From the NCBI RefSeq assembly GCF_028641065.1, contig NC_073400.1, forward strand, positions 19,592,001-19,656,000: a stretch of 64,000 nucleotides of DNA. The letters are read 5' to 3'. Source of the DNA: Leucoraja erinacea (lineage: Eukaryota). Positions 1-64,000 of the stretch are shown here, piece by piece. A model generated the notes under the pieces. That model ran no database searches. It was not told the origin of the DNA and was given only the letters and a program-made list of their open reading frames with translations. Numbering within the stretch: position 1 is the first letter of the stretch; each line of letters starts with the position of its first letter. The translations under genes were made by a program, and so were the position numbers.

Positions 1-1667
1 GGGGGAACATTCCTTATGCCTTCTTCACCACCTAGATCCCTCTGCTCCTCAATACTACCTGAGTCCAACCATTCAGTGTGCATCCCGCCCTCTAAAACTG
101 TACATCAACACACCCATTCAATCTGCCATTGCTCCTTGTTTTATCATCTGATCAACATCTTTCTGTAACTGAAAAACAACTTCCTCATCAACAGTTTTCA
201 CAGTGATCAAAAATAATGGATCAAAGGGCACAGGAACTCTGATCAAGAAAAGTGGACCGCAGGTTCACTAACCCAGAAAATTGGCCTCAGAGCACAGGGC
301 ATTAATCAAAAACAAGTCACTGATCTCCGGTCTACAATACAGTACAGATGCATAATAGTTTAGAATGGCAGGTCGTGGGGAACAGGATCTCTGATTCAAG
401 ACAAGTTGCAGCGTCACTGAGATCTAGAAAAGCGAGGCAAGGGATCAAAATGATCGAGTACAGTGGTTCACAGTACATATGGTCACTCTGATTCTGATAG
501 ATTCAAGTGACTGGAGTTGTTTACCCTGAACCAGAGGCCACCAAGGGGAGGCAATCAAGATGCATGATAAGATGTTAGTGAGAAAAGAAGCTGCTATCCC
601 TGAAAGGGGTTCTGAGCTTCACTCCCTGACTCTCCGTATTTAATCTGCACATGAAATTTAACTTGAAAAGGCAGTATCTACAGTAGTGACAAAGTGGGAA
701 AAATTAGTTCAGGTTCATTAGAGTAACAAGGAACTGCAGATGCTGCTTTACACCAAATATCAACACAAAAAAATGAAGAAGAATCTTGACCCGAAACGTC
801 ACATATTCCTTTTCTCTAGAGATGCTGCCTGATCCGCTGAGCTACTCCAGCATTTTGTGTCTATCTTCAGGCATATTAGATTTGTCCCAAGCAGGATAAA
901 CATCCTTCATTGCACAGCTTCCCCATATCGTTAATTTTCTATACATCGAAAAGGAATTGTGCTACTTTATCTGCTTGGATGTAAGATTGCCTTATCTCTG
1001 CTCGGCGGTTCAACTAAGCAGTTGATAACCACTTCCGACTTCAGAGTGCTTCCGCATGGGCGTGCATCTTTGGTCCAGTAAGCCTGCTCATGCAAAAAAC
1101 ATGATGCGCGCCGGGTGCGTGTCTTTAAAGTGAGGTGTTCAAGAGAGGGAGGTGACAGCGATGTTAACAGGCCATGGTCAGAATACAAGGAGGTAGCTAC
1201 AAGCAGTTTTCAATGCAGAAAATATCAGGAGTGAACTGCGAGTTCTTGTGTCCTCTCCACCCCTGGTATCAGCTGTATGGCCTAAAATGAAGAGGAGCGG
1301 ACAATGAGAATCCATTAATATCTAGCGTTTTATTTGGATGTGTTGAAGCTTCCCTACACCCCAATCCAGGAACCCTTCCCACACCCACCCCAATCCCACG
1401 ACACTTTCTCTTCTCCACAACTCTCCCACAGTCTCCACAGAGGGTAAATTCTGGAGGTACTTCACTCTTTCCGCCCAGGGTAAGTATAAGTGCAGACAGG
1501 CAGAGTTTGACCTCGGGAGGGGTAGGGGAAGGAACTGCCCCACACTCCATGGGGTCTAATGGGGTGAGGGCAGGGGGCAGCAGACAGCATCAGATCGAGA
1601 TGTCAGATGGGGTTCCTGGTCCAGTGTCACCAGGGTCTTGCGGTCACTCCCAGCTGCCCATATTCAC

Positions 1668-1763
1668 CTTTCCAATGGAAAGGGCTACGGCTTCCGTGAC
1701 GAGAAAATCCTCAACCGTCTGCTGGATCTCGTCAGCCAGGATCACGGCTCAGACTGAGACGTC
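1668..1763 (-). other. Probable downstream (3'UTR) exon of gene C
   Basis: Acceptor ctttttattgtcccacag and donor AAG|GTGAAT; 96 bp with stop codons in all three frames. Confidence 0.45.
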
Positions 1764-2130
1764 CTGTGGGACAATAAAAAGGCAGGAGTTGTCAAACAGT
1801 TTGCTGACGAGGCACTCAGAACACAGGGGTAAGTGTCATTTAACCCGGGGGAAATCGGAGAAGGGGATGGGTGTCCTTGGACTGTGGGAGGGGATTCAAT
1901 GGATGGGGACAGTCTGCAAGAACTGAGGGAAGAGAATCAATGGGTTGGGGAGATGGTCATAAGGGAGCAAATTCAATTAGTGGACTATGGGGGATATAGT
2001 AGGTGGGAAGTCTGAAAGGGGAGAGCACTTGAGCATTGGGCAGATTAAGAGGGTGGATAAATCCATGGGTTCTGGGACTGTCAGCTGTTGATAATGCTCT
2101 GGAACCTTTACCTTTAATCCCACTCAGTCA

Positions 2131-2204
2131 CTACAGGGAGCATTTCAGCAGCATCAGTCCGAGAAGCAGTGGAAGCGGTGATCGAACTGTCCGCGATGAG
2201 GAGG
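2131..2204 (-). CDS. Gene C terminal coding exon: GPI-anchor signal
   Basis: Acceptor attctttccttttcag, phase 1. Encodes ASSSRTVRSPLPLLLGLMLLKCSL*: small-residue omega region, spacer and hydrophobic tail, with no cytoplasmic part. A donor AAG|GTAAAG follows at 2112. Confidence 0.8.
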
Positions 2205-3463
2205 CTGAAAAGGAAAGAATGGTCTTTAGTAGTGATCAAAGCAGTCATGGGAGGGTGGGAAAAAAGTTATGGCATAGGAGGAGGAGCGGTTTGGGCAGGT
2301 TATGCCGAGGAAGGATGGGTGGGGGGTTTGTCCAGATGGAGGAAGGAGTGGTGGGTTGGTGAGGTCTGCACCGCGGAGGTGACAGTTGAGGGGGTGAGGA
2401 TTCTGCGCCTAAGGTGAAGCGGGTGGATGGGTGGTTAAGTCCACCTTGAAGAGGGAGGAGTGTCCGTGGGGGGGGGGGGGGGGGGGGGGGGGGGGAGTGA
2501 GGTCTGTGGAGTTGTGGGAGGGGGAAGTCTTTGGCTTAGGCATGGGGGAACAGTTACAGGGTGTGGGGAAAAGTGGGTGAGGGAGAGAGGTGTGGAAGAT
2601 GTGGTGGCGGATGTGGGAGGTATGGGTGGGGGGGGTGGGCAAGGGGTGAGGAAGGGGCGTTTTGGGGGAGTGGCGTGTGGGGGAGGGAAGGCTGTGGGGG
2701 GGGTAGGGATGCGTCTTGTCGGAGGTGCGATTGGGTGACGGAGGTGCAAGGCGTGGGGGAGGCGTGGGGGAGGTGAGGGTGAGTGGGAGATGGACGAATG
2801 GTGGGGAGAGGCGAGTGGTGGAGGGGCGAGATGTGACTGGGTGGGCAAGGTACAAGGCTTGTTAGAGGGGTAGATGTGTGGGTGAGGTGCTGGGCATGGG
2901 CATGGGCGACTTGTTGCTGAGGCAGGGTGGGGAAGTCCATGGCAGCGGAGTGTCTGGTATGGACGGCGGCTCCAAATTTGGGGGAAAGGTTGGGTCAGAG
3001 TGGGGATGGCTGGATCAGACACTGAAGGACAATAGGACAGATACTCTGAGGGACTGAGGAAGCTAGAGTGTGATGGAGAATGATGTAGGTGCCAAATAGA
3101 AGTAGCAATGTGTAATGAAACAGAGGGACATGTAAGAGTTGTTTGGAATGATGGAATGTGGAGTTGGATAGAGGTAGGGAGATCAGGAGTGGGACGAAGG
3201 GAGCGATGTAGAGAGGGACAAAGGTAATGATGTGGAACAGGAGGGGTAAGAAAGGCAGAGAGCTGCAGTAAATGGAGGGTTCATAGTAGGTTGAAGAGAG
3301 GAGGACAGAGAGACATTTGACTTGTGTGGAGTGGAGGTGATCAGCGAGGTCGTCCAGTGGTGAGGATGGCAAGGTGGAGCTTGATAGCAGGAGGATATAG
3401 AGGCAGTAGCTTGGGGCTTTAGGGGCGGACTGGAATTGAGAGCGGGAATGCGCCCTGACCCAC

Positions 3464-3793
3464 CAAAAACATATAGCTGCATGTTCATGTAGATGCCTTT
3501 CCCTTTGCTAAACTTGGCTTGTAGGCTGTACTAGCCAGCGTCAGCTGCACGGACTGACTCCAGCATCAATGTGCCATTGTCGTACATATGCGCCCGATGC
3601 TTGTAGATACCATGGCATTCCAGCTCGTCAGGCAGGTTCCAGGTACAGATGACAGAGGGCAGGGATTTCGGCAACTTGCGGAAAGTCCATTGAAGGAAGG
3701 TGGGCGCCTTTTCCAGATGGACGGACAGGGTGGTATTGACGTTCACCCGACTACATCTGTAGTCATTGACCAATGTAGCTGCAGAGACTTGGC
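3464..3793 (-). pseudogene. Gene C duplicated Ig V exon (V2) with a single in-frame TAG
   Basis: Intact acceptor (ctcccag) and donor (G|GTGGGT), 330 bp. Aligns without gaps to V1 at roughly half identity. TAG at 3531-3533 replaces the TGG (Trp) of DxGWY. Confidence 0.85.
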
Positions 3794-3849
3794 CTGGGAG
3801 CAAGGGGGCGAAGTGAGCAAGGGGTGATAGTGTGGCATAGCAGTCTACC

Positions 3850-4520
3850 TATGTCCCCTACTGTCAACCCTATGCCCTGACAAACTCATGACCCAGCTAT
3901 CAGTGAGCCCAAAGCCTGACCCTAGACAGTGATAGAATGTCTCCTCATCGCAGGCAGTGACCCCAGCTTTTCACCCCAATCTCAGACTATGACTGGATCA
4001 TTACCCCAATCCCTCATAGCAACATTGGACCATTGATCCTGACTCTGGAACATGACTGTCACCCTTCACCCCAACACTCGACTATGACCCTGATTCCTTA
4101 CCTTGGCCAGTAACTGCATGCCAGAACCTTAAACCTGGCCATAGGCAGTGGCTACAACCTTCCTTTTATCTTCATCCCAAGAACCTGTCAACTCGTAGCA
4201 GACCAACAATGACCATGACCTCTTACTTTGAACTGGACAGTGATGTGCTCCCTTGCTGAATCCAGACAGTAGTATGACCCATCACACTGACTTCGGAGTG
4301 TTGTGACCCCCTCATCCCAACTCTGGATAGTGACACAAACCTTTCACCCTAATTCCAGACAGTTACATTCCTTACCCCAGCCCTGGATAGTGACATTATG
4401 CCTAATCCTGATGCAGGACAGCTACAGAACTCACCCTGATCGAAGTGATAGGACCCCTCGACCCCCAACCCTGGGTTGAGACAAGGTCGATCCCTCGCCC
4501 TAGTCATTACTTTGATCCAG
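3850..4520. repeat. Degenerate ~30-bp tandem repeat (..accctggACAGTGAcac..)
   Basis: Recurrent gacagtga/gatagtga units; paralogous to 5285-5915. Confidence 0.6.
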
Positions 4521-4936
4521 GACAGCAAGACAGAGGGGGGGGATTCAGCTGAGATTTGTGGATAAAGGATGTGAAAGTGGGACAGGGGGAAAGGATGTGG
4601 TGCACAACACAAGCAGAGTGAGGTGAGAGGGATGGCAGACATTGAAGGAAGTGCAAGGAGGAGAGGGGTAGTGATCAGGAGGATGAAGTTTGGATTAGGA
4701 TTAACTGACAAAATGTTGAGCAGTATATAGGGATTTTGAGCAGGATGGAGGGAAGGAATATGAGGGATGAGTAAGAGTGGGACAGGAGGAGGTTGACTGG
4801 CACAGTAAGTTGCCAGAGAGGCAGTGAGGTGGCACGGAAATAGAGAAGGGACCTTATGGCAGGAGACGGCAGAGAAGCAGTGGTTGGTGGGGATGGATGG
4901 GTTGAATGGGATGGAGGGAGATGCAGCCTCACCCAC

Positions 4937-5266
4937 CGAAAACATATAGCTGCACTCTGTGGTGGACGCCTTGTTTGTGGCTGAACATGGCATGGAGGTA
5001 GTACCAGCCGGAGTCAGCAGCACGGATTGAGCCCAGCAACAGTGTGCCGTTGATGTAGATGTGCGCCCGGTTCGTGTAGCTACCCCGGCACTCCCGCTGG
5101 TCGGGTAGGTACCAGATGCAGATGATAGAAGGTGTAGAGCGAGGCGATTTACGGAAGCTCCACTCCAGGAATGTGGGCTCCTGCTTCAGACTGACAGGAA
5201 AGGTGACTTTGGAGTCCAACCGAGCACATGCATAGTCCGTCGCAAGTGTGATGCCGTGGACCAGCC
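4937..5266 (-). CDS. Gene C exon 2: Ig V domain (V1), CD2/CD48-like
   Basis: Acceptor atcctcacgcccag, donor G|GTGGGT, 330 bp. Motifs KVTFPV, LEWSF, RAHIYINGTLLLGSIRAADSGWY and VQLYVF. Confidence 0.9.
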
Positions 5267-5284
5267 CTGGGCGTGAGGATGACA

Positions 5285-5915
5285 TTGTTAGTGGCACGAA
5301 CCTTCACTCCAAACTCAAGACAGTGACATGACACTTTATCCCAAACCCAGAGAGTGACACGACCGCTCATCTGAACCCTGGACAGTGATATTGTCCTAAC
5401 ACTGACCCAGACAGTGAACAACCTTAATCCTGTGTGACACGACTTTTCACTCTGACCCCAGACAGTTATATGATCACCCCCTCCCACCACATTGCGACCC
5501 TAAAGTGTGACGTGATGTCTCGCCCAAACCCTGCGTGGCGACACAACATCCCATTGTGACCCTAGGCACCTTAACCTCTCTTATAGACCTGGACAGTGAC
5601 ACCGCAACTCCCCCCTTCCCCCAAATCTGGACAGTGACATAACCCTCCAACATTAATTTGAAGAGTGATATAACCTTTTACAGTTAGGCGTCTTTTCACC
5701 CTAACCCAAAACAGCAACAGAACTCTCACCCTGATCTCATCAAACTTCACGACCCTTCACACTCAGACAATTAAATGACACCTTATCTGACTCCAACAGT
5801 GATACTTTACACCAACCTTGGCCTGGAAACAATGCATTATCCCAAACCAGACAGTGATATGGCATCTCACCCTGAATCAGAACAATCATATATTCCTTCA
5901 CCTGACTCAGACAAT
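5285..5915. repeat. Degenerate ~30-bp tandem repeat (..accctggACAGTGAcac..)
   Basis: More than ten gacagtga-containing units in the intron upstream of V1. Confidence 0.65.
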
Positions 5916-5916
5916 A

Positions 5917-6273
5917 ACATAGAAACATAGAAATTAGGTGCAGGAGTAGGCCATTCGGCCCTTCGAGCCTGCACCGCCATTCAATATGATCATGGCTGAT
6001 CATCCAACTCAGTATCCCGTACCTGCCTTCTCTCCATACCCTCTCATCCATAGCCACAAGGGCCACATCTAACTCCCTCTTAAATATAGCCAATGAACTG
6101 GCCTCAATTACCCTCTGTGGCAGAGAGTTCCAGAGATTCACCACTCTCTGTGTGAAAAAAGTTCTTCTCATCTCGGTTTTAAAGGATTTCCCCCTTATCC
6201 TTAAGCTGTGACCCCTTGTCCTGGACTTCCCCAACATCAGGAACAATCTTCCTGCATCTAGCCTGTCCAACCC
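5917..6273 (-). mobile_element. CR1 LINE 3' fragment
   Basis: (CATAGAAA)n tail and the end of ORF2 (SRTRGHSLRI..FFTQRVVNLWNSLP). Confidence 0.9.
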
Positions 6274-6539
6274 CAACATGGCCCCTCTTGCTGACACTAC
6301 ACAGTAGCATAGCCGCTAACCCTAATCCTGGATTGTGATACGAACCCTCACCCTAATCCCAGCCCGTAACATGATTCCTCACCCTGAATCCCGACCCTGT
6401 CAAGACTCCTCATCCCAACGCCATAAACGACATGTCTCTTCAAACCACTTCCCTCATACAACCCCTATCTACGATGAACTCCCTTGCACTTACCCCAATC
6501 CCAATCTCTTTATTCATTGTCTGTCATCTGTGAACATTC

Positions 6540-8380
6540 TATGACCCCACCTCTCCACTAAGCGCACCCCTGATCCATCCCATCTGACCATGACCCTTTC
6601 ACACCACTGACCCACATTTAGGTCTACCTACAGAACCCCATTCCTGACCCCTCCACTGATCTCTTCAACTCCCATCACTAATTTCTCATCTGACCCCCCC
6701 TCCTTCCCATGACTCTTCCTCTCCACTGACCTTAAATCACCCCTTCCTTTCCTTTCGGCTGACCCTACCACTTTTCCCTACCCGACCTCCCCACCACTGA
6801 AGCCATCCCCCAGACTACTCCACAACACTGACCGTGATTAGTGATGCCCTCTCCCTTCTCACCCTCACTCTTAACTCCTCCACTTTACCCAGATTCCCTA
6901 ACTCTCCCTGATTTCCTCCTACATCAACCCCCATCACTGACCCTTTCCACCTCTCTCCTTTCCCCCTGACCCCCACAATGACCCTTCCCCTCCACTGACT
7001 CTCTCCCCAGACCATTCCCATCCACTGATACCATCTTATATGATCACACCCCCCCCACCCTCATCGCTGACCCTCCCCCATTTCCTCCTCCCTTGATCCC
7101 CATATCTGATCCCTCTATTCCACTGACACCCACTGACCTCCGCACTCAAAAAACACCTCATCAAACCCCTCACCCACCCTCCCCCTGGCCCTCAATCCTG
7201 ACCTTTTTGCTAACTCCCATCTCTGACCCACCTCCCCTCCACTGATGTCCATTCCTGACCTCTCCTCTCCATTGACTCCACCACTGAACTCTCTTTTCCA
7301 CTGGCCCTCTTTTCCACCCTACCCAAGTCTCTCCTCTCAACTGGTTTCCATCCCTGACCATAATCTACCGAACCCCATTCCTGGCTCCACCACTGGCCCA
7401 ATCCTTGACCGTTCCCATGAGCACCACCCTAACCCTTCCACTCCTGACCTTCAGCCTTGACCCCTCATCTCCACTGAGCTCCATCTATATGACCATCTCC
7501 ATTGATCCCCTCCCATGTCCCACCCTTGACCTTCCCCACTCATCCCTATCCTTGACCTTCCTCTCCACTATCCCATGTATGACCCCCTACTCCACTGACC
7601 ATGACCGTTGACTCTTCCACTGAACACAATGTCAACCCCTCCCCTCCTCTGAACCCCATCCCTGTATCAACTCCTTCTCTGATTACCACTTGCTGATCCC
7701 CACACCTGATCCCTCCACACTGACCCTCCATCGACTCACTTCTTTGACACCTCTCTTCCACTGACACCCACCACTGGCTCACTCCCCACATCTGCTCACT
7801 TTATTCCACTGACCCCACGTTTGATCCCTTCCCTATATTTATCCCCACCCGCTGACACCACTGACCCTTCCCCACTGATGCCACCGTTGATCCCTCAACA
7901 CTGAACCTTCCCGCCCTCCCCTTCCACTGATATCCATCACTAACCCTGCCCAATGACCCCCACTACATCTGATCCACTTCTACTGACTGCATCCTTGACC
8001 CCTTCCCATTGTCCACCACCCGACTCTTCTGCTCCCTTACCCATACCCTTCAGTTCCCCATCCGATATTCTTACCGGTCTTCACTCATTGCCCCCCTCCC
8101 TCCCATCCCAGTCCCATTCCACCGACCCATACTGCTGGCCTTTCCCTGCTTTTCTGGACTTTCATTAACTCACAATCATGAACCCTTTAAATGACCCCTA
8201 CCCGTGACTCTCCAGACCCCGGTCCTCCCTATCCTCACTCCTTCCCTCCCAACGACTCCCACCTCTACACCTCCAGATGCCTACTCATGACCTTTCGCTA
8301 ACCCCCTACCCACTGACCCCCACCCCTCCTCACTCTCCACATCTCCAACCCTTGACTCCTTTGCTCCTCCCCACTCCCGG
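6540..8380. repeat. C-rich low-complexity degenerate repeat (ccactgaccc units)
   Basis: Repeated ccactgacc motifs and strong C/T strand skew. Confidence 0.6.
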
Positions 8381-8443
8381 GCTTCACTTGGCCCCACGGT
8401 AGTCACTCGCCGTGCACCATGCCCGCTCCACCTTACACCTTAC

Positions 8444-8492
8444 CGGCGCACAACGCCATGAGAACACAGAGGGCGGGGAAAGGGGCGGCCAT
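8444..8492 (-). CDS. Gene C exon 1: signal peptide MAAPFPALCVLMALCA
   Basis: GCGATGG Kozak context and donor CCG|GTAAGG (phase 1), within a CpG island. Confidence 0.87.
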
Positions 8493-8494
8493 CG

Positions 8495-8680
8495 CGCGGC
8501 GCCAACTGACAGCCCCGATGCCCCCGCGCCCCCGCGCCCACTCCCGCCTCCATCAACCAATGGGAAGCGCCCGCTCGGTCGGGCCAACGCCCTCCGGGGA
8601 TCCGCCAATCAGAGCCCGCTTTGGATCCGCTCGTGCCCACGGTTTAAACCGCTGCTTCAACTGTCGACGCTCGAGGGTGG
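8495..8680 (-). promoter_or_regulatory. CpG-island promoter of gene C with CCAAT and GC boxes
   Basis: CpG-dense from 8380 to 8710. AACCAATGGG, GCCAATCAGAG and CCCGCC motifs lie just upstream of the ATG. Confidence 0.7.
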
Positions 8681-9768
8681 AGATGGGATGGAGAGGAGAG
8701 GTCACGGGTGACCCCAGACCCCGACTCTCCCAAACTCCTCCCCAACTCTCCTCTCAACCATTAATTCCCACCGTCCTCAAATCCCCCCAATTAAAGGTGT
8801 CCTTCGCTCCATAGATGCTGCTGCACCCGCTGAGCATTTTTGTGTACCTTTGATTTTCCAGTATCTGCAGTTCCTTCTTAAACCCCTGATCTCTGATACA
8901 GATTAGCTCCAAATCCAAGATCCTAACTCAAATCCCAATCCCTAATGTAGAAACGAAAAACTGCAGATGCTGGTTAATACATAAAAAGACACGAAGGAGG
9001 GTCTAGGTCCGAAACATCGCCTATCCATGTTTTCCAGAGATGCTGCCTGATCTGCGGAGTTACGCCAACAATCTGTGTCCCGGATCCATAACCCCAGATT
9101 TTGACCCCTAACCCCAGACCCTGATCCCGAATCCCAGATCATGACTGACACAAACTCCAATCCTCAACGATAGACTCTGACCCCTAGCCCCAGTGTCTAA
9201 TCCCAATATCAGTTTAAAACCATAAACAATAACTTTGTGATCCCTAATCTAATCGATATGATGAATTTTAATCCCAGATTATGACCCTTAATCCCATCCT
9301 GGACTGACCAATAATTACAGACAAACTTTCCATTTCAGTTCTAGACCCCAACCCCTCATACAGACCCTGATGTCTAATTGCCAATGATTCCAGGCTCTGA
9401 CCCTAATCTAGCCAGAATCCTCACCTCTTGGTCAGGAGTATTTCAGCAGCGGACAGGCTGGGCAAATTTATGCAAGATTACTGACAGTCCTCCCACCCTT
9501 TGTGGACCAAAGAACATAATTTCCCATAGATATCATGCAGATACCTTTTTTCCAGAACATTAACATATCAGTGCAGCATTAGGCTTTCACTGTCCATCCC
9601 CTTCCGAGTCAAGACACTATTCAAGTTCAGAAATTATTTTTACTGGAGAAAGAGTACATCAGGTTCAAACAAAGAGTGCACCCGCACCTTTGAACTGAGC
9701 TAGGTTCCCACACCCTGCATCTCCCCTCCTCCTCAGTGATGGAGCAGGTGTAGAGGAGGTCCTCCACA

Positions 9769-9882
9769 TCAGTAAGGTGATGGCAGCGATGATGTGGTGG
9801 TCCTGGTCCTGGAGCCTTGTGACGGAGAGGTGGTTTTGCCTAAGCGAGAGGCCATAAGCAGCATTTCTGGTCCTCTCACACC
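9769..9882 (-). CDS. Gene B putative last exon (alternative C-terminus or 3'UTR)
   Basis: Acceptor ctctctgctacttcctcag. Reads GVRGPEMLLMASRLGKTTSPSQGSRTRTTTSSLPSPY* in phase 0. Confidence 0.4.
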   Translation of the reverse strand, partial: GVRGPEMLLMASRLGKTTSPSQGSRTRTTTSSLPSPY

Positions 9883-10549
9883 CTGAGGAAGTAGCAGAGA
9901 GGACTGGTTTTAATGCAGACTATAAGAGGCACACACTAGATGGATGAGCAGTATGGATGGGACAATTGTGGGACTAATTTGCATATGCATAGTTAATAAC
10001 AGTCAACGCAAGAGGCGACTAGACTCGTTTAGAAGAAACAGGGATAATCTCAACAAATTTAGATTTTTTTTTGTGAGGGATCTTGGTATCATTGGCCAGC
10101 ATTTATTACCCATCCCGTGTTCTCTTGAGAATGTATGAAAGAACCACCTTTTTGAACTGCTGCAATCTCTCTGGTAAAGGTGCTTCCACAGTGCTGTTGG
10201 AACAAAGTTTGAGGTTTTAGCCTAGTGATAACAAAGAAATGGCAATGTGCCAACATTAATATTGTCAGTCGATGGGTTAAAATAAAGTGTTGGCCATTTC
10301 AGACTGAGGTGCGAAAAATCGTTTTCACCCAGAGAGTTGTGAATTTGTGGAATTCCCTGCCACAGAGGGCAGTGGAGGTCAAATCACTGGATGGATTTAA
10401 TAGAGAGTTAGAAAGAGTTCTAGGGGCTAGTGGAATCAAGGGATATGGGGAGAAGGCAGGCACGGGTTATGATTGGGGACGATCAGCCGCTGGCTCGAAG
10501 GGCCGAATGGCCTCCTCCTGCACCTATTTGCTATGTTTCTAACTGTGGT

Positions 10550-11270
10550 CAGGCATCATCTGTAGAAGGAAAGGACAAAATGGACAAGTAATAGCGAGGT
10601 ATCGGTGAGGGAGAGGGAGGTGATTGGCAGATGAGTGGAGTAAGTAACAAAGGCTAGAGGTGCAAAGAAGACAATAGGGTGTCAGATAAGGGCAGCAGAG
10701 GAGTGAAATGCAAAGCAATGCAAGAAATGCAAAGAAGGGGGTAAAAGGGAAATATGGGACTCGGGGATGGGAGGTGAGTGTATGGAGGTGAAAGGAGCAG
10801 AGTGACTGGGAAAGGTGGGAGATAGTGGGAGAAATTTGCGTGTACCAGGTTGCGTGTACCAAGAGACATAACAAAGGGGAGGAGGGTGGATATTACTTGA
10901 AATTGTATAATTCAATGTTCATACCAGTGCGTTTTAAGCTACAAAAGCAGAATATGTTCCTCCGGATTGCTTGTGGCCTTAGTCTGGGAAAGGCGAGGGT
11001 CAAGGACAGAAAGGTCGGTATGGGAAGGGAAAGTAAAATGGTTGCAACCGGGAGCTCCAACAGGCCTTGGTGGACAGAGTGCAAGTGTTCAGCAAAACAG
11101 TTGTCTAGACTACGCTTGGTCTGGCCAATGTCGAGGAGGCTACAGTGGAAGCACTGAATGCAGTAGATGAGGTTTGAAGAGTTGCACGAGGCCTTGTCTC
11201 ACCTGGAAAGACTGCTGGAGTGTCTGGATGGAAGTGCAAATGGAGGCGTGGTGACGTGTGTTAGCAAGTA
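10550..11270 (-). mobile_element. Penelope-like element fragment (GIY-YIG region)
   Basis: Reverse complement resembles 42000-42560, with an LxYCI..C.LLxIGxTKRxL remnant. Confidence 0.6.
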
Positions 11271-11349
11271 AATTATCAATAATTATGCAGTGTGGGGAAA
11301 ATATGTGTTTATTTAATTGGAAGTAGGAACAAGCTTAAGGACCTAAAAG

Positions 11350-11545
11350 ACCTCCTCGTTCATGAAACTGAACAGCCTCATCCTGTTCCCGTATAACAGG
11401 CTGGAGAGGGAATGAACGGTCCTCCTGTCCCCAACTAGCAGGCTGGAGATGGACTGAATAGCCTCCTCCTGTTCCTGTATGACAGGTTGGAGAGGGACTG
11501 AACAGCCTCCTCCTGCCTCCATATTTATAAAGGAATGGAGAAGGG
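11350..11545. repeat. ~43-bp tandem repeat
   Basis: About four units of actgaacagcctcctcctgttcctgtatgacaggctggagaggg. Confidence 0.65.
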
Positions 11546-11689
11546 TTCCTCACACAAGGCAGAGCCACATTGGAAGTTCAGAGTAGTCTGGCTCAGTGTC
11601 CTAAGGATGCCACACCAGATCCATGTATTCTACACCAACCCTCTTCCAGCCCCATCCTGAACTCTCCCAGTCAGGAGTCAACCTCACCT

Positions 11690-11769
11690 TCATGAAGTTA
11701 CTTGGGTATTCTGAACAGCCACAACGGAGCTAAAAACCGGGTACTGGGACACTGGCGGACCGAACCAGG
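11690..11769 (-). CDS. Gene B exon 5: short cytoplasmic tail
   Basis: Acceptor ctttttccttccttag. Encodes AWFGPPVSQYPVFSSVVAVQNTQVTS*, followed by AG|GTGAGG. An alternative phase-0 donor CAA|GTAACT lies at 11702. Confidence 0.65.
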
Positions 11770-12166
11770 CTAAGGAAGGAAAAAGGTACAGGTGAGGCAC
11801 TGGAGCACTACTGCAGGCATAGGGAGCTTACATTGTCATTCTTCTTCACTCACACATTGACATGGGCATGAACACACGCCTGCCCGCACACGCACACAGA
11901 GTCTTTTTTAATTACACATTGGAATGGGCATTCCCTCTGCCACACACCGAGGCTTATATAAGCATACACACAAACACAAACATATACAGTATGCACATGT
12001 GCACACTATCATTAAAATGGCAAGCATGTACACACATTAAGCTCTTCATACACTGATAGTCAGAAAACACATTCATATGCATACACACACACACACACAA
12101 ACGCTATACACACGCATGCACACAGATTCACAATTATGTACAAACATTACAGATATTCCTCATATA

Positions 12167-13784
12167 CAGTGGCTTGCAAAAGTATTCATACCCCTTGAAC
12201 TTTTCCACATTTTGTCTTGTTACAACCACAAACGTAAATGTATTTTATTGGGATTTTATGTGACAGACCAACACAAAGTGGCGCATAATTGTGAAGTGGA
12301 AGGAAAATGATACATGGTTTTCAAATTTTTTACAAATAAAAAACTGAAAAGTGTGGCGTGCAAAAGTATTCAGCCCCCCTGAGTCAATACTTTGTAGAAC
12401 CACCTTTCGCTGCAATTACAGCTGCAAGTCTTTTGGGGTATGTCTCTACCAGCTTTGCACATCTAGAGACTGAAATTTTTGCCCATTCTTCTTTGCAAAA
12501 TAGCTCAAGCTCAGTCAGATTGGATGGAGAGCGTCTGTGAACAGCAATTTTCAAGTCTTGCCAGAGATTCTCAATTGGATTTAGGTCTGGACTTTGACTG
12601 GGCCATTCTAACACATGAATATGCTTTGATCTAAACCATTCCATTGTAGCTCTGGCTGTAGGTTTGGGGTCGTTGTCCTGCTGGAAGGTGAACCTCCGCC
12701 CCAGTCTCAAGTCTTTTGCAGACTCTAACAGGTTTTCTTCCAAGATTGCCCTGTATTTGGCTCCATCCATCTTCCCATCAACTCTGACCAGCTTCCCTGT
12801 CCCTGCTGAAGAAAAGCATCCCCACAGCATGATGCTGCCGCCACCATGTTCCACAGTGGGGATGGTGTGTTCAGGGTGATGTGCTGTGTTAGCTTTCTGC
12901 CACACATAGCGTTTTGCATTCAGGCCGAAAATTTCAATTTTGGTCTCATCTGACCAGAGCACCTTCCTCCACACGTTTGCTGTGTCGCCCACATTGCTTG
13001 TGGCAAACTGCAAACAGGACTTCTTATGGCTTTTTTTCAACAATGGCTTTCTTCTTGCCACTCTTCCATAAAGGCCCGATTTGTGGAGTGCACGACTAAT
13101 AGTTGTCCTGTGGACAGATTCTCCCACCTGAGCTGTGGATCTCTGCAGCTCCTCCAGAGTTACCATGGGCCTCTTGGCTACTTCTCTGATCAATGCTCTC
13201 CTTTCCTTGCCTGTCAGTTTAGGTGGACGGCCATGTCTTGGTAGGTTTGCAGTTGTACCATACTATTTCCATTTTCAGATGATGGATTGAACAGTGCTCC
13301 GTGAGATGTTCAAAGCTTGGGATATTTTTTTTATAACCTAACCCTGCTTTAAACTTCTCCACAACTTTATCCCTGACCTGTCTGGTGTGTTCCTTGGGCT
13401 TCATGATGCTGTTTGTTCAATAATGTTCTCTAACAAACCTCTGAGGCCTTCACAGAACAGCTGTATTTATACTGAGATTAGATTACACACAAGTGGACTC
13501 TATTTACTGATTAGGTGACTTCTGAAGGCAATTGGTTGCACTGGATTTTATTTAGGGGTATCAGAGTAAAGGGGGCTGAATACTTTTGCATGCCACACTT
13601 TTCAGTTTTTTATTTGTAAACAAAATTTGAAAACCATGTATCATTTTCCTTCCACTTCACAATTATGCGCCACTTTGTGTTGGTCTATCACATAAAATCT
13701 CAATAAAATACATTTACGTTTGGGGTTGTAATGTGACAAAATGTGAAAAAGTTCAAGGGGTATGAATACTTTTGCAAGCCACTG
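12167..13784 (-). mobile_element. Tc1 (DD34E) transposon, Passport-like, full length but disrupted
   Basis: TA TSD and ~210-bp IR/DR-type TIRs (CAGTGGCTTGCAAAAGTATTCA). Transposase 13404->12384 begins MKPKEHTRQVRDKVVEK and has WSDETK / QQDNDPK-34-E motifs. It carries a +1 in an A-run and an in-frame TGA. Confidence 0.95.
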
Positions 13785-13937
13785 TACACACTTGTGCTTT
13801 CACTCAGAAAATGATATTTTTGATACACACCCTCACAGAATGAGATTAAAAAATGACAATCAATGGGAAGATGACTGTAGACGGGAGAGAAGAATGAATT
13901 AATTCCCAGCCAATGTGTCCAGCCCCAGCTCACTTAC

Positions 13938-14075
13938 CTAGTCTGCTACGAAGGAACCATCTCATGTCCCTGCACCAGAACAAGAAGACGAAAAAGAACA
14001 GGAGGAATGTTAGGATAAAGCCAAATATACCGATCAGTATAAAGGCCCAGATTGGTAATGACTTCACATCAAACC
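13938..14075 (-). CDS. Gene B exon 4: transmembrane exon
   Basis: Acceptor ttttgcattgcag, donor TAG|GTAAGT, 138 bp, phase 1-1. Encodes GFDVKSLPIWAFILIGIFGFILTFLLFFFVFLFWCRDMRWFLRSRL. Confidence 0.88.
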
Positions 14076-14109
14076 CTGCAATGCAAAATACGAGGTGTCC
14101 TTTATTCTC

Positions 14110-14635
14110 TGAATGGGTGAAATCTCACTGCATTGTCCCATCACACACTCCCAGGGCACAGGTTAGACACAGAATGAAGCTCCCTCTACACTGTCCCATC
14201 ACACACTCCCAGGGCACAGGTTACCTGCCCCATTTCCGGGGTTACGTCCATGCCCGCATTGCCCTGGAGAGGGAACACGCGGTGTCCACGGGGACGTTGG
14301 AGGCCTTACGCGAACGCTGGTCGCCGCGGGAGGTTGATTGTATTATAGATAAGGATGGCGGAATTTTAATTTGAATTTTTTGTCTTTGTTTGTAAACTGC
14401 CGATACAGGCAGTTTTTGGTATGAACGACATACTACTTTGTATGTTGATTTTGTTTTTTGCATAAAGTATTTGTAAAGAAGAAAAAAAAGGGCACAGGTT
14501 AGACACAGAATGAAGCTCCCTCTACACTGTCCCATCACACACTCCCGAGGCATGGTTTAGACACAGAGTGAAGCTCCCTCTATGCTTTCCCATAACACAC
14601 TTCCAGGGCATGGGTAGATAAAGAGTGAAGCTCCA
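14110..14635 (+). repeat. ~56-bp tandem repeat (cacagaatgaagctccctctacactgtcccatcacacactcccagggcacaggttaga)
   Basis: About five units, interrupted by a LINE fragment. Confidence 0.8.
14224..14488 (+). mobile_element. Tx1/L1-clade LINE 3' fragment
   Basis: ARIALEREHA..LEAxRERW ORF end, A-rich tail and 13-bp TSD AGGGCACAGGTTA. Confidence 0.8.
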
Positions 14636-15499
14636 ACCAGGTTCTCACATTAGAATGCTGGAATTAGAGAACAAAATAAACTGCTGGAAATATAAATGGG
14701 TCAATCAGCATCCATGAAGGCAAAGGGAATGTTGATATTTCAGGTTGAGACTGCATTAGGACTCACCTACTGGGCATGCCTTGAATTGGCATGCATTTCA
14801 CCTATCCTATATTATTTCACCCGTGTTATTCTGTCTGTTCCCACTCTCCCACTGCTCCCATTAATTCACTGATCAGATAACCTTGTTTCCATTTTATCCC
14901 CGTGGTCAACCTGGAGGTCATGAATGAACCAAGGTCATTGGAGCAGTGGAGCAGCAGCTCTACCTGCTGTGCCACTGCGCTGCCCCAACTGCACCTCCTG
15001 TAACTCTTACTTTCATTTCATTTAGTCTGGATGTACCTGGATCAGCCTTGCTTTTGTTCTGGTCACTCTGGTTTAGTCTGGGCCAGCCTAAATTTGACCC
15101 CTCCTTCTCAGGTGGGTTCGTCTGGGCTTAACCAGGGGCAAGAATAGGCCAAGCCTAGGCTGGCTCAAGCTAACCAAAATGAGATTACAGCCAAGTACAG
15201 GTAGACCCAGACTATTCTTGGTGGGCAAAAAATAAACTGCTGGAGGAACTCAATGTGTCAGGCAGCATATGTGCAGAGAAATTGACAGATTATGTTAATT
15301 GAAGAATGAGAGGAATCAAAAGGAGTTGTTGAGGATGAGGACAATCTCCCCTACATGTAGGGGAGTATTAATTAGTCATGTGGCATGGAAGCAGGCCCTT
15401 CGGCCCAACTTGCCAATGCTGACCAAGATGCCCCATCTACACTAGTCCCATCTCCCCACGTTTGGCCTATTTTCCTCTTTAGTTATAGGAGCATAATTA

Positions 15500-16735
15500 G
15501 GCCATTCAGCACATCAACTCTACTCCGCTATTCAGTCATGGCTGATCTATCTTCTCCTCTCATCCTCATTCTCCGCCTACTCCTCATAACTCCTGAAACC
15601 CATACTAATCAGGAATCTGTCAATCTCTATCCATTATGGCCTCCACAATCTTCTGTGGCAATGAATTCCACAGAGTCACCACTCTTTGACTGAAGAAACT
15701 CCCCACCATCTTTCTAAAGGTACGTCCTTTTATTCTGAGATTATGGCATATGGTCTTAGACTTTCCTACCTGTGGAAATATCCTCTTCACATCCACTCTA
15801 TCTAAGCCGTTCACTATTCGGTAAGTTTCAATGTGGTCCCCCTTCATCTTTCTAAACACCAGCGAGTGCAGGCCCAGTGCTGTCAGAAACACTCATCATA
15901 GTTTAACTCAATCATTCCTGGGATCATTTTCGTAAACCTCCTCTGGACCCTCTCCAACTCCAGGACATCCTTCCTCGGATATGAGGCCCAAAACCGCTCA
16001 CAATACACCAAATGCAGTCTGACCAGTGCCTCAAAAAGCCTCAGCATTACATCCCTACTTTTATATTCTTGTACTCTCAAAATTTTTGCTAGCATTGCAT
16101 TTGCTTTCCTTACTCCCAATTCGACTTGTAAATTAACTTTTTGGGAATTCCGTGCCAGCACTCCCAAGTCCCTTTGCACCTCCGATTTCTGAATTATCCC
16201 TCCATTTAGAAAATAGTCTATGCTTTTATTCCGACTCCCAAAATGCATGACTCCACACTTTGCTACACTGTATTTCATCTGCTACTTCTTAGCGCACTTT
16301 CCCAACCTGTCCAAGATCTTCTGCAAAGTCCCTGCTTTTTCTACATTTCCAACCCCTCCACCTATCTTCGTATAATCTGCAAACTTGGCCACAAAACCTT
16401 AAATTCTCGCATCCACATCATTGATATAGAATGTGAAGAGTAGCGGCCCCAGCACTGACTACAGCGGAACACCATTAGTAACTGGCTGCCTACCAGAAAA
16501 AGCCCCCTTTATTGCCACTCTATGCATCCTGCCACAGCCAACCTGCTATCCATGCTACTAATTTCCCTCTGATACCATCTTCTTTAGCAGCCTCACAATG
16601 TGGCACCTTGTCAAAGGCCTTCTGAAAATCTAGGTAAACAATATTCACTGACTTTCCTTTGCCTATTCTGCTATTTACTTCCTCAAATAATTTAAATCGG
16701 TCTATCAGGCAAGATCTCCCTTCCACAAATCCCTT
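15500..16735 (-). mobile_element. CR1 LINE fragment (RT region, decayed)
   Basis: [10 protein letters not shown] and LERVQRRFTKMIPG remnants. Confidence 0.88.
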
Positions 16736-18622
16736 CCTCTAAAACTTTCCTATCTATGTACCTGTCCAAATGTATTTTAAATGTTGTTAATCTGCCTTAA
16801 CTACCTCCTCTGGCTGCTCAATACATATACCTGCCACCTCTGTGTGAAAAAGTTGCAGGTTAGGTTTCTATTAAATCATTCCCCTCTCACCTTAAACCCA
16901 TGTCTGCTGGTTCTCGATTTCCCTACTCTAGGTAAAACACTGTGCATCTACCCTATCAAATCCCATCATGACCTTATACACCTCTATAGGATTACCCCTC
17001 CTCTGCTCCAAGGAATAAAGTCCCAGCCTGCCCAACCTCTCCCTACAGCTCTGGCTCTAAAGTCCTGGCAAAACCCTCATAAATCTTCTCTGAACTCTCT
17101 CCAGCGTAACACCATTTTTCCTATAACAGTGGCCAAAACTGAAATCAATACAGCCAACTCGCATTTTACGTGTGTTTAATTTTTACATTTTTGGAATAAC
17201 TCACTTGTTTAATTAATACCAAAGCTTAATTTACATGTTTGTATTTTTGAAATACCCTGTAACATATGTCTGGCAGCATCGTGGCCTGTGATGCCTGGCA
17301 AGGTACTAAATAGAACAACATTGACTCGCTGCCAAAGCCATCTTAAGTGTTTATTGACAATGTTTATTTAAGATTTATTTACTGTTAGTTTTTCCATATT
17401 AACTGTTTTTTTCCTTTATTAATGAGGAAGGTAAAAAAAATAATGGAGTCATACAAACTATTTATGCAGATTGTTATATGACTTTTCCCCTAACCTGTAA
17501 CATTTACAGACATTCTTACAGTAAAAATATGTTTAATTTACACGCTTTTGAGATACACGCTGCTTTTCCAAAATGCAACCCTTGTGTAAAATGAGAGGTA
17601 GCTGTACTCCAAAGTGGCCTCATCAATGTCATGTACAAATGTTACATAACATCCCAACTTTTATACTCAGTATGTGTAGGAAAGAACTGCAAATGCTGAT
17701 TTAAATCAAAGATATTTACAAAATGCTGGAGTAACTCAGTGGGAAAGGCATCATCTCTGGAGAGAAGGAATGGGTTCTCTCCACTCCTTCTCTCCTGAGA
17801 TGTTGCCTATCCCGCTGAGTTACTCCAGCATTTTGTGTCAATCTTCTATACAGTACCATGACTGACAAAAGCTAATGTGCCAAAAGCTGTCATGACCACC
17901 CTGGTTATCTATGATGCCATTTTCAGGGAACTATGTATCTGCACTCCTAGATCTACTTGCTCTACAACACTTCCCATGGTGCTGCTATTTACTATGAAGG
18001 TCCTGCCCTGGTTTGACTTCCAAAAATGCAACACCTCAGACTTAACTTCATTAAACTCCATTAACTATTCCTCATTCCACTTGTCAATTGATCAAGATCC
18101 TCCTCTACGTTTTGATAACCATCTTCACTAACTATGATACACCTGCTTACTAAAGCAAACTTACTAATCATTCCTTGTACATTGTCATCCAAATCGTTGA
18201 TATAAACCACAAACAGCAATGGGCCCAGCATCAATCCCTAAGGCATACCACTAGTCACAGGCCTTCAGTCCAGAAAACAACCTTCCATCACCCTCTGCTT
18301 CCTTCCATGAATCCAATTCTCTATCCAGTTGGCAAGCTCCCCCTAGATCCAGTGCGATCTCACCTTTCTGAGTAGCCTACCATGCGGAACCTTATCAAAT
18401 GCTTTGCATTGGACATAGACGCAGATGCTAGAATGAGGGGAACTGGTTAGGTCTCTGTTCCAAGAAGAAACTGAGGGCCAGAGGCCTTCCTGTTGAGAAT
18501 GGAAATGTAAAGGTATTGAAGAAAGTGAGAGGAATCAAAAGAAAAGTTGTTGTGGGACCATTTCCCTGCACAAATGCACAGATACTAACTAACAGCTGAG
18601 TTTGCTCTAGCAGTTTCTCTCC

Positions 18623-18653
<31 letters not shown>

Positions 18654-19941
18654 CTTACCTCCTTCCCTCCCTTGAACTCATGCTGATCTTGCATCTGTTT
18701 ATCCCCACCCCCACCATGTGCACCATTTTCAATGGATACACAATTGACAACTTTTCTATCCCTGTGCTTAACAATTTGCAATTCATTATACGTTTTGGGC
18801 TCTCACCTGTCTCTTCATCTATGGCCTTTGACCAACAGTCTGCCCATAAATAAAAAAAACCCTTGCCTGTGTTCACCTACTACCGGTCAAGCTTTGTCCT
18901 TCTCCATCTCTTTTCCAGCTTTCTTTCCAACCCCCTTGAAATCAGCCGATAGGAGGGTTCCGACCTGAAATCCGGCCTATCCATGTTCTCTAGGATGCTG
19001 CCTGACCCGCTGTTACTCCAGCATTTTGTGTCTTTCTTTGGCAATAAATAATTTCCCTATTATTAAATGTTTGATAGATCAGGAACAATGAATCTAGAGC
19101 ACCCATGGAGAACAGGGGTCAATTTGGACAATCCTTGATGAGACCAAATTAAGGCACTCCCAGACCATCTTGGGAATGAACAGGTCAACCCTCACTCCAT
19201 CCCACTCTGAGCAGAGTCTGACACTGCCAGACCTGTCCAGTCCCTTCCCCAGTGAAAGTGGGCCAGACCCATTTGCACCTGACCTGTCCCATGCCAATTG
19301 AGGGGGAGGTGGGTGACAAATCTGTTCCAAACCGATCCTGTTCTGCCTACAGTGAAGAGGTCAGACCCAACTCTTCTCCAGTCTGTCCCACCTCCTACCT
19401 TGGGGGCCAAACCTGGTGAGAGAAATCAGGGCTCGCTTCCACCTTGCCCTGTCTCCAGTGAAGGGGTGATGATCTGATCATCCTTCACCCTGTCCCATCC
19501 ACAATAAGAGGAGGGTGGGGGTTCAGGCCTACCCTGCTTCAACCCTGCCCTGTTCCTCATGAGACATTCCTATATTGCCTCCACCTTGTCCCACCCCTAG
19601 AAAGACAGACCCGTCCCCTCCATGAAAATCTGGTCCCATCCCCAATGAGACCTAACCCTAACCCACCCTGACCCGTCCCCAGTGCGACAGACCTGAACCT
19701 TCTCCATCCTGATCCTCAGTGAGACAGACCCAAACCTCTCCCATCCAGTCATTCCTCAGAGACATATCTAATCTCCCCCACCCTGTCCAGCCCTGACCCA
19801 TCCCCAGCGAGACAGACCAGATACTTCTCCACCCTGTCCCACCCACAGTGAGGCAGGCCTGACCTTCTCCCACCCAGTCTTGCCCAAGTGAGACAGACCT
19901 GACCCTTCGCCTCCTGTCCCATTCTTAGTGAGGGGTCAGAC

Positions 19942-20226
19942 CTGTGCTGCAATCCCGTTTCAGGTTGACCTCCATGCTCTGCTTGCTGACAGGGTTGGAG
20001 ACGGTGCAGCGGTAGAGTGAGTAGATCATGGAATACATGGCGGCCGTGGAGACGGTGAGGGAGCTGCCTTTATTGGTGATGTTGTGCAGCTTGTCGGAGG
20101 TCAGCTCACAGCCGGCAGCCTGCCACATGAAATGCAGCCCATTGCCATGCGACACCTGGCAGTGCAGTATGCAGGCCCTGGAGTCCGCTGCTTGACTCAC
20201 CAGGATAGACACGTTCTTCACCGGCT
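19942..20226 (-). CDS. Gene B exon 3: SLAM/CD2-type Ig C2 domain
   Basis: Acceptor tattctgcctgtag. Encodes EPVKNVSI...CILHCQV...FMW...YRCTVSNPVSKQS...DC, the four-Cys pattern and NPVS motif characteristic of CD2/SLAM C2 domains. Donor CAG|GTCTGA, phase 1. Confidence 0.9.
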
Positions 20227-20855
20227 CTACAGGCAGAATATAGAGAGTCAGAAGGGTGGGTCCCAGAAGGTAAATTGATATTGCCCCGAATAAGAGAGGA
20301 GGGGAACTAGACAGTGAACATATCTTGGACAGGGAGAGAGGGGGAACCAGTCAGTGAACAGATATCTCCTGGACAGGGAGAAATTGAAGGCATCGCATTT
20401 ATTGAATGGATATACTCCAGGACATGGAGACACCAGTCAGAGTCACAGATATCACCCTATGAGAAAAGGACTGAGAGACATCAGTCAGTGTACAGATATC
20501 TCCCTCTCCAGTAACTTGCCCGCCACAAACATTAGGCTAACTGGTCCCAGGCTTTTCCATGCAGATTCTTAAATGCAGGCACAACATTAACCACCCTCCA
20601 GTCTTCTGGCATCTCACCTGTGCCTAATGATTCATATTTCTCAACCAGACCTCCTGCAATTTCTTCCCAAGCCTCAAAAAAGTGTCCTCAAATTTTTCTG
20701 ATCAGGCGCGGGAGATTTATCAACCGCCATATACCTTAGTAGATCCAGCACCCACTGGACTGTAATACAGACTGCCCTCAAGACGTCTCCATTAACTGCC
20801 CCCAGGTTTCCCAGTCTTCATGTCTTTGTCCATGATAAAAACAGAGAATAAATAC

Positions 20856-22125
20856 TGTCAAGTCTTCTAATGTTTTTGTGCAGATTCCCCGCTTGAAAGG
20901 GATCTGATTCAAACATCCTGAAATGATGAACTGGATTTCACTCAATGACCAAACACTTCTTTTCCATTTTTTTTTCCCCTTTTTATTTTGGCAGATTCAG
21001 CAATTAATTTACAGTTCCACTTGATTTATTGCTTCAGCCATTACCTTGAAGGCATTTGGATGTTGTAGGTCTTAAGGTGTTTAACAGTTTAGTCTTTTAG
21101 CAGGTGAAAAACCGGCTGCTAATCGGGTGTTGTATATAATCAGTCCTGCATGCCTTTGCTGGCGATCGCGGCAGTTTTTAGGACAGTCTCTTAGATTATA
21201 CTGTTCAAGTTTTAGCCGCAAGTCAACTTCTCTCACGGGCCTGTCCGTTTTACTGTTCACGGTTGGGCTGACTCTGATCCCGACCGGGACTTTCTCTGTT
21301 TTCTCCCCCCACTGGGTTGACTGTTCCCGGTTGGGCTGAAGACTCAGCCTCTGTCGGTGGTTCTCTGGACCTGTCCGTGGCCTACACGGTACCAGGCCCT
21401 CACCTGACGTCTGTGGCTGCTACTGGGGCTGGCCGTGGGTTACACGGTCCTCTTGTCGGTGGCTTCTCTGAACCTGTCCGTGGCCTTCATGGTACTAGGC
21501 CCCCACCCGACGCCTGTTGCTGCTGCTTGGGCTTGGCTGTGGGCTGCACAGCCCTGGATACATTCCAGGTAAGCTGACACAGTGCTTGGTGACCCTTACT
21601 GGCCCTGCTTGTTTTCCTAGCTCTTCCCTGAGCTATTGCTTCCCGTTCCTACCTTTTTTCTTTTTGGCGCCATTTCAAAACCATTTGGCTTGGTGCTGTT
21701 CCACTTGTTTCCAAATACTACTTCTATTTTTAACTTTTGTTTTCGATTCTTCTTGCTGGCCTTGTTCTTATCTTCGTTCTTTTATCCTCGTTGCCAATTG
21801 TTGTGTATTCGGATGCTTTGAACTGTCTTGAATAAAGGCTTGGACACGGGAGGAATCATACAAGCTTCTTTACTGCAGGACGCCACCTCCAGTCTCCCCC
21901 TGCTCATGCGTACTTGCCCAAGACATCACAAGACACCAATTACTTATTCTAATTATCCCATACCTAACACTCCTCCCCCTTTAACTTGGAGGCAGGTAAT
22001 AACATTTCTATTACATACATAATACTCCTCCCCTTTTCACCTGTACGGTATATGCTCTTTTGCTACTATTGTGTGCTTGTGATTTTCATTTAGCATTAGT
22101 CCTTTCATTACAGTTTGACTTGACA
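20856..22125. mobile_element. Probable solo LTR (1270 bp) inserted in an old CR1
   Basis: TGTCAAGTC...GACTTGACA inverted termini (TG..CA), 5-bp TSD AATAC, an internal direct repeat, TATATAA near 21133 and AATAAA at 21831. Confidence 0.75.
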
Positions 22126-22319
22126 AATACTGATTGAGGACCTTATCCATCTTCCGCAGTTGCACACAAAGATGACAAATTTGATTTCTGAGGAGGCCTA
22201 TTCTCTCTCTCCCACTTTCTTCTAATGTACTTATTAAATCTCTTCGATTTTCTTTAAGATTATCTGCTTTTTCTCCTTCTGATTTTCTTTTTAAGTCTGA
22301 TTCTCATAAGGTCATAAGT

Positions 22320-24500
22320 GATAGTAGAATTACATCATTCGGCCCATCAAGTTACTCCACCGTTCAATCATGGCTGATCTATTTCATCCTCCTAACCCCA
22401 TTCTCCTGCCTTCTCCCCATAACCTCTGGTCTGTACTAATCAAAAATCTATCTCTCTCTCCCTTAAATATATTCACTGATGTACCCTCTCCAGCCTTCTG
22501 TGGCAAAGATTTCCACAGATTCACCACTGTCTGACTAAATAAATGTCTCCTCAACTCCTTCCTAAAATAACCTCCTTTAATTCAGAGCCTGTGACCTCTA
22601 GTCCTAGACTCTTCCACTAGTGGAAACATCCTCTCCACATCCACTCTATCCAAGCCTTTCACTATTCTGTATGTTTCAATGAGGTCCACCCTCATTCTTC
22701 TAAACTCCACCGAGTACAGGCCCAGTGCCGACAAATGCTCATCAGAGGTTATCCTACTCATTCTGGGATTATTCTTGCAAACCTCCTCTGGACCCTCTCC
22801 AGAGCCAACACATCCTTCCTCAGATTTGGTGCCCAAAGTTGCTCCCAACATACCAAATACGGCCTTATCAGCGCCTTATAGAGCCTCACCATTACATCCC
22901 TGTTTTTTATATAAGCCCTCTTGAAATAAATGCTAGCATTGAGTTTGCTTTCTTTACTACCGATTTGACTTGCAAATGAACTTTTTGGGAACCATGCACC
23001 AGCACACCCAAGTCCCTTTGCACCTCCAATTTCTGGATTCTCTCCCCATTTAGAAAATAGTCTATTACTTTTTTCTACTATAAAAATGTATGACTCCACA
23101 CTTTGCTACACTATATTCCATCTGCCAATTCTCTGCCCACTCTCCCAACCTGTCCAAGTCCTTCTGCAGAGTCCCTGCTTTCTCTGCACTACCTGCCCTT
23201 CCACCTATTTTCGTATCATCTGCAAACTTGGCCACAAAGCCTTCAATCCCCTCGTCCAAATCATTCATGTACAACGTGAAGAGTAACGGCCGCAGCATCG
23301 ACCCCTGAGGCACTGGCAGCCAACCAGAAACAGCCACCTTTATTGCCATACTTTGATTTCTGCCATCTAGTCAATCTGCTATCCATGCTATTAACTGGCT
23401 TATATTGCTTGTACAGCAAGGTAATATTGGCAATTTTACAATCATCTAGGACCTCTCATGTCTCTAGTGATTCTTGAAATACCACTGTCATTGTCTCCAC
23501 AATCTCTAAAGTCACCTCTTTCAGAACCCTAGGCTGCAGTCCATCTGGTCCAGGTGACTTATCCACCTTCAGCCCTTTCAGCTTCCCAAGCACCTTCTCC
23601 CTAGTAATAACCACTCCACTAACTTCCACCCCTTGACTGCCTTGAATTTCAGGCACATTGCTGGTGTCTTCCACTGCGTAGACTGATGCAAAAAAGTTAT
23701 TCAACTTCTCTGCCATTTCTTTATTCCCCATTGTTACTTCTCCTGCATCATTCTCCAGCGGCCCAACTTCCATTCTTGCCTCTTTCTTACTCTTTATATA
23801 ACTGAAGAAACTCTTGCTATCCTCTTTTATATTATTGGCTAACTTACCTTCGTATTTCATCTTTTCTCCCCATTTTGGCTTTTTAGTTACCTGCAGTTGT
23901 TCTTTAAAAGCTTCCCAATCCTCTGGCTTCCCATTAATCTTTGCTATGTTATATGCCTTCTCTTTTAGTTTTATACTGTCCTTGACATCCCTTGTCAGCC
24001 ATGGTCACCTCTTTCTCCCCCTAGAATCTTTCTTCCTCTTTGGAATGAAAAGAGCTTGCATCTTCCAGATTATTCCCAGAAATTCCTGCTATTGCTGTTC
24101 CACCGTCACCCTGTGCTAGGGTCCTTTTCCAGTCAACTTTGGCTAGGTCCTCCCTCATGCCTCTGCAGTCCCCTTTTGCTCAGCTACAATACCAACACAT
24201 CCAATTTCACCTTCTCCCTCTCAAATTGCAGATTAATTCTCAATTCCCTAAACTCCTCCAGGGATACACTTGATCCCAGCTGCCTATACCTGTCCCGTGC
24301 CTTCTTTGTTTTCCTGATCAAAGCCTTAATTTCTCTTGTCATCCAAGCTTCCTTATACCCACCTGCTTTCCCCTGCACTCTAACAGGAACATGCATGCTG
24401 TGAACTCTTGTCATCACACTTTTAGAAGCATCCCACTTTCCAAACATTCATTTTCCCACAAACAAGCTACTCCAATTAACTTGTGCAAGTTCCTTTCTAA
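22320..24500 (-). mobile_element. CR1 LINE fragments (ORF2, decayed)
   Basis: KSPGPDGLQPRVLKE, VPQGSML and KFADDTK motifs. Confidence 0.9.
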
Positions 24501-25232
24501 TAACATTATAATTGTCAACATATGACAATTAAACTCTCTTGACTTATGACTCCCCCTGAGAGGCAGAAATTGAAAGGCACTATTCATCTTGAGAAGATGG
24601 TGCTGAAATCTCTTAAATTTCTGCAGTCCTTCTGGTGGAGGTGTTCTACAGTGCAATTGATATATTTCCTAAGATAGACACAAAGTGCTGAAGTAACTCA
24701 ACAGAACAGGCAGCATCGCAGGAGGTGACGTTTCGGGTCCAGACCCTTCTTCAGACAGAGTTGGGGGAAAAGGAAATGAGCAGTCATATTAGTGTGGGAC
24801 TTGGATGGGAACTTGCTGGCAATGGTATAGCCCTGCAACTACAACCCTTATTCTTAAGGTGATAGAGGTGGCGGGTTTCAGAGGTTGGGTCAGATTAGAT
24901 TGATCATTTATCAGTCCCATTAATGATTCTGTAATGTGTTGGATGCTGATTATCTTGACTGCACATCTCACATGAATCTGCTCTCCTCCACTCTCTTCCG
25001 AGGTTTTCAATGACTTCCTCCACCAAGAAGGCTATAAAATATTTGTTTTATTCCTGTCATTATTCACCAATACAATATCTCCTACCTCAGCATGAAAGTG
25101 GCCCAGGTTATGTTTCCATTTTCTTTTAACAAATCTGTAGAAGCTCTTATAGTTTGTTTTTGGCTTCTCACTTGCCAACTCTCCTTTACCTTTCCTCATC
25201 AATTACCTGGGGAGAGAGAGCTGGCTACTCAC

Positions 25233-25562
25233 CGTACACTTGCAGTTGTAGGACACTGCGTGTCATCTCATCCCAGATATACCAAACTACCATGCGATAC
25301 AGCCCATTGTCAGAGGGCTTGACCATGAACAATTGCAGTCCATAGTCAGGCAACAACTCCATGCGTGTGTCGGAGGGTGAGAAACACATCCTGCTTTTGT
25401 TGCCCATCTTCTCACACAGAGTGATAGGAGGCTCCCCATTTCTCCGGCGATAACCCCACTGAATTATCTCAGGGTGGGCCTTCAGAATGGGCCGCAACGT
25501 TATCGATTGTCCGATGGTGGCATTCACCACATAGGAGGGTCTCCAGATAGCCTGAGCCACAT
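25233..25562 (-). CDS. Gene B exon 2: CD2/SLAM-type Ig V domain
   Basis: Acceptor tctgtccccatccag, donor G|GTGAGT, 330 bp. Motifs NATIGQSITL, IIQWGY, RMELLPDYGLQL..VKPSDNGLY and LQLQVY. Confidence 0.92.
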
Positions 25563-26284
25563 CTGGATGGGGACAGAGTGGGAGAGAGAGAGTGTGAGGG
25601 TAAAGGGATGGGACAACGATGAACCAGGGAGGGCAGAGTGTGTAAGGAGAGGTGCAATGTGGGGAGAGTTGTAATAGAGGTAGTGGGAGTGCGAGGGGAG
25701 GGATGTTGAATGTTACGGGAATGGAGAAGGCCTGGGGAAGACGGCAAACCGATTGGGATCAAGGAACTGAAAACTACCAATGTGTCCCAAGCCATTAGAG
25801 ATGGTATGGATATAGGTGTGAAGGGAATGGACCCAGACAGAAAAGATGGGGGGAAGAGCAGGCTGAAATAATGGATTTGCCAGCACAGTCCTGCTTGTGT
25901 TTCTTCAGAAGATAGCAGCAGGCTGTGTGGGGCTGGGGCACCAGAGGATGAAAATGTAGTGGGAAAATCTCCCAAGAAAATGGGGTCAGTCAATCAGGGA
26001 GACTATGAGCTGGTGTTTGGTGAGGCGTCTTGGTCCATGGAGAGGAGTGGGGATGTGGAGTGGATCTTTCCAGGGAGAGGGGTGGAGGAAGGAGGTCCAG
26101 AGGGAGGGGTGTGTGAAGGTGGTGGAGGAGGGTGGGTATGGGGAAAGGGTAGGTGCAGGGAGCTGGAGTGTGGAGTCTGGGGGTGGGGGTGGGGGCGGAC
26201 AGTGGCCTCAACGTCTCCTATAACCCCGTCTCTCCGAACCGTCTCTTCCCTTTTCATCACGCCCCCTCCAGCCCCGCCCCTCAC

Positions 26285-26327
26285 CTGCCCACAGTACAAA
26301 CTGAAGAAGCGTCGTCGCCATCTCCAT
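26285..26327 (-). CDS. Gene B exon 1: signal peptide MEMATTLLQFVLWA
   Basis: Kozak context GCCATGG and donor CAG|GTGAGG (phase 1). Continues in frame as DVAQA-IWRP in the V exon. Confidence 0.85.
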
Positions 26328-26329
26328 GG

Positions 26330-26500
26330 CCCCAGCTCCCAGACGCTGTCACCCCAGCAACCGCGGGCAACCAATCGGGCGGCAGCTTCTCTGGCCACTC
26401 AGCATCCATTGGTCCCCCGGAGCGGCCAATCAGAGAGCGTAACCCACAGACCTGCCAATGAGAAAGCGCGGCCTCTGCCGGCCAACCAATGAAGTGAGCG
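26330..26500 (-). promoter_or_regulatory. CpG-rich promoter of gene B with clustered CCAAT (NF-Y) boxes and a GC box
   Basis: AACCAATCGGGCGG, GGCCAATCAGAG, GCCAATGAG and AACCAATGAA occur within about 130 bp immediately upstream of the leader exon, with locally high CpG density. Confidence 0.7.
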
Positions 26501-26504
26501 GAGA

Positions 26505-27005
26505 TTGACACAGAGTGCTGGGGTAACTCAGCGGGTCAGGAAGCATCTTTTGGCAGAAGGAATAGGTGATGCTTCAGGCTGAGACCCTTCTTCAGACAGA
26601 GTCAGGGGAATGGGAAACGAGAGATAGAGACAGTGATATAGAACAAATGTATTAAAGAAATGCACAGAGTAATCTCGGAAAGATGGTGCCCACAATGGTC
26701 CATTGTTAGCTGAGGGGCAGGTGAAAACGAGTTATACAGATACCGAATTATACAGACAGTTTCCTTTATCATCGTCACTTTTTGCATATCTTTATGCAAG
26801 ATATTTGTTCTGTACCTCGCCATCATCGAAAATCACTATATCACCGAAAATCTATCGTTTTCCTTTCCCCTGACTCAGTCTGAAAGTGGATCTCGACTCG
26901 AAACGTCCCTTATCCTTTCCTCCAGAGATGCTGTCTGACCCGCCGAGTTACGCCAGCTTTTTGCGTGTAGCTTCGGTTTAAACTAGCATCTGTCGTTCTT
27001 TACGA
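26505..27005. mobile_element. Penelope-derived short element with inverted terminal segments
   Basis: gctggggtaactcagcgggtcagg...ctgacccgccgagttacgccagc inverted pair with degenerate CTGAAGA..GAAACGT motifs; many related copies occur in the window. Confidence 0.6.
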
Positions 27006-27151
27006 CATAATTAAGCTAGCAGAACGCCCTCTCACTAGGCAACGTCCCAACGACGTTCCTCCCACTCGAAAAGGCAAATCGCAGTGAGGTTTATGTGTGG
27101 GGAAAAGAGAGTGTGGCTAGGCGGTGGGGGTGGGGTTCTTGCAGTAGAGAG

Positions 27152-27189
27152 CAAAGATCCTATAGCAGAGCTCTGCTATAGGATCTTTG
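27152..27189. mobile_element. 38-bp palindromic micro-MITE with 8-bp TSD
   Basis: CAAAGATCCTATAGCAGAGCTCTGCTATAGGATCTTTG is a perfect palindrome flanked by GTAGAGAG on both sides. Confidence 0.85.
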
Positions 27190-27714
27190 GTAGAGAGAGG
27201 GTTGTGGGAGGAAGGACTGAAACAACAGTTCGCAAAAGGAGGGGGTGGCTCTAGTACTGGGATCGGTATAAGTGACGCGAGGGAGGGAGGGTTGGTGTGG
27301 GTGAGGCTGACCAGGATTTAACGTCATGTCCGATACCAGTGTTGGACAGGGAGGGCCTTTAATGCGCCAGTCACAGGTCCCTTCATATTTATCTGAATTA
27401 AATTCCATCTGTTATTGCTCAACCTCACTTTCTAGCTTGGAGGAGGTCATTTGGCCCTTCGAGCCTGCATCGCCATTCATTGTGATCATGGCTGATCATG
27501 CACAATCAGTAACCCGTGCCTGCCTTCTCACCATAACCCTTGATTCCGCTCGCCCCGAGAGCTCTAGCTAACTCTCTTTTAAATTAATCCAGTGAATTGG
27601 CCTCTACTGCCTTCTGTGGCGGAGAATACTGATGGATCGAAGATCATCAGTATTCTTAAATGACCTTCCTTGCTTCCTTTTATAATTCCACCAAATCTTC
27701 ATGTCAACAGCACC

Positions 27715-28368
27715 AAATCTTTGGAGCGCAGAAGGTTAAGGGGGGACTTGATAGAGGTCTTTAAAATGATGAGAGGGATAGACAGAGTTGACGTGGATAA
27801 GCTTTTCCCACTGAGAGTAGGGAAGATTCAAACAAGGGGACATGACTTGAGAATTAAGGGACAGAAGTTTAGGGGTAACATGAGAGGGGAACTTCTTTAC
27901 TCAGAGAGTGGTGGCTGTGTGGAATGAGCTTCCAGTGAAGGTGGTGGAGGCAGGTTCGTTTTTATCATTTACAAATAAATTGGATAGTTATATGGATGGG
28001 AAAGGAATGGAGGGTTATGGTCTGAGCGCAGGTATATGGGACTAGGGGAGAATACGTGTTCGGCACGGATTAGAAGGGCCGAGATGGCCTGTTTCCGTGC
28101 TGTAATTGTTATATGGTTATAAAACATAGAAACATAGAAACATAGAAATTAGGTGCAGGAGTAGGCCATTCGGCCCTTCGAGCCTGCACCCGCCATTCAA
28201 TATGATCATGGCTGATCATCCAACTCAGTATCCCGTACCTGCCTTCTCTCCATACCCCCTGATCCCCTTAGCCACAAGGGCCACATCTAACTCCCTCTTA
28301 AATATAGCCAATGAACTGGCCTCAACTACCCTCTGTGGCAGAGAGTTCCAGAGATTCACCACTCTCTG
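27715..28368. mobile_element. Two tail-to-tail CR1 3' fragments
   Basis: A plus-strand LERRRLRGDLIEVFK fragment abuts a minus-strand copy with a (CATAGAAA)n tail. Confidence 0.85.
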
Positions 28369-28991
28369 TATGATAACAGCACTTGAGTGTGACGATTGTA
28401 TTTGTAGTATTATCTGATCTGTTTACACAGCATGCAAAACAAAGCTTTTCCCTGTACCTTGGTAAACAGAACAAAAATAAACCTAAAACCTAATCCTAAA
28501 GCCTGTCCTCGGAAGCTGCAAGGCCTTCTATTTGGATTTCTGTGTCCCAGCAAAGTGTTGGAATATTTAGCTGTGTCTTGGCAGCAACAATATTTTCCCA
28601 TTGTGAACACGTGATTCTGCACTCAAAATGTGAAAGCTTAGTAGATAATTGTAGCCATTGGAACTGTAGTTAATTGTTTATTGCATAGCTTATTGTTGTC
28701 TTTGTGTTTCATTAAGTCTGTAGTTAATCTTTTATTCTTATCTTTATGTTAAAACATATTGGAGATTCTACAGAAGGGGTCTCCAAGAAAATGTCAGTTT
28801 CTCGATGAATACAGACATTTATATCGAGCACTGCCTCAAAAAAGTAAATAATATCATAAAAGACCCACACTTCTGTGGTGATACTTTAATCCCACCCTTA
28901 CCATAGGAAGATGGTACAGGAGACTGAAAAATGTTATCTCCATGTTTAACAACTGCTTCTTCCTATCAACCATCAGGTTCTTCAACTGGTC

Positions 28992-29037
<46 letters not shown>

Positions 29038-29324
29038 CCCCCCAAAAAAAGCGTTGCCCCAGGACCCCACCAACCCAGAGTGCTGGGCCAATAGCATCTC
29101 TCAACCCCCCCTCCCCCCCCCCCCCCCCCAGCATTGCCCCAGGCCCCACCAGCACAGTTGGACACACTGGGCCCACAGAGCCTCCCACCCTCCAGAGCAG
29201 CTGTGGCTGCAGATGAAGCCCAGATGAGTCGGTGTCTATGTCCCTCGACGTGCAGTGCAGTTGGTCTGGCGTACATCACGAAACCTTGTCCACAGGCTCC
29301 GTCCCCAGCTGATCCAGGGAAGGA

Positions 29325-29393
29325 TCAGGCACGGTACACCACGGCCGCATACTCAGTGGAGGCAATCTCACCCCGGTCCTCCGGGCTGACAAA
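29325..29393 (-). CDS. Gene A exon 5: C-terminus with ITSM (TEYAAV) and stop
   Basis: Acceptor gtttgtttttgttgtag, phase 0. Encodes FVSPEDRGEIASTEYAAVVYRA*. Candidate AATAAA signals on the minus strand at 28731-28736 and 28677-28682. Confidence 0.85.
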   Translation of the reverse strand, partial: FVSPEDRGEIASTEYAAVVYRA

Positions 29394-29729
29394 CTACAAC
29401 AAAAACAAACCAGTCAATGCCACGCTGGGGCAGATCAGCAAGACGAAGCGAGGCAGGTCAGAGACAGGAGCTCGGTCACCGAGTCGGCACCGGCCCGCAG
29501 ATATCAGGCACTTACCCTGAAGTGGTGTGTGGGGGATAGAATACCCCAGTAACTGGGTGTGTGGGGGACAGTGTACCACGGGTCTGTGATTGCCTGACTT
29601 GTGAAGATGGACAGTGATGGGGAGGAACATGTGCTTTCTCTTCTGCTTCATGCTGGTCTGTGGCCTGCTGGAGAAGCCCTGTCCTGCAGAATCTCTGTTG
29701 CGAATGTCTCTGAAATCATCAAGGAGGGT

Positions 29730-29995
29730 GGCGTGGGGAGTGTACAGTAGAGAAAGGGGAGTGTAAACGGGAGAGATGGGAGTGTACAGGGGAGTGGGGA
29801 GTGTACAGAGGAGAGGGGAGTGTACAGGGAAGAGTGGGGAATGTACAGGGGAGAGTGGGGAGTGTACAGGGGAGAGTGGGGAGTGTACAGGGGAGTGTGG
29901 GCAGTGTACAGGGGAGAGTGGGGAGTGTACAGGGGAGAGTGTACTGGGGAGTGTACAGGGGAGAGTGTACTGGGGAGAGTGGGTGCGTGTGTACA
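29730..29995. repeat. ~21-bp G-rich minisatellite (gtgtacaggggagagtgggga)
   Basis: About 12 tandem units in gene A intron 4. Confidence 0.9.
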
Positions 29996-30236
29996 ATTTG
30001 CGCAATGTCTGTCAGAGCGAACAAGGTGGACACTGAGGCAATGGTTGAACTGGGTAATTATGTGGGATCTTGCTTATGCCCAGTGGTCGTCAGGTCAACA
30101 GCAGTGGGTTGTGACGGGGACCTCGGGCTGATTCTGGGACTGAGTAGTTCACATGTGGGGCCTTGTGTATGGTCCGTCCCGGGTATAGTGGGGTCCCGCA
30201 GGTCCCCCCTCCCTGGTGTAAAGTGTCAGCCATTAC

Positions 30237-30325
30237 CCTCTTGTTTCCCTCCGGCAGCGTCTGGTCAGCGCGTTGGTTCCTAATCCACTGAAGATCTGCA
30301 TAGTCGATTTCAGTCTCAGCTGGGC
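30237..30325 (-). CDS. Gene A exon 4: cytoplasmic segment with ITIM (IDYADL)
   Basis: Acceptor ctcctctgtccctcag, donor AGG|GTAATG, phase 1 to 0. Encodes GPAETEIDYADLQWIRNQRADQTLPEGNKR. Confidence 0.85.
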
Positions 30326-30430
30326 CTGAGGGACAGAGGAGAGGTGACGAGGTCCGTACTGAAACCCTTGCTCACTCAGTACCCCATCTGCCCCTTCCCT
30401 CCATTCCCCCACCATCACCATTCATACCAA

Positions 30431-30495
<65 letters not shown>

Positions 30496-30543
30496 ACCCC
30501 CCCGTCAAACCACAGACTCGGACTGGGTGTCAGATCCACTCGC

Positions 30544-30711
30544 CTTCAGTGCCTGAAGACACTTCCCTTCCTGCGGCTCTTCTCCACACGAGGCAGAGAA
30601 TCGTGGTGGAAGCAGAGATCAGGAGGGTCCCCAGCAGCGACAAATTGATCAGGAGGATCACTCTCTGAGACACATGTGCTGTCGTCTTGTTGGGCACTGT
30701 CGTAATATTGG

Positions 30712-30743
<32 letters not shown>

Positions 30744-30756
30744 ATTGTATTTGGAT
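30544..30756 (-). CDS. Gene A exon 3: Thr-rich mucin-like stalk plus transmembrane helix
   Basis: Acceptor ctcattgcctgttacag. Encodes DPNTI(T)11NITTVPNKTTAHVSQR-VILLINLSLLGTLLISASTTILCLVW-RRAAGREVSSGTE and ends at a GC-type donor AAG|GCGAGT (phase 1). Confidence 0.85.
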
Positions 30757-32499
30757 CTGTAACAGGCAATGAGAACAGTTTTCGTGACTAATCCCATCCT
30801 CTCACTCCCAGTGACATAGGATTAGAGGATCCATCTCATCCAGCCTCAGGCTGGGAAAACTGTCATCCCAATTCCTTGCCTCAGTCCAACCCAATTAACT
30901 GATATCATTGCCTTCCATTCCCTCCCCACATTGTACTCCTCAGTCTTCTCAAATCTCTCCTCTCCATTCCCTCTCCTCCAATACCCATCACATCTACTCA
31001 ATGGATCTTCTATAGATAACCACAAGGACAGCCATGGTGTTGACAGATGGATTCGGCAGAATCTGCAATGGAAATTAAGGAAAAGAATTAACCAAAGCTT
31101 TATGTCTAACTTCACAAAGAAAGGCACAAAAAACGTCCAGAAATACTGGAGATACAGTGGTCAGCGTTACTGAGGAATAAAATAAATTGTATTAGTGAAG
31201 GGATATTCCGAGAAGTTACTGAGCCTGAACGCTGATAAATGCAACACTGTCCCTCAAGTTACCCATCTTCCCCAGCACCCTGTGCCACTGACTGTATCTC
31301 CACTGATGTTACTCCCACTCCCTCACATTTTTGACACAAGGAACTGCTGACACTTAATAAGCCCCAACCCGAAACATCACTTATTGAAATTCTCCAGAGA
31401 TGTTTTCTGACCTGCTGAGTTACTCCAGCACTTTGTGATTTTTGCAGCCTCATTCACTTTGTAACTGTGAATGAGGCTGCAAATTTACATTTCACATTTA
31501 TGCTCACTTCTCACACTGCAGACATGCTGTGGAGAACCTGCCCACATAACCCTGTTCCTTATTGACATCTGCACTAGGGAATGGTCATGTTGGAGGTGGG
31601 ACTAGCAGGGAGGGGTCCTGTCACATTGTTCAGTGAGGGGTCCGGTGCCATTGCTGTAGGGAGGGCTCCTGTCCCATTGTTCAAGGAGAGCTCCTGACAC
31701 ATTGTATTAGGGAGGGGTCCTGTCACAATGCTGCAGATGCCCTCACCTCCCCTGGATCCCAGGGAGCCTGTTGGAGGTGGGAGAGACCAGAGCAGCCCAT
31801 GTCCTTGTGGTACATTGTGGGGTGGGCATGCCAACTTCTTGCAGTGACAGCCAGCACGAGGACGAGGATTCAGTGTGGGGCATGGGGAATAATTCTGATC
31901 AAGCTGCAGCGAGACTGTGGACCGCTTTGTGCCCCCTGTCTGGTAATCCCACATCTCCATGGAGGAATCCAGGTGTTCCTGGAAAAGACAGGAATGGCTG
32001 CACCAAGGTCCAGCTGTGCATCGATTGCTGTTTGGAATGGACACTGTTTGTGGATCTATCTGTCTGCGCCACCCTCACAAATATGGGGATGGACCCAGAC
32101 GTGACTCCAATCGAGCAGCGCCGCTTCAAGGGTTTCCTCACTGGACTACTAACGGAGAGGAAGGCTATGAACATTTCCGCTGCTTCTTCACAGGAGTTAA
32201 AGTATTCTTGCCACGAAGATCATCACAGCCAACCTCAACAACAATGTCAGCAGGGGGTCTTTCTACAGGATTTGCAAACTCTCAGCCCAAGGATCGGGCA
32301 ACCCAGACCGTTCTGGAAGAACTCACCAAGCGACTGGAGTGGAGAGCCGGGTCACATGAGTCACTTTGTGTACATGCACTCCCCCCCATTCCCAGCATGA
32401 TACCCATAGCTTATTTTGAGAGGTGTCCACTCTCTTGAGCTCTAGCGATAGCAGAAGGTGTGTCATCAAAATACAGAGCGGATTAGTGCTCACGTAACA

Positions 32500-33335
32500 A
32501 CTTGTCACTAAACACCTCCAAGACCAAGGAGCTGATTATTGTCTTCAGGAGGTCACCTAATGGGGAATACGCCACAATCTCCATCTACGGGGACAGTGTG
32601 GAGAGAGTGTCCAGCTTTAAGTTTCTGGGCACTCACATTTCAGAGCACCTCACATGGTCCACCAACACCGCTGCACTGGTCAAGAAGGCACAGCAACGAC
32701 TGTTCTTCCTGAGAACATTAAAAAAGACTGGTCTGCCCCAACAGCTGCTGACAACCTTCTACAGCTGCACCACAGAGAGCATATTAATCTATGGCATCTC
32801 TGTGTGGTATCTCAGCTGCACGGAGGCGGAGAGGAGAGATCTTCAGCGTGTCGTCCAGAGCGCAGAAGATTATTGGGACACAGCTACCAGCCTTGGAGGG
32901 CATCTACCACACACGGTGCCTCAGGAAGGCCGTCAGCATCCATAAAGACTCCTCACGCCCTTGTAATGGACTGTTCGAACTACTTCCCTCCGGCAAACGT
33001 TACAAGGCCTTCTACGCCCGCACCTCCAGATTCAGGAACAGCTTCATTCGCAGAGCTATAGCGGCTCTGAACCGGCCCTGCTGAGTGCCCCCCACCCCCC
33101 ATGGACTGTCTCCCTCGGATGGTCACGTCGCACAGACACATCTGCACTTTAGTCTGTTTGAACCGTTTTTACTATTTTACTGTTGTAATGTTCTTTATAC
33201 AAACCATGTTCTCGGGGTATCTAAATCTAAATTTTATTAGTTATTTAAGTTATGACATCGGATGGAAGCTGCATACCAAATCTCGTTGCGCTTATATGAA
33301 ATGACAATAAAATATATTATTATTATTATTATTAT
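32500..33335 (+). mobile_element. Rex1/Babar non-LTR retrotransposon 3' fragment
   Basis: LNTSKTKELII..FKFLGTHIS..LTWS..KKAQQRLFFLR; AATAAA followed by an (ATT)n tail. Confidence 0.88.
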
Positions 33336-33669
33336 CATCATCTTCGGGGGAGGGGATATCAACTGTTTTCCCGAGGAGAGGCTTGCTCTAGTGTGGACAA
33401 GTGTTGGTAAACATGATGTTGGGGAAGTCCAGGAACGGGTTGGGAAAGAACAATACACCAATATCTCTTGATTTCTCCAAGTGGAATATCTGCATACTGA
33501 CTTGCATGTGTCAGTCTCTCAGAGGGACATCACTGTTCACATATTGGTTTGTGCTAGTCCCTCGCTCAAACGGGCATATCTTTATTTTTACATCTCTCTC
33601 TCAATCCCTCAGAGGGATATCTGTACACTGACTGGTGTCTCTCAGTCCCTGTATCTCAGGGGGAAGTTC

Positions 33670-34280
33670 ATAAGGAGCAGTATTAGGCTATTCAGCCCAT
33701 CGTCTACTTCGCCATTCAATCATGACTGATCTATCTCTCCCTCTCAACCCCATTCTCCTGCCTTATCCCCATAACCCCTGACTGCCATACTAATCAGGAA
33801 TCTCGATCTTTGCCTTAAAAATATCAATTGAAGGCCTCCACAGCTGTCTGTGGCAATTAATTCCACAGATTCACCACCCTCAAAAGAAATTCCTCATTTC
33901 CTGCCCAAAGGAACGTCTTTTTATTCTGAGGCTATAACCTCTGCTCCTAGACTCTCCCACTAATGGAAACATTCTCTCCACATCCACTCTATCGAAGCCT
34001 TTTACTATTCAGTAAGTTTCAATGAAGTCGCCCCTCATCCTTCAAACTCCAGCGAGTAGTGGCCCAGCGTTGTCAAAAGCTCATCATATGTTAACTCACT
34101 CATTCCTGGGATCATTCGCGTAAACATCTTCTGAGCCCTCTCCAGCGCCAGCTCATCCTTTCTCAGATATGGGGCACAAAATTGTTCATAATACTCCAAA
34201 AGTGATCTGACCAGCTCCGTATGAAGCCTCAGCAATACATCCCTGTTTTTGTATTCTAGTCCTCTCACAATAAAAGCATT
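33670..34280 (-). mobile_element. CR1 LINE 3' fragment
   Basis: EYKNRDVLLRL..LERAQKMFTRMIPG remnant. Confidence 0.85.
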
Positions 34281-35235
34281 GTGTAAAGGAAATCTGTTAC
34301 CAACCGGTTGTCTCTCAGTCTCTCTATCTCAGATGGGATATCCGTCTCTCAGTCCCTCTATCTCAGAGGGGATATCTGTACACTGACTGGTGTCTCTCAC
34401 CAGTGGTATCAGGAAGCTGCCGCAGCTGGACTGGGGAGGACCAGGTCAGGTCGATTTGTCCCTGGTCTTGGCTCACTCACTCACTCCCTGTCACTGACCC
34501 AGTCTGGCCGTTCTGTCGTTCAGGACTCGGCCAGCTTGGGCTATCATGTGGAGAAAATGCTTGTAGTACAGTAGTGGGAATGTGGTACTTGTTCCCACAG
34601 GGAGTTGCTGCACTGATTCTCACTGAGGGATTTAAGGGGAGCTGGATCACCACACAGGGGAGAAAGGAACAGGTGGTTCCGGTGATGGGGAGGCAAGGGT
34701 GGACGTATGATTCTTTCTGCTCCCCGAGGGTGTGGATTCTTTGGAATTCTCTCTCCAGAGAGCAGTAGAGACTGAGCCATTGAATGTATATATTCAAAGC
34801 CGAGATGGAGTTTGGGTCAGGAAGGGTCAAGGGCTTGAGAGGAACAAGCAGGAAAGTGGAGCCAAGGCCAGGGTCAGATCAGGCCATCCTACCCCCAACA
34901 ATCCCCCCCCCCCCCCCCTTCCTTGAGGAGCCACCTATGGCCCCATCCCCAGCCATCAAGGCTGTGCTACCTGCCGATTCAGCCCCTCCTCTCGACCTCG
35001 GAGATACACGGTTCGATCCTTTGCGGCCCCTGGCCCAGTCTCCGGGGATGTGGTAAGTCTGTCCCCCAGCCTGGCACTGCCCCAGTCCCACTACACTTGT
35101 GCCGTGACCCCACTCTGGACACTGACAGTCAGTGGTGTTCAGTAAATTGGGGTACACGTAGGATTTGCCCTCACCCATTAATTAGGGGGGTTCAGGAGTC
35201 GGTGGGAGCCGGGCGTCCGCGGCAGTCACACTCAC

Positions 35236-35565
35236 CGTACACCTCCAGTCGAACTCTTGCCTGAGTTCCACGTCCTGAACTTGTAACAACATCCACCTCG
35301 TAATCACCAGCGTCCTCTCTCCGTAGACCACGGATTTCCAGACTGAAGTTCTCGCGGTGAAGTGTTACCCGTCCCGTGTAGTTGGTGGTATAGTATTCAA
35401 TATTCTCATTCGACTTCCAGTACGCTATCCTGGTTTTGCTATCTAGCTTCGCTATCCGCTTCCACACGACCTTGTCAACGTCCGATGTGACTGTGATCCC
35501 AGTAGGTAAGGAAACCGAGTGTCCCCGAGCTCCGGTCACGTTGGCAGCGGCGGCCCAAGTCCCAG
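35236..35565 (-). CDS. Gene A exon 2: CD2/SLAM-type Ig V domain with no cysteines
   Basis: Acceptor ctcttgtctcctcag, donor G|GTGAGT, 330 bp, phase 1-1. Motifs GHSVSLP, VVWK, GRVTL..ENFSLEIRGLRREDAGDY and RVRLEVY are typical of CD2/SLAM/CEACAM N-terminal V domains. Confidence 0.92.
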
Positions 35566-36629
35566 CTGAGGAGACAAGAGAGGCAGGTAGACAAAAGTGC
35601 TGGAGAAACTCAGCGGATGCAACAGCATCTATGGAGCGAAGGAAATAGGCAACGTTTCGGGCCGAAACCCTTCTTCAGACAAGGAAGGCAGTCAGCAGGA
35701 GAGCTCAGAGACTGGAGGAGGAACTGGAGCTGGGAGAACCACAGAGCACAGGAGCTGGCCATGCAGCCCATCGTCTGGCTCCCGGCTCTGTTAGAGACCC
35801 GGCCCACAGTGAGCCCACAGGGGGAACAGAGTGAAGACTCTGCACCCGGGCCTGAGGAAGGAAGTTACAGCTGCAGCCAGTTATCGATGGATAGGCCGGA
35901 GGATGTCATTCAGCCCGGAATATGTCAAGTGAAAGCATCAACAAGCCTCAGTAGTGGGAGGAATCCAGACTGATCTGACCTCAACTCAGCTGGGATTACA
36001 GTCAGAGAAACAGGCCCGTCAGCCCATTGAGTCAGTACCAGCCATCAACCATCCACTGTATTCTGTTCCACTGCCCCAGATTATACCCTTCACTGATTAA
36101 CCTGTATGGAAGAGAAACCCTGATGTCTCGTCTAACGTTCTCACTCCTCACCTGAAACCTATGCTGTCAGATTTTAGACATCTCTGTAATGGGACGAGGT
36201 TCCTCACTATCCACCATATCTATATGATAATAATTGTGAACATCCCCCTCAGCCTCTGTTCCAAAGAAAACAACCCCAACCTTTTCATTCTCTCCTTCAA
36301 TCTATTTGTCCACCCAATTTCCAGGCAAATAAGTTTAATTCTGTAGCCTACAACTTTCTCCTTATCGTTAAAAATGCCATGAATGTTCATGTTATCTGCA
36401 AACTTACTAATCATACCTATTATATTCATATTAAGATCATTAATTAATATGCTACACAGTAAAGACCCCAGCACTTTGGGTTACCACTTATATAGGCTAG
36501 GCTTCCAATCACAAAAGTCATCCTCTGCCTCCTATCACCAAGCCAACTTTAGATCCATTGTGCTTTAGATCCCACAGACTTTATCCTAGCGCAGAACCTT
36601 ATCGAAGGCTTTACTATATTCATGTGACT

Positions 36630-36680
<51 letters not shown>

Positions 36681-37095
36681 GATGACAAAGGTGGTTTTTG
36701 TCCTTGTACACATCATTGAAACAGGCAAGGACAGCAAGCAGCTAAGGGGGCAGATAGACTGTCAGCCTTCGTCACAAACACAGAGCAGGAATGTTTCGCT
36801 GCAATCCCACCTGGGCCTGCTCGCCCCGTGAACCACAGAGGAGTGAGTCAGAAAGAAATGCTGCCTGACCTGCTGAGTTACTCCAGCACTTTGTGTCTAT
36901 CTTTGTACTAATCCCTCTCCTCCACTCACTCTTTTTCCTCAGTTTGTCGAGGCCCATTCAGTCTCGATCAGTCTCTCTTTGTCAATATACTCTCACTCTT
37001 TCTGTGTCACTGTCGTTTTGCTTCAAGCAATTCACATTACCTCCTGGTCCCTTCATATTTTTAGTGTCTCTCTCTGTGATCTGTCAGTTTTTGTT

Positions 37096-37140
<45 letters not shown>

Positions 37141-37439
37141 TACAGTCTGTATTTCTCTCGCACACTCTCTATATGTGGACTCTAGCTCCATTCTCCACTT
37201 CACACATCTCTCAAGTTGTTGATCACATTTGTTCTGAGCCTCTCTCGCTTCCTGCCACCATCACTTGTAATGTTTAATTAACACCTCACTTTGTGAGAAC
37301 TAGCTCATAGCACCTTGACAGCAGCCTCTGACCTCCACTGTCAGGGTGTGATGACCTGGGGCTCTGGGCCCAGCACAATGTAGCAGTAACGAAAGCCCAT
37401 CAACACCTCCACTTACTTAGACGATTGTGGAGATTTGGT

Positions 37440-38610
37440 ATGTCAACGATAAGCATTTGACAGCACTGGGCCTCTACTCGCTGGAGTTTAGAAGGTTGCG
37501 GGAGACCTCATTGAAACTTACCGAATAATGAAAGAATAATGAGTGGATGTGGATAGGATGTTTCCACTGGTGGGAGAGTCTAGGACCAGAGGTCATAGCC
37601 TCAGAATTAAAGGCCGGTCTTTTGGAAAGGAGGTGAGGAGGAACTTCTTTAGTCAGAGGGTAGTTAATCTGTGGAACTCATTGCCACAGAGGGCTGTGGA
37701 GGCCAGGTCAGTGGATATTTTTAAGGCAGAGGTAGACAAATTCTTGATTAGAACGGGCATCAAGAATTAAGGGAATGTCCCACTTTCCCGAGTTATTCAC
37801 GAATTCTCCCGAGTTTTCAAACTCGCAGAATGTTCGTAATATATACATAGAAACATAGAAAATAGGTGCAGGAGTAGGCCATTCGGCCCTTCGAGCCTGC
37901 ACCACCATTCAATATGATCATGGCTGATCATCCAACTCAGTATCCTGTACCTGCCTTCTCTCCATACCCCCTGATCCCTTTAGCCACAAGGGCCACATCT
38001 AACTCCCTCTTAACTAAAGCCAATGAACTGGCCTCAACTACCTTCTGTGGCAGAGAATTCCAGAGATTCACCACTCTCTGTGTGAAAAATGTTTTCTTCA
38101 TCTCGGTCCGAAAAGATTTCCCCCTTATCCTTAAACTGTGACCCCTTGTTCTGGACTTCCCCAACATCGGGAACAATCTTCCTGCATCTAGCCTGTCCAA
38201 GATGCAGGAAGATTGTTCCCGATGTTAATACCCGCTGGCTCGTTATGCCAGCCGTAGGTACTCGGGGCTATTTTTTTTACTCGTGGACATTTTTCATCAG
38301 GCCGATAAAACGTCCCGACTTACCTGATGCCCCGAGTAACTACGGCTGGCATAACGAGCCGCTACAATATATCCACGGACTCCTACGACCTCCTACGGAC
38401 TTGTTACGAACATTCTGCGAGTTTGAAAACTTAGGAGAATTCGTGAATAACTTGGGAGAATTCGTGAATAACTCGGGAAAGTGGGACAGGCCCTTTATGG
38501 GTAGAAGGGAGGAAAATGGGATTAGAAGGCAGAGATCATCCATGATTGAATGGCAGAGTAGAGTCGATGGACCGAATGGCCCAATTTTATTCTACAACAT
38601 GTGAACGTGA
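37440..38610 (+). mobile_element. CR1 3' fragment hosting a MITE
   Basis: ESRTRGHSLRIKG..VVNLWNSLP; the 3' UTR resumes after 38497. Confidence 0.8.
37770..38494. mobile_element. PIF/Harbinger-type MITE containing a nested CR1 fragment (about 37845-38226, minus strand)
   Basis: TIRs AGGGAATGTCCCACTTTCCCGAGTTATTCACGAATTCTCC.. and ..GAATTCGTGAATAACTCGGGAAAGTGGGACAGGCCCT, with TTA TSD. Confidence 0.8.
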
Positions 38611-38664
38611 ATATGCTGTTGAACTTCTACAGGTAGTTGTATAACAATCTTGTTCAGCAAGATC

Positions 38665-38966
38665 ACGGTGGTGCAGCGGTAGAGTTGCTACTTTACAATG
38701 AATGCAGCGCCGGAGACCCGGGTTCGATCTGTACGGAGTTTGTACGTTCTCCCCGTGACCTGCGTGGGTTTTCTCCGAGATCTTCGGTTTCCTCTCATAC
38801 TCCAATGACATACAGGTTTGTAGGGTAATTAGCTTGGTAAAGGTGAAAATTGCCCCTAGTGGGGGTAGGATAGTGTTAATGTGTGGGGATCACTGGTCGG
38901 CGCGGACCCAGTTGGGACAAGGGTCCGTTTTTGTGCTGTATCTCTAAACTAAACTAAACTAAACTG
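38665..38966 (+). mobile_element. tRNA-derived V-SINE (HE1-like)
   Basis: A/B-box head (GGTGCAGCGGTAGAG..GGTTCGATC), V-domain-like core GAGTTTGTACGTTCTCCCCGTGACC and (TAAAC)n tail. Related copies lie at about 54465-54690 and 61080-61243. Confidence 0.8.
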
Positions 38967-39593
38967 GAACATGCAGGAACAAAGGAGATTGTAAGAAGTG
39001 CTGAACACCACCAATTTTTTTAATCATGGGTACTGATCACTTCACCATCAATAGGACACTGCTTCAAAAAAAGCAGGGAGCATCATCAAAGACCCACAAC
39101 CCCCTGGAATGTCTCTCTGTTCACTCCTAGAATCAGGAAGAAGGTTTAAAAGTCTGAATACCATGACCACCAGGTTCGATTATAACTCCGGCCCAACAAA
39201 CATTAGGCTCTTGAACACAACAAAACACTAACTAAACTATAAACCGTGGACTGACTTTGATTGCTCTAAGGACTTCAGCCCTTTTTGCATGTATTTTTTG
39301 AACGGAGGGGGTGAGGTTAATTACAAATTTATTTCTTTTATTTTTGTTACAGGCCCTTTTAACAAAAATGAACAGACTGCAACTCCTGCCCTCACTCCGC
39401 ACTTACAGAATGTCATGCCATAGGAGAGACAGTTTCTCACAGTGATGGGAAGCGAGACAGAAAAAGGTGGGTTGCCTTCTGTAATCTTTCTCTTTGCCTC
39501 TCTCTTTTTTCTGTTAAATGAATAATGGTGCTGTATATACTGTAGCAAGGAGGATTATCTTAGTTAACATAATGATATTGATCAGATGGAAAG

Positions 39594-39820
39594 TGTCGAG
39601 TTATGCTTGTAATAAGGCTCGTACCACGACGTAAACAGAGTATACCTTTAATCTGTACAATAACAGCAGCCACTGCAACAGCCTCGTGTAAGCCCAGGCC
39701 TCTCTCTCCAACTGCCGACACCCTGGGTTTTCCAGACACAACCGGTTACTGGAGCCTGGCTTCTGGCAGGGTCCTAGTGCCCCTCTGCTCAGCCTTACTC
39801 TATTATTGCATAATACCACA
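39594..39820 (-). mobile_element. Short solo LTR (227 bp)
   Basis: TG...CA ends with imperfect inverted termini, 5-bp TSD GAAAG splitting a CR1 remnant, and ATTAAA on the minus strand. Confidence 0.72.
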
Positions 39821-41439
39821 GAAAGTTGGGCAGAGCAATGGCAGATGCAGTTAAATCTTGTCAAAAGCAAGGTGACGCTTTTAGGAAGTCAAATAAGGGA
39901 AGTAAATGGTCAGACCCTAGGGAGTGTAGATGGGCAGAAGAATCTTCAGGTGCAAGTCCACAGATTCATGAATGTGGCAACACATATATCCTTCCCTTAT
40001 TTGACTGCCGAAATGCATCATTTTGCAGAGAGATAGGATGGTGAAGAAGATATATGGATGCATGCCCTCACCAACTGTAGCATAGAATCTAAGAGCTGGA
40101 ACATCATGCTTTATCCAAATGCTTGTAGATCCTGTTCCCTAAGGATTCCCTCCAATAGCACTTACATCAGGCTCATCGGTCAGTAGTTCCCCAAGTTATC
40201 CTTGCTGCCCTTCTTAAATACAACATTAGCCACCCTCTAGTCTTCCAGAACACCTGTGGCTAACAATGATGCAAAAATCTTTGCAAAGGCCTCCACAATT
40301 TCTGTCTTAATTGTACTGTATGTACTTGGTTAGACCATGGGGATTAATCCACCTTCTTGTGCTAAAATATGTCAACATCTCCTCCTTGGTAATTCTATAA
40401 GATTTAAGGCAACACAAATCATTTGCCTCAATTCCTTAGCTTCCAAGAGAATCATCTTCACCGTCGATGATAGCACTTACTTTAGTGTCATCTGCAAACT
40501 TCCTTCCGTGAAGCCAATTCTGTATCCAGTCAGCAAGCTCCCCCAGGATCCCATGCAATCTAACCTTCTAGAGAAACCTACCATGCTGAATCTTATCAAA
40601 GGCCTTGCTGGTCCATAGAAACAACATCAATGGCATTGCCCTTGTTTAATTTCTTGATTACTTGTTCAGAAAACTCAATCAAATTCAAAAGGCACTTCAA
40701 TCACTTGTCCTACCTCATTCCCTGGAGAAGATCTAGTGTTGCGGCCCTCTCTATATTGACTAAGGGAACTTTCTTGAACACACAAAACAAATTTCATTCC
40801 AACCAAGCCCTTTACACCTGGAGATGCAGTCAATATTAGGGAAGGTGAATTTTCCCACTAATACCCACTAAATTTCCCACTAATACCCCATTAAATGTCC
40901 CATTCTTATTTTTACAGGTCTCTGCAATCACTCTACACTTCTTTAAATATCCTGCTGTTGTGGGGGTGTGGGGATGGGGAATCTATAATAGTCCCATCAA
41001 TCTGATCACCCCCTTCCTGTTTCTAAGTTCTACTCATGTAGCTTTATTGGACACTGGCCCATGAATATCCTCTCTGAGCATAGTATTTATGTCTTCCTTG
41101 TAATTTTTTACCATCAGAGAGCTGATGGGTCTCAATATCCAGATCCCTGTGGAGATCAGGGGCTATTGTCAAGGTGATGAGCGGTTCTCACAGGACGAGG
41201 GGTTAATGAAACACTAATCAAATGGTGGCAGGAAATGACGGAGGTTCAGAACACTACTGATCAACAAGTGGAGAGATGTGTGAAGCAAACAATGGAGCTG
41301 GGCTCCATCTGTAGAGAAAAGGTGTGAAAAGGATATCGAGGCAGAGGTAGGCAGGAGCAAAGACAAATTTAAAGGCTGATAGTACAGCTGAGCGAGACTA
41401 AAGATTTTGCAAGACCAGGGAGGTAAGAATCAGCACAGG

Positions 41440-41925
41440 AGCACCACAGGAGCACCTCAAGGCTGCGTGCTCAGCCCCCTGCTGTACTCACTCTATACTC
41501 ATGCTTGTGTAGCCGGACATAATGTGAACTCTATCAAGTTCGCCGATTACACCACTGTTGTGGGACGAATCACAGATGGTAATGAGTCAGAGGATAGAAC
41601 TGAGATCGACCGATTGGCCAAATAGTGCCAGCACAACAACCTGGCTTTCAACACCAGTAAAACCAAGGAACTGATTGTGGACTTTTGAAGGGGTAGGATA
41701 GGAACCCACAATCCCATTTATATCAACGGGACAATAGTGGAAGGTCAAAAACTTCAAATTCCTGGGCATGCATATTTCCGAAGATCTTTCCTAATTCCAG
41801 CACACTGATGCAATTAAAAAGAACTACTTCCTGAGAAGATACGGAGTGTCGGTATGTCAAGGAGGACTCTCCCGAATTTCTACAGGTGCACAGTAGAGAG
41901 CATACTGACTGGCTGCATCATGGCA
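41440..41925 (+). mobile_element. Rex1/Babar RT fragment, decayed
   Basis: TGAPQGCVLSPLLYSLYT..KFAD(Y)TTVVGRI. Confidence 0.82.
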
Positions 41926-42820
41926 TTTCCCTCATCCGCATTTCCTCTATGTCCTGTAGTTCTGCTCTTATTCCACCTACCTCCAGACAGAATAATGATA
42001 GAGTTCCCATGTTCCTCATTAATCACATCACCAGCCACCACATCCATCACATCATACTCTGACATTTCACTCATCGCCAGGGTGATCCCACCAGTAGACG
42101 GCTCCTTCCATAATTCCTTGGTTCACCCATCCTTTCCCACCCAATACACCCCTCCCCAGGTATCCGCAGGAGATATAACACCTGTCCCTATACCTCCTCC
42201 CTCACCTTCATCCAGGGACCCCAGCAGTCCTTCCAGATGGGTCAGAGGTTCACGTGCACCCCCTCGAAACTCATCTACCGCATCTGTTATTCCTGATGTG
42301 GCCTCTTGTACATCAGTGAGACCAAGCGTAGGCTTGACGACTGCTTCGCTGAACACATGCAATTGGTCCGCCAAGGCTTACTGGATCTCCCGGTTGCTAA
42401 CATTTTAATTCTCCTTTGCATTCCCAGGCTGACCTTTCTGTCCTTGGCCTCCTCCATTGCCAGACTGAGGCCACATGCAAACTGAGGAACAGTATCTCAT
42501 ACTCCACGGATAGCTTACAACTCAATGGTATGAACACTGAATTTTCCCCATTTTAGGTAACCTCTAACTAACCCCCTCCCTCCTCCCTCCCCTGGGCCCC
42601 ACCTGGACTCCCACCTATTCCCCTCCCTGACTCTTCCTTCACCCCCACCACCCCCGCCCGCTTAACTCAGCGGATCAGACAATAGTCTGAAGTGGGGTCC
42701 TGACCCAAAATGTCTCCTATCCATATTCTTCAGAGATACTACCTGACCTACTGAGTTACTCCAGCACTGTGTCCTTCTGTGTAAACCAGCATCTGCAGAA
42801 CTTGCTGTTCTTTGTTACTC
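41925..42820 (+). mobile_element. Penelope-like element fragment (GIY-YIG region plus terminal segment)
   Basis: ggcctcttgtacatcagtgagaccaagcgtaggctt (LLYI.ETKRRL) followed by the ctgagttactccagc terminal repeat. Confidence 0.65.
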
Positions 42821-44255
42821 CATCTTCAATATTCTGCTAAACCTCCTCCACATCCTTCCTGTACAGTGGCTTGCAAAAGTATTCACACCCCTTGAACTTT
42901 TCCACATTTTGTCACGTTACAACCACAAACGTAAATGTATTTTATAGGGATTTTATGTGATAGACCAACACAAAGTGGTGCATAATTGTGAAGTGGAAGG
43001 AAAATGATACATGGTTTTCAAATTTTTTTCCAAATAAAAAACTGAAAAGTGTGGGGTGCAAAAGTATTCAGCCCCCCTGAGTCAATACTTTGTAGAACCA
43101 CCTTTCGCTGCAATTACAGCTGCAAGTCTTTTGGGGTATGTCTCTACCAGCTTTGCACATCTAGAGACTGAAATTTTTGCCCATTCTTCTTTGCGAAATA
43201 GCTCAAGCTCAGTCAGATTGGATGGAGAGCGTCTGTGAACAGAAATTTTCAAGTCTTGCCAGAGATTCTCAATTGGATTTAGGTCTGGACTTTGACTGGG
43301 CCAATCTAACACATGAATATGCTTTGATCTAAACCATTCCATTGTAGCTCTGGCTGTATGTTTAGGGTCGTTGTCCTGCTGGAAGGTGAACCTCCACCCC
43401 AGTCTCAAGTCTTTTGCAGACTCTAACAGGTTTTCTTCCAAGATGCCCTGTATTTGGCTCCATCCATCTTCCCATCAACTCTGACCAGCTTCCCTGCCCC
43501 TGCTGAAGAAAAGCATCCCCACAGCATGATGCTGCCACCACCATGTTTCACAGTGAGGATGGTGTGTTCAGGGTGATGTGCAGTGTTAGTTTTCTGCCAC
43601 ACATAGCGTTTTGCATTTAGGCCAAGAACTTCAATTTTGGTTTCATCTGACCAGAGCACCTTCCTCCACATGTTTGCTGTGTCCCCCACATGGCTTGTGG
43701 CAAACTGAAAACGGGACTTCTTATGGCTTTTTTTCAACAATGGCTTTCTTCTTGCCACTCTTCCATAAAGGCCCGATTTGTGGAGTGCACGACTAATAGT
43801 TGTCCTGTGGACAGATTCTCCCACCTGAACTGTGGATCTCTGCAGCTCCTCCAGAGTTACCATGGGCCTCTTGGCTGCTTCTCTGATCAATGCTCTCCTT
43901 TCCCGGCCTGTCAGTTTAGGTGGACAGCCATGTCTTGGTAGGTTTGCAGTTGTGCCATACTCTTTCCATTTTCAGATGATGGATTGAACAGTGCTCCGTG
44001 AGATGTTCAAAGCTTGGGATATTTTTTTATAACCTAACCGTACTTTAAACTTCTCCACAACTATCCCTGACCTGTCTGGTGTGTTCCTTGGGCTTCATGA
44101 TGCTGTTTGTTCACTAATGTTCTCTAACAAACCTCTGAGGCCTTCACAGAACAGCTGTATTTATACTGAGATTAGATTACACACAAGTGGACTCTATTTA
44201 CTAATTAGGTGACTTCTGAAGGCAATTGGTTGCACTGGATTTTATTTAAGGGTAT

Positions 44256-47200
44256 AGAAACATAGAAACATAGAAATTCAGGTGCAGGAGTAGGCCATTC
44301 GACCCTTCGAGCCTGCACCGCCATTCAATATGATCATGGCTGATCATCCAACTCAGTATCCCGTACCTGCCTTCTCTCCATACCCCCTGATCCCCTTAGC
44401 CACAAGGGCCCCACATCTAACTCCCTCTTAAATATAGACAATGAACTGGCCTCAACTACCCTCTGTGGCAGAGAGTTCCAGAGATTCGCCACTCTCTGTG
44501 TGAAAAAAGTTCTTCTCATCTCGGTTTTAATGGATTTCCCCCTTATCCTTAAGCTATGACCCCTTGTCCTGGACTTCCCTAACATCGGGAACAATCTTCC
44601 TGCATCTAGCCTGTCCAACCCCTTAAGAATTTTGTAAGTTTCTATAAGATCCCCTCTCAATCTTCTAAATTCTAGAGAGTATAAACCAAGTCTATCCAGT
44701 CTTTCTTCATAAGACAGTCCTGACATCCCAGGAATCAGTCTGGTGAACCGTCTCTGCACTCCCTCTATGGCAATAATGTCCTTCCTCAGATTTGGAGACC
44801 AAAACTGTATGCAATACTCCAGGTGTGGTCTCACCAAGACCCTGTACAACTGCAGTAGAACCTCCCTGCTCCTATACTCAAATCCTTTTGCAATGAAAGC
44901 TAACATACCATTCGCTTTCTTTACTGCCTGCTGCACCTGCATGCCTACCTTCAATGACTGGTGTACCAGGTCTCGCTGCATCTCCCCCTTTCCCAATCGG
45001 CCACCATTTAGATAATAGTCTGCTTTCCCGTTTTTTTGCCACCAAAATGGATAACCTCACATTTATCCACATTATACTGCATCTGCCAAACATTTGCCCA
45101 CTCACCCAGCCTATCCAAGTCACCTTGCAGTCTCCTAGCATCCTCCTCACAGCTAACACTGCCCCCCTCTTAGTGTCATCCGCAAACTTGGAGATATTGC
45201 CTTCAATTCCCTCATCCAGATCATTAATATATATTGTAAATAGCTGGGGTCCCAGCACTGAGCCTTGTGGTACCCCACTAGTCACTGCCTGCCATTGTGA
45301 AAAGGACCCGTTTACTCCTACTCTTTGCTTCATGTTTGCCAGCCAGTTCTCTATCCACATCAATACTGAACCCCCAATGCCTTGTGCTTTAAGTTTGTAT
45401 ACTAATCTCTTATGTGGGACCTTGTCGAAAGCCTTCTGGAAGTCCAAATACACCACATCCACTGGTTCTCCCCTATCCACGCTACTAGTTACATCCTCAA
45501 AAAATTCTATAAGATTCGTCAGACATGATTTACCTTTCGTAAATCCATGCTGACTTTGTCCAATGATTTCACCACTTTCCAAATGTGCTGCTATCCCATC
45601 TTTAATAACTGACTCTAGCAGTTTCCCCACTACCGATGTTAGACTAACTGGTCTGTAATTCCCCCCTTTTCTCTCTCTCCTCCCTTCTTAAAAAGTGGGG
45701 TTACGTTTGCTACCCGCCAATCTTCAGGAACTACTCTCCAGAATCTAAAGAGTTTTGAAAGATTATTACTAATGATCCACTATTTCTGGAGCTACTTCCT
45801 TAAGTACTCTGGGATGCAGCCTATCTGGCCCTGGGGATTTATCGGCCTTTAATCCATTCAATTTTACCCAACACCACTTCCCAGCTAACCTGGATTTCAC
45901 TCAGTTCCTTCATCTCATTTCATCCCCGGTCCCCTGCTATTTCCGGCAGATTATTAATGTCTTCCTTAGTGAAGACAGAACCAAAGTAGTTATTCAATTG
46001 GTCTGCCATGTCCTTGTTCCCCATGATCAACTCCCTGTTTCTGACTGCAAGGGACCTACATTTGTTTTAACTAATCTCTTTCTTTGCACATATCTATAAA
46101 AAACTTTGCAGTCAGTTTTTATGTTCCCTGCCAGCTTTCTATCATAATCTATTTTTCATTTCCTAATTAATCCCTTTGTCCTCCTCTGCTAGTCTTTGAA
46201 TTTCTCCCAGTCCTCTGTTATGCTGCTTTTTCTGGCTAATTTGCACGCATCATCCTTCGCTTTGATACTATCCCTGATTTCCCTTGTTATCCATGGATGT
46301 TCAATGTACCTTCCCTGATTTATTTCTTTTGCCAAAAATGGGATGAACAATTTTTGTAGTTCATCCATGCAGTCTTTAAATGTTCTCCATTGTATATCCA
46401 CCGTCAACCCTTTTAGAATTAATTGCCAGTCAATCTTGGCCAATTCACGTCTCATACCCTCAAAGTTACCTTTCTTTAAGTTCAGAACCATTGTTTCTGA
46501 ATTAACAATGTCACTCTCCATCCTAATGAAGAACTCAACCATATTATGGTCACTCTTGCCCAAGGGGGCACGTACAACAAGATTGCTAACTAACCCTTCC
46601 TCATTACTCAATACCCAGTCTAAAATAGCCTGCTCTCTCGTTGGTTCCTCTACATGTTGATTTAGATAACTATCCCGCATACATTCCAAGAAATCCTCTT
46701 CCTCAGCACCCCTGCCAATTTGATTCACCCAATCTATATGTAGATTGAAGTCACCCATTATAACCGTTTTGCCTTTGTCGCACGCATTTCTAATTTCCTG
46801 TTTGATACCATCTCCAACTTCACTACTACTGTTAGGTGGCCTGTACACAACACCCACCAGCGTTTTTCTGCCCCTTAGTGTTTTGCAGCTCTACCCATAC
46901 CGATTCCACATCCTCCAAACTAATGTCCTTCCTTTCCATTGCATTAATCCCCTCTCTAATCAGTAACGCTACCCCACCTCCTTTTCCTTTCTGTCTATCC
47001 CTCCTGAATATTGAATATCCCTGGATGTTCAGCTCCCAACCTTGGTCACCCTGGAGCCATGTCTCCGTGATCCCAACTATATCATAGTCATTAATAGCTA
47101 TCTGCACATTCAACTCATCCACCTTATTACGAATGCTCCTTGCATTGAGACACAAAGCCTTCAGGCTTGTTTTTACAACACTCTTACCCCTTATACAATT

Positions 47201-48557
47201 ATGTTGAAAGTGGCCCTTTTTGATTTTTGCCCTGGTTTTGTCTGCCTGCCACTTTTACTTTTCACCTTGCTACCTATTTCTTCTACCCTCATTTTACACC
47301 CCTCGGTCTCTACGCTCACACATTTAAGAAACCCTTTCCCTTTAACTCCATCCTCCACTATCCCATTCGACACCCCACCCCCCTTATTCAGTTTAAAGCC
47401 ACCCGTGTAGCAGTGGCAAACCTGCCTGCCAGAATGCTGGTCCCACACCTGTTAAGATGCAATCCGTCCCTTTTGTACAGTTCCCCCTTACCCCAAAACA
47501 GATCCCAGTGATCTAAGAATCTAAATCCCTGCCCCGTGCACCAGTTGCTCAGCCACACGTTCAGGTCCCGTATCTCCCTGTTCCTGCTCTCGCCAGCACG
47601 GGGAACTGGAAGCAAACCGGACATAACAACCCTGGAGGTCCTGCTTTTCAACATTTTTCCGAGCTCTCTATAGTCACGCTGCAGAATATTCATCCCCTTT
47701 TTTCCGACATCGTTTGTGCCGACATGCACTACCACTTCCGGATGTTCACCTTCGCCCTTGAGGATTTTCTGCACTCTGTCCGTGACATCCTGGATCCTGG
47801 CACCGGGAAGGCAGCACACCATCCTCGCATCCCGTCTGTTGCCGCAGAAACCCCTGTCCGTACCTCTCACGATGGAGTCTCCCACTACAATGGCCTTGCC
47901 TGCCTTAGGCCTTTTTGGTTTTGGCTCAACAGCCCTATTCGCATCACAGGCCAGTCCGCCGCTCACGTCTTCTGTCCCAACAGCTTCTAAGCGGATGAAC
48001 CTGTTTACAAGAGGTACACCACCCGGGGACGTTGGCATTCCATGCTTCCCTCCCTTTCTCACTGTTTCCCACCTTCTCTCTTCCAGTACCTTAGGTGTAA
48101 CAATCGTACTGTAGGACTTGTCAAGGAACGACTCAGTTTCTCGTACGAACCGGAGGTCATCCACTTGCTTCTCCAGTTCCCCAACACGGCCCTTCAGGAG
48201 CTCTACCTGGATGCACTTTTCGCATTTGTAGCAGCCAGAGGCACCAGCGGTGTCCTTGACCTCCCACATACTGCAAGCATCGCACTGAATCAGCTTGCCT
48301 GACATCTCCTTCTTTGGTCTCTCCCCCTCAAGCGTATTGCCTGGTCTCCTCGCCGAAGACTCTCGAGCCAAAGACTCACACTTTACTCACAGGGCACTTC
48401 CCTCACAAGGCCGCTCACTCACTGCCGCTCGCAAAGAGCTGTCCTGCTTAAATTGACTGATAAATTGCCTGATTTACCAATTTACAAAGCAAATTCCTCA
48501 GTTTTCAACTGTTTTCATCCCTCTCCTCCCACTTGGGCTAGAGCCAAGTGGGAGGAA
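44256..48557 (-). mobile_element. Full-length CR1 LINE (ORF1 plus APE-RT ORF2)
   Basis: (CATAGAAA)n tail, ORF2 pieces 47155->~44350 ([26 protein letters not shown]) and an apparent GTAT TSD. Confidence 0.95.
47388..48371 (-). CDS. CR1 ORF1 protein (zinc finger/leucine zipper plus SGNH/GDSL esterase domain)
   Basis: 327-aa open frame with CxxC..CxxC, a coiled coil and the motifs IVVGDSIVRG, VHVGTND and DGLHLN. Confidence 0.9.
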   Translation of the reverse strand: MARESSARRPGNTLEGERPKKEMSGKLIQCDACSMWEVKDTAGASGCYKCEKCIQVELLKGRVGELEKQVDDLRFVRETESFLDKSYSTIVTPKVLEERRWETVRKGGKHGMPTSPGGVPLVNRFIRLEAVGTEDVSGGLACDANRAVEPKPKRPKAGKAIVVGDSIVRGTDRGFCGNRRDARMVCCLPGARIQDVTDRVQKILKGEGEHPEVVVHVGTNDVGKKGMNILQRDYRELGKMLKSRTSRVVMSGLLPVPRAGESRNREIRDLNVWLSNWCTGQGFRFLDHWDLFWGKGELYKRDGLHLNRCGTSILAGRFATATRVALN

Positions 48558-49049
48558 GTATCAGAGTAAAGGGGGCTGAATACTTTTGCACGCCACACTT
48601 TTCAGTATTTTATTTGTAAACAAATTTGAAAACCATGTATCATTTTCCTTCCACTTCACAATTATGCGTCACTTTGTGTTGGTCTATCACATAAAATCCC
48701 AATAAAATACATATACGTTTGTGGTTGTAACGTGACAAAATGTGGAAAAGTTCAAGGGGTACGAATACTTTTGCAAGCCACTGTAAATAAGCGAGCAGTA
48801 CTACACACAAGACTCCATATGCAGCCTAACCAAAGTCCCATAAAGCTGTATCATGACTTCCTGGCTCTTGTGCTCAATGACCCGACTATGAAAGCAAGTA
48901 CACCATGTGCCTACTTTAGCACTCAATCTACTTGTGTTGCCACTTTCTGGACTCCTGGATCCCTCTTACATCAATGCTATTAAGGGTCATGCCAGCAATT
49001 GTATATTTTCTTCTTACATTCAACATTCCAAAGTGCAACACCTCACAGG

Positions 49050-49572
49050 ATTAAATTTGAGGAAGGACATTCTTGCTATTGAGGGACTGCAGCGTTGGTT
49101 TACAAGGTTATTTCCCGGGATGGCGGGACTGTCATAAGCTGAGAGAATGGAGCACCTGGGCTTGTGTACTCTGGAGTTTAGAAGTATGAGAGGATATCTT
49201 ATTGAAACACATAAGATTATGAAGGGTTTGGACACGCTAGAGGCAGGAAACATGTTCCCGATGTTGGGGGAGTCCAGAACCAGGGGCCACATTTTAAGAA
49301 TACGGGGTAAGCCATTTAGAACAGAGATGAGGAAACACTTTTTCACACAGAGAGTTGTGAGTCTGTGGAATTCTCTGCCTCAGAGGGCGGTGGAGGCAGG
49401 TTCTCTGGATACTTTCAAGAAAGAGCTAGATGCGGCTTTTAAAGATAGTGGAATCAGGGGATACGGGGAGAAGGCATGAACAGGGTACTGATTGGGGATG
49501 ATCAGCCATGAGTACACTGAATGGCGGTGCTGGCTCGAAGGGCCGAATGGCCTACTCCTGCACCTATTGCCA
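49050..49572 (+). mobile_element. CR1 3' fragment
   Basis: ORF2 C-terminal remnant and 3' UTR hairpin region. Confidence 0.85.
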
Positions 49573-49641
49573 ATTGACACCACGTGGGAGTATTTGAGGG
49601 GACAGTGTAGAGAAAATTTCCTTCTGTGCCCAACCTGTGCC

Positions 49642-50599
49642 TTTTAAAAAAACATTTAAAAATTACAAATACTTCTATTCAGAAAACTAAAACAAATATA
49701 CAAAATGGTAACACGAACAAAACTGCCTTTGTGGCAGTTTATAAAACAACAGTCATCAACTTTAAAATAACGTCATCCTGATCAGTAATACACTCGGTCT
49801 CCCGCGGCGACCAGTGTTCACGGGAAGGCCAGAGTCCCCGTCGACACCGCGTGTGTGTTCCCTCTCCAGGGACACGCGGGCACGGAAAAGTGGGAAGCAG
49901 CCAACCCCGACGTGGTCGTCGACTACCTGCTGCCTGGACCCGAGAATGGTCATCTTGTCCCTTGTCCCCTGGAGCAGTCCAACAGGGAGACCCCCCCCCC
50001 CCCCCCCCTCGCTCATGACCCTCCTCCCACTATACCAGATGCCCAAATCGCAGGAACGTGGGGCTAAAATTTAGCCAAAACGTGAGGAGCAGCCCCTTCA
50101 GAAAGTCGAACAGGGGCTGCAACCTCTCACACTCCATGTAGACATGGAAGTGACAGACAGCTGGTGAGTCCGTGAACCGGCTCAAGTACCTGTTACAGGC
50201 CACAACCTTGTGCAACATTCTCCACCCAGGTCCCCGATGTAAAGGGGGAGGACTCCCTTATAGAGAGACCTCCACTGGGTCCCGCTCCTGCTGTCAGGTC
50301 CAACCTGTGCCATTTTTTTTTACAAATTATTTTATTCATAAAACAAAAACCAACATACAGACTATTAACATGATCAAAGGCTGCCTATATTGGCAGTTTA
50401 CAAACAAGCAATCATCAAATTAATATATCACCAACTTTAACAATAATACACTCAACCTGCCGCGGCGACCAGCATTCACGGAAGGCCTCCAGAGTCCTCG
50501 TGGACGTGTGTTCTACTCTCCACCCCAGGTCCCCGATGTACAGGGGAAGGACTCCCTGATAGAGAGACCTCCACTGGGGACCGTTCCCGCCGTCAGGTC
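49642..50599 (-). mobile_element. Two tandem Tx1/L1-clade LINE 3' fragments inside the ~56-bp repeat
   Basis: LHxxVACNRYLSRF..HVYMECxRLQPLF and RARVSLEREH remnants with T-rich tails. CCAACCTGTG(C/T)C is repeated at 49630, 50300 and 50599. Confidence 0.8.
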
Positions 50600-50887
50600 C
50601 AACCTGTGTCCTGGGAGTGTGTGGGGACTCTATGGAGGGAGTTTCACTGTATCTAATCTGGGCTCTGGGAGTGTGTGAGGGGACGGTGTTGAGAGAGCTT
50701 TACTCTGCGTTTAACCCTTGCCCTGGGCGTATGTGACGGGACACTCTAGACGGAGCTTTCACTGTACCTAACTCATATGTTCTCCGCCTTGGGTGTGTGG
50801 AGTCCAGGGTTATACCAGCTGTGAATGTAATAAAGATGCCAGATAGAGGAAATTGAAACACAAAGATTTGCTTAGAAAAGAACTCAC

Positions 50888-50942
50888 GGACTGAGATGTG
50901 GAGAATCACCCAGGTACAGAGCAGCAGTTCCTCAGTGTGCAT
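50888..50942 (-). CDS. Gene A exon 1: signal peptide MHTEELLLCTWVILHISV
   Basis: ATG at 50942, 18 codons plus 1 nt, then donor C|GTGAGT (phase 1). Joins in frame to the V exon at 35565 to give ...ILHISVPGTWA-AAANVT. Implied intron is about 15.3 kb. Confidence 0.72.
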
Positions 50943-53071
50943 CTTTCTCCAGGAACGGTCTGTTGGGAGAGAGGGCTCGGCGAGGTGCTCTCTTCCAGTG
51001 GGCACACGTTGTGAGCAGTCCGCTCATGTGACAAGAATGTAACAACACAAAGTGCGACAGAGGCCCAGGCTGGAGGAGCTGTGATCAAACACAGAAACCC
51101 ACAATGTTGATTGTTACACAGCCAATGTGAGAAGTGTTTATGCAAAAGAAACAACTAATTTTTACCCACCCCAACCGCCAATAAGAATATAGATAGTTCT
51201 GCTACAGCATGTGTTTAAATAACGTGAATTGATGAATGAGAGAACGCTTATTGTATTACACTGGCCAAAATTGGTTACAACGCCATTTCCATCAGGAACC
51301 AACGAACCACATAAATCCACTTTGGAAATTAACACGCAGAAAAGAAAAGACACTGAGTGCTGGAGTAACTCAGTGGTTAGGCAGCATCTCTGGAGAATAT
51401 GGATAGGTGTCCCGAAATGTTGTCTGTCCATGTCCTCCTGAGATGCTGCCTGACCCGCTGTTACTCCTGTAATTTGTCTCTTTTTTGTCATTTAGCACCT
51501 GCAGTTCCTTGTGTCTATATAAGCAGAAAGGAAATCAGTCTCGGGGAACAAAACTTTGTTTCCAACCAACACAACCCTAAACTGCCTCCTGACCCCTGGA
51601 CCCCAACCCCCAGTCCCCATCTATGACCCCTGACTCCTGACCCCCTTATACCTGCTCCCCCTCTACGATGAGACCGTGATTTATCTATCTCAGCAGGACA
51701 TTCCTGACAAAATATAGATTTTCTCAATTAACAAAAAATAAGTGATCTCTGCCCTGATCCACCTCAGGGATGAGCCCACACAACCTCTGGAGGCTCAAAT
51801 TCATGATAATCACACCATCCCAGCAACCAAACTGTAAATCCATTCTGGACTCCCTCCTTTTCCTTTCCAAGGGAAGAAAGCCAGAATGGCACAGTTGCAA
51901 TGAGGGTGGTGAGAAAACAGCAAAATAGGTAGGTGGGGGGGGGGGGGGGGGGGGCATAGTGATAGGTGGATACAGGTGAGGAGGGGGGATTGATTATCAG
52001 ATGGGTGGACAAATGCTAGAGATGAAAAAGTAACAGGAGGCTGTAAGATAAGGAAAAAATGTGGGTAAAATGTGAAGCCAGAGGAAACAATGTTGGTGGA
52101 AATATAAAAATGCCTTACTGGTCAAACGCCTTGTGTTAAAATAAATGTAATATAATCTGATATCTAGTATCCTTCTAAATACTTTATCACGCCAATGTTT
52201 ACTGTACCAACTGTATCGACTAGTTTCTCTTCGATGTTTGACTGCACCACACCTTTCAAATCGACATCTAACAAATTAGTTTAAACCCTCCAAATAGAAC
52301 AGGCAAATGTTCCCCCAAGAATGTTGATTCGGTTTTAGCTTCAGCTGCATCTCACCCATTTCATGTAGGTCGCCTTCCCCAGAAGTGGCCCAGTGATCCA
52401 AAGATCTAAAGCCTACCCTCTTACAACCTTTTCGTCACAGATTATTCTGACCATTCCTCCTATTCCTGTACTCACACGACATGGCATCGGAATACACCCG
52501 GTCTTTAAACCACGACCTAGCTCTCGTTGCAGTACCTCATCCCTCTTTTTACATGTCATTGGTACCAGTGTTGACCATGACCTCCCCTGTTAACCCTTGC
52601 CTTGCAGCTGCCATAAGACACTTCTAACCTGCACGAGGGAATCTTGTTTGTGCCCACAGAAACATTTGCCTGCTCTCTTTATATCTGAAGCTCCTATGGC
52701 TGTAGTTCTCCTCACTGTTTTCTCCCGAGATCCCCTTTGCTGTTGCTGCATCGCCCTAATGTGTGACATCAATTCCAAACTTTTTCCCACCAAATCTTTA
52801 TTTTTTTCGACATGTCCTCTGCTTCTCTGCCATGCATCCGAATAGTCTTAGAACATTCATGAATGACCACATCACCCTCCATCATCAATGCCTTCCAATC
52901 ACCACGGAGTTGTGGGTACTGGCAGAAGTTTTATTTTCGCAATAAATCTCCCTATTGTCTCATCAGAATCATTTTTCACAAAGTTTGCTGTTATCAGATG
53001 TTCGTCTGATGGTTCTGTCAATTTCTTGTGTCTGATGGTGATCTTGTGTCTGATGGTGATCTGGATTACGA

Positions 53072-53567
53072 CATAATACTAATAATATATTTTATTGTCA
53101 TTGCACATAGGTGCAACGAGATTTGGTATTCAGCTTCCATCCGATTGTCATAACTTAAACAAGTAATAAAATGTAGATACCCCGAGAAACATGATTTATA
53201 TTAAAAAAAGAACAATAAAACAACCTAAAGTGTAAATATGTCTATGTCGGGACGATGTGCGTGAATACAGTTCATGGGGGTGGGGGGCACTCAGCAGGGC
53301 CGGTTCAGAGCAGCGGATGAAGCTGTTCCTGAGTCTGGAGGTGCGGGTGTAGAAGGCCTTGTAACGTCTGCCAGAAGGTAGGAGTTTGAACAGACTATTA
53401 CAAGGGTGTGAGGAGTCTTTGTGGATGCAGACAGCCTTCCTGAGGCACCGTGTGTAGTAGATGCCCTCCAAGGCTGGTAGCTGTGTCCCAATAATCTTCT
53501 GCACCCTGTGGTTGACGCGCTGAAGAGCTCTCCTCTCCGCCTCCGTGCTGCTGAGATACCACACATG
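53072..53567 (-). mobile_element. Rex1/Babar 3' fragment
   Basis: Highly similar to 32800-33330 in reverse orientation. Confidence 0.85.
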
Positions 53568-54699
53568 ACCTAGTAGAGAACAATTCTGGCCATTCGTTCA
53601 ATACCATTTAGCAGAGGTAGCACCATAATGTTTTATCAGTGATATAGCAACACTCACAAAGGAGGCAAGAGCCTCTACATCAATTGCAACTTTACAGTTG
53701 TAATGTGTAAATCCACAACTAGACTCTATTGCATTTATTATCTCTTCTGGACAGGCCCAGAGATTCTCTCCTTGATGACATCTATCCAACCTCGTGCCCG
53801 TCGATTCTCATCTATTTAACGTAGGTCACTTTCCCCAGAAGTGTCCGGGTGAGCCAAAGATCTAAAGCCCGCCCTCTTATACCAATCCTTTAGTCACGCA
53901 TTCTTCTGACATGTTTCCCTATTTCTGTACTAACTCGGTGGCATCAGTAATACAGGTAATACTCTTTAAATTATGACATAAACCTAAACATCAGAGGAAG
54001 ATGACTGACTGGTGCCTTCCCTCACTGTGGGAAACTTTTGGGGATGTTTTATGTTGAACTCTATCGTGTGTTGAAATCTTTATTTTATTGTATGGCTGTA
54101 TGTGGATCACATTTCACTGTGCCAACTGGCACATGTGACAAATAAATGTATCTTGTATCTTATATCTCTCAAAATTCTTGATGCAGTACCTTATCCCTCT
54201 TTGTATATGTCATTGGAACCCGTGTTGACCATGACCTCGACTATTTACCCTTCCCTTTTAGAATGCCCTGTAGCTGCCATAAGTCACCTCTAACCTGCAC
54301 GATCACATTGCAGAGATGACAACCTACTCTTGCACCTATGGCCTAGCTCTCAGAATTGTTCTCATCCATCTTTCCACATGTCAATGAAACCAATGTTGAC
54401 CATGACCTCTGGCTGTTTTCCCTCCTCTTTTAGAATCTCCTGCAGGTGCTGACTCATCCCTAACACAGTGATAGAGCTGCTGCCTCATAGTGCACGAGAC
54501 CCAGGTTTGATCCCGACCTCGTCTGCTGCCTGTGTGTAGTTTGCATGTTCTCCCTGTGACTGTGTGGGTGCGCCGATTTCTTCCCACATCTCAAAAATGT
54601 ACGAGTTTGTAGATTGATCGGCCTCTGCAAAATTGCCCATAGTGTGCAGGTAGTAAATGAGAAAGAGGGATAACATAGAACTAATATGAAATGAACTGT

Positions 54700-57418
54700 G
54701 CGTTACTGATTAGAGAGGGGATTAATGCAATGGAAAGGAAGGACATTAGTTTGGAGGATGTGGAATCGGTATGGGTAGAGCTGCACAACACTAAGGGGCA
54801 GAAAACGCTGGTGGGTGTTGTGTACAGGCCACCTAACAGTAGTAGTGAAGTTGGAGATGGTATCAAACAGGAAATTAGAAATGCGTGCGACAAAGGCAAA
54901 ACAGTTATAATGGGTGACGTCAATCTACATATAGATTGGGTGAATCAAATTGGCAGGGGTGCTGAGGAAGAGGATTTCTTGGAATGTATGCGGGATAGTT
55001 ATCTAAATCAACATGTAGAGGAACCAACGAGAGAGCAGGCTATTTTAGACTGGGTATTGAGTAATGAGGAAGGGTTAGTTAGCAATCTTGTTGTACGTGC
55101 CCCCTTGGGCAAGAGTGACCATAATATGGTTGAGTTCTTCATTAGGATGGAGAGTGACATTGTTAATTCAGAAACAATGGTTCTGAACTTAAAGAAAGGT
55201 AACTTTGAGGGCATGAGACGTGAATTGGCCAAGATTGACTGGCAATTAATTCTAAAAGGGTTGACGGTGGATATGCAATGGAAGACATTTAAAGACTGCA
55301 TGGATGAACTACAAAAATTGTTCATCCCAGTTTGGCAAAAGAATAAATCAGGGAAGGTAGTACATCCATGGATAACAAGGGAAATCAGGGATAGTATCAA
55401 AGCGAAGGATGATGCGTACAAATTAGCCAGAAAAAGCAGCATACCGGAGGACTGGGAGAAATTCAAAGACCAGCAGAGGAGGACAAAGGGCTTAATTAGG
55501 AAAGGAAAAATAGATTATGAAAGAAAACTGGCAGGGAACATAAAAAACTGACTGCAAAAGTTTTTATAGATATGTGAAAAGAAAGAGATTAGTTAAAACA
55601 AATGTAGGTCCCTTGCAGTCAGAAACAGGTGAGTTGATCATGGGGAACAAGGATATGGCGGACCAATTGAATAACTACTTTGGTTCCGTCTTCACTAAGG
55701 AAGACATAAATAATTTACCAGAAATAGCAGGGGACCGCGGGTCAAAGGAGTTGGAGGAATTGAGTGAAATCCAGGTTAGCCGGGAAGTGGTGTTAGGTAA
55801 ATTGAATGGATTAAAGGCCGATAAATCCCCAGGGCCAGATAGGCTGCATCCCAGAGTACTTAAGGAAGTAGCTCCAGAAATAGTGGATGTATTAGTAATA
55901 ATCTTTCAAAACTCTTTAGATTCTGGAGTAGTTCCTGAAGATTGGCGGGTAGCAAACGTAACCCCACTTTTTAAGAAGGGAGGGAGAGAGAAAATGGGGA
56001 ATTACAGACCAGTTAGTCTAACATCGGTAGTGGGGAAACTGCTAGAGTCAGTTATTAAAGATGGGATAGCAGCACATTTGGAAAGTGGTGAAATCATTGG
56101 ACAAAGTCAGCATGGATTTACGAAAGGTAAATCATGTCTGACGAATCTTATAGAATTTTTCGAGGATGTAACTAGTAGCGTGGATAGGGGAGAACCAGTG
56201 GATGTGGTGTATTTGGACTTCCAGAAGGCTTTCAACAAGGTCCCACATAAGAGATTAGTATACAAACTTAAAGCACAAGGCATTGGGGGTTCAGTATTGA
56301 TGTGGATAGAGAACTGGCTGGCAAACAGGAAGCAAAGAGTAGGAGTAAACGGGTCCTTTTCACAATGGCAGGCAGTGACTAGTGGGGTACCGCAAGGCTC
56401 AGTGCTGGGACCCCAGCTATTTACAATATATATTAATGATCTGGATGAGGGAATTGAAGGCAATATCTCCAAGTTTGCGGATGACACTAAGCTGGGGGGC
56501 AGTGTTAGCTGTGAGGAGGATGCTAGGAGACTGCAAGGTGACTTGGATAGGCTGGGTGAGTGGGCAAATGTTTGGCAGATGCAGTATAATGTGGATAAAT
56601 GTGAGGTTATCCATTTTGGTGGCAAAAAACGGGAAAGCAGACTATTATCTAAATGGTGGCCGATTGGGAAAGGGGGAGATGCAGCGAGACCTGGGTGTCA
56701 TGGTACACCAGTCATTGAAGGTAGGCATGCAGGTGCAGCAGGCAGTAAAGAAAGCGAATGGTATGTTAGCTTTCATTGCAAAAGGATTTGAGTATAGGAG
56801 CAGAGAGGTTCTACTGCAGTTGTACAGGGTCTTGGTGAGACCACACCTGGAGTATTGCGTACAGTTTTGGTCTCCAAATCTGAGGAAGGACATTATTGCC
56901 ATAGAGGGAGTGCAGAGACGGTTCACCAGACTGATTCCTGGGATGTCAGGACTGTCTTATGAAGAAAGACTGGATAGACTTGGTTTATACTCTCTAGAAT
57001 TTAGAAGATTGAGAGGGGATCTTATAGAAACTTACAAAATTCTTAAGGGGTTGGACAGGCTAGATGCAGGAAGATTGTTCCCGATGTTAGGGAAGTCCAG
57101 GACAAGGGGTCACAGCTTAAGGATAAAGGGGAAATCCTTTAAAACCGAGATGAGAAGAACTTTTTTCACACAGAGAGTGGTGAATCTCTGGAACTCTCTG
57201 CCACAGAGGGTAGTTGAGGCCACTTCATTGGCTATATTTAAGAGGGAGTTAGATGCGGCCCTTGTGGCTAAGGGGATCAGGGGGTATGGAGAGAAGGCAG
57301 GTACGGGATACTGAGTTGGATGATCAGCCATGATCATATTGAATGGCGGTGCAGGCTCGAAGGGCCGAATGGCCTACTCCTGCACCTAATTTCTATGTTT
57401 CTATGTTTCTATGTTTCT
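54700..57418 (+). mobile_element. 5'-truncated young CR1 LINE (ORF2)
   Basis: ORFs 54691-55551, 55574-56791 and 56382-57314 are broken only at A-runs. Ends in a (TTTCTATG)n tail and is near-identical to 44256-46970. Confidence 0.95.
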
Positions 57419-57730
57419 GACCCTTTGGGCCTGTTTCAATGCTGTATTTCTAGACTAAACCAAACATAGGTGCAACAATGTTGTGCCCACAGAAATACCT
57501 GCCTGCTCTTACATTTGAATCTCCTCATTTCCTTTCTTTCCCTAGGGCCACGAACGAGGAAACCATCACCCCAAATGGAATGCAATGCAGAACCAAAGAT
57601 CCTAGAGGAGCAAGATAGACCACTCTTCCGAAATTCAATGGGCTGACGTGTAGTACGTGACGGAACGTCACGGCCGCCATTTTTCAATGCGACACGCGAC
57701 TTCCGGTATGCCACCCGCTGTGATCCAAAG

Positions 57731-57761
57731 CAAAGATTATAGAGCTCCGCTATAATCTTTG
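57731..57761. mobile_element. 31-bp near-palindromic micro-MITE with 8-bp TSD
   Basis: CAAAGATTATAGAGCTCCGCTATAATCTTTG flanked by ATCCAAAG twice. Confidence 0.8.
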
Positions 57762-58141
57762 ATCCAAAGCAAAGATCCTCGAGTATCTTGTAGCGGGAAC
57801 AGCCCCCTCCTTTGTGTAGTTTCCCTTGCATTGTATTGCTTTAACACACACTGCAAAAAATTAAATTTAACGTATATATATTTAATATATTTATATGAAT
57901 GTGTGTCTGTGTGTGTGAGAGGCAAGTTAGAGATAATAAAGTTTATTCTCATGTATCAGAAGCAACTTTGATTTAAATCATCACTATTAATTTATTTGTC
58001 TTGTAAGATGATATACATAAACCATAAAGGCAATTATATATATAATTATATAGTAATAATAAATATATGCATATATATATATTTATACACACACATATAT
58101 ACACACATACACATACATATGCACACATACAAATGCACATA

Positions 58142-58297
58142 NNNNNNNNNNNNNNNNNNNNNNNNNNNNNNNNNNNNNNNNNNNNNNNNNNNNNNNNNNN
58201 NNNNNNNNNNNNNNNNNNNNNNNNNNNNNNNNNNNNNNNNNNNNNNNNNNNNNNNNNNNNNNNNNNNNNNNNNNNNNNNNNNNNNNNNNNNNNNNNN
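58142..58297. other. Assembly gap
   Basis: Run of N next to an AT/CA microsatellite. Confidence 0.99.
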
Positions 58298-59857
58298 ATC
58301 AATAGATTTACGATCAGCTCCTGTGGATTGGATGATAGCTAATGCTATCCCACTTTTCAAGAAAGGAGCGTGAGAGAAAACGGGAAATTACAGACCAGTT
58401 AGCCCGACTTTGGTGGTGTGAAAGATGCTGGAGTCAATTATTAAAGATGCAATAATGGGGCATTTGGATAGCAGTAAAAGGATCTGTCCAAGTCAACATG
58501 GATTTATGAAAGGGAAATCATGTTTGACTAATCTTCTGGATTTTGTTGACACAAGGCTTGGTGTTGGGGCTGCAACTGTTTACCATATATATTAATGATT
58601 TGGAAAAGGGAAATAGGAGCAAAACTAATGCATACATACCTACATATTTAAATTCATCTGATAAGTTGGTCAAATAACATGGGCACCTTCTTGCTTTTTT
58701 TGAGACATGGATTTTTTAAATGTGAATGTCTCATAGCAACACATTTGTGGGTCAACAGTATTTTGTACCAACCCCCACAATTTCAAATAATTCTAAATAG
58801 AACTTCTTAAACAAGGAAAACAATTTTTATTTACATCATTTTGTGTGGCTGTCAAGGTAGCTGTGTTGACTGTAATTATGAGACTGCCGGGCAGTATCAC
58901 TGTGAATGGTGGTGGCTGTGTGTTTTAATGCAAGTGTGAAAAGGATAGTCAATTTAAAGAGACAATGTGAGAACCATCAGGGTTTCATCCAGGAACCAAT
59001 TTAAAGGCAAGTTTCCATCAATTACAGTATTTTAATTGAAAATCTTACTCTTAATATTCTTCCTAATTTAGGCTTTTTGTGTTCCCTCTTGAACCTTGTG
59101 TCTCCCAGAGCCTCTGGGGAGGTTCTGGAGATACAATCACCCAATCTTGAGGCAAATAACCATCTTTAAAACTGGCATTGCCTCTGCCTTTAATTCTACA
59201 TTCTCCGAGGATGCTGGATGCCGCGACAATCTCTTGCAACAAGTACAGAAAGGCAGTCAGCTGCAAAAAGATCAAAGAGAGGAAAGAGTATGGAAGGGAA
59301 AGGCTTTTCAGAATCATAATCAGATTTTATTTTCCAAGTATGTTTTGCAATATACGAGGAATTTCATTGGCCAGGTCAGTCATACAATTAAAAGCAACAG
59401 CACTCAAAAACACATTTTAATACGGACATTCACCAAAGTGACTCCTACACATTCCTCACTGTGATGGAAGGCGAAATAAAGTTCAAGTCCCTTCCTTTTG
59501 TTCTTCCTCGGTCGGGGGCCTCAAGCCCCCCGTTCAAACTCCGTTCAATGGTGAACTCCTCTTGGTCTCCAGGCCTATAGTGCTGCACAAATCACTGCAC
59601 CACATGCATCTATTTATTCATTTTTCACATGGTTCATATGCAGCTGGATATTAACTTGCTGACATGGAAAGAGATGCAGTGAGCATTCAATAGTTCAGAC
59701 TTCTGTGCGAATTAAGGGGCTGCTTGATGGGCTGAGGGTAATCGAGATTGTCTGATTGTCATTCTTTTGGAAGAACTGATGGAAGTTCTTATGGAAAAGC
59801 TGATGAATTGACTACGGGATGAGCTGGTGGGCTCGAGGATTGCTGGATGAGTGTTCT

Positions 59858-60250
59858 AGAAATATAGAAAATAGGTGCAGGAGGAGGCCATTTGGCACTT
59901 CGAGCCAACACCGCCATTCATTGTGATCATGGCTGATCAGCCCCAATCGATAACCCATGCCTGCCTTCTCCCCATATCCCTTGATTCCACTAGCCCCTAG
60001 AGATCTATCTAACTCTCTCTTAAATCCACCCAGTGATTTGGCCTCCACTGCCCTCTGTGGCAGGGAATTCCACAAATTCACAACTCTCTGGGTGAAAAAG
60101 TTTTTTCTCACCTCAGTCTTAAATGGCCTCCCCTTTGTTCTAAGACTGTGGCCCCTGGTTCTGGACTCGCCCAACATTGGGAACATTTTTCCTGTATCTA
60201 GCTTGTTCAGTCCTTTTATTCATTTAGATGTTTCTATAAGATCCCCTTGC
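59858..60250 (-). mobile_element. CR1 3' fragment
   Basis: ESRTRGHSLRTKG..VVNLWNSLPQ. Confidence 0.85.
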
Positions 60251-61479
60251 ATCTAACAAGAGTGTTTTATTGTCATGTAGAACAATTTCCTGCATCTAGC
60301 TTGTCCCAGATAGAACAATTAAATTCTTACTTTCAGCAGCACAACAGAATCTGTAAACATAGTACACCGTAAACAATATGATAAGATCCCCCCTCATCCT
60401 TCTAACCTCCAGTGAATACAAGCCTAGTCTTTTAAATCTTTCCTCATATGACAGTTCTGTTAGGTTATTTGATGGTTAGGACAGGTTTAGAGGGGTATGG
60501 GCCAAATGCAGTCATGTGGGACTAGTGTAGATGGGACATGTTGGCCAGCGTGGGCAAGTTGAGCTGAAGGGCCTGCTTCTACGCTGTGAGACTCTATGAC
60601 TAGGTGATCTGTTGAGGCTGGTGGTATGCCATGAGGAACAATGGGCATGGACCTTTGTAAACCACCACCTGGTTGAGTCTCCTTGAGTCACCATCGGCAT
60701 TGATAACATCAGTCAGGGGTTGATGATCTGCAAAAAACAAGTTGGTCTCATTCTTGTTCTCTCATGCGATACAGGCAGCAGCTCTGAACTGCCTGTGTTT
60801 GCCTTCTTGGCTGTCTTGTCAAATTACGCTGGAGATTAGAGTCACCCCTGAAACAAACAGTGCCTTGTGATCCACAGGGGAAAAATAAAATCTAAATGCA
60901 AAACAATGGATGGTTTAAATCAAAGAAAATGATACAAAGAAGCCATTAGAGCAATACCGATCTAGGAAACTGAGAGCAGATTTTACAATGCATTTAAACC
61001 TCTCCCATTTTTATGAGATGCATTCCTGGAATATGTAGGAAGTTTATTGTAACCTAGTGCCCTAGTGGATTAAGGGCGTCATGGTGGTGCAGCAGTAAAG
61101 TTGCTGCCTTACAGTGGGTGCTGTCTGTACTGAGTTCGTACATTCTCCCCGTGACTGAATGGGTGTTCTCCGAGATCTTCGGTTTCCTCCCACACTCCAA
61201 AGACATACAGGTTTGTAGGCTTGGTATAAGTGTAAATTGTCCCTCTAGGATCTTTGTGCAGAACCTCTGTCAGGAAGGGATTGGTCACATGGGATGCCTC
61301 TACTATCTACGCTGGCCTAGTACTCCACCTAGTGGCCACCCATTGATTTCTGCCTGTACAGATATCGCTGGTGGGACTGCTCACTGAACCTGCTGCTCAC
61401 AATGTCCTCACCATCACTGGTGCTCCATAGTGAATCCATCCAGTGTGTGAACATGGTCAGTCAGGTGCTGCAGCTAGAC

Positions 61480-63330
61480 ACAGAGAAAAGGCAATTCTGG
61501 ATTCAGTGTTGTCTAATGAACCACATTTGATAAGAGAACTCGAGGTAATGGAACTGCTTGGAGGCAGTGATCATAATATGATTAGTTTTAATCTGCAATT
61601 TGAGAAGGAGCAAGTTAAATCGGAAGTGGCAGTGATGCAGCTGAACAAAGGGGACTATGAAGGCATGAGAGAGGAGCTGGTCAAGGTAGACTGGAAAGGG
61701 ATCCTAGCAGTGGAACAGCAATGGCAGGAATTTCTGGGCATAATCCAGAAGACGCAGGATCATTTCATTCCAAAAAGGAAGAAAGATTCTAAGGGGAGTA
61801 GGAGGCAACCGTGGCTGAAGAGAAGTTACAGATAGAATAAAACTAAAAGAAAAGATGTATAACACAGCAAAGAGTAGCCGGAAGCCAGAGGATTGGGGAA
61901 AATTTTATAGGACAACAGAAGGAAACAAAACGGGCAATACGGGCTGAAAAGATGAAGTACCAGGGGAAGCTGGCCAGGAATATAAAGAAGGACAGTAAAA
62001 GCTTCTTTAGATATGTTAAGGGAAAAAGAGTAGCAAAGTCAAATGTGGGTCCCTTGAAGGCAGACACGGGTGAAATTATTATGGGTAACAAGGAAATGGC
62101 AGAAGAGTTGAACAGTTACTTTGATCTGTCTTCACTAAGGAAGACACAAACAATCTCCAAGATGTACTGGAGGACAGAGGATCTAAGGGGGTAGAGGAAC
62201 TGAAATAAATTTTCATATCCTCTGGTGGGTGTTGTGTATCTGGACTGTCAGAAAGCCTTTGTTAAGGTCCCGCACGGGAGACTGGTATTGGGGGTAGGGT
62301 GTTGACATGGATAGAAAATTGGTTTGCAGACAGGAAGCAAAGAGTAGGAGTGAACGGGTCCTTTTCAGAATGGCAGGCAGTGGCAAGTGGCGTGCCGCCG
62401 CAAGGCTCGGTGTTTACCATATATATTAATGATTTCGAAGAGGGAATTAGGAGCAACACAGGCAAGTTTGCGGATGACACAAAGCTGGGTGGCAGTGTGA
62501 ACTGTGAAGAGGATGTTAGGAGGTTGCAGGGTGATCTGGACAGGTTGAGTGAGTGGGCAGATGCGTGGCAGATGTAGTATAATATAGATAAATGTGAGGT
62601 TACCCACTTTGGCGGCAAAAACAAGGGGGCAGAATATTATCTCAATGGGGTTAGGTTAGGCAAGGGGGAGGTGCAGCGAAACCTGGGTACACCTTGTACA
62701 CCAGTCACTAAAAGTTGGCGTGCAGGCACAGCAGGCAGTGAAGAAAGCTAATGGAATGTTGGCCTTCATAACAAGAGGATTTCAGTATAAGAGTAAAGAG
62801 GTTCTTTGGCAGTTGTATAGGGCTCTGGTAAGACCACATCTGGAGTATTGTGTAGTTTTGGTCTGCTAATTTGAGGAAGGCCATTCGTGTGATTGAGGCA
62901 GTGCAGCGTAGGTTCACGAGATTGATCCCTGGGATGGCGGGACTGTCATATTAGGAAAGAATGAAAAGACTAGGCTTGTATTCAGTGGAGTTTGGAAAGA
63001 TGAGGGGATATCTTATAGAAACATATAACATTATAAAAGGACTGGACAAGTTAGATGCAGGAAAAATGTTCCCAATGTTGGGCGAGTCCAGAACCAGGGG
63101 CCACAGTCTTACAATAAAGGGGAAGCCATTTAAGACTGAGGTGAGAAAAACCTTTTTCACTGGATGGATTTAAGAGTTAGATAGAGCTCTAGGGGCTAGT
63201 GGAATCAAGCGATATGGGGAGAAGGCAGGCACGGGTTATCGACTTGGGACGATCAGCCATGATCACAATGAATGGCTGTGCTGGCTCGGGAGGCCGAATG
63301 GACTCCTCCTGCACCTATTTTCTATGTTTC
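61480..63330 (+). mobile_element. Decayed CR1 LINE (ORF2 with deletions)
   Basis: SDHNMI, KDSKSFFRYV, PQGS and FADDTK remnants, with a TTCTATGTTTC tail. Confidence 0.9.
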
Positions 63331-63334
63331 TTGT

Positions 63335-64000
63335 AGACATGTACAAAATGATGAGAGGAATAGATCAGGTAATCGCACAGTCTTTTGCCCAGAGTAGGGG
63401 AATCGAGAACGAGAGGACATAGTTTTAAGGTGAGGGGTGATAGATTTAATGGGAACTCGAGAGATAATTTTTTTTACATAAAGATGTGTGCCTGGAATAA
63501 GCTGCAGGACGAGGTAGATGAGGCAAGTACTATCGCAATGTTTAAGAAACATTTAGGCAGATATCTGGATATGCTAGGTTTAGAGGGACATGAGCTGGCA
63601 GTTGGGACTAGTTTAGATGGGGCATGTTGGATGGTGTGGGCAAGTTGGGCCGAAGGGCCTTTTTCCTTGCTGTATGACTCCATGACCCTATGACACAAGA
63701 AGAGGCCTTTTGGCCCACAATGTCTTTGCCAACAATGATGCCAATCTAAACTAATTCCATCTGCCTGCACAAGGCCTATCTTCCTGTGTTCCGTGCTGTT
63801 CATGCATCAGTCTACATACTTCTTAAGCATTACTTTCATATCTGTTTCCACCACTTCCCTGGCAGTGCATTCCAGCACGGACCAGTCTCTGCATAAAAAT
63901 AAAAACTTGCCTCTTCAAACTCCTTTGAACTATCCACTTCCACCATAAACCAATACTTTCTAGTGTTTGACATTTCCATCCTGGGGAAAAAGACTCCCTG
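63335..64000. mobile_element. Older CR1-type 3' fragments in both orientations
   Basis: ESRTRGHSFKVRG remnant and a reverse-oriented copy at the window end. Confidence 0.7.

Follow-up and report, generated by a model that had tools for sequence, protein, structure and literature searches.

CD244 and CD48, like CD2 and CD58, are pairs of linked paralogues, and proteins of the CD2/SLAM superfamily use the C'-C'' sheet of the V domain for binding. CD244 binds CD48, while SLAM-family members are mostly self-ligands (PMC4718992), and CD2 binds CD58 (PMC8218816). The tail of CEACAM1 carries ITIM/ITSM motifs (PMC5112662), and the receptor occurs as long- and short-tailed isoforms (PMC11646291). The MHC of elasmobranchs, sharks among them, has been noted to contain slamf genes (PMC10751288).

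Here we analyse a 64-kb stretch of little skate DNA (the window, to which all coordinates refer) holding three genes of this kind, A, B and C. As the best explanation of the whole, to which we give a probability of about 0.7, the three are tandem paralogues within the immunoglobulin superfamily, on its CD2/SLAM branch: A a receptor with an ITIM/ITSM tail, B a conserved V-C2 transmembrane protein and C a divergent relative of B.

Gene models of the cluster

The three-gene cluster of SLAM/CD2-type immune surface proteins assembled in a preliminary description is real, and predictions from other rays and sharks already include relatives of two of its genes. Genes A (50942-29325, 251 aa), B (26327-11690, 291 aa) and C (8492-2131, about 150 aa) lie head-to-tail on the minus strand, ~3 kb apart; their frames are open, their phases agree and their splice sites are good. 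The joined frames contain no internal stop over 251 aa in A, 291 aa in B and, with V2 skipped, 150 aa in C. Every acceptor is an AG after a pyrimidine tract, and every donor is a GT with one exception, the GC after A's transmembrane (TM) exon (aag/gcgagt). The exons read on the minus strand are as follows, with the promoter features found beside them.

Gene A
50888..50942, minus: exon 1, candidate leader MHTEELLLCTWVILHISV plus 1 nt; donor gtgagt
35236..35565, minus: exon 2, V, 330 bp, phase 1-1, no Cys; Pfam V-set and Receptor_2B4
30544..30756, minus: exon 3, poly-Thr stalk ((ACA)n repeat), TM and RRAAGRE; GC donor
30237..30325, minus: exon 4, ITIM IDYADL; residues 191-226 of Mobula P0011 map onto it
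29325..29393, minus: exon 5, ITSM TEYAAV and stop; P0011 residues 220-253, 53% identity
Gene B
26371..26490, no strand: five CCAAT/ATTGG boxes upstream of B, the densest CCAAT cluster in the window
26285..26327, minus: exon 1, leader MEMATTLLQFVLWA followed by 1 nt; corresponds to MQLAATLLQFAVWA in P0021 and P0166
25233..25562, minus: exon 2, V, 330 bp, Cys49 and Cys59; orthologue matches
19942..20226, minus: exon 3, C2, 285 bp, CD2/SLAM-type Cys pattern; Pfam I-set 28.8 bits
13938..14075, minus: exon 4, TM, 138 bp (…WCRDMRWFLRSRL); 67% identical to P0021
11690..11769, minus: exon 5, last (AWFGPPVSQYPVFSSVVAVQNTQVTS, then stop); 69% identical to the P0021 tail
Gene C
8301..8800, no strand: CpG island and two CCAAT boxes (8557, 8605) over the 5' end; GC 0.67
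8444..8492, minus: exon 1, leader MAAPFPALCVLMALCA plus 1 nt; donor gtaagg
4937..5266, minus: exon 2, V1, 330 bp, intact; Pfam V-set 25 bits
3464..3793, minus: exon 3, V2, 330 bp, TAG at 3533-3531; 54-55% amino acid identity to V1
2131..2204, minus: tail exon (ASSSRTVRSPLPLLLGLMLLKCSL, then stop), putative GPI signal; placed by splice site and frame only

The exon order agrees with a phase-1, exon-per-domain layout in all three genes. A six-frame HMM scan of the window found four V-like segments, all of them in A, B or C, and no non-Ig flanking gene was found within the 64 kb. The minus-strand reading and the splice-site table bear out three same-strand genes with consistent phases, as first described. 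That they are tightly linked paralogues is likewise supported; tandem duplication is the default reading of their origin. Sequence reading also upholds the description of the V exons: all four are exactly 330 bp and phase 1-1, and none has a Cys at the B or F strand.

A-V contains not a single Cys. In place of the B-F cysteines, B-V, C-V1 and C-V2 carry Cys49 and Cys59, and this pair is kept in 7/7 B/C-type V domains compared. In an AF2 model (pLDDT 85) the strands that hold them, 46-52 and 56-59, are neighbours, and the two residues stand in register. B/C-type V domains thus have a conserved C'-C'' cysteine pair where the canonical B-F disulfide is lost, on the sheet by which CD2/SLAM proteins bind.

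Gene A was said to run V-mucin-TM-ITIM-ITSM, and the stalk and TM exon, the IDYADL exon and the TEYAAV exon confirm that layout. Mobula P0011 (255 aa, V-stalk-TM-TVYANI-TVYAAV) maps onto the four downstream exons, and P0005, P0011 and P0012 match exon 3 at 50-56% identity (tblastn). The leader, 15.3 kb upstream, is a candidate placed purely by motif logic: among five ATG/phase-1/hydrophobic candidates upstream of the V exon it is the sole one with a strong donor, and on visual inspection it looks like the P0002 and P0005 leaders, although a short-query tblastn gave no confirmation. Polyadenylation-type ATTAAA/AATAAA signals follow the gene at 28890, 28736 and 28682. The two tyrosine motifs, 36 residues apart, both lie downstream of a 26-residue TM segment and fit (S/I/V/L)xYxx(I/V/L) followed by TxYxx(V/I) in a type I tail, which supports, at the level of sequence, the earlier claim of an inhibitory-receptor type tail. 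Gene A would thus encode a 251-aa type I protein with one disulfide-less V domain, a poly-Thr stalk that is probably O-glycosylated, a TM segment and an ITIM plus ITSM tail, whose phosphotyrosines may recruit SHP-type phosphatases and/or SAP-type adaptors and so damp leukocyte activation. As the GC donor that ends the TM exon is weak, a short-tailed isoform without ITIM and ITSM might arise; read-through there would end the protein in GEWI and a stop.

Gene B had been given as V-C2-TM. Those three exons stand, but a fifth coding exon with the tail had been missed. P0021 and P0166 map onto all of B's exons (5/5). Identity of B-V is 71% with P0021 of Hemitrygon and 57% with P0023 of a shark, the C2 domain is 55-58% identical to P0021 and P0166, and the B clade has 100/99 support with its order as in the species tree. 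B has clear orthologues in stingrays and one shark and represents a slowly evolving, single-copy orthologue group of sharks and rays. The predicted product has 291 aa in a V-C2-TM layout and ends in a conserved tail of only 38 aa, whose YPVF is a YxxPhi-type motif; ATTAAA/AATAAA signals follow at 11317 and 11313.

Family placement of A, B and C

Family searches assign A, B and C to the CD2/SLAM superfamily, and CEACAM is a near second. The CD2/SLAM-like identity proposed at the outset is supported by Pfam, PDB profiles, Atlas and hhalign. The Pfam V-set scores are 47.5 bits for A, 25 for C-V1 and 14 for B, and A-V reaches 31.6 bits with Receptor_2B4, whose cutoff is 21 bits. Against PDB, the A-family profile matches a CD48/CD2 chimera (1.5e-12), SLAMF6 (1.9e-12), CEA (1.2e-11) and CD2 (3e-10), and the B-family profile matches SLAMF6 (8.9e-16, residues 26-218, the whole V+C2 ectodomain) and CEA (6.6e-16). 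Since CEACAM profile scores are similar to those of CD2/SLAM, profile similarity does not tell the two families apart. In the Atlas, the B orthologue has SLAMF6-like and SLAMF8 neighbours and, by structure, a CD48-like one (TM 0.62). A-type and B/C-type V domains align with an hhalign probability of 97.7%.

We consider it unlikely that the genes are better filed as CEACAM, which would make A an ITIM/ITSM receptor of the CEACAM1 kind and would relate B and C to the N domain. CEACAM1 is indeed the best single-sequence PDB match of A-V (1e-7), and CEACAM N domains are the only PDB sequence matches of C-V1 (0.0075-0.04); the B profile matches CEA at 6.6e-16, the library matches include CEACAM5-like proteins of frogs and birds, and CEACAMs are reported from cartilaginous fish (PMC5112662). 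However, full-ectodomain, single-stretch matches favour SLAMF6, CD48 and CD2, A-V exceeds the Receptor_2B4 cutoff, and the structure neighbours of the B orthologue are nearly all CD2/SLAM clusters. The C2 region of B, with five Cys, aligns to SLAMF6 including both extra cysteines (orthologue used), and A-type V domains fall outside the CEACAM-like rows of the tree, though its backbone is unresolved.

LY6G6F, an Ig protein encoded in MHC class III, has a layout similar to B's and a short tail whose tyrosine lies in a YxN motif. That B is its elasmobranch counterpart, and no SLAM gene, is very improbable: all 10/10 structure neighbours and nine feature matches are CD2/SLAM/CEACAM clusters, and B's tail motif is YPVF and not YxN, even though the LY6G6F cluster came second in the Atlas feature search (0.97) with proteins of ~299 aa against 291 aa for B, and the shark MHC contains slamf-labelled genes (PMC10751288).

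Within the favoured CD2/SLAM placement, family searches put A in a "SLAMF-like" expansion of rays and skates. Its V domain is 70% identical to a Rhinoraja 'SLAM family member 5-like' protein and groups with the skate V-C2 paralogues P0002-P0004, and in the tree A-type V domains diversify by lineage. No C2 exon was found in A or C, a family C2 tblastn finding B's exon alone in the window. The ITSM (TxYxxV/I) is present as TEYAAV in A's last exon and absent from B; SLAMF8/9 and CD48 likewise have none. 1:1 orthology of A, B or C to any mammalian CD2/SLAM member could not be shown. There is a hint that A-type P0005 and B-type P0166 of Hypanus lie on the same chromosome.

Gene C and the receptor–ligand question

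Gene C had been described as V(-V)-GPI. The two V exons are confirmed and a candidate tail exon follows in frame, but V2 has a TAG and the GPI signal fits loosely. The leader exon is found too; its start is better placed at the upstream in-frame ATG 8492, which yields 16 aa, as usual for a leader, than at ATG 8459, which yields 5 aa. The tail, ASSS-RTVRSP-LPLLLGLMLLKCSL, has a hydrophobic core of only 10 residues. We regard C as a probable divergent relative of B with an intact V1, a decaying V2 and a short hydrophobic C-terminus that may be a GPI signal.

Whether C works at all is less certain, and the odds that it is a decaying duplicate, a pseudogene or becoming one, and no working GPI-anchored ligand fall somewhat short of even. 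The TAG of V2 falls on a conserved Trp beside good splice sites, so that inclusion of V2 would truncate C and probably trigger nonsense-mediated decay. In the tree, change since the duplication lies entirely on the V2 branch (0.76 against 0 for V1); protein libraries gave no close orthologue of C, the sole match being a shark protein at 32-35% identity; and the tail's hydrophobic core is short. Against decay, V1 is intact, its splice sites fit the consensus and AF2 models it confidently as a V fold (pLDDT 85), the dN/dS between V1 and V2 is 0.45, the CpG island and leader are intact, and the TAG could be recent or allelic.

The three genes were first read as a marker-of-self module in which A is an inhibitory leukocyte receptor and the broadly expressed, linked B and/or C are its ligands, as in 2B4-CD48 or CD2-CD58. 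We find such a pairing doubtful. In its favour, A has an ITIM and an ITSM while B and C have no such motif; C may be lipid-anchored; the genes are just ~3 kb apart; and CD244-CD48 (PMC4718992) and CD2-CD58 (PMC8218816) are precedents. B-V is also strongly conserved (71% skate-stingray), as expected of a fixed ligand, while A-type V domains diversify by lineage. The 5' ends of B and C carry CpG and CCAAT features: a small CpG-rich patch lies near B (26201-26500, CpG o/e 0.79), and CpG o/e reaches 0.98 at 8401-8700 over C, against 0.35 for the whole window. Of the promoter contrast drawn earlier, however, only part survives, since A also has three CCAAT/ATTGG motifs upstream and differs only in having no CpG island.

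Expression does not favour the pairing either. Two oligo-dT RNA-seq runs (5% of each sampled, tissue not given; two contig sets) gave zero depth on B exons 1-2 and A exons 3-5, and the zero depth on B's leader and V exons runs contrary to the broad, "housekeeping" expression proposed for B and weakens it. Moreover, C may be non-functional, and because most SLAM receptors bind themselves (PMC4718992), self-binding would be the default mode for the cluster proteins. A complex prediction for A-V and B-V gave a score of 0.00, the mark being 0.34, and speaks neither for nor against binding.

Comparison with known systems

The V-C2-TM-short-tail layout of B is that of SLAMF8/9 and the TM form of CD58. 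Because B shares this layout and has annotated orthologues, and because A's design is annotated in Mobula as "CD48 antigen-like", the earlier view that these architectures could not be matched to named mammalian genes was overstated. The B orthologues are the 293-aa Hemitrygon/Hypanus 'SLAM-like'/'2B4-like' P0021 and P0166 and the partial Hemiscyllium P0023, all machine predictions unstudied so far; skate B shares the tail motif QYPVF with P0021/P0166 and differs from them over the last ~15 residues. Mobula birostris 'CD48 antigen-like' P0011 and ray P0006, P0007 and P0013 resemble A in having a SLAM-type V domain, a Thr-rich or short stalk and a TM segment, followed by RRRAAG(K/R)E and two tyrosine motifs, one of them TEYAAV or TVYAAV. 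Their V domains are, however, only 43-51% identical to A-V, and the first tail motif is a true ITIM, IDYADL, in A and TxYxxI in the rays.

PD-1 has A's layout, with a single V domain, stalk, TM, ITIM and then ITSM, but its V domain is of the CD28 type with a canonical disulfide, and PD-1 showed no sequence affinity to the cluster genes in any search run. The N-terminal V domain of CEACAM1 is disulfide-less. CEACAM1 also resembles A in its ITIM/ITSM tail, with sequence scores approaching those of SLAM; unlike A, it has C2-type domains after the N domain, and whole-ectodomain and structural matches favour CD2/SLAM.

SLAMF1-9 and CD2/CD48/CD58 share with A, B and C a V domain without the B-F disulfide, and with B a V-C2 ectodomain with a four-cysteine C2; signalling members share with A the tail ITSM TxYxxV. 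The family also has the phase-1 exon-per-domain structure and tandem clustering of A, B and C, and, like this cluster, sets a GPI-anchored or short-tailed member beside long-tailed signalling members. In contrast, a C2 domain is absent from A and C, the tail of A joins one ITIM to one ITSM, and the C'-C'' cysteine pair of B and C is not seen among the CD2/SLAM family members compared.

Gene models of the cluster

Direct reading of the sequence, together with a script tabulation, shows genes A, B and C lying head to tail along the minus strand, with ~3 kb between neighbours. The preliminary description had proposed three such genes, and its models, phases and splice sites were borne out, 2131 being the stop of gene C and 50942 the start of gene A. 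Searches used the models one exon at a time; exons were joined only in the script that counted frame and stops.

Exons of genes A, B and C as read in the sequence
50942-50888, minus strand, gene A leader
35565-35236, minus strand, gene A V
30756-30544, minus strand, gene A stalk and TM
30325-30237, minus strand, gene A ITIM
29393-29325, minus strand, gene A ITSM and stop
26327-26285, minus strand, gene B exon 1
25562-25233, minus strand, gene B V
20226-19942, minus strand, gene B C2
14075-13938, minus strand, gene B TM
11769-11690, minus strand, gene B tail and stop
8492-8444, minus strand, gene C exon 1
5266-4937, minus strand, gene C V1
3793-3464, minus strand, gene C V2, with a TAG at 3533-3531
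2204-2131, minus strand, gene C tail and stop

The products are 251 aa (A), 291 aa (B) and, with V2 skipped, 150 aa (C). All acceptors are AG after a pyrimidine tract and all donors are GT but one, a GC (aag|gcgagt) behind the TM exon of gene A. As had been described, each of the four V exons is 330 bp long, has phase 1-1 and lacks both the B-strand and the F-strand cysteine; a six-frame profile scan of the 64 kb found no fifth V-like segment. Two models needed amendment. For gene B, the V-C2-TM exons stood but the end of the model did not, since one further exon, the fifth, had been overlooked and the tail is 38 residues long. For gene C, the exon set was correct, but the in-frame ATG at 8492 (16 aa, good Kozak) is a better leader start than that at 8459 (5 aa). 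We conclude that the cluster consists of three real, well-assembled SLAM/CD2-superfamily genes, and that the models are largely right.

Family placement and relatives

The assignment to a CD2/SLAM-like family is supported by Pfam, PDB-profile, Atlas and structure matches; it is based on HMMER, HH and Foldseek scores and not on the V-domain tree. The V domain of gene A (A-V) matches Pfam V-set at 47.5 bits and Receptor_2B4 at 31.6 bits (cutoff 21), whereas those of genes B (B-V) and C (C-V1) score weakly as single queries. Profiles of relatives were more informative: that of the A-type V domains (15 proteins) matched a CD48/CD2 chimera (1.5e-12), SLAMF6 (1.9e-12) and CD2 (3e-10), and that of the B family matched SLAMF6 across the entire V-C2 ectodomain (8.9e-16). 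The two types are homologous to each other (hhalign 97.7%, E 1.5e-12). For the stingray orthologue of gene B, the Atlas gave SLAMF6-like and SLAMF8 neighbours, with structural matches to CD48-like, SLAM, 2B4, Ly-9 and CD2; LY6G6F and VSIG10L2 were also listed as leads. The C-V1 model has a V fold (pLDDT 85), its best solved matches being JAML, 2B4, nectin-1 and CD48. Membership of the CEACAM family, which is reported for cartilaginous fish (PMC5112662), is a near rival: among PDB entries A-V matched CEACAM1 (1e-7) as well as SLAMF5 (1.7e-6), CD2 and CD48, and CEA matched both the B-family (6.6e-16) and A-type (1.2e-11) profiles.

A protein homologue search with B-V and C-V1 returned solely the window's own unspliced ORFs. 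For gene B, an exhaustive profile search identified predicted proteins from Hemitrygon (P0021, "SLAM-like"), Hypanus (P0166, "2B4-like") and the shark Hemiscyllium (P0023, partial). These cover the five exons, at identities of 71% (V), 55-58% (C2), 67% (TM) and 69% (tail). Because the B clade follows the species tree with support of 100/99, gene B is, by its branching, an old, conserved, single-copy gene.

A-type V domains form a single clade (97/87; skates 100/97). Within it the predicted proteins P0002-P0016 divide into skates on one side and stingrays and mantas on the other, irrespective of V-C2 or V-only architecture, a pattern that points to expansion within each lineage, to gene conversion or to exon shuffling. 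Identity of A-V is 70% with Rhinoraja and 65-66% with Amblyraja predictions, which carry the labels "SLAM family member 5-like" or "Ly-9-like" and have V-C2 architecture; no C2 exon was found in the 4.5-kb second intron of gene A. The gene A design, in which a Thr-rich stalk links V to TM and a pair of tyrosine motifs follows, recurs in predictions from Mobula (P0011, P0007), Hemitrygon (P0006) and Hypanus (P0013), and P0011 ("CD48 antigen-like") matches all four exons downstream of the leader. For the leader itself, tblastn with the short query gave noise only. A testable proposition is that rays and skates joined SLAM-type V domains to a single-V ITIM/ITSM layout like that of PD-1.

Read-through of the GC donor would give gene A the C-terminus GEWI*. 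Since this end agrees with the annotated C-terminus (...SKWM) of a Hypanus prediction, P0005, and with the TM-exon match of a Mobula prediction, P0012, a pair of short-tail and long-tail isoforms is likely. G-runs downstream of a donor can work as intronic splicing enhancers. A 72-nt G-tract (30432-30503, minus strand) starts ~40 nt 3' of this weak donor and might tune the ratio of the two isoforms; other long runs of G occupy 28985-29130, 18610-18650 and 34900-34920. An (ACA)n microsatellite (30710-30745) codes for the poly-Thr stalk, whose length may therefore differ among alleles; equivalent poly-Thr stalks occur in Hemitrygon P0006 and in Mobula P0007. Intron 4 of gene A holds a minisatellite of ~19-bp units (CTCCCCTGTACACTCCCCA-like, 29760-30000) that yields long spurious Pro/Ser-rich ORFs on both strands.

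In the tree, C-V1 and C-V2 join a bamboo-shark hypothetical protein of 130 aa, P0052 (97/88), and the grouping of B with C is weak. Protein searches found no relative of gene C nearer than P0052 (32-35% identity). V2 carries one stop and no indel; with its good splice sites, its inclusion would truncate the protein. The V2 stop speaks for decay, as does the placement of all change since the V1/V2 duplication on the V2 branch (branch lengths 0.76 vs 0), while V1 is intact and dN/dS between the two is 0.45; we put decay somewhat below even odds. The tail exon may loosely be read as a putative GPI signal.

Cys49 and Cys59 are kept in each of the seven V domains of B and C type, including shark and ray copies, and in the model they stand in register on neighbouring strands 46-52 and 56-59, which correspond to C' and C''. 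A cross-strand disulfide in place of the lost canonical one is plausible. It is testable whether, in the B lineage with C as its relative, a C'-C'' staple on the binding sheet took the place of the canonical disulfide.

Promoters, transcripts and repeats

CpG/CCAAT promoters of housekeeping style had been ascribed to genes B and C and not to gene A. The CpG island of gene C (8301-8800 at its 5' end; o/e up to 0.98 vs 0.35 window-wide) and the CCAAT cluster upstream of gene B (five boxes, 26371-26490, the densest in the window) hold, but gene A also has three CCAAT/ATTGG motifs upstream, and only the CpG island is missing there. One 11-mer, CTCTGATTGGC, occurs in the promoters of both B (~26430) and C (~8610) and is a strong inverted CCAAT of the NF-Y type; alignment of the two promoters showed no shared sequence beyond it.

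RNA was checked across 25200-31199 with a 5% sample of each of two oligo-dT RNA-seq runs and with two contig sets. Coverage was confined to transposon-derived repeats at 26400-28400; exons 1-2 of gene B and exons 3-5 of gene A had zero depth, and no splice junctions were seen in this interval. In runs of unspecified tissue, zero depth is no proof of silence. Broad, housekeeping-level expression of gene B, as had been proposed, is thus weakly disfavoured, by counter-evidence that says nothing on immune tissues.

Reads matched transposon copies and CR1-like tails (FTQRVVNLWNSLPQ). Transposons occupy introns and flanks (12384-13193, 43082-43890, 44334-48371 and 54691-57314), with a Tc1/mariner transposase ORF (269 aa) in gene B intron 4, a broken copy in gene A intron 1, and LINE copies with esterase-like ORF1 and reverse transcriptase on both strands. 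A run of 156 N (58142-58297) lies between (TG/TA)-rich simple repeats.

A candidate receptor and its proposed ligands

The locus supplies exact models for three linked cartilaginous-fish SLAM/CD2 genes. In the searchable literature, such genes appeared as database labels and in one figure-legend mention, which places slamf genes in the elasmobranch MHC (PMC10751288); no dedicated paper was found. Relatives of A and B are already in databases as unstudied predictions, and the result so far is a careful annotation of a known family, with function only proposed.

The preliminary description took gene A for an inhibitory receptor with the linked B and C as its ligands. This would be in fair analogy with CD244-CD48 and CD2-CD58, and the asymmetry of the tails, the tight linkage, the conservation of B and the diversifying A-type V domains are consistent with it. 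However, most SLAM receptors are self-ligands (PMC4718992), and we consider the proposal unlikely. Complex prediction of A-V with B-V, run without our own alignments, scored 0.00, which counts neither for nor against binding. Binding among A, B and C, if true, would date linked receptor-ligand pairs of the CD2/SLAM family to the base of jawed vertebrates. Unlikely too, at about one chance in eight, is that A and B, perhaps with C, make up a heterophilic checkpoint pair of ancient origin, encoded side by side and possibly MHC-linked, in which a diversifying V-only ITIM/ITSM receptor faces a conserved, disulfide-stapled SLAM-type ligand. Such an A-B pair would be the elasmobranch counterpart of 2B4-CD48 or SIRPa-CD47.

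What the first reader, a model, noticed from the sequence alone, without database searches (positions are those of the whole stretch)
3464..5266. Tandem V exons in gene C: alternative or tandem use, with a lone TAG at the conserved Trp
Seen: V1 and V2 align without gaps (about 59/110 identical by hand count) and keep both splice sites and three Cys. Each begins with a leader-tail-like segment (GLVHG / GQVSA), and each is preceded by the same ~30-bp repeat block, so they are an old segmental duplicate. V2 has a single lesion, TGG>TAG. Inference: both were under selection until recently, either as mutually exclusive V exons sharing one leader and GPI exon or as V-V-GPI. The TAG may be a null allele, a base error, a switch to a secreted/NMD isoform or (speculatively) an A-to-I recoding site, UAG>UIG.
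Basis: partly seen in the sequence, partly recalled or inferred. Interest (0 to 1): 0.7.

Follow-up and report, generated by a model that had tools for sequence, protein, structure and literature searches.

The report
Skipped duplicate exon, recent Tyr stop
This small antibody-fold surface-protein gene has two old copies of its only domain exon; a related species' spliced transcript uses the first and skips the second, and the second's stop codon replaced a tyrosine recently, so it is likely ordinary decay of a spare exon, not RNA editing.

Summary
The two V exons are real: 330 nt each, ungapped, 59/110 residues identical, splice sites intact, one leader. Three readings change. (1) The lesion is TAC>TAG (Tyr), not TGG>TAG: three related organisms, one only 1% divergent, all carry TAC. 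A-to-I recoding loses its motive. (2) A second sample of the same species carries TAG, so it is not an assembly error; it may still be a segregating allele. (3) The one spliced record found (organism F) joins leader, V1 and a hydrophobic last exon at 2204 directly, skipping V2. The product is a 150-residue single-V, predicted GPI protein, like a 152-residue zebra shark protein and the next gene downstream. V2 was constrained for most of its history (dN/dS 0.52, no indels at dS 0.68), but among close relatives it cannot be told from neutral. No RNA read of the window's own species fell on the locus, so V2 use is untested there. The gene lies in a SLAM/CD2-type cluster near COPA and nicastrin but lacks the C2 domain. 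Verdict: a tandem exon duplicate, likely a former alternative first domain, now a null in this species. Modest interest.

The parts
8444..8492 (-). Leader exon, coding part (16 codons + 1 nt, GT donor), in a CpG-rich stretch
   Evidence: (30 CpG in 260 nt); joined to V1 in X20 record 3
5313..5891 (.). Degenerate ~30-nt repeat block upstream of V1 (further copies 6294-6387)
   Evidence: families D6, D7, D10
4937..5266 (-). V1 exon, 330 nt, phase 1-1, IgV domain without the B-F disulfide; the exon used in the one spliced record
4064..4395 (.). Degenerate ~30-nt repeat block upstream of V2
   Evidence: families D7, D10
3941..3958 (-). 18-nt intron stretch complementary (89%) to the start of the last exon (2186-2203); possible loop-out of V2, chance not excluded
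   Evidence: (I17)
3464..3793 (-). V2 exon, 330 nt, phase 1-1, splice sites intact; skipped in the one spliced record
3531..3533 (-). TAG at V2 codon 87, derived from TAC (Tyr) by a change at 3531; 67 nt before the exon end
2131..2204 (-). Last exon, coding part: small residues, spacer, hydrophobic tail, stop; predicted GPI signal. The 3' UTR follows (540 nt of X20 record 3 lie on this side of V1)
   Evidence: (loose end equals window 2174-2203)

Best explanation
Gene C makes a leader-V1-last exon transcript (shown in related organism F, likely also in this species) for a 150-residue, predicted GPI-anchored single-IgV protein, while V2 is an old tandem copy that is skipped and likely dispensable, which would explain why a recent TAC>TAG change in it was tolerated. 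Shown: exon structure, the V1-to-2204 join in F, TAC in three relatives, TAG in a second sample of this species. Inferred: V2 served for most of its history as an alternative first domain behind the same leader (it keeps a signal-peptidase-like V-x-A start, and family members are single-V), then fell out of use. Any V2-containing mRNA in this species would stop 67 nt before the last junction and likely be removed by nonsense-mediated decay; if translated, it would lack the F and G strands of V2. The V1 product is untouched.
For:: X20 record 3 (977 nt, depth 30.4) lies on V1 only; its loose ends are the leader and window 2174-2203; no X20 record lay on V2, while two intron records at depth 2-3 did; 3 of 3 other organisms have TAC; B differs at only 19 of 1851 bases; X7 (same species label, other sample and study) matches 3440-3561 with 0 differences; zebra shark XP_048381266.2 (152 aa) and neighbouring gene D are leader + one V + hydrophobic tail; dN/dS 0.52 (0.33-0.84), dS 0.68; neutral survival without stop, indel or splice hit over half that distance is at most 0.0002. 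V2 between B and D shows 6 non-synonymous and 3 synonymous changes, not different from neutral (p 0.39); V2 lost 6 of the 22 other columns conserved in V1, V3 and shark.
Against: The skip is seen in one record of one run of another species, labelled 'RNA? (probably DNA)'; contigs drop minor forms, so V2 inclusion elsewhere is not excluded. V2 has no frameshift in B, D or F and no listed stop in B or D; its acceptor has the stronger pyrimidine tract (17 vs 12 of 20). Intact survival across these species is unlikely-ish under neutrality (about 0.05-0.14), though F's substitutions were mostly not shown. V1 itself evolves at dN/dS about 1 or above (12 of 15 changed codons non-synonymous), so a neutral-looking ratio does not show that V2 is dead. 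The faster rate of V2 is not significant (4 vs 12, p 0.08).
Confidence: 0.6

Rival explanations
1. V2 is still a live alternative exon in relatives, used instead of V1 in some tissue or stage, so that the whole ectodomain is swapped; only this species (or some of its alleles) has lost it.
For: Open frame and no indel in B, D, F; intact splice sites; same length and phase; leader-cleavage-like start; long-term constraint; weak candidate pairing 3941-3958 with the last exon (-32.5 kcal/mol, below 25 of 25 controls).
Against: No V2 record in X20. No steric, frame or splice-class barrier to joint inclusion (1143-nt intron, 330 = 0 mod 3, all GT-AG). No docking/selector-type repeats among the 25 longest inverted pairs. 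The pairing was picked after the fact from 90 pairs.
Confidence: 0.2
2. V2 is the relic of a separate single-V gene: a whole-gene duplication followed by a deletion of the first gene's last exon and the second gene's leader. V2 was selected as its own gene and has been silent since the deletion.
For: Family members are separate single-V genes; explains long constraint without alternative splicing; the skip in F.
Against: No leader remnant, CpG island or last-exon remnant between V1 and V2. The same V1-V2 intron is present in B, D, F, so the deletion would predate them and V2 would have survived intact since (about 0.05-0.14).
Confidence: 0.08
3. The gene normally makes V1-V2-GPI (260 residues), and the TAG switches it to a secreted V1 or a decayed message.
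For: The tandem join is in frame; two-N-domain genes exist (rodent Ceacam11-14, PMC10440875 passages).
Against: The spliced record skips V2 although organism F has TAC. No two-V homologue among 3 hits of 59-308 residues or in the longer search; both searches are weak.
Confidence: 0.06
4. The TAG is an assembly or base-calling error.
Against: X7, another sample and study, has the same letters over 3440-3561 at depth 9.
Confidence: 0.03
5. The UAG is an A-to-I recoding site that restores Trp.
For: Paralogues and shark homologues have Trp here, so UIG would give a tolerated residue.
Against: The orthologous codon is TAC in 3 of 3 relatives, so there was no Trp to restore. The best duplex around the codon (-36.1 kcal/mol) lies within the range of 20 controls (-25.6 to -41.2).
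Confidence: 0.02

Closest known systems
CD48 (SLAMF2) and CD58, CD2/SLAM family
   Same: IgV without the B-F Cys pair; V1 model matches CD58 (Z 15.7, rmsd 1.4, 92 aligned) and CD48 (Z 14.9, rmsd 1.4, 92 aligned); GPI-type end as in CD48 (PMC4718992 passages); V-C2 neighbours, one over the Receptor_2B4 cut-off; COPA-like and nicastrin 0.55-0.63 Mb away.
   Different: No IgC2 domain; a Cys pair at 49/59 and a lone Cys13; JAML and nectin-1 score as high (Z 16.0), so the fold does not decide the family.
Uncharacterised shark proteins XP_048381266.2 (Stegostoma tigrinum LOC125449502), GCC19253.1 (Chiloscyllium punctatum)
   Same: Leader + one V + short hydrophobic tail, 152 aa (XP_048381266.2); same Cys49/Cys59 pair; closest sequence relatives found.
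   Different: About 27-35% identity; no second V in the annotated proteins; no Cys13; no function on record.
CEACAM N domains; rodent Ceacam11-14 and Psg tandem N exons
   Same: Best sequence matches in the PDB (CEACAM15, E 0.0065); Atlas look-alikes of the shark homologue are CEACAM-named clusters (0.96); duplicated V-type exons behind one leader (PMC10440875 passages).
   Different: There both N exons are in the product; here V2 is skipped. The LIPE marker lies on another contig. Similarity is weak.
Tandem exon duplications and mutually exclusive exons (PMC9013439, abstract)
   Same: Two homologous exons of equal length and phase in tandem.
   Different: Use of the second exon is not shown; no exclusion mechanism found; the copy is broken in this species.

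Membership tests
SLAMF/CD2 receptors | Lies in the SLAM cluster | tested here: met
   V-C2 genes on both sides; COPA-like at C24:20.20 Mb and nicastrin at C24:20.23 Mb. Their linkage to SLAMF in mammals is recalled; PMC6894729 passages list them with Slamf genes in one mouse chromosome 1 QTL.
SLAMF/CD2 receptors | Membrane-distal IgV domain of CD2 type | tested here: inconclusive
   V fold, pLDDT 90; CD58/CD48 tied with JAML and nectin-1; Pfam V-set 24.9 bits, under the cut-off of 26.
SLAMF/CD2 receptors | Membrane-proximal IgC2 domain (PMC4718992 passages) | tested here: not met
   V1 joins the last exon directly; no C2 exon between 4937 and 2204.
SLAMF/CD2 receptors | Transmembrane + ITSM tail, or GPI anchor as in CD48 | tested here: inconclusive
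   Last exon has small residues, a spacer and a hydrophobic tail with no cytoplasmic part; no GPI predictor was available.
CEACAM/PSG | N domain similarity | tested here: inconclusive
   Best PDB sequence hits but E 0.0065 or weaker; tree unresolved.
CEACAM/PSG | Linkage to the CEA locus (LIPE as marker, recalled) | tested here: inconclusive
   HSL_N matches only contig C772; that contig's place relative to C24 is unknown.
Mutually exclusive exons | Homologous tandem exons of equal length and phase | tested here: met
Mutually exclusive exons | Each exon spliced in on its own, never both | tested here: inconclusive
   V1 alone seen once; V2 not seen; 0 reads laid from 3 RNA runs of this species.
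Mutually exclusive exons | Exclusion by steric clash, frame or splice-site class (recalled list) | tested here: not met
   1143-nt intron, both exons 0 mod 3, all GT-AG.
Mutually exclusive exons | Competing RNA pairings (docking/selector) | tested here: inconclusive
   None among the 25 longest of 90 inverted pairs; one weak pairing, 3941-3958 with the last exon.
A-to-I stop-to-Trp recoding | Editing restores the residue of the orthologues | tested here: not met
   Orthologous codon is TAC in B, D, F.
A-to-I stop-to-Trp recoding | Double-stranded RNA around the site | tested here: not met
   -36.1 kcal/mol, within 20 controls; only the gene's own pre-mRNA 2100-8500 was scanned.
A-to-I stop-to-Trp recoding | A>G mismatch in RNA against DNA | tested here: inconclusive
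   No RNA read or record covered V2.

The most novel reading that the evidence does not exclude
Cartilaginous fishes have an undescribed subfamily of single-V, GPI-anchored receptors at the SLAM locus, and in this gene one leader picks either of two 53%-identical V exons, swapping the entire ligand-binding ectodomain by splicing; an intron-to-last-exon RNA pairing loops V2 out by default, and this species is losing the second specificity right now through a segregating null allele.
Probability: 0.2. Interest if true: 0.6.

Novelty: new variant of a known kind. Interest (0 to 1): 0.28.

Why it matters
As it stands, it is a clean small case of a duplicated domain exon dying, and it removes a tempting RNA-editing claim. 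The side result may be more useful: single-V proteins with a GPI-type end and a Cys49/Cys59 pair sit in the SLAM cluster here and in sharks, and I found no paper on them. If V2 proves to be spliced in relatives, it would be a vertebrate immune-type receptor whose whole ectodomain is chosen by splicing, with a natural null to test it.

Tried and rejected
RNA of the window's species: 3 raw-read runs (X22, X23, X24; 1-5% of each read) gave 0 reads on 3380-5400; this is no test of expression. No indexed RNA holder was listed. Absence of V2 cover in X20 is by itself no evidence; only the join across it counts. My first last-exon candidate (1281-1178) was dropped when the spliced record joined 2204; it may be chance or a minor end. 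A 1763 acceptor gives only 9 codons. Own leader for V2: the scan found none; the single ATG-donor candidate in the intron is not hydrophobic. Further copies in the genome: only V1, V2, V3 (lower bound). Protein searches: V1 found only itself and nothing longer; the profile found 3 proteins. The Atlas could not read V1; the shark homologue was used. The tree groups V1 with V2 (87/96) but has no starred branch. dN/dS for V2 in F could not be computed (123 rows not shown). Earlier scan findings: none. Papers: no description of this gene or subfamily; the library lacks most subscription papers, and no supplements were read.

Full report
Observation. On the minus strand lie a leader exon (8492-8444), V1 (5266-4937), V2 (3793-3464) and a last exon starting at 2204. 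V1 and V2 are both 330 nt and phase 1-1, align without gaps, share 58 of 109 residues (59 of 110 with the junction Gly) and 223 of 330 bases, and keep Cys 13, 49 and 59. V2 has one TAG, codon 87, at 3533-3531, 67 nt before its donor. The flanks align only loosely (z 6-8 against plain shuffles) and share a degenerate ~30-nt unit. The duplication is old: dS 0.68, dN/dS 0.52 (bootstrap 0.33-0.84).

The stop came from Tyr. Laying contigs of four DNA-type runs on 3440-5290 showed G for C at 3531 in organisms B, D and F, 3 of the 3 other organisms laid. On the coding strand this is TAC. B differs from the window at only 19 of 1851 bases, all listed, so the change is very recent. The position is the variable residue of D-x-G-x-Y: Trp in V1, V3 and a shark homologue, Leu in gene B. 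V2's lineage had already replaced Trp by Tyr. Editing therefore has nothing to restore, and the best duplex around the codon is no stronger than 20 controls. X7, same species label but another sample and study, matches 3440-3561 with no difference at depth 9, so TAG is real. One caution: that contig ends exactly 30 letters past 3531, one short of the tool's bridging rule, and the next X7 contig ends exactly 30 letters from 3808, where X7 differs from the window. With 31-letter words, such ends can mark heterozygous sites (inference, untested), so TAG may still segregate with TAC.

How it is spliced. Three raw RNA runs of the window's species gave 0 reads (1-5% of each run read), which tests nothing. 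X20 (organism F, labelled 'RNA? (probably DNA)') gave 3 records: two intron pieces at depth 2-3 and one 977-nt record at depth 30.4. That record lies on V1 only; one loose end is the leader exon and the other equals window 2174-2203. Introns are removed at AG and GT, so it is a spliced message or a copy of one. It skips V2, although F's DNA has TAC and no net indel there. The exon at 2204 encodes small residues, a spacer and a hydrophobic tail, a predicted GPI signal, and resembles the last exon of the next gene downstream. Leader-V1-last exon gives 150 residues; leader-V2-last exon stops at 104; the tandem form stops at 214. By the 50-55 nt rule (recalled) both V2 forms would be decay targets.

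Was V2 functional? A simulation with an indel rate read roughly gives at most 0.0002 for surviving 0.34 substitutions per site without a stop, indel or splice hit, under 0.01 at 0.17, and 0.05-0.14 at 0.10-0.07. So V2 was constrained for most of its history, but its survival among A, B, D and F does not prove present use. Between B and D it shows 6 non-synonymous and 3 synonymous changes (p 0.39 against neutral); D's list is taken as complete up to 4261 from the row order, with 36 of 72 differences shown. V2 differs from D at 10 of 330 bases, the adjacent intron at 16 of 468. V1 is no better: 12 of 15 codons changed against F are non-synonymous (16 changes from X20, 1 from X15). V2 has drifted further from the outgroups than V1 (12 vs 4 with V3, p 0.08; 8 vs 4 with shark; 4 vs 4 with gene B). 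No leader lies between V1 and V2. V2 keeps a V-x-A start that would suit cleavage after the leader, which favours past use as a first domain (inference).

What the gene is. V1 folds as an IgV domain (pLDDT 90.2) matching JAML, nectin-1, CD58 and CD48 about equally (Z 16.0-14.9). By sequence the best solved matches are CEACAM N domains, weakly. The closest relatives are uncharacterised shark proteins, so the window is likely from a cartilaginous fish; zebra shark XP_048381266.2 is leader + one V + hydrophobic tail, 152 residues. Gene D, just outside the window, has the same layout with its own leader. The cluster also holds V-C2 genes, one over the Receptor_2B4 cut-off, and COPA-like and nicastrin exons lie 0.55-0.63 Mb away on the same contig, while LIPE lies elsewhere. 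It likely works like CD48 or CD58, as a GPI-anchored ligand without its own signalling tail (inference). It fails the SLAMF consensus of IgV plus IgC2 (PMC4718992, passages), so I call it SLAM-locus, CD48-like, not a SLAMF member.

Comparison with print. Duplicated V-type exons behind one leader are known from rodent Ceacam11-14 and Psg genes (PMC10440875, passages). Tandem exon duplications are common and often, not always, tied to exclusive choice (PMC9013439, abstract). PMC4079198 (passages) reports a CEA-like EST in a cartilaginous fish; I did not compare it. PMC10751288 (one passage) mentions slamf in shark. PMC6894729 (passages) lists Ncstn and Copa with Slamf genes in one mouse QTL. Other papers were seen as listings only; no supplements were read.

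Verdict. Best reading (0.6): V1 is the working exon, V2 a skipped former alternative, and TAG an ordinary recent null. A live alternative exon in relatives remains possible (0.2). Editing and error are close to excluded. Interest 0.28.

Noticed in passing
L004 9197-9158, 5840-5511, 113-37 (just beyond the window start): Gene D: own leader, one 330-nt V exon (39 of 109 residues shared with V1) and a GPI-like last exon; a single-V paralogue.
   Followed up: partly
L005 about 932-600 and L006 about 8660-8400: Gene E: a V exon followed by a C2 exon, classical CD2/SLAM layout.
   Followed up: no
window 25562-25233, 26327-26285, 20226: Gene B's V exon shares the Cys49/Cys59 pair with V1, V2, V3 and sharks; a leader candidate and a C2 exon flank it; no transmembrane exon was found downstream by my scan.
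   Followed up: partly
window 35565-35236 and 30371-30090: Gene A's V exon passes the Receptor_2B4 cut-off (30.1 vs 21 bits); a downstream frame holds a tyrosine motif of inhibitory type (label recalled).
   Followed up: no
V1 and V2 codon 13: A lone Cys, absent from V3 and sharks, could form disulfide-linked dimers.
   Followed up: no
V1 codons 93-100 (about 4987-4967): Six of 12 non-synonymous codons against organism F cluster here, near the F-G loop; possible selection on a binding face.
   Followed up: no
window 5267-5272: F's spliced record has 6 extra in-frame letters between leader and V1, five of them matching the window's acceptor end; F likely uses an acceptor 6 nt upstream.
   Followed up: no
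window 4937 and 4933: V1 has a second GT donor 4 nt downstream, which would shift the frame; F's record uses the first.
   Followed up: partly
window 3941-3958 and 2186-2203: Complementary 18-mers that would bracket V2; stronger than 25 of 25 controls but chosen after the fact, and the intron arm resembles the local repeat unit.
   Followed up: partly
window 1281-1178: A second acceptor with a 34-codon frame and hydrophobic end; not the one joined in F; possible alternative last exon.
   Followed up: no
X7 contig ends at 3561 and 3778: Both lie exactly 30 letters from a variant site (3531, 3808); possible heterozygosity in that sample.
   Followed up: no
window 44411-46866 and 54802-57258; 12384-13262 and 43082-43971: An inverted pair of young reverse-transcriptase-like elements (98%) and two transposase-like copies (95-97%); class labels recalled.
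   Followed up: no
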